Shown: piece by piece, positions 1-44,056 of the stretch
Position numbering within the stretch: the first letter of the stretch is position 1
Layout: every line of letters begins with the position of its first letter
Source of the DNA: Chthonomonadaceae bacterium
Lineage (GTDB): Bacteria; Armatimonadota; Chthonomonadetes; Chthonomonadales; Chthonomonadaceae
Length of the DNA: 44,056 nucleotides
NCBI GenBank assembly: GCA_035650735.1
Contig: DASRGZ010000056.1
Span: 62,001 to 106,056, forward strand
Direction: 5' to 3'
Translations under genes and position numbers: made by a program
The notes under the pieces: model-generated
The model's database searches: none
What the model was told of the DNA's origin: nothing
Seen by the model: the letters and a program-made list of their open reading frames with translations, nothing else

Positions 1-3000
1 TCGCCCCAGGCCACCCGATAGGTCAGGTCGCCGGAATCCACCGACTGCCCGTTCTGGTCCGCCGCGTACTGGATATGGATGACGTTGCCCTCATCCTGCT
101 CCGTGAAGTAGATGCGGCCCCGCACCCAATCCACTTCATACGGCCCGATGGGGCGTCCAAGCTGCGCGTCCGGCTGGATGGTGAACTGTGGAATCACCGG
201 ATTGCCGTTGTTGTCCTTGCCCAGGTGGAACGGACGCGGCAGGCGCACCAGGAGCCGCATCGCCTTGTAGTAGATGGCGGAGGGCACGGTGCCGTTCGGG
301 TCGCTCTTGCGATAGAGCGTCCAGAAGCGATCCACCGGCGGATTGCCGACCGTCACCGGTGGCGCGCTCAGCTGCGTGCGCGGATTGAACCCGCGATCCA
401 GGATGGCGATTGGGTTCTGGTTGTCGCCGGGCGCGGTCGTCGCCGGACGCGGGCGGAAGGCCGGGTCGTTGAAGGCGAAATTGCCGTAGCCGCGCGTCCT
501 TATGATGTTTGTCTCGTCGCGGGTCGCGTTCAGCCGCATCACCTGCGGGATGTAGCTGGCGAGCACGATATCGTTGCGTCCCGGCGGCACGTTCGGGAAG
601 CTGACCGTGCCGGAGCGGCTATCCACGACGATCTGGCCGCCGAGCTTGGAGTTGTAGTAGACCAGGCCGGAAGCCTGATCGAACCGGCCAAGCTGGGGCC
701 GGTTATCGGGCCGCAGGTTCAGATCGATCCGCTGTGCCGGGTCGCCGTTCTTGAGCAGAGTCAGCACGACCGTGCCCTGTTGATAGTCCAGATACCAGGC
801 CGCATCGCGCGCTGCCCAGGTCGTAGTGGAACCCACGCGGGTCAATGTCTCTTCCTCTACCGCCGGCAACTGCATCACATACAGCCCACCGACCGGCAGA
901 TCCTCCGGGTGATTCGGGCGCGGCGGCGTCCGGTTGATGCCGTAGCGCGTCAGCAGCACCTCGACGGTCTGGCGGTTCTTGAGCACGCCCGTGTAGACGA
1001 TGTCAATGGCGTCTACCTGGATGAACTGGCCGCTGGTCGGATCGCGCACGACGACGCGGCGGTAGACCGGGTACGGGTCACTCTGCCACACCAGCGCGCC
1101 GGGCGTGGGCAGTTTAGTATCCTGGCTCCAGCCGGTAGGCGCAAAGGCGCTGTTGACATCGGCAGCGACGTTGACGTTATAGTAAAGGGTCGTCTGCGAC
1201 TGGTTGCCGGCGTGCCAGAAGAGATAGAGCATCTTCTGCGCCGAGGCGCCGTTGGCGGCATCCAGCTTGACCAATAGCGGCTTGGGACTCAGCTTGGTCA
1301 GCGCCGGATCGTTCAGGAACGATAGGATCGGGCCGGTCGGCGTCCCGGTAGCATCCAGAGCCGTCCAGAAGGTGCGCGAGTCCTGCTGCTCTCGCTGCTG
1401 GCTGCGCGCCTTATCTACATTGCCCTGGAAGAACAGGTACGCCTCTGGGTCTTGCGTGCCGTCGGAATGGACGGCGACGGCTACCTGCGGGCTGGCATAC
1501 CGGACCGTCTGCGGGATGGGATTTCCCGGCAGATAGGGAACGCCGTTATTCGTCGGGGCCGACGGGAATAGGTCCGCTAGGTTCGCGGGTTGGCCGTTGT
1601 TATAGCCCGGGAAGAGGGTCGTCGGCGACCACCACTGCGCCTGGTTGAGGGCTCCGGGCACGGCGAACCGGTAATCCAGGAAGGAGAAGCCGTTGCCGAC
1701 CGTGTTCACCAGGCCGGGCAGGCGGCTGAAGGCCAGGCTCCAGGGTGCCTCGGGCAGGATGGCCCCCGTATTCGGATCCCGGTTGGTCGCCCAGAAGAGA
1801 CTGATGTTGGGTGCGTTCGGGTCCGGATTCCGGTAGGCCGTCGGCAGCAGATCGGCGCTCAGCGGCAGCGTGCCGAGCGGGTCCACCTCACCCAGAGTAC
1901 CTTTGGTGACGCCGCCGGTCAGGCGGGCCTCCCGCACCCGCACCTTCAGCGTGAACGTCGGGTCGGCGTAGGCTTCCACCGGGAAGCCGGTGTTCGGGTC
2001 CACGTTGAGAATGGCGTCGTTATCGGCGCCCAGCGCGGCATTCGATTGCGTGCTGGAGAGCCATTCGCGCCACTGGATCGGCAGGTTGTCCTCATAGACA
2101 AAGATCGGGTTGGCGTAGGTGCCGACGGGCGTACCCAAGGGAACGGCGACGCCAACCTGCGGCTGCCGGAACTGGAACCCCGCAATCTCCTGGGTGTCAT
2201 GGGACTTATCGGGCACGGTGGCAACGGTGCCCTGGGCATCTCCGACACGGGCCTTATGTAAGGTCGGCCACGGCTGGGTGCCATCGGTCCAGCCTATATT
2301 GTTGAGAGGGCCGAAGAGCGGGCCGAAGGCGGCCTGGATGCCGGCTGCCGTGACCTCCGGGTTGGGCAACGGCCAGAGCGGACGCTCCGGGAAGTTATTG
2401 CCGGAGTTCCGGCTCAGATGGTCGAACGAGGACACGATGCCGAAGTTGCCTTCCGCGCCGGTGTTGCCGTTCGTGCCGTAGGGCATGGCGAAGAGGCCGC
2501 CGGTGAGCAAGTTATCCACCTGGTCGCTGACCAGCCGCGCCGACGAGGCGAAATTCGCAGGAGGGAGATAGGACAGCGATTGCGGGCCCACAGCCGCCCC
2601 CGGTATGCCGCGCAGCTTTGACAGGCGCAGATGCCAGAGGTTGACGTTGCCCTCGTTGATCACGGTGATGGGCCGGAAGAAGTTACCCAACTGATTATCG
2701 TCGTTCCAGGGCGAATTGCCGTTGGGATAGTCGCTGGAACCGGTCGGCGCGAAGGGTATACGCGGACTGCCATTGGCAAGGATGTCGCTGTAGCCGGTGC
2801 CGTGCGGCACTTTGCCCAGGTCCACCGTCTCTTCCGCCACGCGCAGCTTGATGTTGGGCGGGACGGTCAGGCCGACATCCACGGCGCGATACGCCTCCTG
2901 CACCGGAGATAGGCCGATCTCGCGGGCATCGTTGAAGGCAAGCTCCGGTCGGAAGCGGGCGATGCCCTGGCCGAGTTGGCCGTTGTTGGCCGGCTCCGCC

Positions 3001-6000
3001 AGCACGATCACTTCCGAGATATAGCCGGCTGCCGGGAAGGCCAGCGCCCCGCCCGTCACCGGCGTGCCCGACGTGACCTGCATCGGCCCCAGAATGGAGT
3101 CTCCGTTCTCTCCCCGGATCGCGCCGCTGATGTCCGTGTAGGCCGATCCGAAGTTGTATGTGTTCTGGTTCTGCGGGTCTACCCATTTGATGGCGCCGCG
3201 GTTGACGTTGGCCGGCTGGAAGCGCGGCACGCTCACGCTCATATCCACCGGCGTCGGCTGCGGCGTGCGCAGCGTCGGGTCGCCGCTGGTGTCCTGTATA
3301 GGCGGCTTCAGCGCCACGCTCGACTGCTGCAAGTCCTGGTTATTGATCTTGATGCTGAGCGCATCGGGCGGCATTCCAGGATAGTCGGGCGTGGTCTGGC
3401 CGTTGTCGGGCATCTGATCCCAGGGCAGCGGATTCATAACCGAGGACGGCCCGCCGTACCAGGTGAACCCGTTGGTCAGCACGCGCACGGTCAGCGCCTT
3501 GCCCGTCTTGGCGGCCAGGTTACTGCGATCCATGACGAAGAAGGCAGGCACCTTATTGCCATTGTTATCTATCCCCATGTAGCTGCCTGAACTGCCATCG
3601 GGGATCATGCCGACGGGCGCGAAGAGGGCCTTGATCGCCTGAGCCGCGCCGGTGCTTGCGTTGGTAATGCGGTTGCCGTTGCCCAGCAGTTCACTGGTAT
3701 CGTTGATCTGGGTCACGTCCGGCGCCCAGCCGATGACGTTGGGCTGGCCGGTCATATTGGTGCCGCTGTAGTTACGTATCGTCAGCGCCAGCGGATGGGC
3801 GATGAAGACGCGCCGCTGCTGGCCGCGGAACTGGTTGGGCGTGAGCGGAGTCTGCGAGCTGAGGCCCGCGTAGTCGCGCTGGCCGAGCCGTATGATGTTG
3901 GACTCACGCCGGATGGTGGCTCCTATCCCGTTAGCCTGCCCCTGGATGCCGCTCTGCGAGATGATCGCCCGCGCCGTAATCCGGTATCCGGTCGAGCCCG
4001 GCGCGTAGGGCGTATTGATGTCCGGTATGATCGGGATGCGCACTTTGGCGACCCAGGGATAGGTGCCGTTTGCCCTGCCGGTAAAGAGCTGCTGCTGGCC
4101 GGAGTTGGGGTCGAGCGCATAGATCGAGACATCCTGATCCACCGCCGTATCGTCGGGCATCGGGCCGATAGGCCCCGGCTGATCCACGGGCGGCACCGTC
4201 ACGCTGAACGTGCGGGAGGGATGGCCCGGCTGCGTGATGGTAAAGATCGCGGTGACGTTGGGCACCGAGGGCGGCGGGCCGCTATCGTTGGTGTTCTGCG
4301 CATGGTAGACGCCGTAGGCCGCGACATAGAGATCGGTGCCCCAATCCGTAGCGACGCCGTTGGCGCCGACATTGGAAGGCATCGGATCGGCTGTCCTGCT
4401 ATAGCGAGCGCCGTTGGCATCATAGGCGGGTGTTTCCCGGAGATTAAAGTTCGGGTCGCCAGGCACCAGCATGAAGCGATCCCAATCCCCCGGCTTGTAG
4501 AGGTCGAGGCCACGAATGTCAATGGTGACGAAGCCGACGCCGTTGGCGAGCTCCTCCGGCTCGCCCGGCCCCACCGTTTCCAGGCCGGGGCCGTAAGCGC
4601 GGAACTGCCCGCCCTCATCGCCTTCGACAATGGTGCCGTTAGCGAGAATGGGCGGCGCGGGCCGCGAGGCGGCCGTCTCGTTGTGCTCCCAGAGGACTTC
4701 CAGGAAGTTCGCTGGTGAAACCCCATCCGGCGAGATCGGGTCGGCGTTGATCGCCCAGATCGCCCCGTCGTCATCGCCGAAGACGACCGCCGGATGGCTC
4801 GTCGGGTCCAATCCGCTCTGCCCGGTCAGCACGGCCAGCGTCGGCGTGGATCGGGTGCTGCCGGCCGTCAGCGTGCCGCCGGAGGCCACCAGGGTTGTCT
4901 TGGTGCCGCCGCTGCCCGCCGCATTGAGGGCCAGCACGGTGCCGTCGCCCTGCAGCACGTAGCACAGGTCGGGCAGCGTGCCGTCGGGCCGGATGGTCGT
5001 GCCATCTACCAGGATGGGCGCGGTGCCGTTGAAGCCCGGATCGAGCGCTATGGTGGTATCGTTCGGGTCGCCCGAATTGGGATTGGGCGGGTTGGGCGAC
5101 GGGAAGGGCACGTTATCGGTGAAGGGATAGACCCAGGACAGGGTATTGGTCACCGGAAGGGTGCCGCCGGGCGGCGTCTCGTTGACGGCATAGACACGGC
5201 CGCCGCTGGTAAAGTAGACGCGCCCCTTGTAGATGGCCGCCGTGCTGGGCGATTGGCCCAGGCTGATGCCCGGACCGGGATACTGCCAGTTCAGGCGCTC
5301 GTCGAAGACGGGACGGCCGTTGACGATGGCCCGGAAACGGTCATGGGCGGGATTGACGGCGTAGAGGTGCCCGTCCACTGACCCGATGATGATCGGGCTG
5401 CTGGCCCCGTTGAAGTTGGGGTTCTGGGCCGGCGAGGCCGCGAAGGCGCCTTTGGCCTGGACATCGGGCGGAACAGAAGCGGTCGGATTATTCAGGTAGC
5501 GCCAGGCGTCCGCGCCCAACTGCGGCCAGGTCCAGATGCGCTGGGTCGTGCCGGAGACGTTCTTAGTCGGGTCGGGATCGAAGTCGCCGCGCCCGCCAGC
5601 GTCGAAGGCGTAGACGCGCCCGTTCAGACAGCCGACGACCACAAGCTGCGCGCCGTTAGGATTGTTGGGGTCATTGACGACCGTGGGCGCGGACTGGACG
5701 CCGGCGAAAGCCGGTATCTGCGTATCGCTGCGCACGACAAGCTGGCCCGCCGTCGGGCTTTGAACCAGGTCCCCGTCAAAGTGGATGACATCGTTGAGGG
5801 GCACGGTATCCTGCCCGAAGGTCGGCTGTGGGTAGGTTCCCCGTACAAAACCGGTATAGTTCGGGTCGTGGTACTGGGCCGGGACGTTCTGAGGATCGCG
5901 TACCACCAGCGGGCGAATGGACGGGTAGGCCCAGTAGGCGGTGGTCACCTTGTTGTTCGGGTCGCCGTTGGGATCGAGGGCGTAGAGATGGCCGAGCGAG

Positions 6001-7481
6001 CCGGCGGCGTTGGTGGTCGCAAAGTAGAGAATGGGACGCACCACTCCGTCACGGCAGCGCACGTTGGCCAGAAGCGGCGAGGCGCTGCTGGTGCCGGTGC
6101 CATCGGAGGCGCCTACATAGCGCCAGCGTACTCGATCCGTGGACGAAATTACGTTGCCGTTGGCGTCCGCGCCGGGGCGGTTGTCCAGGCAATAGAAGAC
6201 CGGCGCGGTGGTCTGCGCGGTTGGGTCGGGCGCGGAGTCGTCCGGTCCCTGCGTCGGATCGGCGGCGGAGCGCAGCGTCGTGTCGGGAACGCCCTCCTCA
6301 CGGGCGAAGAAGAAGAAGGGCTGTCCGCCGAGCTTGGTGCCGACGGCAGGACCGAGGATGCGCCCGCCGCTGAAGCCGGTGACGCCGTTCGTGACGCCGT
6401 TCAGGGCAAACTGCGGGACAAAGCGCACGGCATCGGCGGTGATGATCGGCGGGTTCTGATAGACCGTGTTATTGGCGTCGGGCGTGACCGTATAGAGCGT
6501 GACGGTCAGCGGATGGGCGGGATTGCCGTCGTAGGGGAAGACCGCTGGGCCGAGACCGCCGTTCTCGCCTGCGATATGAATCCAGCCCTGCTGGCTCAAG
6601 TCCACCATGAAGATGCGGCTGGTGGTCGGATCGTTGATGCCGGCGAAATTCAGGTTGCCGTTGCCATCGGTCGTGTTGCCCCAGCTAACGCGCACGAAGG
6701 CGTGGATGGCGTTGGGATGCACTAAGCCATCCGTGCCGGTAGTTCCGTCGCCAGGGGAGAAAATATCCACGCTGTAGTAGCCGGGCGAGATCGCTCCCTG
6801 CTGGTTGCCGTTATTGGGGAAGCGCAGGGTGCCGGAAGTCCACACGGCGCTCGGCTGTCCGCCGTTCACGCCCTGGATCAGCGTATTGTGAACCGCCCGA
6901 TAGACATTGGCAGGCGCGTTCGGCAGCCTGTTCAGCTCGTCTATGGTGGCCTTGCTGGTGGTGCCATTGCCGCGCGCTACCAGGAAGTCCTGCTGCGCCG
7001 CCAGGACATAGCCGTAATCGAAGGAGGTCGGGTCGTTGGGATCGGTAGAGAAGGAGAAGCCACGGCCCGGCGCGCGGTTGGCCGGGGCCGGAATGGTCCA
7101 GGAGCCAAAGTTGGGCAGAAAGGCGGCGATGGCGTCCGGAGGCTGCGGCGTGCCGGTCTGAGCCGGGCGATTCGGGTTCGGGTTATCCACCACGGACGTC
7201 AGCGGAATTTCGATGGTGCGCGGGAAGACCCACTTCCGATTGCCCGCGCCGACATTGTTGCCGGCATCGGTGAAGCCGTTGTAGCCGAGGCGTATCGGGA
7301 GCGGATTCGAGTTGTTCGGCCCGAAGCCCGGCACGGTGCCGCCGCGATCCAGAAGCCAGTCAAGGCTATCAAAAGGCAGGGGCGCCTGTGCCTGTACCTG
7401 CCCAGCAAGAACCGCCAGGAGCAGCGCCGCCAGGGCGCACCATCCCATCTTCATTGTTAAGAGCGCACTCCGGTGCCTCAT
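1..7481 (-). CDS. Giant Sec-secreted protein (>2493 aa, 3' end beyond window) with a Golvesin/Xly CBD-like domain and a PQQ-like beta-propeller; candidate PilY1-like pilus adhesin
   Basis: Translated by hand. ATG at 7481 follows AGAAGGA. Signal peptide MRHRSALLTMKMGWCALAALLLAVLAGQVQA. I found no stop codon down to base 1 (...DLTYRVAWG). Repeated blades VVVGCLNGRVYAFDA, IIIGSVDGHLYAVNP, VYFTSGGRVYAVNE, VVFGDDDGAIWAINA; ADAVRFV motif. Not in the supplied ORF track. Confidence 0.85.
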   Translation of the reverse strand, partial: MRHRSALLTMKMGWCALAALLLAVLAGQVQAQAPLPFDSLDWLLDRGGTVPGFGPNNSNPLPIRLGYNGFTDAGNNVGAGNRKWVFPRTIEIPLTSVVDNPNPNRPAQTGTPQPPDAIAAFLPNFGSWTIPAPANRAPGRGFSFSTDPNDPTSFDYGYVLAAQQDFLVARGNGTTSKATIDELNRLPNAPANVYRAVHNTLIQGVNGGQPSAVWTSGTLRFPNNGNQQGAISPGYYSVDIFSPGDGTTGTDGLVHPNAIHAFVRVSWGNTTDGNGNLNFAGINDPTTSRIFMVDLSQQGWIHIAGENGGLGPAVFPYDGNPAHPLTVTLYTVTPDANNTVYQNPPIITADAVRFVPQFALNGVTNGVTGFSGGRILGPAVGTKLGGQPFFFFAREEGVPDTTLRSAADPTQGPDDSAPDPTAQTTAPVFYCLDNRPGADANGNVISSTDRVRWRYVGASDGTGTSSASPLLANVRCRDGVVRPILYFATTNAAGSLGHLYALDPNGDPNNKVTTAYWAYPSIRPLVVRDPQNVPAQYHDPNYTGFVRGTYPQPTFGQDTVPLNDVIHFDGDLVQSPTAGQLVVRSDTQIPAFAGVQSAPTVVNDPNNPNGAQLVVVGCLNGRVYAFDAGGRGDFDPDPTKNVSGTTQRIWTWPQLGADAWRYLNNPTASVPPDVQAKGAFAASPAQNPNFNGASSPIIIGSVDGHLYAVNPAHDRFRAIVNGRPVFDERLNWQYPGPGISLGQSPSTAAIYKGRVYFTSGGRVYAVNETPPGGTLPVTNTLSWVYPFTDNVPFPSPNPPNPNSGDPNDTTIALDPGFNGTAPILVDGTTIRPDGTLPDLCYVLQGDGTVLALNAAGSGGTKTTLVASGGTLTAGSTRSTPTLAVLTGQSGLDPTSHPAVVFGDDDGAIWAINADPISPDGVSPANFLEVLWEHNETAASRPAPPILANGTIVEGDEGGQFRAYGPGLETVGPGEPEELANGVGFVTIDIRGLDLYKPGDWDRFMLVPGDPNFNLRETPAYDANGARYSRTADPMPSNVGANGVATDWGTDLYVAAYGVYHAQNTNDSGPPPSVPNVTAIFTITQPGHPSRTFSVTVPPVDQPGPIGPMPDDTAVDQDVSIYALDPNSGQQQLFTGRANGTYPWVAKVRIPIIPDINTPYAPGSTGYRITARAIISQSGIQGQANGIGATIRRESNIIRLGQRDYAGLSSQTPLTPNQFRGQQRRVFIAHPLALTIRNYSGTNMTGQPNVIGWAPDVTQINDTSELLGNGNRITNASTGAAQAIKALFAPVGMIPDGSSGSYMGIDNNGNKVPAFFVMDRSNLAAKTGKALTVRVLTNGFTWYGGPSSVMNPLPWDQMPDNGQTTPDYPGMPPDALSIKINNQDLQQSSVALKPPIQDTSGDPTLRTPQPTPVDMSVSVPRFQPANVNRGAIKWVDPQNQNTYNFGSAYTDISGAIRGENGDSILGPMQVTSGTPVTGGALAFPAAGYISEVIVLAEPANNGQLGQGIARFRPELAFNDAREIGLSPVQEAYRAVDVGLTVPPNIKLRVAEETVDLGKVPHGTGYSDILANGSPRIPFAPTGSSDYPNGNSPWNDDNQLGNFFRPITVINEGNVNLWHLRLSKLRGIPGAAVGPQSLSYLPPANFASSARLVSDQVDNLLTGGLFAMPYGTNGNTGAEGNFGIVSSFDHLSRNSGNNFPERPLWPLPNPEVTAAGIQAAFGPLFGPLNNIGWTDGTQPWPTLHKARVGDAQGTVATVPDKSHDTQEIAGFQFRQPQVGVAVPLGTPVGTYANPIFVYEDNLPIQWREWLSSTQSNAALGADNDAILNVDPNTGFPVEAYADPTFTLKVRVREARLTGGVTKGTLGEVDPLGTLPLSADLLPTAYRNPDPNAPNISLFWATNRDPNTGAILPEAPWSLAFSRLPGLVNTVGNGFSFLDYRFAVPGALNQAQWWSPTTLFPGYNNGQPANLADLFPSAPTNNGVPYLPGNPIPQTVRYASPQVAVAVHSDGTQDPEAYLFFQGNVDKARSQQREQQDSRTFWTALDATGTPTGPILSFLNDPALTKLSPKPLLVKLDAANGASAQKMLYLFWHAGNQSQTTLYYNVNVAADVNSAFAPTGWSQDTKLPTPGALVWQSDPYPVYRRVVVRDPTSGQFIQVDAIDIVYTGVLKNRQTVEVLLTRYGINRTPPRPNHPEDLPVGGLYVMQLPAVEEETLTRVGSTTTWAARDAAWYLDYQQGTVVLTLLKNGDPAQRIDLNLRPDNRPQLGRFDQASGLVYYNSKLGGQIVVDSRSGTVSFPNVPPGRNDIVLASYIPQVMRLNATRDETNIIRTRGYGNFAFNDPAFRPRPATTAPGDNQNPIAILDRGFNPRTQLSAPPVTVGNPPVDRFWTLYRKSDPNGTVPSAIYYKAMRLLVRLPRPFHLGKDNNGNPVIPQFTIQPDAQLGRPIGPYEVDWVRGRIYFTEQDEGNVIHIQYAADQNGQSVDSGDLTYRVAWG

Positions 7482-7579
7482 ACAAGATATCCTTCTATCT
7501 AGGAACACTGCCATTGTGTGTTGCGTGCGCAGATTCTCAACCCTGACCTCACCCCTATTTCTGGGGTTATGAGCTACCT

Positions 7580-7778
7580 AGAGTGTGTACGGAACCCCGG
7601 CAGTTGCCCGGCCCTAAAGGACCGGGCTGTGGGCGGCAAGCCCCCGGAAGGGGGCTAACCTTCCCTCTGGTAGCCTCGGAAGGGGGCTAACCGACCTCTC
7701 GTAGCCCCATTGATGGGGCTTGCCGTCCGCAGCCCACTCGTTTACGGGTGGGCTGCCAGAAGCTATCGTATACACTCT
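7580..7778. mobile_element. MITE-like element with 12-bp terminal inverted repeats and internal REP-like hairpins
   Basis: AGAGTGTGTACG (7580-7591) vs CGTATACACTCT (7767-7778), 1 mismatch. Internal palindromes GCCCGG..CCGGGC, GGCAAGCCCC..GGGGCTTGCC, AGCCCAC..GTGGGCT; direct repeat CGGAAGGGGGCTAACC twice. No ORF. Confidence 0.55.
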
Positions 7779-10700
7779 CAGAACGGTCGTTCGCTAAATG
7801 TCGGCTGCTCAAAGAGATAGGTGGAAGTGGCATTGGCCGTCGAGCCGATGCTGCGCCGGATCGGGCCGGGCACCGGCGGTATCACCTCGTTGGGAGCTAT
7901 CCAGACTATCGAGCTGCCTGCGTTATGCACTATCCAGTCGTTGCCATTGGGCGCATAGAGCCGCAGCCCCGGATTCTGATAGCTCCTATTGTTCGCATAG
8001 TAGTCTATGCCCCGAACTTCCACGACTTCACCGTGAATCTCTCCGCTGGGAATGCCGGGCTGGTTCAGGAACATCGCGCTAATGCTATCCTGACCCGTAT
8101 AGCGATTGGTGATCAGGTAGTGCGGGTAGAACTTGTTGGTGCCCGCATGGTAATCCGACTGCGGCAGACGTTGCAGGCTGGCGGCGCGCAATGGGCGCCC
8201 GGTCAGGCAGAGGTAGTCCGTGCTGGAGAGATTCCAGATCACTTCCGCCACTGTCTCTCCATTCGCGGCAACATTGGGCCGCAGCTCATAGACGCCATTG
8301 TTATCCGCCAGCAGGTAATGCGGCTTCGGGACGTTCGGATCAATATCAGGGTCGATCACCTCGAACTCTTTGAACCACGTCGGATTGTTGATCCGCTGCC
8401 GATGGATTATATTCTTGCCGTTATCCAGCCAGGCCAGGCTGTTAATGACAGTAGATACATTGCCGTCGGTCGGGCCGAAGCGGTCAATGACCACCAGCGA
8501 GCCGCCCGGCCCTTCCACGTTATTGCCTTCCACGCCGACCTGCGCGGGCACGCCGATTCCAGACAGGCTCACGTTGTCCACAGCCGAAATCAGGAACGTC
8601 TGATTGCTGGTTGGGTCAAAGAACTGCTGTATGGTTCGATAGCGGAAGCGCGCATTTTGTTCCGCAAGGGAGCGGGTAACAAAGATGACCTGGTTCTGCA
8701 TCTCCACCTGCGTGCCGTCCGTGCCTGTCATCACAATGGGACGGCCATCCGGCCCGTAGACCGAGGCGACCTCCAGGGCGCGGTAGTTGCCGCTATCTGC
8801 AATGACGTAATGAAGGGCGTAGTACGGCCCGGTATAGTTATACGTAACGCCGGTATCTCGGTTCGCGATGGAGATCGGAGCGTTCGTCGCGTTGGACGAC
8901 TGCACGTATGTGCTCACATCGGTCGGGTGATTGAGCGTAACCGGATCGCCCGCCCGCAGGAAATGCATATCATCCCGCAGGCTGTGGATCTCCAGCGTGA
9001 CGTTGCCGCCCTTATCCACCTGCACGACGCGGTTGTTGCCCGTATCGGCGATCAGGAAATCGTTGAGCGTGGTCCGGTAGGCCACGTTGGGCCGAGTGAG
9101 CGGGACTTTCTGCGTCGTGATCTGGCCGGTATCCAGGCCGCTGTTGACCGGAGCGTTGCCGCCCTCATAGATGGGAAGCTGCCCGCCCGCGACGCCATAG
9201 CTGCGCGTCGCGCTCAGATCCCAGACCGCGTTGCCGCCATAGTCTATCTCCAGCAGGCGCGTGCTGTCGGCGATCACGGTCAGCCGGTTATCCAGCCCGG
9301 ACAGTCCGGCGGGCGTGCCCACGGCGACCAGATTGGCCGTGCCCACCGGCGGGTGGATGATCGGCTGCGACAACGGCGCTCCGATATTGCCCGTCACCTG
9401 GAGCATGGCGACCTGCGCATGCACGCGAATCGGCTGGGAGGGATCGTTATTCGGATAGAGCGTTGCCTGCCTGCCGCCCGTCTCATTGGGAATATCCACC
9501 GAGACCACGCGGCCATCCACGGTGCCGAAGTAGAGCGAATTGCCAATGATGGACGGTCCACTGGCCGGCGAGATCGCCTGCAGCAAGAGATCCTGGTTCG
9601 GAATGTTTGGCGGGATCACCATGTACCACAGCAGATTATCCAGCGGCCCAAAGCCGGTGGCCTGGTTGGTGACGGGGGTATCCGGAACCTGCTCCCCGGC
9701 AGCCTCGCCGCCCACCACCACGTAGATCGGCAGCGCCATGTTAAACGAGTCGCCGCTGGGCATCTGCCGGAAGTTATGGATCGTGATCATGCCGCTCTGG
9801 CGATCCACGGTGAAGTTGACGTTCTCCAGCAGCGTGATATAGCGCGGGCTGATGGCCGTAGACGAGGACATGTCTATCTGCTTGAGCGTCACCGACTGGC
9901 CCGGCGGGATATTCTGCAGGCCGGAGGAGAAGGTGGTGCTCGGGTTGGCCCGCAGCGCGGCGATTACCGTCACCGGAGTGGTCTGTATCGGAGTGGTCTG
10001 TATATAGGAGGTTGCGACAACATAGGCGACCCCGTTGGCCACCGCCGGGCTGCCCTTGATCTGAAAGCCGGGCTTCCCTATGACTCCGGTAATAGGCCCC
10101 AGCACTACATTCGGAGCGTTCCCCAGCGTATCCGTGTTCACCAGGCGAGGCGGGAGCGTGGTCGCGCCGAAAGCAAAACCGCTGCTGTCCGGCGGGGACC
10201 ACATCCAGGCGACCTCTGAACCAAGCTGGTTGGGCTCGTTGGGATTGTTGGTCGTGCCCAGCGTAAACTGCTCCCGGAAGCCGTAGAGGCGATCCGGAAG
10301 CCCATTGCCGGTGCTGTCGAGCTGGTTCTTGGTGCCGAAGATCAGCAGATCATCGCGCGTGAGCGCCGGTGCGCCGCTGATCATGGCCGCCGGGGCGTTC
10401 GGGTTGACGTCGAACACGGTGAAGCGCCCGCGCTGCACTGAGAACTGTCCCAGGTCCTGCGTGGTCGGCGTCGTGTTGTTGGTCCCAACCGGCGCGCCGG
10501 GCCAGTCCACCGTATAGTCGGCAACCACCGTCTGATGCTGTGGATCCTGAAGTTGCTGGTTGAGATTCACAATTAGGCCGCCGTTAATCTGTCCCGGCCC
10601 GGTGGTGGAGGTATATTCCACTGTAAAACCGTTATCCTGGTAGCGGAGTTGCTGAATATTAGTGATGTTGCCGCTATCATCTTTGGTGATTATATGCAGT

Positions 10701-12727
10701 ACCGGCTCTAGATCCACATTGCCGTTGTTCTGCTGTGGAATATACCAGGGGATCAGGCCCCGGTTGCCGTGCGCGCGGAACCGCTGGTTGGAGCCTTCCA
10801 CCGACTCCAGCGGCTCGTTGCGCGTGCTGAACCAGATAGCATTGACATACGCCTGCTGGGCTCCTCCCGTGCCGGGCGCGCAGGTAACATAGACTACCTT
10901 ATCTATCGCGCCCGTGCTGGCATCCCGAACATAGCCGACGGTCAACGGCCCGACCACGCTCTGCATGCCGGCCACGTTCTGGCCGCTCTGCGGCACGCTC
11001 GGCGCCACGGTGTTGTTGGTCGCGCCATTGAAGCTGGAGTTATCGAAGATGCTGCGGCCGGTCGTCGGGTTGAGCGCGGCCACGCGCCACGGCGAATTCG
11101 GGCTGCCCGTCGAATCCTTGACGACGGTGAACAGGACGCCCTCTGAGAGCGCGGGCGAAGGCATCAGCAGGGGAGACGGAGCGTTCGTTGCCGTCAGGTC
11201 GCCATCGCTCTCCACGCGCGCCTGCCACACGAGCGCGCTTGTGGGCAGCAGGCGCCCATTATTATCGCGCGGGAACGCTTCGAATGCCATGGTGACGCCG
11301 TTGCTCGTCGTCACGGTTACCAGGTCGCGCGGTGCGCCGAGATTGGTGTCAAAGAAGGAGACAATCGTTGGCGTGGAGATCCGCGTCCCCGCTCCGACAC
11401 CGCCGACGCCTTTGAGATCCAGGTTCCAGATCTCGTCGTAGGAGGCGCCCCGACTGAAATCCGGGAGCCCATCGTCGGGGTTCTGGTCGCCGTCCTGGTC
11501 GGCAGCCGGATTGGCATCGTAGGCGTGCAGGATGTTATTGCCATCCACCGAGAAGACAACACCCTTGTGCAGGACCGCGCCGGAACCCGGATTGGACGGA
11601 ATAATGGGAACCGCGCTGAACTTGCGGCCCAACTGGCTGCCGATGTTCTCGTCCGTGCTGGTGGTGCGGCGCACGTTGGCGTTGGAGGTCGGCACCGAGC
11701 TTGTCCAGGCGATCAGGTTATAGGCGAACTTAAGGTCTACGGGCCGGGCCGCCAGGAAGTTATCCCCGCTGACTGCCCCCGTGTTGCCGCCGTAGCGCGC
11801 CAGCGTGACGCCGCCTGCGTAGCTGCTGATGGCCGTGGCGACGCCCGCCGAGCTAATGACCAGGTGCCCCGCGCCAAAATCTCCCGCCGAGACATAGGGG
11901 AAGTTGCCGGAGAAGACGACCGGTACCACGATCAGCGGATTGGGAAGCTGGTTGATGTTGATAGCATCCGTGTGATAGTAGCCGGGTCCGTTGGCTCCTA
12001 GCCTCTGTACCTCAATGGCCGAAATGGGATAGGGAAAATTGACCAGCGGATGATGGGCCGAGGCCAACGTGAGCAGCGTATTGCCGCCGCGCTGGTCCGT
12101 GAACTGCACATTGACCAGGAAATTGGAGGTTGGATACGATCCGTTGCCGCCCTCATCCTCCAGCCAGAGGGTCGCGCCGCCGTCTACCGCCTGGCGCAGC
12201 TTGGCCGCGCGCTCCGGCGTGAGTCTGACCAGCTCGTTGCTGCGGATCGGCATCAGGATGATGTCGAACTGCCGCAGGTCTTTGGCCGCGACGGTATCCA
12301 GGTTGACCTCCCAATACGCGGCCATGTTCTTGGTGAGCGGCGCGTTGACCTTGAACAGGCCCGCATTGATGGTCGGATCGTTGCCGTTGGCGCGCTTTTG
12401 CATCCGCACAACCATGTCCGGCGTGATCGTGCCGGGGGCCAGTGGGTTGACGAATTCCCATCCGGCGGGTTTCAGGTCGTTGCGATTATCCAGCACATAG
12501 AAGACATACGGCGCGAAGTTATCCAGGTCGTAATCGTTATCGTTATCCGTATCTGTGTTGCTATAGAGGATGCAGGCTTTGACCTGCCGGCGCTGGCCGG
12601 AATAGCTGAACGCATCGGCGCGTATTGGCCGGGCGGGCAGAAGCGCCAGAAGCCCCAGCAACGCCAGGGCCATCCGGGTCCATACCTTTATCGTTATCGC
12701 ATCGCGTGTCGTCATCGTTCTCACCAT
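7778..12727 (-). CDS. Large secreted multidomain protein (1649 aa): N-terminal GATase-like/DUF4159-like alpha/beta domain, PQQ-like blades and C-terminal NHL-type propeller; candidate pilus-associated adhesin
   Basis: Signal peptide MALALLGLLALLPARPIRA; segment FDIILMP...KLRQAVDGGATLWLED; blades VVFSVDGNNILHAYDA and LYFGTVDGRVVSVD; NHL-like FLIADTGNNRVVQVD and YVIADSGNYRALEV. Start could be 12715. Confidence 0.8.
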   Translation of the reverse strand: MVRTMTTRDAITIKVWTRMALALLGLLALLPARPIRADAFSYSGQRRQVKACILYSNTDTDNDNDYDLDNFAPYVFYVLDNRNDLKPAGWEFVNPLAPGTITPDMVVRMQKRANGNDPTINAGLFKVNAPLTKNMAAYWEVNLDTVAAKDLRQFDIILMPIRSNELVRLTPERAAKLRQAVDGGATLWLEDEGGNGSYPTSNFLVNVQFTDQRGGNTLLTLASAHHPLVNFPYPISAIEVQRLGANGPGYYHTDAININQLPNPLIVVPVVFSGNFPYVSAGDFGAGHLVISSAGVATAISSYAGGVTLARYGGNTGAVSGDNFLAARPVDLKFAYNLIAWTSSVPTSNANVRRTTSTDENIGSQLGRKFSAVPIIPSNPGSGAVLHKGVVFSVDGNNILHAYDANPAADQDGDQNPDDGLPDFSRGASYDEIWNLDLKGVGGVGAGTRISTPTIVSFFDTNLGAPRDLVTVTTSNGVTMAFEAFPRDNNGRLLPTSALVWQARVESDGDLTATNAPSPLLMPSPALSEGVLFTVVKDSTGSPNSPWRVAALNPTTGRSIFDNSSFNGATNNTVAPSVPQSGQNVAGMQSVVGPLTVGYVRDASTGAIDKVVYVTCAPGTGGAQQAYVNAIWFSTRNEPLESVEGSNQRFRAHGNRGLIPWYIPQQNNGNVDLEPVLHIITKDDSGNITNIQQLRYQDNGFTVEYTSTTGPGQINGGLIVNLNQQLQDPQHQTVVADYTVDWPGAPVGTNNTTPTTQDLGQFSVQRGRFTVFDVNPNAPAAMISGAPALTRDDLLIFGTKNQLDSTGNGLPDRLYGFREQFTLGTTNNPNEPNQLGSEVAWMWSPPDSSGFAFGATTLPPRLVNTDTLGNAPNVVLGPITGVIGKPGFQIKGSPAVANGVAYVVATSYIQTTPIQTTPVTVIAALRANPSTTFSSGLQNIPPGQSVTLKQIDMSSSTAISPRYITLLENVNFTVDRQSGMITIHNFRQMPSGDSFNMALPIYVVVGGEAAGEQVPDTPVTNQATGFGPLDNLLWYMVIPPNIPNQDLLLQAISPASGPSIIGNSLYFGTVDGRVVSVDIPNETGGRQATLYPNNDPSQPIRVHAQVAMLQVTGNIGAPLSQPIIHPPVGTANLVAVGTPAGLSGLDNRLTVIADSTRLLEIDYGGNAVWDLSATRSYGVAGGQLPIYEGGNAPVNSGLDTGQITTQKVPLTRPNVAYRTTLNDFLIADTGNNRVVQVDKGGNVTLEIHSLRDDMHFLRAGDPVTLNHPTDVSTYVQSSNATNAPISIANRDTGVTYNYTGPYYALHYVIADSGNYRALEVASVYGPDGRPIVMTGTDGTQVEMQNQVIFVTRSLAEQNARFRYRTIQQFFDPTSNQTFLISAVDNVSLSGIGVPAQVGVEGNNVEGPGGSLVVIDRFGPTDGNVSTVINSLAWLDNGKNIIHRQRINNPTWFKEFEVIDPDIDPNVPKPHYLLADNNGVYELRPNVAANGETVAEVIWNLSSTDYLCLTGRPLRAASLQRLPQSDYHAGTNKFYPHYLITNRYTGQDSISAMFLNQPGIPSGEIHGEVVEVRGIDYYANNRSYQNPGLRLYAPNGNDWIVHNAGSSIVWIAPNEVIPPVPGPIRRSIGSTANATSTYLFEQPTFSERPF

Positions 12728-12735
12728 TTACGTGA

Positions 12736-13042
12736 CCTAACCCCCCGTCCCCCTTCCCTGATGCGTTCCCTTCGCTCACAGGGAAGGGGGAGACCCAACT
12801 TGAGATGGTTGCGGCCCTCACCCCCAGACCCTCTCCCACGCTGTGGCAGAGGGAGAGATGACCTCACCCCCGGCCCCTCTCCTTCTCAAGGAGAGGGGGA
12901 ACAGAGAAGCCGGGTCCCCCCTTCCCTCGTAGGGTCGCTAGGTGTCGCAAGGCGGAGGCAGGGACCGTAACCCTGCCGACCCTGGCAGTGGTGCGAGCGT
13001 GCGCAGCACCGACCCTAGCAGTGGGGGCCGGGGAGGTTAGGT
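12736..13042. repeat. Composite cluster of REP-like palindromic repeats (CCCCTTCCCT..AGGGAAGGGG and CCCTCTCC..GGAGAGGG types) with a nested GGCGGAGGCAGGG module
   Basis: Several C-rich/G-rich inverted arms; sub-blocks recur at 20918-21043, 27283-27321 and 30661-30848. Confidence 0.75.
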
Positions 13043-13049
13043 TAAATCC

Positions 13050-16000
13050 CTATGTGCCGATATTGCGCTCGCTATCGCCGAAGTAGAGCAGGCCGGGACA
13101 GACCGGCAGGCGCGGCACGGGCGGCAAGACCTGCCGCACCTCGTTCAGGATGATCTGGCCGTTATTGTTAAGCTGTGCGGGCCAGACCTTGACGCGCAGG
13201 GCGCGCAGCGACCGCAGATAGGTCGGGTCGCGCAGGTAGTCAGAGGTCGTGTAGGCGGCATTGAGCGAATCGCCGGAGAGGTCCCCGCTCAGGAAGCTGG
13301 CATCGGTCGGATGCTGGTAGGGCATGGCCAGCGCCGGGTCGTACTCGAAGCGCAGCCCGCGCGTGATCGGAATGTCCTTGTTGTCCGTGTTCTGCTCCTG
13401 CGGCGTGCGGAAATCTACCGTGCGATCGTCGCCGGGTGTGTAGCCATCCGGGTCATGCACCCTCAGGTGATCGTCGGGCACCGGAATCACCTGCGACGCC
13501 GGAAGCGCCTGCGGATTCAGCGATTGCAGGCCGGTCGAGCCGAAGGCCGCCGGAATGTAGCCCCACTTCGCCATCCAGGCCGCCTGGTCGCCCTGCGAGG
13601 CCGTATTGTTCTCGGCCACCGCGCCGTAGATGGTGATGCGCACATCCATCGGCTCGCCGTAGAACGGGAAAGCGTCTTTGGCCTGCTTATCCGCCTGGCT
13701 GTCCAGCACGTTTCCGTTCGGGTCAATGCTGTACGATGGGCGCCGTCCGTTCGCCAGGAACGCCTGCCGACTGTCCTTCGGGTCCGGGTTGAACGAGTAG
13801 CCCGGAATGACGAAGAACGAGTTATCCTGGGCGTAGAGCAGCGCCTCAATGCGAATATCCAGCGGAGCCACCATCGCGCCGCCCAGCAGGTAGTCCGAGG
13901 CGCCGGGCGCGGTAATACCGAACGATTGGATCAGGGCCGGGGCCGTCTGGTCGGTTTGGAACCGCAGCAGGTTGGGATAGCCCGGATCGGTCACGATCCG
14001 ATTGACGGTATTGGCGATGTCCAGCGGGAAGGCCCGCATCTCAAAGTTGGGCGTCACCGAGGCCGAATCGAAGACCGGGATCGGGATCGAGTTATTTGGC
14101 GGCTGAAGGAACCGCAGGCCCAGCATATAAGTCTGTGGCGGCGGCACCTGCTGCCCATTGAGGCTCGGGCCGTTCATGTTGAACGGATAGAACGGATTCG
14201 CCTGCTGTCCGCCCGGCAGGGTTGTCAGCGCCGGGTTCAAGAGCAGATTGATATAGGATGGGCCAGGGTTCAGCGCCGCGTGGCGCAGCAGCAGGAACAC
14301 CGGGCTCGTCTGGCCGTTAGTGGTGTACAGGTTCGGATTGACGCCGAAGGCAAAGCTGGCGTCGAAGGTCGGGCGGGACAGGCCGATTTCGACGCTGAAG
14401 GCGTCCAGGTCCGGCGTGGTGCGGCTGAAGACGTTGGTCTGGTTCTCCGGCGTCAGGAACATCGTGGTGTTGACGGTAACGTAGTCCTTGGCCAGAATCG
14501 CGCAGGTGGAGGCCCGCTCCAGATGCTGCACGCCGCTGGCATCCAGGTAGCCGTCGCCCTTGAGGATGTTGCCCTCGATATAGGCCGTGCCGCCGGAAAC
14601 GATGGTCAGATGCACGCGGCCTAGGTGCGGCTTGGTAGTATCGCGGCTGTCCGTTACCGCGCCGTAGACGCCCTTGACCCGCACGTTGCCTTCCGCCATC
14701 AGCACCAGATTGACGCCGTAGGAGTTCCTGTCGCCGAAGGGACGGTTGTCGGTCTGGCCGGCGGCAGGCGGCTCGTCGCCATCCTTATCCAGCGGCAGAA
14801 GCTGTATGCTCGTGCCGTCCGGGAAGGTGTAGTTGGCGCGCTCGTCGTCGGCCAGCGGAATCTCGATGACCTTGCCGCCCTGCGCGGTAATCGGCGTGCC
14901 GTCCGGCTTGGTAAAGACGTTATCATCGCTGCGGGTCAGGCGGATGCGGTCGCCCAGCAGCTCGATCTGCACTCCGGGCGGGCGGTAGAACGGCCCCTGC
15001 CAGTAGCTCTGCGCGAACTGCGCGTTGGGGTTGAGCCAGTCGGCGCGCAGCGAGTAGGAGCCGGAGACGCCGCGCCGGGTCGTCTCTCGCTGCAAATCCT
15101 GCGGGTTATTGATATAGATGCCGCGTCCCCAGCCGTTCTGGCCGGTGTTGTAGAGCTTGCCGTTGTTGTCTTTTAACCAGACGCCGGAGTCGCGGGTCAG
15201 GGCGCGGTATCGCAGAACGCCCGATCCCTCGGTATAGGTATCAATGCGGGGCGGGTCTAGATAGGGAATGTTGTTGGGATAGCCGAACTTGTCCGGCTGG
15301 TTGGACATATCGCGGACCAGCCCGCCATTGGTCGTGTGGTTGGGGTCATCGCTATCGTAGATGACGTTATTGGGGTTCGCCGGCTGCTGCGGGTTCTGGT
15401 TGACGAACGCCTGCGCATCCTGGCTATCCACCTTGCCATCGCCGTTCATGTCAATCGTCGGCGTCACCCGGAACTTGCCGGAAGCATAGATGCCGTTGGA
15501 CGGCAGTTGCGGGTTGGTGTAGAAGAAAACGTTGCCCACGAGCCGCAGGTCCGGATTCGAGCGGATGGCCGCGCCGGGCAGCCACTCGCCGTTATTCGTG
15601 CCCGTATTGCCGTTGGTATAGGCCAGCAGCGGGTTGCCCAGCATCATCGCGACGCGATGCCCGACATCCGGCACGCCGATCACGGCCTCTTGATGGCGGC
15701 GGTCTTTATCGGTGATATAGCGCAGGTAATCGGTAAGGCCGATCTGCTTATAGGCGATCAGCTCACGGCGCAGGCCCCGGATCGCGGCTTCCGAGTTGGT
15801 CTGCACGAAGACGGTCGGGTCCAGGCCGTTGCCCAGATCGCCGGAGCGCCCGATGGATTCGATCTTGAGCAGTTGGCTGCGCGGGTCGGCAGGATGCGGA
15901 TCGTAGGTGACGCGCACGAGCGCCCGTCCGCCGGGGAACAGGACGCGGGAGAAACCCTTGCTGAGCCAGAAATAGTCCGGGTCGGTGGTGCCGAAGGCGT

Positions 16001-16286
16001 CGGCGGTCGTGACCATGGGCGGCGTGGGCGCGGGCCGCCAGTCGGCGCCTTCCGTGCTGTTGGTCAGCTCGGTATTGCAGTACTGGATGCCGGCCTCCGC
16101 CAGCGATTGCGCATCCTGGACATCACGGCTGCGCCCGGCGGCGACCAGATTGCGCGCCACCTGCGCCACAAACACGCCGCCGATGAACAGCAGAATAAAG
16201 ATCACCGCAATCGCGACGATGAGGGTCTGCCCGCGCCGAGCGCGGACGTGGAATTGTGGGCGAGATCGCCGGACAGTCTCAGTCAT
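13050..16286 (-). CDS. Giant PilX/GspK-like minor pilin (1078 aa)
   Basis: Class III-like signal RRG|QTLIVAIAVIFILLFIGG lacking Glu+5, followed by PilX-N-like 'AQSLAEAGIQY' and 'KIESIGR'; DMNGDGKVD loop; RBS GGGAG. Confidence 0.8.
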   Translation of the reverse strand: MTETVRRSRPQFHVRARRGQTLIVAIAVIFILLFIGGVFVAQVARNLVAAGRSRDVQDAQSLAEAGIQYCNTELTNSTEGADWRPAPTPPMVTTADAFGTTDPDYFWLSKGFSRVLFPGGRALVRVTYDPHPADPRSQLLKIESIGRSGDLGNGLDPTVFVQTNSEAAIRGLRRELIAYKQIGLTDYLRYITDKDRRHQEAVIGVPDVGHRVAMMLGNPLLAYTNGNTGTNNGEWLPGAAIRSNPDLRLVGNVFFYTNPQLPSNGIYASGKFRVTPTIDMNGDGKVDSQDAQAFVNQNPQQPANPNNVIYDSDDPNHTTNGGLVRDMSNQPDKFGYPNNIPYLDPPRIDTYTEGSGVLRYRALTRDSGVWLKDNNGKLYNTGQNGWGRGIYINNPQDLQRETTRRGVSGSYSLRADWLNPNAQFAQSYWQGPFYRPPGVQIELLGDRIRLTRSDDNVFTKPDGTPITAQGGKVIEIPLADDERANYTFPDGTSIQLLPLDKDGDEPPAAGQTDNRPFGDRNSYGVNLVLMAEGNVRVKGVYGAVTDSRDTTKPHLGRVHLTIVSGGTAYIEGNILKGDGYLDASGVQHLERASTCAILAKDYVTVNTTMFLTPENQTNVFSRTTPDLDAFSVEIGLSRPTFDASFAFGVNPNLYTTNGQTSPVFLLLRHAALNPGPSYINLLLNPALTTLPGGQQANPFYPFNMNGPSLNGQQVPPPQTYMLGLRFLQPPNNSIPIPVFDSASVTPNFEMRAFPLDIANTVNRIVTDPGYPNLLRFQTDQTAPALIQSFGITAPGASDYLLGGAMVAPLDIRIEALLYAQDNSFFVIPGYSFNPDPKDSRQAFLANGRRPSYSIDPNGNVLDSQADKQAKDAFPFYGEPMDVRITIYGAVAENNTASQGDQAAWMAKWGYIPAAFGSTGLQSLNPQALPASQVIPVPDDHLRVHDPDGYTPGDDRTVDFRTPQEQNTDNKDIPITRGLRFEYDPALAMPYQHPTDASFLSGDLSGDSLNAAYTTSDYLRDPTYLRSLRALRVKVWPAQLNNNGQIILNEVRQVLPPVPRLPVCPGLLYFGDSERNIGT

Positions 16287-16429
16287 ATAGCTTCAACGCT
16301 CCCTGCGGCGTCAATCTTATTCAGAGGGAGGGAAACAGGGCTCGGAACGCAGGCAATAAGCAAAACGGTGCCACGCGCTTCTTTTATTCCCCACGCCTTC
16401 GCCCTGCTCCCAGTCGGTTAGATGATACG

Positions 16430-18640
16430 TTAACGCTGAAGGTTCCGCACCTTGATACGGTTGGTCAGCGCGGTTATCTGCGGTCGGCTCGACGCCGGAT
16501 CAAACAGGCGGGCTTCCAGCACAATATTCATCATGGTGCGCGTCAGATAGTCAACCTTAACAACATCGTTAGGCCGGTTCATCTGGAAGTCGTAATAGAC
16601 TTCCACCGGATCGGCGGGCAGGTTCGGATCAATCTGTCCCGTCTGCGGGTTATACTTGGCCACCGGCAGGCTGTGCGGCCCCATGCCGGAGTTCGGTCCG
16701 GCAGAGGTATCCCAGGTGCTATCGAACTCGATGTAGCCGATGCGCACGCGCGGGTCATTGGGGTCGGCAGCCTGGGCGTTGCGCACGTCCTCATAGTTGA
16801 TCTTGTATTCGTTCGGTCCGATAGCGCCGGCGTTGGCCGAGACGCGCGTGTAGAGCGTGCGGTAACCGTAGTGCGGGCCGGGCCGCTGGTCCGGCCCATA
16901 GACGCGCTCAGAGCCGGGCACAATACGCACCAGGGCCGGCGCTCCCACGTTCGTCCGATACTGATCCAGGACCGACTCCGAGCCGTTCGGGTTCAGCGGC
17001 AGCCCGTTCCAGGTATCGCGGGGCATCGTGCGCAGATCCAGGTAGCGCTTCTCATACGGCCCGGTTATCGCCGCGTTGATAGCATCCGGGCTGTAGCGCT
17101 GTGCGCCGGGCGCCACATCGGTCGGGTAGCCGTTGGCCGCGACGGACGAGGGGAAGGCAAAGTTGATGATCCCTCGCTGCGGGTCTACCGTGAACGCAAA
17201 CAGCGCCTTGTTGTTGCCCACAAAGCCGTTATTCGGCCCCACATCGGGCAGCGTGGCCGGGTCGGGCGGCGTGTCGCCGGGCGCCAGGCTGACATGCACG
17301 ATCTTGCCCTTGCCGTCGGGCGTCGGCACATACTCATAGTAGTCGAGCGGATTGAGCGCCAACGGATCGCCAAAATCACTCTGGCTGCGATAGACAAAGA
17401 CGCGATACGGCTCGGCCCAATGGGATTCGGAAGAGAGATAGGTGGTCGGCGCGGGCGAGGGCGACTCGTTGGCCGTGTTCTCCAGCGCGGTCGGCACGCC
17501 CGGATCGTTCTGGAGGAAGGTCGGCGAGAAGGTCGCCAGCGGGCGCACCATCGGCTGGCCGTCCGCGTCCGTGGTCTGCACTCCGTTCTTGAAATAGAGG
17601 ACCTGGTTGGTATTCGGGTCGCGGTCCAGGGCGATCATGTCCAGCTTGTCCACCGGCACGATCACGGTGGCAACAGCCCGCCAGTTCTCCGCGATCTGTA
17701 CCTTGCCGTCTCCGTTCAGGTCGCGCCAACCGGGCACGGCCCATTTGGCCGGATCGCCCGCACCCGAGGATTTGCCGCCCGCCAGCGAGTTATCGTAGAA
17801 GAAGTTCGGGTCGTGCAGGACGAGCCGGCCATCCTTGGTGTCCACAAGATTGCCGTTCGCGTCCACCGTATGGAACAGGCGCAGGTCCGGCACATAGGGA
17901 GCGTTCGCCCGCTGATCCGGCGCCACGTCGGGATCGGGCACGTAGGCCACCACGTCGGCGTGGAACAGCGCGTAGCGGTTATCCTGGCTGCGGCGCGGGT
18001 CCTCAAAGCGGTTGGCATAGGGGTGCATCGGCATCCCGTTCTGCTGCGTCTGTCCATCCACCGGCGTATGCGGCTGAGTCGCATTGTCCAGCAAGCCGAT
18101 CCAGATGCGGCCCACCGCGCGGCCCGGCGCCAGCGGCAGCGCAAAGCCGCTCTGCGAGGCAGGCACGGCAGGCCCATAGATCGGCTCGCCGGTCGTCGGG
18201 TCAATGGGCAGGTTACCCGGATGCTGATCCAGCTGACGCGCCGGGGTCACATACTCCACCATGGTGAACATGGAGGGAATGTAGATCTGATCGCGGATAT
18301 AATCCGGGTCGCCTGTGTCTTTCTGTGACCCCGCCAGATCGTTGAACCAGAGATTGAGCGGCGTCTGCCCGTTATCATAGACGAACACTGCATTGGATAG
18401 CAGGCGGGTGACCTGGCTCATGGCGCTGCGCGCGGCGGCCTGGCTTTCGACCTGCGTGCGGGCGCGGCTGGTCAGGTTGAAGCTCTGGATCACCGGGCCG
18501 AAGATAAGGCCCAGGAGAATGGCCGTGATTGCCATGACCACCAGCAGCTCCAGCAGCGTAAAGCCGCCTCGGAGCGTGCGCGCTACCCTGCGTGGCCTGA
18601 TATCCGATATAGGAAATGCGGCTGTCTGTGTCGCTCTCAT
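16430..18640 (-). CDS. Giant PilW-like minor pilin with prepilin N-methylation site (~736 aa)
   Basis: GG|FTLLELLVVMAITAILLGLIFGP; helix 'QVESQAAARSAMSQVTRLLSNA'; C-terminal 'LTNRIKVRNL' typical of PilW/GspJ. Start 18640 (ATG) or 18655 (TTG). Confidence 0.8.
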   Translation of the reverse strand: MRATQTAAFPISDIRPRRVARTLRGGFTLLELLVVMAITAILLGLIFGPVIQSFNLTSRARTQVESQAAARSAMSQVTRLLSNAVFVYDNGQTPLNLWFNDLAGSQKDTGDPDYIRDQIYIPSMFTMVEYVTPARQLDQHPGNLPIDPTTGEPIYGPAVPASQSGFALPLAPGRAVGRIWIGLLDNATQPHTPVDGQTQQNGMPMHPYANRFEDPRRSQDNRYALFHADVVAYVPDPDVAPDQRANAPYVPDLRLFHTVDANGNLVDTKDGRLVLHDPNFFYDNSLAGGKSSGAGDPAKWAVPGWRDLNGDGKVQIAENWRAVATVIVPVDKLDMIALDRDPNTNQVLYFKNGVQTTDADGQPMVRPLATFSPTFLQNDPGVPTALENTANESPSPAPTTYLSSESHWAEPYRVFVYRSQSDFGDPLALNPLDYYEYVPTPDGKGKIVHVSLAPGDTPPDPATLPDVGPNNGFVGNNKALFAFTVDPQRGIINFAFPSSVAANGYPTDVAPGAQRYSPDAINAAITGPYEKRYLDLRTMPRDTWNGLPLNPNGSESVLDQYRTNVGAPALVRIVPGSERVYGPDQRPGPHYGYRTLYTRVSANAGAIGPNEYKINYEDVRNAQAADPNDPRVRIGYIEFDSTWDTSAGPNSGMGPHSLPVAKYNPQTGQIDPNLPADPVEVYYDFQMNRPNDVVKVDYLTRTMMNIVLEARLFDPASSRPQITALTNRIKVRNLQR

Positions 18641-18665
18641 GGATGTTCGTCTCAATACTCTCGCG

Positions 18666-20612
18666 CTATCTTCCGGGAGCCCGCACCAGAATCGTCTCGT
18701 TATCTACCCGGCGCCAGCGCTCGGCGCTGCGCCAGATGACCCGCGACAGGACGGAAGCGCCCTGCACGCTGCTGACGGCCTGCCCGGTCTGCCCATCCGT
18801 CCAGTGCCAGTTCTGTTTGTCGGTGTCGGCTTCCGGATGGTTCTGAGTAAGGTCTATCCAGGTCATTTTCACGCCGTTGATATTTTCAAATAGGGCCGGG
18901 TTGTCGTTGACGTGATAGGCTTCGTTCGCCAGGCGGATCACTTTTCCGTCCTTATCCACCACGAAGTACTCGCCCAGGAGGACCGTTCTGCCAGCGTTGC
19001 AGACGCGGAAATACATGCGCTGGGGCTTGGCGGTGGTGCCCGCCGTATCAATATAGTAGCCTCTGTAGCTCAGATCGGTCGGCGCAGGCTCGCGGGTATA
19101 GATCGCGTTCGCCTTCTGGACCTGCATGCCCCACTCGCCCTGCGCCCGGTAGAAGAAGCGCAGCGAGGCGTTTTGCAGGTGCTTGTTGACGACATCGTTG
19201 GCGTCCAGGCGCACGATGCCCGCCTTCGGGTCCAGCGTAAACCGCACGCCATCGTCTCCCTGTGCCTGCCCCGCTCCATTGAGGTATTCGCCGACCGCGC
19301 TGCCCGAGTTGACGTTGTAGATAAGCAGGTCAGGCGTGGCGTTCTGCTGCCGGAACAGGCCGTTATAGGTCGTGCTGTCGGGCAGGATGTCGCCGTTGGT
19401 CAGGATGAAGGGCACGGCAAGCTTGATGTCATAGGGCGCCGCCGTCGGGACCGTGCGATCCTCGCGCAGAATGTGGTTATCCAGAATGGCATAATCCACG
19501 AGGGCGGTCAGCGGCTCGGGGCCGTTGGTCGTCTCCTCGATATAGTCATGGCCACGCGGGTTAAACAGCAGCACACCGACGTTGGCGACATCGCCCTGCT
19601 GATCGCTGTACCAGGCGTACTCGTAAGGGTCATCCGTAAACTGAGGCTGGCCGCCGCTCGTGGCGACGAGCCGGAACTTCCGATAGATACTTTCGCTGTT
19701 GCGCTTGAAGGCCACGAAATTCGGATCGACGTCGGTCTTTGGGCCGTTCGGGAAGAGGTCCATCCAGACGGGCTGCGGCTCTTCGGCTCCGGCCGGCGAG
19801 GGGATATCCGGCACGGTGATCTCCTTGTCCAGGATCGTCTTCACCGTCGGCAGGGCGTTCGCGTCGGCCTGCGTGTAGTAATCGAAACTGATATAGAATT
19901 TGCGGGCGGAGCTGCCGACGCGCGGCACGAAAGCGACCTTGAGCCGGTCGTAGTCAATGGCGTACTGCGAGGGGCTGTTGAGTACCGGCGCGGCGGAGGA
20001 GCCGCCCAGGTTGCCGCTGATGACGGAGCTCTGCTCGGTGCGCTCCAGCGGCTTGCCCTTGACCTTGATGCTATCGGTCGGGTTGCTATTGGAGTCCTGG
20101 CCGAACGTGTTGTAGACCGGGCCATACTGGAGCATATAGACGGCGCCGTAGCCTTTGGCGACGCTCGGAGTGGGAACGGGAATGCGCACCGTCTCGCCGA
20201 CGACATAGCGGAATCGGTTGATATTCGAGAAGTTATAGAGGTCCAGCCCTGTGGGAATGACGAGGTTATTCTGCTGGAGCTCCGCATTGGTCGCATCGGA
20301 CAAGTCGGTAGGCAGCGTATCTTCGAGGACGGCGAGCGAGCCATCTGCCCTCGGGAAGGCGGGCAAAATGTTCTCCGGCAGGGCGACCAGGTTCTTCTGC
20401 GCGTCCAACTGCTGGGCCGCCAGCCCCTGCGCGATAGTCTGCTCGCCGGTGCGCCGAATGGTCAGAAAGCCGCCGGGGAAAAGACGCAGAATCGCCAGGA
20501 TGCCGATCAGCAAAATGACCAGCACAACCAGGATTTCGAGGAGGGTAAAGCCTGCGGGGCGGCGCGTGTGTGGCTGGCGCGACTGGCCTGTATCTAAATT
20601 GCCTCTTATCAT
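18666..20612 (-). CDS. Giant PilV-like minor pilin with prepilin N-methylation site (~648 aa)
   Basis: AG|FTLLEILVVLVILLIGILAILRLFP followed by 'TIAQGLAAQQLD', PilV/GspI style. The ATG at 20612 is more plausible than the ORF-track start at 20777. Confidence 0.8.
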   Translation of the reverse strand: MIRGNLDTGQSRQPHTRRPAGFTLLEILVVLVILLIGILAILRLFPGGFLTIRRTGEQTIAQGLAAQQLDAQKNLVALPENILPAFPRADGSLAVLEDTLPTDLSDATNAELQQNNLVIPTGLDLYNFSNINRFRYVVGETVRIPVPTPSVAKGYGAVYMLQYGPVYNTFGQDSNSNPTDSIKVKGKPLERTEQSSVISGNLGGSSAAPVLNSPSQYAIDYDRLKVAFVPRVGSSARKFYISFDYYTQADANALPTVKTILDKEITVPDIPSPAGAEEPQPVWMDLFPNGPKTDVDPNFVAFKRNSESIYRKFRLVATSGGQPQFTDDPYEYAWYSDQQGDVANVGVLLFNPRGHDYIEETTNGPEPLTALVDYAILDNHILREDRTVPTAAPYDIKLAVPFILTNGDILPDSTTYNGLFRQQNATPDLLIYNVNSGSAVGEYLNGAGQAQGDDGVRFTLDPKAGIVRLDANDVVNKHLQNASLRFFYRAQGEWGMQVQKANAIYTREPAPTDLSYRGYYIDTAGTTAKPQRMYFRVCNAGRTVLLGEYFVVDKDGKVIRLANEAYHVNDNPALFENINGVKMTWIDLTQNHPEADTDKQNWHWTDGQTGQAVSSVQGASVLSRVIWRSAERWRRVDNETILVRAPGR

Positions 20613-20803
20613 GCCCGTTCCATGCCCTCTCTGAGAGGAGGTTCCGCTGAGTAGCCTGGGTGATCTTCGAATAGGTAGATAACTCAAGTTGCTACCTTGC
20701 CTCTTCGAGAAGGCAAACGGTGATGCAAAAGCCGGTTTCCAGAGCGATTCTCTCTCAAACGTGTTCCTAGGTAGCAACTTGGGTTAGATAGCTCAATGGT
20801 TTC

Positions 20804-20830
20804 GACGACAGGTAAATTGCAAATGTTCCG
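20804..20830 (-). promoter_or_regulatory. Candidate ECF sigma promoter GGAAC-N17-CGTC upstream of the PilV-like gene
   Basis: Minus strand reads cGGAACatttgcaatttacctgtCGTCgaa; close match to the copy at 23134-23160. Confidence 0.6.
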
Positions 20831-20917
20831 ATGTCGGGTTGTGCGCTGTCCTGGGGCCTTTTCCGCTTGCTCCGGCGCCAGGTTTCTTCCGTTTTCTTTT
20901 CGGGCGGCGAAAGCCTC

Positions 20918-21102
20918 GCTAGGCGGAGGCAGGGGCCCTAACCCTGCCGCCCCTAGCAGTAGCAACAAGAGCGCAAAGTCGCCCTCCGGCGACTCCATCC
21001 TTCCCTCTCCCGTGCTGCGGGAGAGGGGCTGGGGGTGAGGGCAGTCCCCGTAGGGGGACTTCGTGCCCTGGTTGCCGCGAATTTATTCGCCCGCAACCTG
21101 AA
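20918..21102. repeat. Dispersed repeat module plus REP-like palindromes
   Basis: AGGCGGAGGCAGGGGCCCTAACCCTGCCGCCCCTAGCAGT matches 12950-12990; CCCTCTCCCGTGCTGCGGGAGAGGGGCTGGGGGTGAGGGC is an inverted match to 12814-12853. Confidence 0.7.
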
Positions 21103-21133
21103 GCGGGCGCTGCGTGCGGCGAGTTAACATGGC

Positions 21134-21177
21134 TCGGGCGAGGAAGTCTTACCGGGGATTGTCTCTTCCTCGCCCGA
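21134..21177 (-). terminator. 13-bp stem-loop downstream of the pilin pair (terminator or mRNA-stabilising hairpin)
   Basis: TCGGGCGAGGAAG ... CTTCCTCGCCCGA is a perfect inverted repeat 44 nt after the stop codon; no strong U-tract. Confidence 0.45.
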
Positions 21178-21220
21178 CGATGTTTCTGTTGAAAGCGCGC
21201 CTTCTGGGACGCGCGGCCCT

Positions 21221-22138
21221 CTAGGGCTGAAAGTATAGCGGGAGCGTATAGGGATCGCCGTGCGCTTTCATATAGTTGACCTTACGCGCGGTGCCGGAGA
21301 GCAACAGCACGAGCACATTCGGGCTGCCCGAGGTGGCCGCGTGGTCGGTAACGTAGGTAATCACGGTGCGCTCTGCGGGCGGATTGCGATACTTCAACTG
21401 AGTCACGACGGCCCTGCCTTTATCGTCTACATCGCAGGTTGCGCCCAGCTTATGGGTCCAATCCGGCGTATAGTGCAGCTCGTAGATGGTGTTCCCGCGA
21501 TCATCTTTAACCGGATGCCCATAATCATCCAGGCGCGGCCCGATGTCCATGCTGTCCATCGTATAGAACAGCTTGGGCTTGCCCACATAGGTATCATCGG
21601 GAAGGTCAGGATCGCCATAACTGGGGCAGGTCGGATTGGTGGTCGTATCGGTCTTGCTCCAGACGACAAGCTGCCCGGCCAGGTCCTTGTTCGGCAGATT
21701 GAGCGGATAGTAGACCTGGGTAACCGCCTTCTTGTCCGTCACCAGATTATCCGTACAGGTGAAGTTGCCGTAATCCTTGAGGTGCTCGCGATACAGGTAG
21801 CCCTTGAGGATTTCATTCATCGGCGTGATGTTGGCCGGATTATTGTTGACATCATCCTGGGTAGCGAACCGGGCCGGCCCGGTCGGCGTGTCCTTAATTT
21901 CCGCATAGCCGAAGAGGGCCGGCGGGAAGCGGCCTTCATCGTCGTAGAACTGGCGCGCGGCGATATAGATAGAGTGCAGGTTGCTCATGGTATTACTCTG
22001 GCGGGCCTGCTCGCGCACCGTTCCGAAGATCGGGAAAAGAATGGCTGCGAGTATCGCGATAATGGCGATGACGGTGAGCAGCTCGATCATAGTGAACGCT
22101 CGCCGGGCGCACCTGCGCGCTGAGTGCCGTGTTTGCAT
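21221..22138 (-). CDS. Type IV prepilin-like protein (~305 aa), DUF1559/GspG-like N-terminus
   Basis: [27 protein letters not shown]...REQARQSNTMSNL; GGAG RBS before ATG 22138; paralog of the adjacent gene. Confidence 0.85.
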   Translation of the reverse strand: MQTRHSARRCARRAFTMIELLTVIAIIAILAAILFPIFGTVREQARQSNTMSNLHSIYIAARQFYDDEGRFPPALFGYAEIKDTPTGPARFATQDDVNNNPANITPMNEILKGYLYREHLKDYGNFTCTDNLVTDKKAVTQVYYPLNLPNKDLAGQLVVWSKTDTTTNPTCPSYGDPDLPDDTYVGKPKLFYTMDSMDIGPRLDDYGHPVKDDRGNTIYELHYTPDWTHKLGATCDVDDKGRAVVTQLKYRNPPAERTVITYVTDHAATSGSPNVLVLLLSGTARKVNYMKAHGDPYTLPLYFQP

Positions 22139-22221
22139 ACGTATCTCCATTTGCAGACGGTTCTGCTGCCGGCAGAACCGAAGTCCCCGGCCTCTTTACC
22201 GGCCAGGGCTGGCAAACTCTC

Positions 22222-23019
22222 TTAAAACTTAAAGTTCAGCGGTCCCTGAGTTAGGAAGCGATCCGTCGGGACTGCCTTGACCGTTCCCGAAAGCAGGATG
22301 ACCGGGATTACATTGGAATGGGCCGTCTTAACGTGGTAGGTGCACCAGGTGACCACCGTGCGGTCGTCGGGCGGATTGGGATATTTGAGCTGGTTTTGCG
22401 GATCGTCCTGGCCGACAACGCCGGTCCAATCCAGGCTATAGTGGAGCTCCATGATCTGGCTACCGCCCTGGGTCACGGGGTTGCCGTCCTTATCCACCTG
22501 CGGCCCGACGTCATAGCTATCAAATACGTAAAAGTAGGGCGTCTGAGTTGCCAGCGCATCCTGGCCGAGATTGTGCGCGACGGTCTGGGTAAAGGTGACT
22601 GGGCCGGTCAGCGGCACGCCAGCCGGATAGACGACGGCAGCGGTCGTCTTAGCATCGTTCACGCCATTATCGGGACAGTTAAAGATGCCCCTATCCCGCA
22701 GGTACTTCTGGCCCGTCATGAGCGGCCGATAGGTCAGTTGATCGGCAGGAAGCGGTTGGCCGCTGCCGGTATAGTAGCTGCCGTCCGCGTTTTGAGCCAA
22801 TCCGAACAGCGCCGCCGGGTATTTGTTGTTATCCAGTTGATAGAGCTTGAGCGCGCGCCAGATGTCGTGCATCTGAGACATGCACTGGCTCTGACGGCGC
22901 TGCTCGGCGACGCGCGCGAACGTCGGAAAGATAAGGGCGGCGAGAATCGCGATAATGGCAATGACGGTAAGCAGTTCGATCAAGGTAAAGGCTTTGCGCG
23001 TCGTTGTCGAGTACGGCAT
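22222..23019 (-). CDS. Type IV prepilin-like protein (265 aa), DUF1559/GspG-like N-terminus; candidate major pilin
   Basis: [27 protein letters not shown]...QCMSQM; RBS GGAG; has its own candidate promoter at 23134-23160. Confidence 0.85.
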   Translation of the reverse strand: MPYSTTTRKAFTLIELLTVIAIIAILAALIFPTFARVAEQRRQSQCMSQMHDIWRALKLYQLDNNKYPAALFGLAQNADGSYYTGSGQPLPADQLTYRPLMTGQKYLRDRGIFNCPDNGVNDAKTTAAVVYPAGVPLTGPVTFTQTVAHNLGQDALATQTPYFYVFDSYDVGPQVDKDGNPVTQGGSQIMELHYSLDWTGVVGQDDPQNQLKYPNPPDDRTVVTWCTYHVKTAHSNVIPVILLSGTVKAVPTDRFLTQGPLNFKF

Positions 23020-23133
23020 GCTACCAACTCCGTCCTTCTTTGGAGCTGCGGGAAAGCGCCCGCCTCCTGGCCTGTGTGTACAGTCTCATAAAGCAAACGC
23101 AAACCAAATCCTGAGCGATCATTCCGAATGTTT

Positions 23134-23160
23134 GACGATAGGTATTCAGGCAATGTTCCG
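23134..23160 (-). promoter_or_regulatory. Candidate ECF sigma promoter GGAAC-N17-CGTC upstream of the pilin pair
   Basis: Minus strand reads cGGAACattgcctgaatacctatCGTCaaa. Confidence 0.6.
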
Positions 23161-23163
23161 GTT

Positions 23164-23229
23164 GCGGCAGGGTTCAGCCTGCCGCGTCAGGGTTTAGCCT
23201 GCCGCGTCAGGGCCGATCCTGGCAGTGGG
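23164..23229. repeat. 20-bp tandem duplication within a degenerate copy of the dispersed repeat
   Basis: GGTTCAGCCTGCCGCGTCAG / GGTTTAGCCTGCCGCGTCAG, then CCGATCCTGGCAGTGG as in 12976-12991. Confidence 0.6.
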
Positions 23230-23250
23230 ATCAAGGGGTAGGAGCCTCTC

Positions 23251-24318
23251 CTATCCCTCCAGTGGCTGCGGCCTGGGGAGCGCGTAGGCCAGGTACCAGG
23301 CCGTCAGCGGCTCGCCGATAAAGACGGTCGCCAGAAATCCGATGACCATAAACGGCCCGAAGGGAATAGCCGTAGGAGCGGGCTGCCAGTTATCCTCCTG
23401 CGGCTCTGGGGCCTGGCCGCGCCGCCCACGCAGCAGATCGCGCACGTAATCAACCAGATCGCCCAGGACAAGGCAGTACCCGACGGCAAGCACCTCCCAT
23501 GTTAGCGACGAGTTTTCCTCTTCCTCAGGTTCGTCCTCCCTGTCTAATACGGGTTCTGGCACGGCCTGGAGTTTCGCAGCCTGGGCGCGGCGAATCAAAA
23601 TCAGCGCCGGGCCGACGATCACGCCGGAGAAGCAGGCCAGCAGCACCCAGATCGGAAAGAGGCGCAGTGGATGGAAGGCGGCAGGCGTCACCGAAATCAG
23701 CATCGCGCCCATCGCGCGGGCCAGCAGCACATCGCCCAGGCCCATCGCCTCCACCCGTTTCCATAGCCAACCCAGTATGCGCACCACGCCGAAGATCAGC
23801 ACGCCGACGACCGCTCCCAGAATAGAGCGCGGCAGCCAGCCCCAGACAAGTTCGTGCCCCGGCTCGTGCTGGGCGATGCCCCACACATCGCGGCCCACGG
23901 CGACCCCGAAGGCCAGCAGGTTGAGCGAATCCGGTATATGAAACGTGGCCAGGTCAATAAAAAAGACCGGGATGAGTACGGCTGTAAAGAGCAGCAGGGC
24001 GACACAGTTAGCGGCATCCTGCGGATAGCGCAGGTAGAGGGCGACAAACAGCAGTCCCGTCAGAAGCTCAATGGCAAAGTAGCGCCAGGAGATCGGCTGT
24101 TTACAGGAGCGGCACCGCTGCCCCAGGATAAGAAAGCTGAACAGCGGCACCAGATCGATCGCCGTCAGCCGCCGCTTACAGTTCGGACAGAACGACCAGG
24201 CCGGATCGTTCACGGAGATGCCCTGCGGTAAACGCCAGATGACTACGTTCAGGAAGCTGCCAATAGTGATGCCGAAAACGAACGTCACCAGGCACCAGAA
24301 CCAGGCGGGAGCGATCAT
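23251..24318 (-). CDS. pilD: Prepilin peptidase / N-methyltransferase (A24A)
   Basis: GSFLNVVIWRLP, CPNC and CRSC zinc motifs, IDLATFHIPD, MGLGD, IPFGPF. Confidence 0.93.
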   Translation of the reverse strand: MIAPAWFWCLVTFVFGITIGSFLNVVIWRLPQGISVNDPAWSFCPNCKRRLTAIDLVPLFSFLILGQRCRSCKQPISWRYFAIELLTGLLFVALYLRYPQDAANCVALLLFTAVLIPVFFIDLATFHIPDSLNLLAFGVAVGRDVWGIAQHEPGHELVWGWLPRSILGAVVGVLIFGVVRILGWLWKRVEAMGLGDVLLARAMGAMLISVTPAAFHPLRLFPIWVLLACFSGVIVGPALILIRRAQAAKLQAVPEPVLDREDEPEEEENSSLTWEVLAVGYCLVLGDLVDYVRDLLRGRRGQAPEPQEDNWQPAPTAIPFGPFMVIGFLATVFIGEPLTAWYLAYALPRPQPLEG

Positions 24319-24393
24319 AAGCGAGTTACGAAGCGTGCGGATGGGAGGCCGGCGCCACAGGCGCTAGCCTCCCAGGTAGACTCGGATTGATGG

Positions 24394-25644
24394 CTACTCG
24401 CCTTTGCCGCCGCCCTGCTGCTCGTCCTGGCCGCCAGAGAGGTTCTGAATGACCTGGATCAGCGGCATGAACATCGCGATGACGATGAAGCCGACGCAGA
24501 CGCCGAGGAAGACGATCATGACCGGCTCGATGGCCGAGGTCAGCGACTGGAGCGTGGACTCCACTTCACCCTCATAGAATTCGGCGATCTTGGAAAGCAT
24601 CTGGTCCAGAGCACCGGATTCCTCCCCGATGGAGATCATATGCACGACCATCGGCGGGAACATGCGGCTCTTCTCCAACGGGTCGTTGATGCGGTCTCCC
24701 TCGCGGATGCGGGCGCGAGCGTTCATGACGGCTTCACTGATGATCTCGTTGCCCACGGTGCCGGCCACTGTCTCCATCGCCTGTAGGATGGGCACGCCAG
24801 AAACCAGCAGGGTCGAGAGCGTGCGCGAGAAGCGAGCCAGGCAGATCTTATGGCTGAGCTTGCCGAAGACCGGAACCTTGAGCTTGACCCGGTCAATGAC
24901 GCGCCGCCCCACCTTAGTCGTGCCGAAGTACTTGATGGACATCCAGAGGACGGCCACGATCAGCAGCCCCATCCACCATCGCTCTTTGAGAAAGTCGCTG
25001 AAGTCCACCAGAATCTGCGTCATCGTGGGCAGGTCTTTGACGCCCAGATCCTTGAACAGCTCGATGAACTTGGGCACGATAAAGGTGCACAGCCCCAGCA
25101 CGATCAGGATCGCGACGACGACGACGATAGCCGGGTAGGTCAGAGCGGCCTTGACCTTGCGGCGCAGCTCCATGTCCTTTTCCAGGAAGTGGGACAGGCG
25201 CTGTAGGGCCTCTTCCAGCACACCACCGACTTCCCCGGCGCGGATCAGACCGATGAACAGGTTATTGAAGACCTTCGGGTACTTCTGCATGGCCCGCGAG
25301 AGGGTCTGGCCGCTCTCGACTTCGGTCTGGATGTCCCGGATGATGCGCTTGAGCTTGGGGTTGGTGGTCTGCTCGCCCAGCACGTCCAGCGCGCGCACCA
25401 GCGAGACGCCCGCATCGATCATGGTGGAGAACTGGCGGCAGAAGATCGCCAGGTCGTTGAGCTTGACGCGGCCCCAGCCGCCTCCCGCCGACCGCTTGGC
25501 GCCGGCGGCAGTCTGCTTGACGTCGTTGACCTGGAAGCCCTGCTCCTGCAGCCGCCGCTTCAGGATCTCCTGGTTTTCGGCCTCTGAGGTTCCCGTCCGT
25601 ATGGCGCCGGTCGAGTCGCGGACCGTATATTGATACACTGGCAT
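24394..25644 (-). CDS. pilC: Type IV pilus inner-membrane platform protein (T2SS F family)
   Basis: FCRQFSTMIDAGVSLVRAL, AGEVGGVLEEAL, IGEESGALDQML, IEPVMIV. Confidence 0.95.
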   Translation of the reverse strand: MPVYQYTVRDSTGAIRTGTSEAENQEILKRRLQEQGFQVNDVKQTAAGAKRSAGGGWGRVKLNDLAIFCRQFSTMIDAGVSLVRALDVLGEQTTNPKLKRIIRDIQTEVESGQTLSRAMQKYPKVFNNLFIGLIRAGEVGGVLEEALQRLSHFLEKDMELRRKVKAALTYPAIVVVVAILIVLGLCTFIVPKFIELFKDLGVKDLPTMTQILVDFSDFLKERWWMGLLIVAVLWMSIKYFGTTKVGRRVIDRVKLKVPVFGKLSHKICLARFSRTLSTLLVSGVPILQAMETVAGTVGNEIISEAVMNARARIREGDRINDPLEKSRMFPPMVVHMISIGEESGALDQMLSKIAEFYEGEVESTLQSLTSAIEPVMIVFLGVCVGFIVIAMFMPLIQVIQNLSGGQDEQQGGGKGE

Positions 25645-25694
25645 GGCTTGCTCTCCGTTTTTTCAAACCGCCCCCCTTCGTAAGGGGCCGAGGC

Positions 25695-26987
25695 TTACGG
25701 GCGTCCTCCGTAGCCGGCGGGGCCGGGCGTGGCGGTGACGGCCGTCTTGATCATCTTCTCCAGTTCCTGCGGGTTCATGGCGCGCGTCATGGCCTCCTCG
25801 AAGGAGATGACGCCGCGCACGTAGAGATCGCGCAGGCTCTGGTCCATTGTCTGCATGCCGATGTTGGCGCTCGTCTGGATCATAGAGGTGATCTGATGCG
25901 CCTTGTTTTCGCGGATCAGGTTGCGGATGGCCGGGCTGGCCCGCATGATTTCCATGGCGCAGACGCGACCGGGCTGGTTGGCGCGCGGAATCAGCTGCTG
26001 GCAGAGGATGGCTTGCAGGTTATTGGAAAGCTGCAGGCGCACCTGCTCCTGCTGGCCGGGCGGGAAGGAGTCCACGATGCGCTCGACGGAGGTCGCCGCC
26101 GAGTTGGTGTGCAGCGTGGCGAAGACCAGGTGGCCGGTTTCGGCTGCGGAGACGGCCATCTGCATGGTTTCCAGGTCGCGCATTTCGCCGACGAGGATGA
26201 CATCCGGGTCTTCGCGCAGGGCGGCGCGCAGCGCGTTTTTGAACTGCTTGGTATCTTGCCCTACCTCGCGCTGGTTGATCACGCAGAGCCGGTGCGTATG
26301 CAGATACTCGATGGGGTCTTCGATGGTGATAATGTGCTTGTTCGCCTCGCTGTTGATTTGGTTGATCATGGCCGCCAGGCTGGTAGACTTACCCGAACCG
26401 GTCGGCCCGGTCACCAGGATGAGGCCGCGCGGCAGGCGCGTCAGCTCTTCCAGAACGGGCGGCAGTCCCAGCTCCTTGATGGTGGGAATGCGCTGTGGGA
26501 TCTGGCGGAAGGCGGTGGCGACGTTGCCCTTGTCGCGGAAAACGTTGACGCGGAAGCGGGCCACGCGCGCCAACTGATAGGAGAAGTCCAGCTCCAGCTC
26601 GGTTTCAAAGCGCTGGATCTGCTCATCGGTGAGAATGTCGTAGATAAGCCGCTGCGAGTCCTGGGCGGTCACTTTCTCGTATGGCAGGGGAACGAGCGTG
26701 CCATCCAGGCGGATGATAGGCGGAATGCCGACGGCGAGATGCAGGTCGGAGGCGCCTTTCTCGTGCGTGCTGCGGAGCAGATCGTCAATGTGGGCGTCAT
26801 CAATCGGCTGCGGGCGCGCGCTGGCGACGGCAGGCTGGGCCGGCGCGGTCGGCGGCGCCATCGGGTTGCCTGCGGCCTGCTGGGGAGCCTGCCCATAGGC
26901 TGGGGCCTGCTGCCCGTAGGCTCCGGGCTGTTGCCCGTAAGCCTGCTGAGTCGGCCGGCCATAGTTGGGAGGTTGACTATCAGACAA
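25695..26987 (-). CDS. pilT: Type IV pilus retraction ATPase (~430 aa) with a Q/Y/G/P-rich N-terminal extension
   Basis: Walker A GPTGSGKS, TIEDPIE, LREDPDVILVGEMRD, GHLVFATLH, AIRNLIRE; TTG start at 26987 after GGAG. Confidence 0.95.
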   Translation of the reverse strand: MSDSQPPNYGRPTQQAYGQQPGAYGQQAPAYGQAPQQAAGNPMAPPTAPAQPAVASARPQPIDDAHIDDLLRSTHEKGASDLHLAVGIPPIIRLDGTLVPLPYEKVTAQDSQRLIYDILTDEQIQRFETELELDFSYQLARVARFRVNVFRDKGNVATAFRQIPQRIPTIKELGLPPVLEELTRLPRGLILVTGPTGSGKSTSLAAMINQINSEANKHIITIEDPIEYLHTHRLCVINQREVGQDTKQFKNALRAALREDPDVILVGEMRDLETMQMAVSAAETGHLVFATLHTNSAATSVERIVDSFPPGQQEQVRLQLSNNLQAILCQQLIPRANQPGRVCAMEIMRASPAIRNLIRENKAHQITSMIQTSANIGMQTMDQSLRDLYVRGVISFEEAMTRAMNPQELEKMIKTAVTATPGPAGYGGRP

Positions 26988-27084
26988 GGTACTTTCTCCA
27001 ATCAAGGGGTATGCCGCCCTCTCCTTTTGCCGTCTGCTACGTGCCTGGAAAAGGAGGCGCGGCGCATGTGCTAATAGTATGCCT

Positions 27085-27093
27085 ATTGTACCA
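27085..27093 (-). promoter_or_regulatory. Possible extended -10 element (TGG-TACAAT) for pilT
   Basis: TATGGTACAATAG about 100 nt upstream of pilT; the same 13-mer occurs at 37050-37062 upstream of the dehydratase gene. Confidence 0.35.
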
Positions 27094-27282
27094 TAGTTTT
27101 GCCAGGATGCCCGACCAACTTTACACCTGCACGCCTGGCCGCTTCCTCTTGCCGGGCCAAAGGCATCCTGAACCTGGTGGCACGCATCTACGGCTCCGGA
27201 TAAGAGCAACGTACAGCCGCAACAGCGCCAAAGACAAAGCTGCCTTGCTCAGCGTCGAGCAAGGACGAACAAACCCTCCGAC

Positions 27283-27321
27283 ACCCCTTCCCTTGGCAGG
27301 GAAGGGGGCCGAGGGGTTAGA
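27283..27321. repeat. REP-like half element directly after the pilB stop
   Basis: ACCCCTTCCCTTGGCAGGGAAGGGGGCCGAGGGGTTAG matches the right ends at 12917-13041 and 30811-30847. Confidence 0.7.
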
Positions 27322-27322
27322 T

Positions 27323-29137
27323 TTAGAAGCCGGCGGTGAAGACGACGCGCATGACTTCGTCGGGCGTGGTGACGCCCTGGAGGACTTTAACCAGGCCGTC
27401 CTCGCGCAGCTCATGCATACCGTTGGCTTTCGCCGCTTCTTTAATATCGGAGAGCGGAGATCGGCGAACCACCATCTCGGCGATTTCCGCGTTCATGCGC
27501 AGCAGCTCGTAGAAGCCGATGCGGCCCTTATAGCCGGTATGGCGGCAGGCCTCGCAGCCACGGCCGCGCGCTATCTGCACCTTCTGCTCCGGGTCTTCCG
27601 GCTTGAAGCCGAAGCGGCGCAGGTAGTTGGCCTCGACCTCGTAGTACTCCTTGCATTCGGTACAGATTTTGCGTCCCAGGCGTTGGGCCAGAATGCCGAT
27701 GACGGTCGCCGAGACAAGGAACGGCTCGATGCCCATATCAATCATACGAATGGTGGCCGAGGGCGCATCATTGGTATGGAGCGTGGAGAGGACCAGGTGG
27801 CCGGTAAGAGAGGATTCAACGGCGATTTCCGCCGTTTCCAGGTCGCGCATCTCTCCGACCATGATGATGTCCGGGTCCTGGCGGAGGAAGGAGCGCAGGG
27901 CGGTGGCGAAGGTCAGGCCCGCCTTCTTGTTGACCTGCACCTGCGTGATACCGCTCAACTGGTACTCGCACGGGTCCTCGATGGTCAGAATGTTCTTCTC
28001 AATGGTGTTGAGCTTGTTGAGCAGCGAGTACTGCGTCGTGGTCTTGCCGGAACCGGTCGGGCCGGTGGAGAGCAGCATGCCGTTAGGCTGCATAGCCAGC
28101 TCCTCAAGCTGAGCCTGCACTTCATCCGTGAAGCCCAGCTTGTTCAGGCCGATCATGACGCTGCTCTTGTCCAGGATGCGCATGACGACCTTCTCGCCAT
28201 GCAGGTTGGGCAGGCAGGAGACGCGCAGGTCGTAGTCCTTGCCGCCGACGCGGATACCGATGCGTCCGTCCTGGGGCAGGCGGCGCTCCGCGATGTTCAT
28301 CTCCGCCATGATCTTGTAGCGGGCGATCAGCGGCGCCTGGATGTACTTGGGCGTCGTCATCGTCTCATGCAGAACGCCGTCAATACGGTAGCGGATGCGC
28401 ACGTTGCGCCGGTCGGGCTCGATGTGGATGTCGGAGGCGCGCTCCTGGACGGCGCGCTGGATGATGGCGTTGGCAAGCCGCACAATGGGCGCCTCTTCGG
28501 CCACTTTGGCCGCCGACTCATCATCATCCTCGATCTTGGCGGCTTCACCCCGCGCGCCATATTCGGCCATCGCCTGGGCCATGGCGGACTTGGTATCCGC
28601 ATCCACCACCTCGCCGCCACCGGTTCCGGAAGCGCGCAGCGGGTTCATGCCGGGCTTGGCGGCCCCGACGGCGCCTGCCGCCTCCGGTGCGCCCACCGGC
28701 GCCACCGAGGAGCCGTAATAGCGGCCGATGGCTTCCTCGATCTGATCGGGCACACCCAGCACGGCGCGCACCTGGCAGCGCGACACCAGCCGCAGGTCGT
28801 CGGCGGCGGTCAGGTTGTTGGTGTCGGCCATCGCCACGTAGAGCGTGTTGCCGTCCTTTTTGACCGGCAGGACGTTATGGCGCTTGGCGATATGCTCAGG
28901 GACGACGTTAATGGCGCTCTGCTCTGGCTTAAACTTGCTCAGATCGACAAACGGAACTGCCATCTCCTGCGCCTTGGCCTCATAGACATCGCGTGCCGGG
29001 AGGCCCATTTCGATTAGAATTTTGGCCAGGTCGCTGCGCGAGCTCTGCTGGGCCTTGCGGGCCTCCGCGAGCTGTTCCGGAGAGATGTAGCCCTTCTCCA
29101 GCATGTAGTCGGCCATACTTTTACGAGCCATTACCAT
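27323..29137 (-). CDS. pilB: Type IV pilus assembly ATPase (GspE/PilB family)
   Basis: ASDIHIEP, ERRLPQDGRI, GPTGSGKT, LRQDPDIIMVGEMRD, CTEC/CEAC zinc motif; degenerate MshEN-like N-terminus. Confidence 0.96.
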   Translation of the reverse strand: MVMARKSMADYMLEKGYISPEQLAEARKAQQSSRSDLAKILIEMGLPARDVYEAKAQEMAVPFVDLSKFKPEQSAINVVPEHIAKRHNVLPVKKDGNTLYVAMADTNNLTAADDLRLVSRCQVRAVLGVPDQIEEAIGRYYGSSVAPVGAPEAAGAVGAAKPGMNPLRASGTGGGEVVDADTKSAMAQAMAEYGARGEAAKIEDDDESAAKVAEEAPIVRLANAIIQRAVQERASDIHIEPDRRNVRIRYRIDGVLHETMTTPKYIQAPLIARYKIMAEMNIAERRLPQDGRIGIRVGGKDYDLRVSCLPNLHGEKVVMRILDKSSVMIGLNKLGFTDEVQAQLEELAMQPNGMLLSTGPTGSGKTTTQYSLLNKLNTIEKNILTIEDPCEYQLSGITQVQVNKKAGLTFATALRSFLRQDPDIIMVGEMRDLETAEIAVESSLTGHLVLSTLHTNDAPSATIRMIDMGIEPFLVSATVIGILAQRLGRKICTECKEYYEVEANYLRRFGFKPEDPEQKVQIARGRGCEACRHTGYKGRIGFYELLRMNAEIAEMVVRRSPLSDIKEAAKANGMHELREDGLVKVLQGVTTPDEVMRVVFTAGF

Positions 29138-29185
29138 GTTCGTGTCTCCACTATCTTCCTGATACGTGTTTACATCGGTGATTTC

Positions 29186-29300
29186 GGGCTACAGCACCAA
29201 ACCGAGGTAGACACTCCCAGCCGTGTGGATCAATCTCACGCAGCCTGCTGCTGAGGAGATACGTCAACACCGTTGGGAGCGATTACCCAAACCGAAGCCC
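29186..29300 (-). other. Candidate structured 5' leader RNA (long imperfect rod) of the pil operon
   Basis: Nested pairings GGGCU/AGCCC, GGUA/UACC, GCUCCCA/UGGGAGU, GUGU/ACAC, AUCUC/GAGAU, CAGC/GCUG; UCGGUUUGG on both arms. Confidence 0.4.
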
Positions 29301-29331
29301 CTCTAGAGAATGGTTCCGCGTTGATCGCCCG

Positions 29332-29360
29332 ATTATAACACACTGCTTTTAACCACGCAA
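29332..29360 (-). promoter_or_regulatory. Sigma70-type promoter for pilB (TTGCGT-N17-TATAAT, extended -10 TG)
   Basis: Minus strand TTGCGTggttaaaagcagtgtgtTATAAT about 195 nt upstream of pilB. Confidence 0.7.
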
Positions 29361-29650
29361 GTACTTCTGTATTTCTCATCAGGGTCATCACACATAGCGA
29401 TTTCCCCTTCTCCGCGAAGCAGACGATCCTCCCTGTGAGGAGACGAACATGCGCCTGCCCTGTATTTCTACTTCCTGTTGCCCACGCACAAGAGGCGGGG
29501 CATCTCCGGATGATTGGCACCAATACGTTCCCCAACGCAAAAGGGTTCCTGGCAGCGCCCAGGTCACGATCTATAAACATTGCCTGGGCAGGAAACGCAA
29601 AAAAGCCTCCCCCGCCAGGCAGGAGCGATTAGCGAGCTCTATGCGACCGC

Positions 29651-30559
29651 CTACGCATTTTCGGACGGTCCGAGCCCCTGCAAGACCGCTTTTTCCATAA
29701 TCTCGGTTGGCGGCCAGAGGCCCGTCCAGCGCTGAAAGGCAACCGCACCCTGGTAGACCAGCATTTTCACGCCGGTGAGCGTGCGGCAGCCATGCTTGCG
29801 CGCTTGTTTGAGCAGTTGCGTCTCGACCGGGTTGTAGACCAGATCGTAGACCAACAGGGTCGGATGGAACGCTTCCAGGGGAACGGGCGGCAGGGCATCG
29901 GTCTCTGGATACATGCCGATGCGCGTTGTGTGGACCAGCAGTTCTGCCCCGGCGATAGCGTCCGCAATTTCCTGTGTCTGATCCAGAGCCAGAGGGCGCA
30001 CGGCCTCCGCACCGAATCCGGCGGAGGCGACGGCTTGCGCCAGCCGCTCCGCCCGTTCGGGCGTGCGGTTCGCCAGCACGATATGCGCGCCTTCGCGGGC
30101 CAGCCGGAAGACGACGGCGCGCGCCGCCCCGCCCGCTCCCAGCACCACCGCCTGCTTGCCCTGCAGGTCAACGCCGAGCTCGCGCAGTGGCTCATAAAAG
30201 CCGCGCCCGTCGGTGTTGTCGCCGAGCAGCTTGTCCTCAACGCAGTGGACGGTGTTCACCGCCCCCACATCGCGGGCTTCGGTTGTGATGTCGTCCAGGA
30301 ACGGCAGGACGCTCTCTTTATGCGGGATCGTCAGGTTGACTCCGACGATTCCCAATGCTGGCAGGCTTCGTATGGCCGGGCCAAGGGCCTCGGGACGCAC
30401 AGGAAAAGGAATATAAATGTATGAGAGCCGGAGCGCGGCAAAAGCGGCATTGTGCATCGCCGGGGAAAGGCTGTGTTCGACGGGGAAGCCGAAGACGCCA
30501 ACCACTTTCGTGTTGCCGCTCACGAAAGGGACTGCTCTACCTGATAGGTCAGACGACAT
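29651..30559 (-). CDS. aroE: Shikimate dehydrogenase
   Basis: PVEHSLSPAMHN, GVNLTIPHK, GAVNT, GDNTD, GAGGAARA, DLVYNP, MLVYQG. The true start may be GTG 30523. Confidence 0.96.
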   Translation of the reverse strand: MSSDLSGRAVPFVSGNTKVVGVFGFPVEHSLSPAMHNAAFAALRLSYIYIPFPVRPEALGPAIRSLPALGIVGVNLTIPHKESVLPFLDDITTEARDVGAVNTVHCVEDKLLGDNTDGRGFYEPLRELGVDLQGKQAVVLGAGGAARAVVFRLAREGAHIVLANRTPERAERLAQAVASAGFGAEAVRPLALDQTQEIADAIAGAELLVHTTRIGMYPETDALPPVPLEAFHPTLLVYDLVYNPVETQLLKQARKHGCRTLTGVKMLVYQGAVAFQRWTGLWPPTEIMEKAVLQGLGPSENA

Positions 30560-30579
30560 AAGTTAACAAAAATGTTCCG
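30552..30579 (-). promoter_or_regulatory. Candidate ECF sigma promoter GGAAC-N18-CGTC at the aroE 5' end
   Basis: cGGAACatttttgttaacttatgtCGTCtga; shares CGGAACATT with the two pil copies; overlaps the ORF-track ATG. Confidence 0.45.
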
Positions 30580-30660
30580 GGATGCCTCCCAGATCCAATA
30601 CGCTTCGTGATGTAAATTCGTTGCCATAACTTGCAAAATAGACTGCCTTCACCCCCGATA

Positions 30661-30848
30661 GACCTCACCCCAGCCTGCAGCCACCCACTGCCAGGGTCGG
30701 GCCTGCAATGGACTGCAAGGGTCGGCAGGGTTACGGCCCCTGCCTCCGCCTTGCCACAGCCCCCGCCTCGCGACCCCCAAGAACAGGGGAGGGGAGAGAG
30801 AAGCCGGGTCACCCCCTTCCCTCGCAGGGAAGGGGGACGGGGGGTTAT
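30661..30848. repeat. Composite REP-like element with an inverted nested module
   Basis: Outer GACCTCACCCC...GAGAAGCCGGGTCACCCCTTCCCTCGCAGGGAAGGGGGACGGGGGGTTA matches 12860-12934 and 12738-12760; inner 30684-30776 is a reverse-complement match to 12932-13025. Confidence 0.75.
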
Positions 30849-30931
30849 ATCAAGTCCGATGGAATACTTATCGTATGGCTACCTCAAGGTGCAGCGCATA
30901 TGGGAAGAAATTCACCGGATTGGATATTAGG

Positions 30932-31567
30932 TCAAATATGCCCCTGCCGGTTAAAGCGGTTCAGCAAGAACCGCTCCAATGGGCGGCTGACGTAGCGCGT
31001 ATAAGGGAACTCACGCGGATGGATCGGCTTGACCATGATGGTATAGATGCCGCAGCGATTGCCGCCCCAGATATCGGTAAACATCTGATCGCCGATGATG
31101 GCGGTGTTATGGGGCGTCGTGCCCATTGCGGCCATCGCCCGGTGGAACCCGCTGCGGCTGGGCTTGCGCGCCTTGCGGATATTCGGGCAGCCAAGCCGCT
31201 CGGCGATGCGCTCCGACCGTCGGCTCAAAATGGAATTGGACAGGATGCTCAGCTTAAAGCCTGCCGCTTTCAGGGAGGCCAGCCAGGCGAGGACCTCCTC
31301 GGTCATCTCCTCCTTTTGCCAAAGCACCAGCGTGTTGTCCAGATCCAGGATGATGCCCTGGATGCCCCGCTCCGCCAGCTCTTCCGGCGTGATCTGGGCC
31401 ACCGACTCGACGACACGGTGCGGGCAGAAGATCAGCATCCCGCGCCGGTGCGGGTGCCCTGCCTCCGCCGGGGCGGGCGTCTCCGCCGGGGCGTCGGCGC
31501 TGCCGGTCTCTAACGCTTCCGAGGGCGGCGCCTCCGGGCTCAATTCTATATTCTGCGCGTCATCCAC
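30932..31567 (-). CDS. yqeG: YqeG family HAD IIIA phosphatase
   Basis: GIILDLDNTL, ILSN, ARKP, IIGDQMFTDIWGGNR; GTG start with GGAGG RBS. Confidence 0.9.
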   Translation of the reverse strand: MDDAQNIELSPEAPPSEALETGSADAPAETPAPAEAGHPHRRGMLIFCPHRVVESVAQITPEELAERGIQGIILDLDNTLVLWQKEEMTEEVLAWLASLKAAGFKLSILSNSILSRRSERIAERLGCPNIRKARKPSRSGFHRAMAAMGTTPHNTAIIGDQMFTDIWGGNRCGIYTIMVKPIHPREFPYTRYVSRPLERFLLNRFNRQGHI

Positions 31568-32678
31568 CGGGCGAAGCCTCCTTTGCGCTCTCCTGCTGCC
31601 GTTCTAGACGGGCTTGGCGTTTGGCGGCTTCATGCTCGACGAGGCTGCGCGTGAAGATGTGCTGACCGTTGGGGCGCGCTACGTAGTACAGGAAATCGTT
31701 CTTTTCCGGGTGCAGGGCGGCGCGGAGCGCCTCCAGGCCGGGATTGGCGATTGGGCCGGGGGGCAATCCGGTATGCCGATAGGTGTTATACGGCGAGTTG
31801 ACCTGCAAATCCTTGTAGAGCACCTGGTCTTTATGGTGGCCGAGCGCGTAGAGCACGGTGGCGTCTACTTCCAGCCGCATGCCTTGCTTCAGCCGATTTT
31901 CCAGCACTCCGGCGATGCGGGCGCGGTCCTCCGGCACGCGGGCCTCACGCTCAATCAAGGAAGCCTCGGTAACGATTGCGTGCAAGCTGCGCCCGCTAGA
32001 CGCAATTTCCTGTTGATAGGGACGGACGAACCGCCGGGAAAAGTTCAGCAGCATGGTATTTAGGATATGGACGGGCGGCGTATGGGGTGGAAAGGCGTAG
32101 GTATCGGGAAACAGGTAGCCCTCCAGCGAGCGGCGGGGAAGCGGGAAATCGGCGCTGCATTCGGCGATCCCCTCCGGGTCGGTGGCCTGCTTGAGAAACG
32201 CTCTGGCGTCAGCGATACCCTTGGCCTCCAGCGCCTCGGCGATCTGTTTGAGCGTGTACCCTTCCGGGATCGTCACCTTAATCCGGTCTTCCATCCCGCC
32301 GGTCTGGAGCGCGGAGATAATCTGGTCCAGCGTCATGTCGCCGGAGAGCTCGTAGCGGCCCGCCTTGAGCCTGTCGCCGACGCCGCGCCAGCGCACGTAC
32401 CAGTCGAAGGCGAGCGCGCTGCGGATCACGCCGCGCCGCTCCAGCAACTGGCCGATGCGCGCCACGGTGACGCCGGAGGGGATGCGTACCTCTCTGGGAT
32501 GCGGCGTGGTGGAGATGGGCCGGAACAGCGGCAGAAGTCCGGCGACGGCGAGCGCCGCCGCAACCAGCAGCCCAAGCACAAGCCCGGTTATCCAGCGCCG
32601 CCATCGGCGGCGAGCGACGGCACGCGCCTTGCGGGCCGGCGTCTCGATCAGTTCCGGTTGCTTACCGCGCACGCTCAT
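31560..32678 (-). CDS. mltG: Endolytic peptidoglycan transglycosylase
   Basis: N-terminal TM; VTIPEG, LEGYLFPDTY, ASLIERE, DATVLY, SPYNTY..GLPPGPIANPG. Confidence 0.95.
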   Translation of the reverse strand: MSVRGKQPELIETPARKARAVARRRWRRWITGLVLGLLVAAALAVAGLLPLFRPISTTPHPREVRIPSGVTVARIGQLLERRGVIRSALAFDWYVRWRGVGDRLKAGRYELSGDMTLDQIISALQTGGMEDRIKVTIPEGYTLKQIAEALEAKGIADARAFLKQATDPEGIAECSADFPLPRRSLEGYLFPDTYAFPPHTPPVHILNTMLLNFSRRFVRPYQQEIASSGRSLHAIVTEASLIEREARVPEDRARIAGVLENRLKQGMRLEVDATVLYALGHHKDQVLYKDLQVNSPYNTYRHTGLPPGPIANPGLEALRAALHPEKNDFLYYVARPNGQHIFTRSLVEHEAAKRQARLERQQESAKEASPGG

Positions 32679-33127
32679 GCCGTCTCCTCGTCCTCGCTTT
32701 GTTCCTTTAGATTGCGCCTGCGGTCGAGATAGGTCTGGAGTATCAGGCAGGCAGCCATAGAGTCCACCGTGCGTTTGCGCTCTTCCCGGCGGCGGTCGGC
32801 GGCGATCAAGACGCGCTCGGCCTCGCTGGTGGAGAGCCGCTCATCCTGTGTAGTTATCGGTATGCGCACGTTGTTTCGCAAGACCTTGATAAACTCCTCG
32901 ACCTTTTCGGCCTGGATGCCGCGCGTGCCGTCGAGCATCAGCGGCAGGCCGACGACGATCTCCTTGACCTCATTCTCGGCTACCAGTTGGCGGAGCGCCG
33001 CCATATCGCGCTTCTTGCCCTCCTGCCGCACAATCGTGGTTGCGGGGAACGCGCGGGTTCCCGTCTCGTCGCTGAAGGCGACGCCGATGGTCTTTTCGCC
33101 CACATCCAGGGCCATAATGCGAGACAT
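32675..33127 (-). CDS. ruvX: YqgF/RuvX nuclease
   Basis: MALDVGEKTIGVAFSD, IVVGLP, DERLST, VDSMAACLILQTYLD. Confidence 0.95.
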   Translation of the reverse strand: MSRIMALDVGEKTIGVAFSDETGTRAFPATTIVRQEGKKRDMAALRQLVAENEVKEIVVGLPLMLDGTRGIQAEKVEEFIKVLRNNVRIPITTQDERLSTSEAERVLIAADRRREERKRTVDSMAACLILQTYLDRRRNLKEQSEDEETA

Positions 33128-33134
33128 GAGGAAC

Positions 33135-34283
33135 CTAACTCCGTTTCAGCCAGGGCGCGATGAGCGCCAGCAAAGCCATGCTCAGGGGCACCAGCGCGAG
33201 CGCGCCGCGCCAATCCAGCGGCGTCGCGGCCAGCGCGCCGATAGCCCAGGGCAGCGCCGCCCCGCCCAGGCCGCCCAGCGCCACGACGCCGCCAAAGGCC
33301 GTTCCGGCGACGGTCGGGAAGCGCGCTCCGGTTTCAGCCAGCACGACGCCGTAGATGCCGGAGAAGAACAGCCCGGTCAGCGCCACACACAGCATCACCC
33401 AGGCCGGCGTGCTCCCGATCAGCGCCAGCGTCGAGCAGAGGGCGCCGCACCAGGCCAACCATTGGGCCAGGCGGAGCAGCGGCATCCGCTCCACCAGCGC
33501 GCCCGTCGTCACCCGCCCGACGGTCATGGCCAGCCAGAACACGGTGACGACCAGGCCGGCCCAGGCCGCGCCTCCCGGCAGCCTCGCCTGGAAATACGTG
33601 GGCATCCAGAGGAAAAATCCCGTCTCCGCCCCGACATAGAGTCCCTGCGCCAGGCAGAGCGCGCCGAAGGCCGGCCTCTTTAAGACGGCCAACAATGTGC
33701 GAAAGTTCAACGCCTCCGGGCCGTGCGCCGAGCGCGGAACAGATTGCAGCGCCAGCGCCACGCACAGCAGCACGTTGGCAAGGGCCAATCCGAGATAGAG
33801 CATGCGCCAGTTGGTCCCGATTGCCAGCAGGCGGTAGGCCAGGGTCGGGCCGATGGCCGCGCCCACGCCGAAGGCTACCTGGATGGCGTTGATCATAAAC
33901 GCGCGCCGCCCCGGGTAGAGATCGGAGGCCAGCGCGCTGGCTACCGTCTCCATAGCGCCGCTGCCGGCGCCGAACAGCGCCGCCGCCAGCAGCGCCAGGT
34001 TGAACGTAGGCGCCTTTCCGAATAGCGCCAGCCCCAGCGCATAGCCCGACAATCCCAGCAGCAGCACCGCCTTGCGGCCCCATCGGTCCGAGAGGTAGCC
34101 GCAGACCACCACACCGACCACGAAGCCGCCGAAGTCCGCCGGGAAGAGCCTCCCCTCGACCTCCGGGCCAAGCCCAAACGTTTTGCCCAGAAATGGCAGC
34201 AGCACGCTCACCCCGCCCAGATAGAGGGCAAAGAGGAACATGACCGCGCAGCAGATAGCCGCCAGTCCGCCCCGCCCGCGCAT
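33135..34283 (-). CDS. MFS transporter
   Basis: About 12 hydrophobic segments; motif A GYLSDRWGRK. Start uncertain; ATG 34283 chosen to avoid overlap with the upstream gene. Confidence 0.85.
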   Translation of the reverse strand: MRGRGGLAAICCAVMFLFALYLGGVSVLLPFLGKTFGLGPEVEGRLFPADFGGFVVGVVVCGYLSDRWGRKAVLLLGLSGYALGLALFGKAPTFNLALLAAALFGAGSGAMETVASALASDLYPGRRAFMINAIQVAFGVGAAIGPTLAYRLLAIGTNWRMLYLGLALANVLLCVALALQSVPRSAHGPEALNFRTLLAVLKRPAFGALCLAQGLYVGAETGFFLWMPTYFQARLPGGAAWAGLVVTVFWLAMTVGRVTTGALVERMPLLRLAQWLAWCGALCSTLALIGSTPAWVMLCVALTGLFFSGIYGVVLAETGARFPTVAGTAFGGVVALGGLGGAALPWAIGALAATPLDWRGALALVPLSMALLALIAPWLKRS

Positions 34284-34377
34284 CGTCAACGCGGCGCTAT
34301 CTGTCGGTATAGTCTCCGTAGCGATTCGTCTGTCCAGGTCGTAGGTTCCTCTGCTTTCTGCCGCCGTGAGGCGAGAC

Positions 34378-34983
34378 TCAGGTACAGATGGATAACTCAG
34401 CCCTACCAAGTTCTTCCAACCAGAATTCCGCATCCTTCTTCACTAGCGGGTCAGGGTCATTGAGGCAGCCTTGTAGCAACTCGATACAGCGTTTATCTCC
34501 ATAATCCTGAGCTAGGCCACCCAGCACATTAACCACTGAGTGCCGCACATGCGCATTACCCTGGCGCAGAACCTCGATTAAGGCTGGAACTGCCTTCGGC
34601 CCCATTCGATGAGAGGCCATACCTGCCGGACGAGTTTCATCTTGGCTTAAGTATATCCGGGTCAGTGGCTCTATCGCACGCTCGTCGCCTAGAATGCCAA
34701 GAGCAACCGTAGCATCGTAACGCACACGCTCGTCAGGATCGTCCGTAAGGCGCAGGATCGTCTCATAGGCCCGTGGATCGTGGGTGTAGCCCAACACCCA
34801 GGCCGCCCGAAATCGAACCACCGGGTTCGGATGATGGCACGCTTCCAGCAGTTGTTCGAGCGCCCTTGAGCCATAGTAGCGGATGAGGTAGCCTTCGGCA
34901 CGAGCAGAGACGTTCTCGTCGGGGCTGTTGAGGTTGGTGATATGACGCTGTATGCGTCGTTTCTCGGCTGTCTCTTTAGGCAT
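34378..34983 (-). CDS. HEAT-repeat (PBS lyase-like) protein
   Basis: Repeats NPVVRFRAAWVLG, DERVRYDATVALG, NAHVRHSVVNVLG, DPLVKKDAEFWL. Confidence 0.85.
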   Translation of the reverse strand: MPKETAEKRRIQRHITNLNSPDENVSARAEGYLIRYYGSRALEQLLEACHHPNPVVRFRAAWVLGYTHDPRAYETILRLTDDPDERVRYDATVALGILGDERAIEPLTRIYLSQDETRPAGMASHRMGPKAVPALIEVLRQGNAHVRHSVVNVLGGLAQDYGDKRCIELLQGCLNDPDPLVKKDAEFWLEELGRAELSICT

Positions 34984-35201
34984 GAGTTCGTACTCCTCAT
35001 CCTAGGGTCCTGCGCCAATCCGTGCGAAATAGTATACCCTAGCGCCCAAGCAAACTTTCCTGACCGGCGCTTGGAAACGGATTGGCGGCAGGCAGGGAAT
35101 CTGCTATTCTTTCCCAGGTTGCCCAGGTAAATAAGGAAACAAACTTCGGCCTTTCGATTGACAGCCGGGGAGAGCAAGCGCAGGTTGGAGGAGTCAGGGA
35201 C

Positions 35202-35905
35202 ATGAAGCGCGGATTTACTCTGATTGAATTGCTCGTCGTTATCGCTATTATCGCTATCTTAGCGGCAATTCTGTTTCCTGTCTTTTCCCAGGTGCGGGCT
35301 AAAGCGCGTCAGGCGACCTGTACCAGCAACGTGCATCAACTCGGGCTGTCGCTCAGCATGTACCGGCAAGACTACGATGGGGTCAGCGCGCGCTACCGTT
35401 TCTGTCCCGACGCGCCGGGCAAGAGCTATGCGCCATTCAGAACCTGGCCCCGCTTCCCTGGACCGGCCCTCACGAAACCTGGTGGGCGCCCTACGATAAC
35501 TCCGTTCCCTCCGACTCTCCCGGCCCGTACCCGCACTACAACATCGGCTTCATCCAGCCCTACGCGAAGAGCACGCAGATTTTCAAATGTCCCGCCGACA
35601 TACGGTGGCAGGTTGGCTATGCGATGAGTTACATCACGGGCGGGCCGATGGGCAAGCCGGACGCCGCCATTACCCGGCCCACGGTCCTCTATGTCTGGGA
35701 CCACGCGCGAACGCCGGGCTGCGCCGATACCCGCTCTGGCCATGTCGGCCCCGTCTGGGACCCATTTCCCCAGGCCAAGGATAGCATGCACACACACTAT
35801 CCCTTCCGACATAGTGATGGCTTTGTCGGATTGCGCTACGATGGCAGTGTGAAGTTCCGCAAACCCTCCAGCCTGACCAATGCTGATTTCCTCGCCGGTG
35901 AGTGA
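35202..35905 (+). pseudogene. Frameshifted prepilin-type DUF1559 / H-X9-DG protein (~234 aa if restored)
   Basis: Frame 0 gives [28 protein letters not shown]...MYRQDYD. The -1 frame from about 35420 gives [14 protein letters not shown]...GYAMS...RHSDGFVGLRYDGSVK*. Confidence 0.75.
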
Positions 35906-35979
35906 GGAGGGGCCGCACGGGGATAAATGGATGATGCCGCGCGGTGCGGATAACATCGCTTTACCAAAGGTAATCGCTC

Positions 35980-36465
35980 ATGAACTGGCATATCCGACGG
36001 ATGCGTAACCCGGACGTCGAAGAGATTATGCAGCTATCGCTATTGGCATGGGAACCAGTGTTTGCTTCCTTTGAGCAAATCTTAGGTTCGGAAATCTACC
36101 CAATCGTCTACCCGGATTGGAGGGGAAGCCAGCGAAAAGCCATCGAAGACGTCTGCCGTGAACCGGAGAATACCCTAGTCTGGGTTGCAGAACGAGAAGA
36201 GCAGGTCGTCGGTTTTGTGGCCTATGAACTAAACCATACCGAAGAGAAGGGGGAAGTACAATTGCTGGCCGTGCATCCGGATCACCAGAACCTAGGGATC
36301 GGCACCGCGTTGAGCGACTTCGCATTGCAAAAGATGATAGAAGCCGGCATGAAACTGGCAATCGTTCGCACGGGTGGAGACCCCTCCCATGCACCGGCTA
36401 GGCGAGCCTATGAGAAATCGGGGTATACCGGGATACCGTCCGTCATATACTTCAAGAAGCTATAA
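35980..36465 (+). CDS. GNAT family N-acetyltransferase
   Basis: LAVHPDHQNLGIGTAL (motif A), PARRAYEKSGY. Confidence 0.9.
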   Translation: MNWHIRRMRNPDVEEIMQLSLLAWEPVFASFEQILGSEIYPIVYPDWRGSQRKAIEDVCREPENTLVWVAEREEQVVGFVAYELNHTEEKGEVQLLAVHPDHQNLGIGTALSDFALQKMIEAGMKLAIVRTGGDPSHAPARRAYEKSGYTGIPSVIYFKKL

Positions 36466-36578
36466 ATCGGCTTACCGGATAGCTTATTCGGAAGCGCGTC
36501 GCTTGCCGTTGACACCTCGGCGTCGCCTCTCTATTGCCTTCCCCTGCCCTTCTGTCCAGCCCCCATACTGCCGGGCTT

Positions 36579-36890
36579 CTATCTACTCCCAAACACAGTC
36601 GTTGTGTTCAGGGCGTCCATCTTCAGCGCCATTTGCACATCCAGGGCCGTGATGCCGCCCGCGTCGTGGGTGCTCAAATCCACCGTCACCGTGTTATAGA
36701 CGTTGAACCATTCGGGGTGATGGTCCAGCTTCTCGGCCAGCAGCGCCACGCGCGACATGAAGCCCCATGCCTGCACGAAGTCGGCAAACCGAAAGCTTTT
36801 GTGCAGCTTGCCCTCTTTGAGCTCCCAGCCAGATAGTGTGCTCAGCGCCTCCCGCAACTGTTCGTCCGTGAGTTGGATACCGTGTGCCAT
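36579..36890 (-). CDS. phhB: Pterin-4-alpha-carbinolamine dehydratase
   Basis: [38 protein letters not shown] before ATG 36890. Confidence 0.92.
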
Positions 36891-37249
36891 CGGCCTTGCC
36901 TCCTCTTCTCCACCAGTGTTCTCCACTAGTGAGATAGCCCTGCCATCAAGCAGGATTGCCTCTCGCAGGCTCCTATAGAGCCTCCCCGGAATGCCGCTCT
37001 CACAACGGCTTCTCAAATGGCTACCGGAAAGGAGGGACAACCTCCGCCGCTATTGTACCATAACGCGTATTCGGTGAAGAAGTGGGAGCCACAAAAGCCG
37101 AGAGGCGTTGTCTCAGGGTGGTAGAGAGCAAAGGAGGATCAGGCGCGGCAAGTGAAATATGTATTTGCCGCGCCTGCATTGTAGAAATGAATCCAAGCTG
37201 CACAATCCTCGCTCGAATCTAAGCGTGAATGTGCAGCGTTAACGTTTAC

Positions 37250-37765
37250 TTAGGAGACGCCGACACCAGCGGGCGGCCGGGCTTCCTGGAGAGGCCGGGT
37301 GGCGGCAGGGGCGATCTGCGCCCAGACCTTATCGGCAGCCTGCCGCTCCTCCTGCATGAGCTGGTTCGCCAGGGAAACGGTCTCATTGTCCCCGATGGCC
37401 TGCGCGTAAGCCATCAGCGCCTGGTACATCGCCTGCTCGAAGTTCTCGATGGCGAAAGCCTTAACCAGATCCTGGGTGGTTCTATCTGCCTCACTGTGGA
37501 AGGTGTTGAGCATTTCGCTGATCTTGGCCATCAGGCTATTGAGCAGTCCCTTACTGCCGCTGGGCTCGGCGCCCAGGGCACGGATGCGCGCCTCCAGGCG
37601 CTCCTCCTGGTCGTGGGTCTCGCGGCTGTGCTGCTCGTAGAGCGCGCGCACAGCCGCATCATTGGTGTTATCGGCCATATCCTTGAGCGCGGAGACAAGA
37701 GATTTCTCCACCGCCCAGGCATCATCCAGATAGCGTATCAGTTTATCCCGCACGTCTTCTGCCAT
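37250..37765 (-). CDS. Ferritin-like DUF892 (YciE/YciF-like) protein
   Basis: LDDAWAVE, HSRETHDQEERLE, AIENFEQAMY, QEERQAA; AAGGAG RBS before ATG 37765. Confidence 0.85.
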   Translation of the reverse strand: MAEDVRDKLIRYLDDAWAVEKSLVSALKDMADNTNDAAVRALYEQHSRETHDQEERLEARIRALGAEPSGSKGLLNSLMAKISEMLNTFHSEADRTTQDLVKAFAIENFEQAMYQALMAYAQAIGDNETVSLANQLMQEERQAADKVWAQIAPAATRPLQEARPPAGVGVS

Positions 37766-37954
37766 GGGAAGTCTCCTTTCCGTCCTGGGGATTGGTTTTG
37801 GCGGCTTGCCGTACCCGCCATTAGCGCGGGTTTGGGCCTCTAGAACGCCCATTCAGACGGCAAAAGGCGATCCTGGGGCCTAAGCTCTTTGTTGGGTTTT
37901 CGTCTCCCCTTTTCGGGGAAGGCGGCCTTTTCGGGAAAGACTCCATTCGCAGGG

Positions 37955-38048
37955 CGCGAGGAACCAATGCATCCCGTGCCTGACTCGTGATTCGTGGCTC
38001 ATGCCTCGTGGCTCGGGGGCGAGGAACCAATGCGTCCCGTACCCCGTC
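37955..38048 (+). promoter_or_regulatory. Duplicated ~26-bp repeat carrying a GGAAC-N17-CGTC ECF-type promoter (second copy intact)
   Basis: GCGAGGAACCAATGC(A/G)TCCCGT(G/A)CC twice; second copy has GGAAC 38023-38027 and CGTC 38045-38048, upstream of the L,D-transpeptidase. Confidence 0.55.
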
Positions 38049-38106
38049 TTCTCTTGGAACCGTACCGATCTCATCGCCTGTGGAGAGGGAAGGAGGATAG
38101 AGGAGA

Positions 38107-39126
38107 GTGTTAAATTCACTGGCGCTCCCGCTTTTGCTGACCATCGCGTGCCAGGGAGGACAGAGCGCGCCAAGCGCGCCGAATCAGGCGGCGAAGCCGC
38201 CGTTGCCGGCTTCCCGGACGCAGCCGCTTCCGCCCGTGATTGGCGCGGAGGCGTGGTATACGGTTCAGCCTGGAGATACGCTGCTGCGCATTGCCCGCCG
38301 TTACGGAACGGATCGACTGACCCTGGCACAGCTTAACCATCTGACCAGGCAGCGGCCCCGGCCAGGCACCCGGCTGCTGCTGCCCACCCGCTTTATCCTG
38401 CCGGCTCAGCCGCAAGAGGGCTGCGTCCTGAATATTCCCGAACGCGGCGTTTATGTATTCCGTCACGGGCAGTTCCTGGCGCGCTATCCTACCGCCGTCG
38501 GGCGTCCCTCCTGGCCCACTCCCACCGGCACGTTCAAGGTGGAGTGCAAGATCCAGGATCCAATCTTTGAGGCCCCGGAAGCGATGGTACGCAGGGAAGG
38601 CGCTCGGCGGACGCTGATTCCGCCCGGTCCGCGTAACCCGCTGGGGGATCGGTGGATGGGCTGGAGCGGCTGCCAGGTTGGATTTCACAGCACCCCGACG
38701 CTCACCAGCATCGGCAGGGCGGCCTCGCACGGCTGCGTGCGCCTCTATCCCGAGGCGGGACACCGGATGTTTGGGCAAGTTCGGGTCGGCATGCCGATCT
38801 ACTCGCTCTATCAGCCGGTCAAGATAGGCCAGGAGGGCAACCGGTACTACCTGAGCGTCTCCCCGGACATCTACCATCGGGGGCTGGCCTCGTTGGCATA
38901 CGTAGAGCAGAGACTGAAGAAGCTGGGCTTGCTGCCCATAGTCGATCTGGAGAAAGTGCGGGAGGTGGTGGCCCTGCAGGACGGATACCCCCATTGCATT
39001 GGGGAGGCCCCCAAGCCGACAGAACAAGAGGCGCCCGCGCCCACTTCCTCGCAGCCCGAGCCCAACCCCGATGCCCCGCCCGCAGAGCCTGAACCGGAAG
39101 GAGATAACGATGCCACGTCAAGATAA
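38107..39126 (+). CDS. LysM-containing L,D-transpeptidase (YkuD family), probable lipoprotein
   Basis: Lipobox-like LLTIA|C; LysM YTVQPGDTLLRIARRYG; YPTAVG, TPTG, NPLG, GFH...ASHGCVRL; GGAG RBS before GTG. Confidence 0.92.
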   Translation: MLNSLALPLLLTIACQGGQSAPSAPNQAAKPPLPASRTQPLPPVIGAEAWYTVQPGDTLLRIARRYGTDRLTLAQLNHLTRQRPRPGTRLLLPTRFILPAQPQEGCVLNIPERGVYVFRHGQFLARYPTAVGRPSWPTPTGTFKVECKIQDPIFEAPEAMVRREGARRTLIPPGPRNPLGDRWMGWSGCQVGFHSTPTLTSIGRAASHGCVRLYPEAGHRMFGQVRVGMPIYSLYQPVKIGQEGNRYYLSVSPDIYHRGLASLAYVEQRLKKLGLLPIVDLEKVREVVALQDGYPHCIGEAPKPTEQEAPAPTSSQPEPNPDAPPAEPEPEGDNDATSR

Positions 39127-39565
39127 ACAAGATAAACAGGTGGATACAGGTGGACAGGGCACCCTGGATACCGGCAGCGCGCTGCGCAACACCACCGCCG
39201 CGGTAGATGAAGACGATCTCGTGGAGGGATCGCCCGAGATGGTCAATGAGGATCTCCATGATGTTCTGCAAGCCGGCGTGGCCGCCGATATCTACACGGC
39301 GGCGGGAGCGGATACCCTCGGTGGGCCGGAAGCCGACGCCGTTCCGGAGCCCGTTGGCAAAACCAGGCGGCATACGCGCGTCACGGAAGCGGGCGGAATC
39401 GCCGTCACCGGCGTCAGCGGCGATATCAATGGCGTAGGCAACCCCCATCCGCCAGCCTCCAAGAGAGATGTCGGTAAGCCAGGCGTGAGCCCCGAAGAGC
39501 CATTCAACACGGGCACCGTTGACGGATCGGGCGAGGGCAGCATGGCCTCGGATATCCGGGCTTAA
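39110..39565 (+). CDS. Acidic, Gly/Thr/Asp-rich hypothetical protein (151 aa)
   Basis: AAGGAG RBS before ATG 39110, overlapping the upstream stop; hydrophilic, no TM segment. Confidence 0.7.
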   Translation: MPRQDKQDKQVDTGGQGTLDTGSALRNTTAAVDEDDLVEGSPEMVNEDLHDVLQAGVAADIYTAAGADTLGGPEADAVPEPVGKTRRHTRVTEAGGIAVTGVSGDINGVGNPHPPASKRDVGKPGVSPEEPFNTGTVDGSGEGSMASDIRA

Positions 39566-39686
39566 GGCTGCCGATGGCACGGCCTGCATCTTCTCATGAT
39601 TCCGTCCGCCTAAAGGTGAAGCCGAAAAGCCGCCTGCCGATGGGGGACATCGGCAGGGCCGTAGGTTATACTTGGGCTCCCAGGAC

Positions 39687-39743
39687 AAAATGCTGCCTCT
39701 CTCCAAGCGCTCTACGGCGCAGCTGGGAGAGGCAGCATTTTTT
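39687..39743 (+). terminator. Intrinsic terminator, possibly bidirectional
   Basis: AAAATGCTGCCTCTC ... GAGAGGCAGCATTTTTT. Confidence 0.7.
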
Positions 39744-39824
39744 ATAGAAGACTATACTCCTCCTCAGCGTCCCATAGTTTCGGCTTTCCGTCCTGGCCTG
39801 CCCTCTGGCAAGCTACCACTTTTG

Positions 39825-39850
39825 GGAACAAGGTGCACCAATTGCCCGTC
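39825..39850 (+). promoter_or_regulatory. Candidate ECF sigma promoter GGAAC-N17-CGTC upstream of the SGNH hydrolase
   Basis: GGAACaaggtgcaccaattgccCGTC, located after a terminator and oriented toward the gene. Confidence 0.5.
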
Positions 39851-40074
39851 TGTGGGATAACTTACCTCCATGAGTTCCTTACTTTAGGCGCAGAATAGAG
39901 GGCCTCCACCGTTCTGCGCCCTTTTTGTCTGAGCTATCTGCCGAATGTAGATGCCATCCCCCGCGGCCGAGAGCGGGAGGGGCCTGCCGTTTTGTCATCC
40001 AGGCAGGAAAGTATCGGGCCTCCCGCCGAATTGTCGGCCAGAACCAACATTTCTCGGAAGGGAGAGGCATCGGC

Positions 40075-40845
40075 ATGCGGTTTCTGGTTTGTCTCCTGCT
40101 GCTCGTGGCCCTGTGCGCGCCCTGCGTGGCGCAGGCGCCGGAAGTGCCCCCGGCGCTCAAAGGCGTGCATCGGATCGTCTGCCTGGGGGATAGCATCACG
40201 GAGCAGGGCGAGATGCCGGGCGGCTATGTCTGGCTGCTGCGCCACTATCTGGCCGTCATCTATCCGCAGCGGCCCATCGAAGTGATCAACGCGGGCATTT
40301 CCGGCCACCGCTCCAACGATATGCTGGCGCGTTTTCAGCGCGACGTGCTGGACAAAAAGCCCGACCTCGTGACCATCAGCGTCGGCGTTAACGATGTCTG
40401 GCACGGCTTCTTCGACAACCACCCGCTCGGCGACGGGCCGCGCGGCATCCCGCTCGACGCCTACCGCAGCAACGTCGAAGCGATGGTGACGCAGGCGGAG
40501 AAGGCGGGCGCGCGAGTCGTCCTGCTCTCCACGACCGTCATTCACGAAGACCTTCACAACCGCGAGAACGCCAAGCTCGTCGGCTACAACGCGGCCTTGC
40601 AGGAGATCGCCCGCTCCCACAACGCCCTGTTCGTGGATTACCAGCGTCCCTTTCGCGCCCTGATCACGGTCTATCGTAACAGGACCGGCGGGCGAGACAA
40701 CCTGCTGACCTACGACGGCGTTCATATGAACGTCGCGGGCAATCGCGTCATGGCGAATACACTGCTATCCGGCCTGGGCGTTTCTTCGGAGGCGCGCGCC
40801 GCCGTCCAGGCAAAGATCGAGGCCGATCTGCGCGCCCATCAGTAA
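40075..40845 (+). CDS. Secreted SGNH/GDSL hydrolase
   Basis: Signal peptide MRFLVCLLLLVALCAPCVA; GDSIT, NAGISG, GVND, DGVH. Confidence 0.92.
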   Translation: MRFLVCLLLLVALCAPCVAQAPEVPPALKGVHRIVCLGDSITEQGEMPGGYVWLLRHYLAVIYPQRPIEVINAGISGHRSNDMLARFQRDVLDKKPDLVTISVGVNDVWHGFFDNHPLGDGPRGIPLDAYRSNVEAMVTQAEKAGARVVLLSTTVIHEDLHNRENAKLVGYNAALQEIARSHNALFVDYQRPFRALITVYRNRTGGRDNLLTYDGVHMNVAGNRVMANTLLSGLGVSSEARAAVQAKIEADLRAHQ

Positions 40846-40942
40846 GGCTCTGCCGTTCGATCTCCGCATGAGGATTTGCTAATGCGGGCGAGCAGGAGTT
40901 AAGGCAGAGACGCAAGGTATAATGGAGGCGGAGGGAAACGTT

Positions 40943-42646
40943 ATGCGTTCTGATGTGATCAAGCGGGGCATTGATCGCGCCCCACACCGTTCGCTGCTGC
41001 GCGCGGCGGGCGTCAAAGATACCGACATGGGCAAGCCCTTCATCGGCGTATGCAACTCTTTTGTGGAGATCATTCCCGGCCACGTCCATCTTAATAAGGT
41101 CGGCGAGATCGTCAAGGAGGCGATCCGGGAGGCGGGAGGCGTGCCGTTCGAGTTTAACACCATCGGCGTAGACGACGGCATTGCGATGGGGCACGATGGC
41201 ATGAAGTACAGCCTGCCCTCCCGCGAGATCATTGCCGATAGCGTGGAGACGATGGCGCGCGCCCACTGCTTTGACGGCCTGGTCTGCATCCCCAATTGCG
41301 ACAAGATCGTGCCGGGCATGATGATGGGCGCCATGCGCGTCAACATCCCGACCATTTTCGTCTCCGGCGGGCCGATGGCGGCGGGCAAGGCCAGCGACGG
41401 CAAGGCGATGAGCCTGGTCACCGTCTTTGAGGGCGTCGGCGCGCTGCGGGCGGGCCGCATCTCCCAGGAGAAGCTGACCGAGATCGAGACCTTCGCCTGC
41501 CCGACCTGCGGCTCCTGCTCCGGCATGTTCACCGCCAACAGCATGAACTGCCTCAACGAAGCCCTCGGCCTGGCGCTGCCCGGCAACGGGACCATCCTGG
41601 CCGGCACACGTGAGAACTTCAACCCGGAGCGGGTCGCCCTCTTCAAGCGCGCCGCCGCCCAGATCATGGAACTGATCCGCCTGGACCTGAAGCCGCGCGA
41701 CATCGTCACCCGCGAAAGCCTCGACAACGCCCTGATCCTGGACATGGCGATGGGCGGCTCGACCAATACGGTGCTGCACACGCTGGCCGTCGCCTACGAG
41801 GCGGGCGTGGCGTACGACCTGGGACGCATCAACGCGCTTTCGGCGCGCGTGCCCAACATCTGCAAGGTCGCGCCGAGCAAGGCCGATCCCGCGACTGGCC
41901 TGGAATATCACATGGAGGACGTCCACAACGCGGGCGGCATCTCTGCCATCCTCAAGGAGATCGCGCGCGTTCCGGGCTTGCTGAACCTGGACTGCCCCAC
42001 CGTGACCGGTAAGACGCTGGGGGAGAACATCGCCGACGCCCAGATTCGCGATCCGAAGGTGATCCGTCCGCTGGAGAACGCCTACTCGCAGACGGGCGGC
42101 CTGGCGATCCTGTTCGGCAACCTGGCCCCGGAGGGCGCGGTCATCAAGACGGCGGGCGTGGACCCGAAGATGCTGGTCTTCCAGGGCGAGGCGATCTGCT
42201 TTGACAGCCAGGACGAGGCCGTTGAGGGCATTGAGGGCGGCAAGGTCAAGCCGGGCCACGTCGTCGTCATCCGCTACGAGGGGCCGAAGGGCGGGCCGGG
42301 CATGCAGGAGATGCTGGCCCCCACGAGCCTGATCTCGGGCATGGGCCTGGGCGATAAGGTCGCGCTGATCACGGATGGCCGCTTCAGCGGCGCGACGCGC
42401 GGCGGCTCCATCGGCCACGTCAGCCCGGAGGCGGCGGAGGGCGGGCCGATTGCGCTGGTCGAGGACGGGGATACCATCGCCATTGACATCCCCAACCGCC
42501 GCCTCGATCTGCTGGTGCAGCCGGCGGAGCTGGAGCGCCGGCGCGCCGCCTGGACTCCGCCCGCGCCGCGCCTCAATTTCGGCTGGCTGGGCCGCTATCA
42601 GAAGATGGTGACGAGCGGCAGCCAGGGCGCTGTGCTCAAAGGTTAA
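40943..42646 (+). CDS. ilvD: Dihydroxy-acid dehydratase
   Basis: [69 protein letters not shown] at 40918-40923. Confidence 0.97.
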
Positions 42647-42723
42647 GCAGAGGAACCCGTTCCCCATCGTCCTCTCGCTGTGCCGGGTACAGAACGTACT
42701 TGTCTCGGTAGCCTGCTTCTTCT

Positions 42724-42873
42724 GCCGGGCATTGAAAATACCCGGCTGGAGGGCGGCATTGCCGCCAAGCGTCCTTCGGACGCCCTGTTAAGGAAGGTTA
42801 TCGCCTCTCTAGGAAGGCATCTACCTGCCGAAAGGAAGCTTTTCCGTCCGCAAGGACGGTTGGCCGTAGGCCA
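42724..42873 (+). ncRNA. Candidate structured RNA or cis-regulatory leader (unassigned)
   Basis: Consecutive hairpins: CCGGG..CCCGG, GGCGGC-att-GCCGCC, GCGTCC-ttc-GGACGC, AGGT..ACCT with GCCT..AGGC, CCGTCC-gcaa-GGACGG, GGCC-gta-GGCC; ends in a terminator. Confidence 0.35.
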
Positions 42874-42876
42874 CAT

Positions 42877-42907
42877 AGACGGGTACTTTTAGTGCCCGTC
42901 TTTTTTA
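42877..42907 (+). terminator. Intrinsic terminator
   Basis: AGACGGGTAC-tttta-GTGCCCGTCT followed by a T run. Confidence 0.75.
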
Positions 42908-43049
42908 TTTTGCCTGCCGACAAACTCTTTTGCCTACGGCGTGAACCTTTTGCCCGGACTCGATACCCAATGTTAGTGACAGGCACAAATTCAGTCTATC
43001 AAGCCCTGGCTGTAGCATAGTGGCTGCGAGACGGCGAGAGAACACTTCG

Positions 43050-43643
43050 ATGCGCAACGACAAGCGCCTGGCAGAACGTATCCGGGACGGCGATACGCGG
43101 GCCTTTGAGGAGTTTGTAGACATCTACGGGGCGCGCGTGCAGCGTCTTGTCCGGCAATTTGTCGCTAATTCTACGGATGCGCAGGACGTGATTCAGGATA
43201 TTTTTGTGGACCTCTATCGCAGTATCGGCGCCTTCCGGGGCGATTCGGCGCTGGCGACCTGGGTGTACCGCGTCGCCGTCAACCACTGCCTGAAATACTG
43301 CAAGCGTTCCCGGCAAGAGATTATCCCCTATGACGAGCAGACCGCCTGCGCGTCGGCGGATTGGCGGGCCGACCCAATGCAAGCGGTGGAGAAGTGCGAG
43401 CTTTCCGATCGGGTGCGGCGGGCCTTGAACGAGCTCCCGCCCTATCATCATGACGTGGTGGTGCTGTGCGAGATGCTGGGGCTGACCTATCAGGAGTGCG
43501 CGGAGGTGCTGGAGATACCGGTGGGAACGGTCAAGTCGCGGCTGTCTACTGCGTTCCGCCGTCTGCGCGACCGTCTGGGCGACTATGTGCTGGGCAACGG
43601 CAGCGCGCGGCTGCCCGACAGGGCCAGGGAGAGACCGCTATGA
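43050..43643 (+). CDS. ECF RNA polymerase sigma-70 factor
   Basis: GDTRAFEEFV, DAQDVIQDIF, FRGDSALATWVYRVAVN, GLTYQECAEVLEIPVGTVKSRL. Start 43050 (ATG) or 43020 (GTG). Confidence 0.93.
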   Translation: MRNDKRLAERIRDGDTRAFEEFVDIYGARVQRLVRQFVANSTDAQDVIQDIFVDLYRSIGAFRGDSALATWVYRVAVNHCLKYCKRSRQEIIPYDEQTACASADWRADPMQAVEKCELSDRVRRALNELPPYHHDVVVLCEMLGLTYQECAEVLEIPVGTVKSRLSTAFRRLRDRLGDYVLGNGSARLPDRARERPL

Positions 43644-43903
43644 GCAACTGTGAAACGATACGAGACGATTTGAAAGCGTATGTAGACGGCCAACTGTCGC
43701 TCCTGCGGAAATCGGAAGTGGCCCTGCACCTGGCAAGGTGCGCGGGCTGCCGACGGGAGGCCGAGGCGATGCGGCGCATCGGCGATCAACTGCGCGCGCT
43801 CGACCTGGAAGCGCTGGATAGTGAACTGCGCGCCCGAATCCTGGAACGGACGGCCAGGGAAGCGGAAGAGGAGACCGAAGTTCTGCCGGGACGACGGGGT
43901 TAG
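43640..43903 (+). CDS. Short soluble zinc-binding anti-sigma factor (zf-HC2/ZAS, 87 aa)
   Basis: MSNCETIRDDLKAYVDGQL...HLARCAGC (HxxxCxxC); ATGA overlap with the sigma gene; no TM segment. Confidence 0.88.
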   Translation: MSNCETIRDDLKAYVDGQLSLLRKSEVALHLARCAGCRREAEAMRRIGDQLRALDLEALDSELRARILERTAREAEEETEVLPGRRG

Positions 43904-43921
43904 GTAAAAGGAGAAACAACC

Positions 43922-44056
43922 ATGTGGCAGCGATTTACCGAGCGGGCAAGGCGCGTTGTGTTCTTCGCTCAGGAAGAGGCCGGACGTCTCGGCGAGAACT
44001 ATGTTTCCACCGAACACCTGCTGCTGGGCCTGGTGCGCGAGAACGATAGTGTGGCC
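43922..44056 (+). CDS. Clp protease N-terminal domain protein (ClpC-like), partial
   Basis: [49 protein letters not shown]; runs off the window. Confidence 0.85.

Follow-up and report, generated by a model that had tools for sequence, protein, structure and literature searches.

The DNA analysed here (the window, 44,056 nucleotides of contig DASRGZ010000056.1 from a Chthonomonadaceae bacterium) carries a type IV pilus operon that is conserved across the phylum Armatimonadota; its pilB-pilT-pilC-pilD-pilin set is complete and includes a PilT retraction ATPase. The operon continues with genes for three pilin-like proteins of giant size (V, W, and X) and two propeller giants (big1 and big2), which likely form a pilus tip that is oversized and binds sugars. 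On the account that we favor by a small measure, V, W, and X are the predicted priming and capping proteins of a retractile pilus, and big1 and big2 are likely tip-associated glycan-binding adhesins; we infer solely from synteny that big1 and big2 are attached to the pilus.

Locus and core machinery

All eleven genes are on the minus strand, in the order pilB, pilT, pilC, pilD, two pilins, V, W, X, big1, and big2 (Table 1), in agreement with an earlier note on this DNA that had described the same co-oriented run of ORFs at the same places. The five large proteins have a combined length of 6694 aa. The operon is flanked by aroE, mltG, ruvX, and a desaturase-like gene, with no glycosyltransferase genes in these flanks, and the gene after big2, for an unrelated FAD oxidoreductase, marks the end of the cluster. 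The operon lacks pilMNOPQ; the genome encodes six secretins, along with several PilB/PilC/PilM sets. Only one copy was found of V, W, X, big1, big2, and PilD, with a single tblastn match in the genome for PilD. No RNA run was found to contain this DNA.

Table 1. Features of the pilus operon. Coordinates are window positions.
Feature	Length (aa)	Position	Strand	Basis
PilB-type assembly ATPase	604	27323..29137	-	T2SSE and N-terminal MshEN
PilT-type retraction ATPase		25695..27005 (ORF up to 27209)	-	TIGR01420
PilC platform protein	416	24394..25644	-	T2SSF
PilD prepilin peptidase	355	23251..24318	-	A24_N_bact and Peptidase_A24
Pilin 1	265	22222..23019	-	PF07963 (N_methyl), TIGR02532; K-A/FTLIELL prepilin motif
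Pilin 2	309	21221..22150	-	PF07963 (N_methyl); paralog of pilin 1
Hairpins, pilin 2-V gap		20974..21027	.	terminator-like stem-loop and REP-like palindrome
V, PilV/GspI-like giant minor pilin	648 (from ATG)	18666..20612	-	PF07963 (N_methyl)
W, PilW/GspJ-like giant minor pilin	736	16430..18640	-	PF07963 (N_methyl)
X, PilX/GspK-type predicted cap pilin without Glu5	1078	13050..16286	-	AF2 model and motif
big1	1649	7778..12727	-	ortholog domains DUF4159, NHL, PQQ_2
big2	2583	1..7514 in window (ORF 3-7514)	-	model of C-terminus and ortholog domains

The core families are all matched, and the earlier assignment to a type IV pilus with a PilT retraction ATPase holds: TIGR01420 scores 505.8 bits against a cut-off of 319.1, over residues 141-482 of the 504-aa ORF. 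The most likely PilT start is the TTG at 27005; a AAAGGAGAGG box precedes it, and this start would give the protein an N-terminal extension of about 65 residues rich in P, Q, G, and Y. PilB matches PF00437 (E 2e-135) and PF05157 (E 1e-21) in Pfam, with TIGR02538 at 634 bits, slightly below its cut-off of 675.65. PilC matches PF00482 twice (E 2e-72) and NF052607 at 458 bits, below the cut-off of 700, and PilD matches PF06750 (E 7e-31) and PF01478 (E 9e-9). Pilin 1 is the candidate major pilin; it is 40% identical to pilin 2, and 8 of the 10 syntenic relatives examined have one pilin at this place.

The giant minor pilins

V, W, and X have the pilin-type N-termini and very large additional domains that had been claimed for them. 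V and W, named from their first ~60 residues and gene order, both carry the motif G/FTLLE with Glu5, which is kept in 11/11 orthologs of each. The matches of V to TIGR02523 (E 2e-5) and TIGR01707 are weak and N-terminal, its globular sequence of about 590 residues has no further Pfam family in any of the 11 orthologs, and its matches among PDB sequences are limited to the pilin helix. W likewise has no Pfam family beyond N_methyl in 11/11 orthologs, and its globular part matches no PDB sequence. The N-terminus of W does match HpsC, at 29 bits (cut-off 200, E 1e-6).

X has an R-G-Q motif at its N-terminus and lacks Glu at +5. Among its homologs, Gly-1 is found in 63/65 and Gln+1 in 65/65, and Glu at +5 is absent in 67/67. 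Glutamine at +1 is atypical of prepilin peptidase substrates, which counts against the explanation preferred here. Pfam and NCBIfam searches found no propeller family in the window's own X, and no PDB sequence matched the X profile at E up to 1. The AF2 model of X (pLDDT 89.2, pTM 0.89) has an N-terminal helix of 57 residues (20-76) followed by a four-stranded sheet, a β-solenoid, and a CBM35/36-like sandwich at about residues 611-808. In VIA-align comparisons the model matches ComZ (6qvi; Z 11.1, rmsd 4.0, 268 aligned residues), ice-binding proteins (Z 10.8-11.2), CBM35/36 (Z about 8), GspK (Z 6.8), and, weakly, the tapirin C-terminal domain 6n2b (Z 6.9). Because it matches the ComZ solenoid and ice-binding proteins, X as modelled falls in the structural class of ComZ and cyanobacterial PilX-HpsA, described in 2019 and 2026, and by sequence lies outside those families.

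The two propeller giants

Both big1 and big2 had been called Sec-secreted propeller proteins. Their N-termini, read by eye, are signal-peptide-like: a basic stretch, a hydrophobic stretch, and IRA/DA in big1 (similar in 10/10 orthologs) or VQA/QA in big2 (similar in 8/10 orthologs, the other two having a mis-assigned start codon). The propeller designation found no family match in the window's own proteins, since neither big1 nor big2 matches a propeller family in Pfam or NCBIfam, or PilY1 (PF05567); it is upheld by ortholog matches and, for big2, by the modelled C-terminus. Orthologs of big1 match DUF4159 (23/28), NHL (10/28), and PQQ_2 (2/28) in Pfam. The protein has a DUF4159-like region at about 40-350, a PQQ-like propeller by motif, and an NHL-type C-terminal propeller, with a conserved LEQPTF..RPF motif in the aligned C-terminus; its most conserved part is the N-terminus. 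It appears in Atlas leads with a score of 0.85.

The earlier note had given big2 as more than 2493 aa. It is indeed a giant, and its full length is 2583 aa (2572 counted from the second Met), as the gene extends 238 nt past window position 1 and its last 79 codons are outside. Its orthologs match Golvesin_C and a PQQ-type propeller in Pfam, and its N-terminal half has a Golvesin_C-like and a PQQ-like propeller region. In the AF2 model of residues 1384-2583 (pLDDT 82.2), the C-terminal ~700 residues, which are in the most conserved part of the protein, form a six-bladed propeller of sialidase fold. This model matches sialidases and GH43/GH32 in Foldseek (E down to 5e-7) and Neu2 in VIA-align (Z 16.3, 319 aligned residues), and PilY1 is absent among its best 50 fold matches.

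Conservation in Armatimonadota

The order pilin-V-W-X-big1-big2 is colinear and on one strand in 10/10 relatives from nine families, with pilBTCD immediately upstream in 8/10; synteny of the five large genes with pilBTCD is thus seen in relatives as well. From V to big2, most junctions measure 30 nt or less or are overlaps. X is present in 362 of 401 phylum genomes (284 of the 300 of high quality), big1 in 277, and the C-terminal part of big2 in 216. One relative, G133, keeps pilBTCD-pilin-V-W-X and has neither big1 nor big2 downstream, which indicates that the two are dispensable to the core.

Likeness to known systems

The closest counterpart of X is ComZ from Thermus thermophilus (6qvi), a GspK-like pilin that shares with it a pilin-type N-terminal helix, a GspK-like pilin core, and a large triangular β-solenoid of the ice-binding-protein type. 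The available text of PMC6561018 argues for a tip position of ComZ and binding to a neighboring minor pilin. X differs in being about twice as long (1078 vs 518 residues in the chain), in its CBM35/36-like sandwich and further C-terminal parts, in lacking sequence similarity, and in being encoded in a V-W-X-big1-big2 operon directly behind pilBTCD. In cyanobacteria, according to the available portion of PMC13759059, all PilX proteins bear such a solenoid, proposed as a substitute for the PilY1 cap. These proteins, as X, are bulky and without Glu5, and in the PilX-EPS subfamily the solenoid is elongated and extra domains are grafted onto it; PilX co-occurs with PilV and PilW in FimT-PilW-PilV-PilX sets, with PilY1 absent as here, and a sugar-related adhesin role is proposed for PilX-EPS/HpsA (PMC13759059, same portion). 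The present locus differs in that the HpsA profile NF038301 has no match in this genome, V and W measure 650-740 residues, the interval between the pilins and V has no evident FimT-like gene, and X is followed by two giant secreted proteins, of which none is described in the available text of PMC13759059; Armatimonadota has 0 occurrences there. The earlier note had also seen here a candidate for an undescribed system. None of the five large proteins has a full-length match to a characterized family in Pfam, NCBIfam, PDB-sequence, or HpsA profile searches, but the architecture of X is that of ComZ and the cyanobacterial β-solenoid PilX/HpsA proteins (PMC6561018 and PMC13759059, each as available in part), so a bulky solenoid PilX cap is already a published idea.

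In the PilV-PilW-PilX-PilY1 systems of proteobacterial and Myxococcus T4aP, as here, minor pilins are followed by a large Sec-exported propeller protein, and the same roles in priming, capping, and adhesion are expected. Unlike those systems, this locus lacks PF05567 in big1 and big2 and has two large proteins, not one, with propellers of NHL, PQQ, and sialidase types. Pseudomonas minor pilins are of roughly 180-280 residues, and by these general sizes those here are 3-5 times larger. The Verru_Chthon cassette A-D (TIGR02600, TIGR02598, TIGR02599, and TIGR02596) also combines prepilin-type proteins with one very large protein having a GspK-like N-terminus. The W N-terminus matches Verru_Chthon C at 28 bits (cut-off 256), the pilins and W have weak N-terminal matches to D, 2 of 43 X relatives weakly match A at the N-terminus, and B has no match. 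As these scores fall far short of the family cut-offs (28 vs 256 bits; 14 vs 332 bits) and the likeness is confined to the first ~60 residues, the earlier view of an analogous cassette of unshown homology stands. The Caldicellulosiruptor tapirins (bioRxiv 10.1101/359786) and Streptococcus sanguinis PilB (bioRxiv 10.1101/2021.01.27.428410) provide further large binding modules that are linked to type IV pilus genes by location or by fusion. According to the available parts of these sources, tapirins, unlike X, do not belong to the pilins, and S. sanguinis has vWA or lectin domains as its modules.

Proposed mechanism and alternative explanations

By analogy with GspI-J-K, PilV-W-X-PilY1, ComZ-PilA2, and the cyanobacterial FimT-PilW-PilV-PilX sets, PilD would cleave V and W, and possibly X. 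X would enter the fiber first and, lacking the Glu5 through which to contact a further subunit above it, remain at the apex; V and W would join X to a fiber of pilin 1 and/or pilin 2 that is extended by PilB and retracted by PilT through one of the secretins encoded elsewhere. After Sec export, big1 and big2 may dock in the periplasm on the V-W-X complex, occupying the place of proteobacterial PilY1, and their numerous folds of sugar-binding type could give the tip affinity for polysaccharide surfaces. If so, about 6,700 residues of tip would need to pass a secretin, which counts against the proposal, as do the lack of pilMNOPQ in the operon, the lack of a PilY1 match in big1 and big2, and the G133 operon without these two. 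An unlikely but more serious competitor than those discussed below keeps V-W-X as priming and capping proteins of the pilus and makes big1 and big2 co-transcribed glycan-binding or -cleaving exoproteins, surface proteins, or periplasmic proteins that are no part of it; their export might use the same secretin in a type II-like manner, or they might simply be co-regulated with adhesion. Consistent with this, both have Sec-type N-termini, neither has a pilin motif or a PilY1 match, their folds (sialidase, GH43/GH32, PQQ/NHL propellers, Golvesin_C) are typical of secreted glycosidases and lectins, both are rarer than X, and the G133 operon has neither. Their strict order and strand after X in all ten relatives would, however, be unusual for mere substrates, the junctions are often overlapping or below 30 nt, both are single-copy, and the conservation peaks at the big1 N-terminus and big2 C-terminus are as expected for docking domains joined to variable binding parts.

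It is improbable that the operon's product is a short pseudopilus, like that of Nostoc hps (HpsA-D), which would serve polysaccharide secretion or slime-based motility and whose sugar-type domains would handle the cell's own exopolysaccharide. The HpsC match of W, the resemblance of the N-termini to GspI, GspJ, and GspK, and the build of X, an expanded solenoid with extra domains as in the PilX-EPS/HpsA subfamily (PMC13759059, available portion), fit such a role, but the EPS_HpsA profile NF038301, searched against the genome up to E 1, gave no match while its Synechococcus control was positive, the operon flanks lack glycosyltransferase genes, and PilT is encoded within the operon. A competence pilus that mainly serves DNA uptake, with X at its tip as a DNA receptor of ComZ type, is more improbable still. 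ComZ is the best single structural relative of X, and it binds DNA and is required for transformation according to the available text of PMC6561018; however, the likeness is confined to the fold, with no PDB sequence reached by the X profile, and X has a CBM-like sandwich and big1 and big2 sugar-type folds. Since the only PilD found in the genome is encoded in this operon, which is also the pilus locus conserved in the phylum, a general pilus is argued for.

The gap between pilin 2 and V holds two hairpins. One is a terminator-like stem-loop on the minus strand at 20997-20974; terminator-like sites are overall no more numerous than in shuffled sequence. The other is a REP-like palindrome at 21003-21027, from a family with 239 copies in the genome.

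Gene content of the pilus operon

The window reaches the contig end on one side and contains a pilus operon whose genes are listed in the table. The earlier note described pilB, pilT, pilC, pilD and two pilins in one co-oriented run, and Pfam and NCBIfam matches confirm this core. The assembly ATPase is of the PilB type (PF00437, E 2e-135; T2SSE plus MshEN) and scores 634 bits against TIGR02538, slightly below the equivalog cut-off of 675.65; the retraction ATPase is of the PilT type, with 505.8 bits against TIGR01420 (pilT_fam, cut-off 319.1). PilC has two T2SSF domains (PF00482) and PilD has A24_N_bact (PF06750) and Peptidase_A24 (PF01478), all above their Pfam cut-offs, as is the N_methyl motif (PF07963) in both pilins, V, and W. 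The proteins encoded by V, W, X, big1, and big2 sum to 6694 aa. The cluster ends after big2, because the next gene on the contig encodes an unrelated FAD oxidoreductase.

Features of the pilus operon and its surroundings in the window
Feature	Window coordinates	Strand	Length or residues	Remark
PilB	27323-29137	minus	604 aa	
PilB MshEN domain	28706-28960		residues 60-144	E 1e-21
PilT	25695-27209	minus	504-aa ORF	
PilT N-terminal extension	26810-27005	minus	~65 residues	rich in P, Q, G, Y
PilC	24394-25644	minus	416 aa	
PilD	23251-24318	minus	355 aa	
Pilin 1	22222-23019	minus	265 aa	
Pilin 2	21221-22150	minus	309 aa	
REP-like palindrome copy	21003-21027			in the pilin 2-V gap
Terminator-like hairpin	20997-20974			beside the palindrome
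V	18666-20612	minus	648 aa	
W	16430-18640	minus	736 aa	
DxNGDGKV loop in W	~17699-17722		residues 307-314	EF-hand-/dockerin-like
X	13050-16286	minus	1078 aa	
DxNGDGKV loop in X	~15429-15452		residues 279-286	EF-hand-/dockerin-like
big1	7778-12727	minus	1649 aa	
big2	from 7514 leftwards	minus	2583 aa in full	238 nt beyond the window
big2 invariant Arg/Glu set	~70-330 and beyond		protein residues 2396-2560	alignment A6
Separate ORF	35202-35627	plus		prepilin-type N-terminus

The genome has a single copy each of V, W, X, big1, big2, and PilD, with no PilD found other than that of the operon. The operon has no genes for PilM/N/O or the PilQ secretin; six secretins (Secretin matches) and several PilM-type ORFs (PilM_2 matches) are on other contigs, as are about eight more ORFs of PilB/GspE type and several paralogs of PilT and PilC. 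Because it holds the only prepilin peptidase of the genome and is conserved across the phylum, the operon probably encodes the main pilus of Armatimonadota.

The secretin-, PilM-, PilB-, and PilC-like genes elsewhere are on contigs C131, C21, C40, C117, C218, C55, C139, and C28, some of them clustered, as on C131 with pilM at 1014, secretin at 5587, pilB at 6306, and pilC at 8088. The N-terminal extension of PilT is followed by a conserved motif, SARPxP(L/I)DDAH(I/V)DDLL, and most of the PilT sequences from eight relatives have proline-rich extensions of 30-100 residues ahead of this motif. In addition to its MshEN domain, PilB has a sub-threshold match to an MshE-type c-di-GMP-binding motif at residues 10-46 (30 bits against a cut-off of 38). 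There are hints in the protein sequence that pilus extension may be under c-di-GMP control.

Conservation across Armatimonadota

X was matched in 362 of 401 sampled genomes (284/300 of those of high quality), big1 in 277/401 (227/300), and the C-terminal 1200 residues of big2 in 216/401 (182/300). Synteny was compared over 40 kb around big1 from ten relatives belonging to nine families, and the order pilin-V-W-X-big1-big2 is colinear on one strand in all ten. The pilB-pilT-pilC-pilD genes are directly upstream in eight, while one relative has pilD only and one has none of the four within the fetched DNA; the synteny survey across the phylum that had been proposed places the five large genes behind pilBTCD in 8/10 relatives. 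The junctions from V to big2 in these ten are mostly shorter than 30 nt or overlapping, with gene starts that are approximate and two big2 starts that were mis-picked. In the source records, V, W, X, big1, and big2 family members are called hypothetical proteins.

The big1 and big2 queries gave 0/15 in family f26, and a genome of that family (G133) carries pilB-T-C-D followed in order by two pilins, V, W, and X, with neither big1 nor big2 downstream. Since this lineage keeps V-W-X without the two secreted proteins, the giant V-W-X core is more widely distributed than the big1-big2 pair. When a profile of 68 X sequences was searched exhaustively, it matched 831 representative clusters at E <=1e-3, of which 487 also matched at E <=1e-30. 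The 80 X-related loci kept are all Armatimonadota by title or have no phylum name, except for one (L134) labelled Sedimentisphaerales; similarly, one big2 relative (P0303) is labelled Chloroherpetonaceae. The other relatives that have a name all belong to Armatimonadota. Both labels are likely to reflect mis-binning or mislabelling, and distant relatives of X in other phyla are possible in the weak tail of the 831 clusters.

In family f6, an X-like N-terminus is found on proteins of 1280-1410 residues in other gene contexts. One f6 genome has two such proteins on one strand, separated by 4 kb (G084:C3:872829-877399), and another has them outside any pilBTCD operon (G046:C1:2763258 and 2947039). 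These look like further giant GspK/PilX-like variants within the phylum. A relative of the same family as the window's genome has two full X-big1-big2 blocks on different contigs (G145:C4:146318-163407 and G145:C1:521526-538103).

The giant minor pilins V, W, and X

A cleavage-type motif, G/FTLLE, is present in both V and W, and Glu5 is kept in 11/11 orthologs of each. Their family signals are confined to the first ~60 residues and are all far below cut-offs: the V N-terminus matches PilV (TIGR02523) at E 2e-5, V scores 22 bits against GspI (TIGR01707, cut-off 44), and the W N-terminus scores 29 bits against HpsC, far below the cut-off. The remaining 590-680 residues have no Pfam family in any of the 11 orthologs of either protein, and searches of the V and W profiles against PDB sequences returned the pilin helix only, with nothing for the remainder.

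X begins with R-G-Q-T-L-I-V-A. In the alignment of X sequences (A1), Gly is at -1 in 63/65 and Gln at +1 in 65/65, and position +5 is V, I, L, or M, never Glu, in all 67 sequences. The absence of Glu5 is the mark of the terminal GspK/PilX-type subunit, according to a recent study (PMC13759059). The window's X, big1, and big2 have no Pfam or NCBIfam family at E <=0.01 and only chance-level Dockerin/EF-hand and NHL matches at E <=10, and the A1 profile had no match among PDB sequences. Among 43 X relatives, GspK (NF037980) matched five with 13-14 bits against a cut-off of 130, at the N-terminus only, and Verru_Chthon A matched two; the matches to both cover profile positions 1-60 only.

An AlphaFold2 model of X built with a 68-sequence alignment (pLDDT 89.2, pTM 0.89) has a 57-residue helix (20-76) and four strands (113-180), followed by ~850 mostly beta residues. 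Foldseek with the whole model found nothing in the PDB at E <=1e-3 and only weak CBM-like rows. In a VIA-align comparison with 48,161 chains, Thermus ComZ (6qvi_A; Z 11.1, rmsd 4.0, 268 aligned residues, model range 179-1067) and four DUF3494 ice-binding proteins (Z 10.8-11.2) were clearly above the rest, the next unrelated rows having Z <=8.4. Lower in the list were CBM35/36/6-type sandwiches over residues 611-808 (Z about 8), the C-terminal domain of tapirin (Z 6.9), and GspK 3ci0_K (Z 6.8, 98 aligned residues, model range 49..1074). Strands of X return at 1032-1071, which bears on whether the solenoid is an insertion ahead of the last strand of a GspK-like pilin fold, after the penultimate one. 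This modelled pattern is the one described for ComZ, in which an ice-binding-protein-like solenoid is joined to a pilin core resembling GspK (PMC6561018). Because the predicted fold matches ComZ but searches with the HpsA profile and against PDB sequences were empty, X is assigned from its model to the beta-solenoid PilX/ComZ class as a structural, not a sequence, member.

EF-hand- or dockerin-like loops with the sequence DxNGDGKV are present in X and W of the window (table) and are restricted to close relatives, in 8/68 X and 3/11 W sequences. PilY1 uses a calcium site.

The putatively secreted proteins big1 and big2

The N-termini of big1 and big2 are signal-peptide-like when read by eye, and neither has a pilin motif. 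The most conserved part of big1 is the N-terminal ~500 residues, and there is a conserved LEQPTF..RPF motif in its last residues (alignment A4). Among 28 orthologs of big1, DUF4159 was found in 23 (five above cut-off), NHL in ten (four above cut-off), and PQQ_2 in two, but none of these three was found in the window's own big1. ESM Atlas connected big1 with PQQ/BamB, ThuA, and YVTN clusters at a score of 0.85, which is a lead only.

For big2, BLAST reaches distant syntenic orthologs through the C-terminal half only. Precomputed Pfam annotation of 88 relatives has PQQ_2 in 23 and Golvesin_C in 21, and direct scans of distant orthologs found a PQQ-type propeller at ~600-900 in 9/9 and Golvesin_C at ~300-480 in 8/9. 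The four members from the window's own order had no such domain match in direct scans, a search of the window's big2 for Golvesin_C (PF25275) was negative, and ESM Atlas gave nothing usable for this protein. Residues 1384-2583 of big2 were modelled with AlphaFold2 as an all-beta structure (pLDDT 82.2, pTM 0.81). Foldseek with this fragment gave 249 matches at E <=1e-3, led by sialidases, GH43, and GH32 (best E 5e-7), and VIA-align gave Neu2 (1snt) at Z 16.3 and rmsd 3.5 with 319/352 residues aligned (model range 414-1195 in fragment numbering), many further sialidases at Z 14-16, and TolB at Z 14.9. The C-terminus of big2 is predicted from this model to be a six-bladed sialidase-fold (GH33) propeller. 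R1013, R1037, R1177, E1123, and E1155 of the fragment, within this propeller, are invariant among the 33 sequences of alignment A6. Active GH33 sialidases are characterised by a catalytic arginine triad, a Tyr/Glu nucleophile pair, and Asp-boxes, and the invariant residues of big2 may belong to a pocket for catalysis or sugar binding. The earlier note had called both proteins propeller proteins; this description gains support from the ortholog matches and the big2 C-terminal model, but no family match was found on the window's own big1 or big2.

Comparison with known pilus tip systems

The search for PilY1 that had been suggested came back negative: hmmscan found no PF05567 match in big1 or big2 at E <=10, and PilY1 is absent from the best 50 VIA-align rows for the big2 C-terminus. 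PF05567 was not found in a genome-wide search either, a result of little weight given that the controls were silent too. Homology with the Verru_Chthon system had been described as not shown, which agrees with TIGRFAM scores far below cut-offs throughout: W has 28.4 bits against Verru_Chthon C (TIGR02599, cut-off 256.5), W and the pilins have 18-23 bits against Verru_Chthon D (TIGR02596, cut-off 70), X relatives have up to 14.5 bits against Verru_Chthon A (TIGR02600, cut-off 332), and Verru_Chthon B (TIGR02598) had no match. HpsA/PilX-EPS (NF038301, IPR049774) had no match in the genome at E <=1, although the Synechococcus control was matched, and neither X nor its 42 relatives has an NCBIfam match to NF038301.

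For ComZ, binding to PilA2 and DNA is shown and a location at the tip is argued on steric grounds (PMC6561018). According to the 2026 study of cyanobacteria (PMC13759059), such a solenoid is found in every cyanobacterial PilX homolog, is elongated and bears extra domains in the PilX-EPS/HpsA subfamily, and is proposed to replace the PilY1 cap; the S1/S2 data of that study might include relatives from outside the cyanobacteria. Literature searches on Armatimonadota type IV pili and pilins, and on DUF4159 with pili, found no description of the module. Passages of the Fimbriimonas genome paper (PMC4072686) mention, besides fimbriae that were observed, no more than pilB, C, D, Q, M, and pilT together with many genes of PulG type. 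The earlier proposal of an undescribed system has to be narrowed, since the solenoid-capped PilX has already been published for two other phyla. What is new is the giant size of V and W, the additional domains of X and, most of all, the pair of conserved secreted giants.

Proposed arrangement of the pilus tip

The best-supported reading, by analogy, is that the operon encodes a retractile type IVa pilus in which V-W-X would be the priming complex and X a Glu5-less solenoid cap at the tip; the priming-complex assignment follows from the analogy with GspI-J-K, PilV-W-X, ComZ-PilA2, and the cyanobacterial sets. The solenoid-capped PilX tip type, known from Thermus and cyanobacteria, would be extended to a third phylum, and in an extreme form, with three giant minor pilins and two secreted giants of sugar-type folds in the operon.

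The place of big1 and big2 is less certain. The big1 gene stands where proteobacteria have PilY1, and in this operon big2 comes after it. The strict synteny, the single copies, and the combination of one conserved end with a more variable remainder would be in keeping with accessory proteins of the tip that combine docking and binding parts, and the CBM-like, Golvesin_C-like, propeller, and sialidase-type folds would fit glycan binding. The chief alternative is a location off the pilus, with big1 and big2 as co-transcribed exoproteins or surface proteins; against a location at the tip are the G133 lineage, which lacks both proteins, and the unexplained passage of such a large tip through the secretin. 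A further, tentative and rather unlikely reading is that big1 and big2 are carried outward on the V-W-X tip, so that the retractile pilus would present ~4,200 residues in propeller domains and in domains of lectin-like and glycosidase-like type, able to capture and perhaps cut polysaccharide. If true, it would be a type IV pilus cargo of an undescribed kind that most of a widespread and poorly studied phylum has conserved. Proteins of this kind on a tip would provide a model for pilus-mediated polysaccharide capture, and the way in which a complex of such size could get through a secretin would then need explaining.

Other features of the window

The window from 29.2 to 44 kb holds housekeeping genes (aroE, mltG, ruvX, and ilvD among them) and an ECF sigma factor. 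Rfam and tRNA scans of the window had no matches, and promoter and terminator counts were not above those of shuffles. The sequencing runs listed as containing the stretch are seven DNA runs, with no RNA among them. The plus-strand ORF opening with a prepilin-type N-terminus (table) is of a kind highly multiplied in the genome, with >20 tblastn matches with a pilin N-terminus. The REP-like palindrome found between pilin 2 and V (CCCTCTCCC, a short loop, and GGGAGAGGG; variant CCTTCTCCC) has 239 copies in the 6.5-Mb genome.
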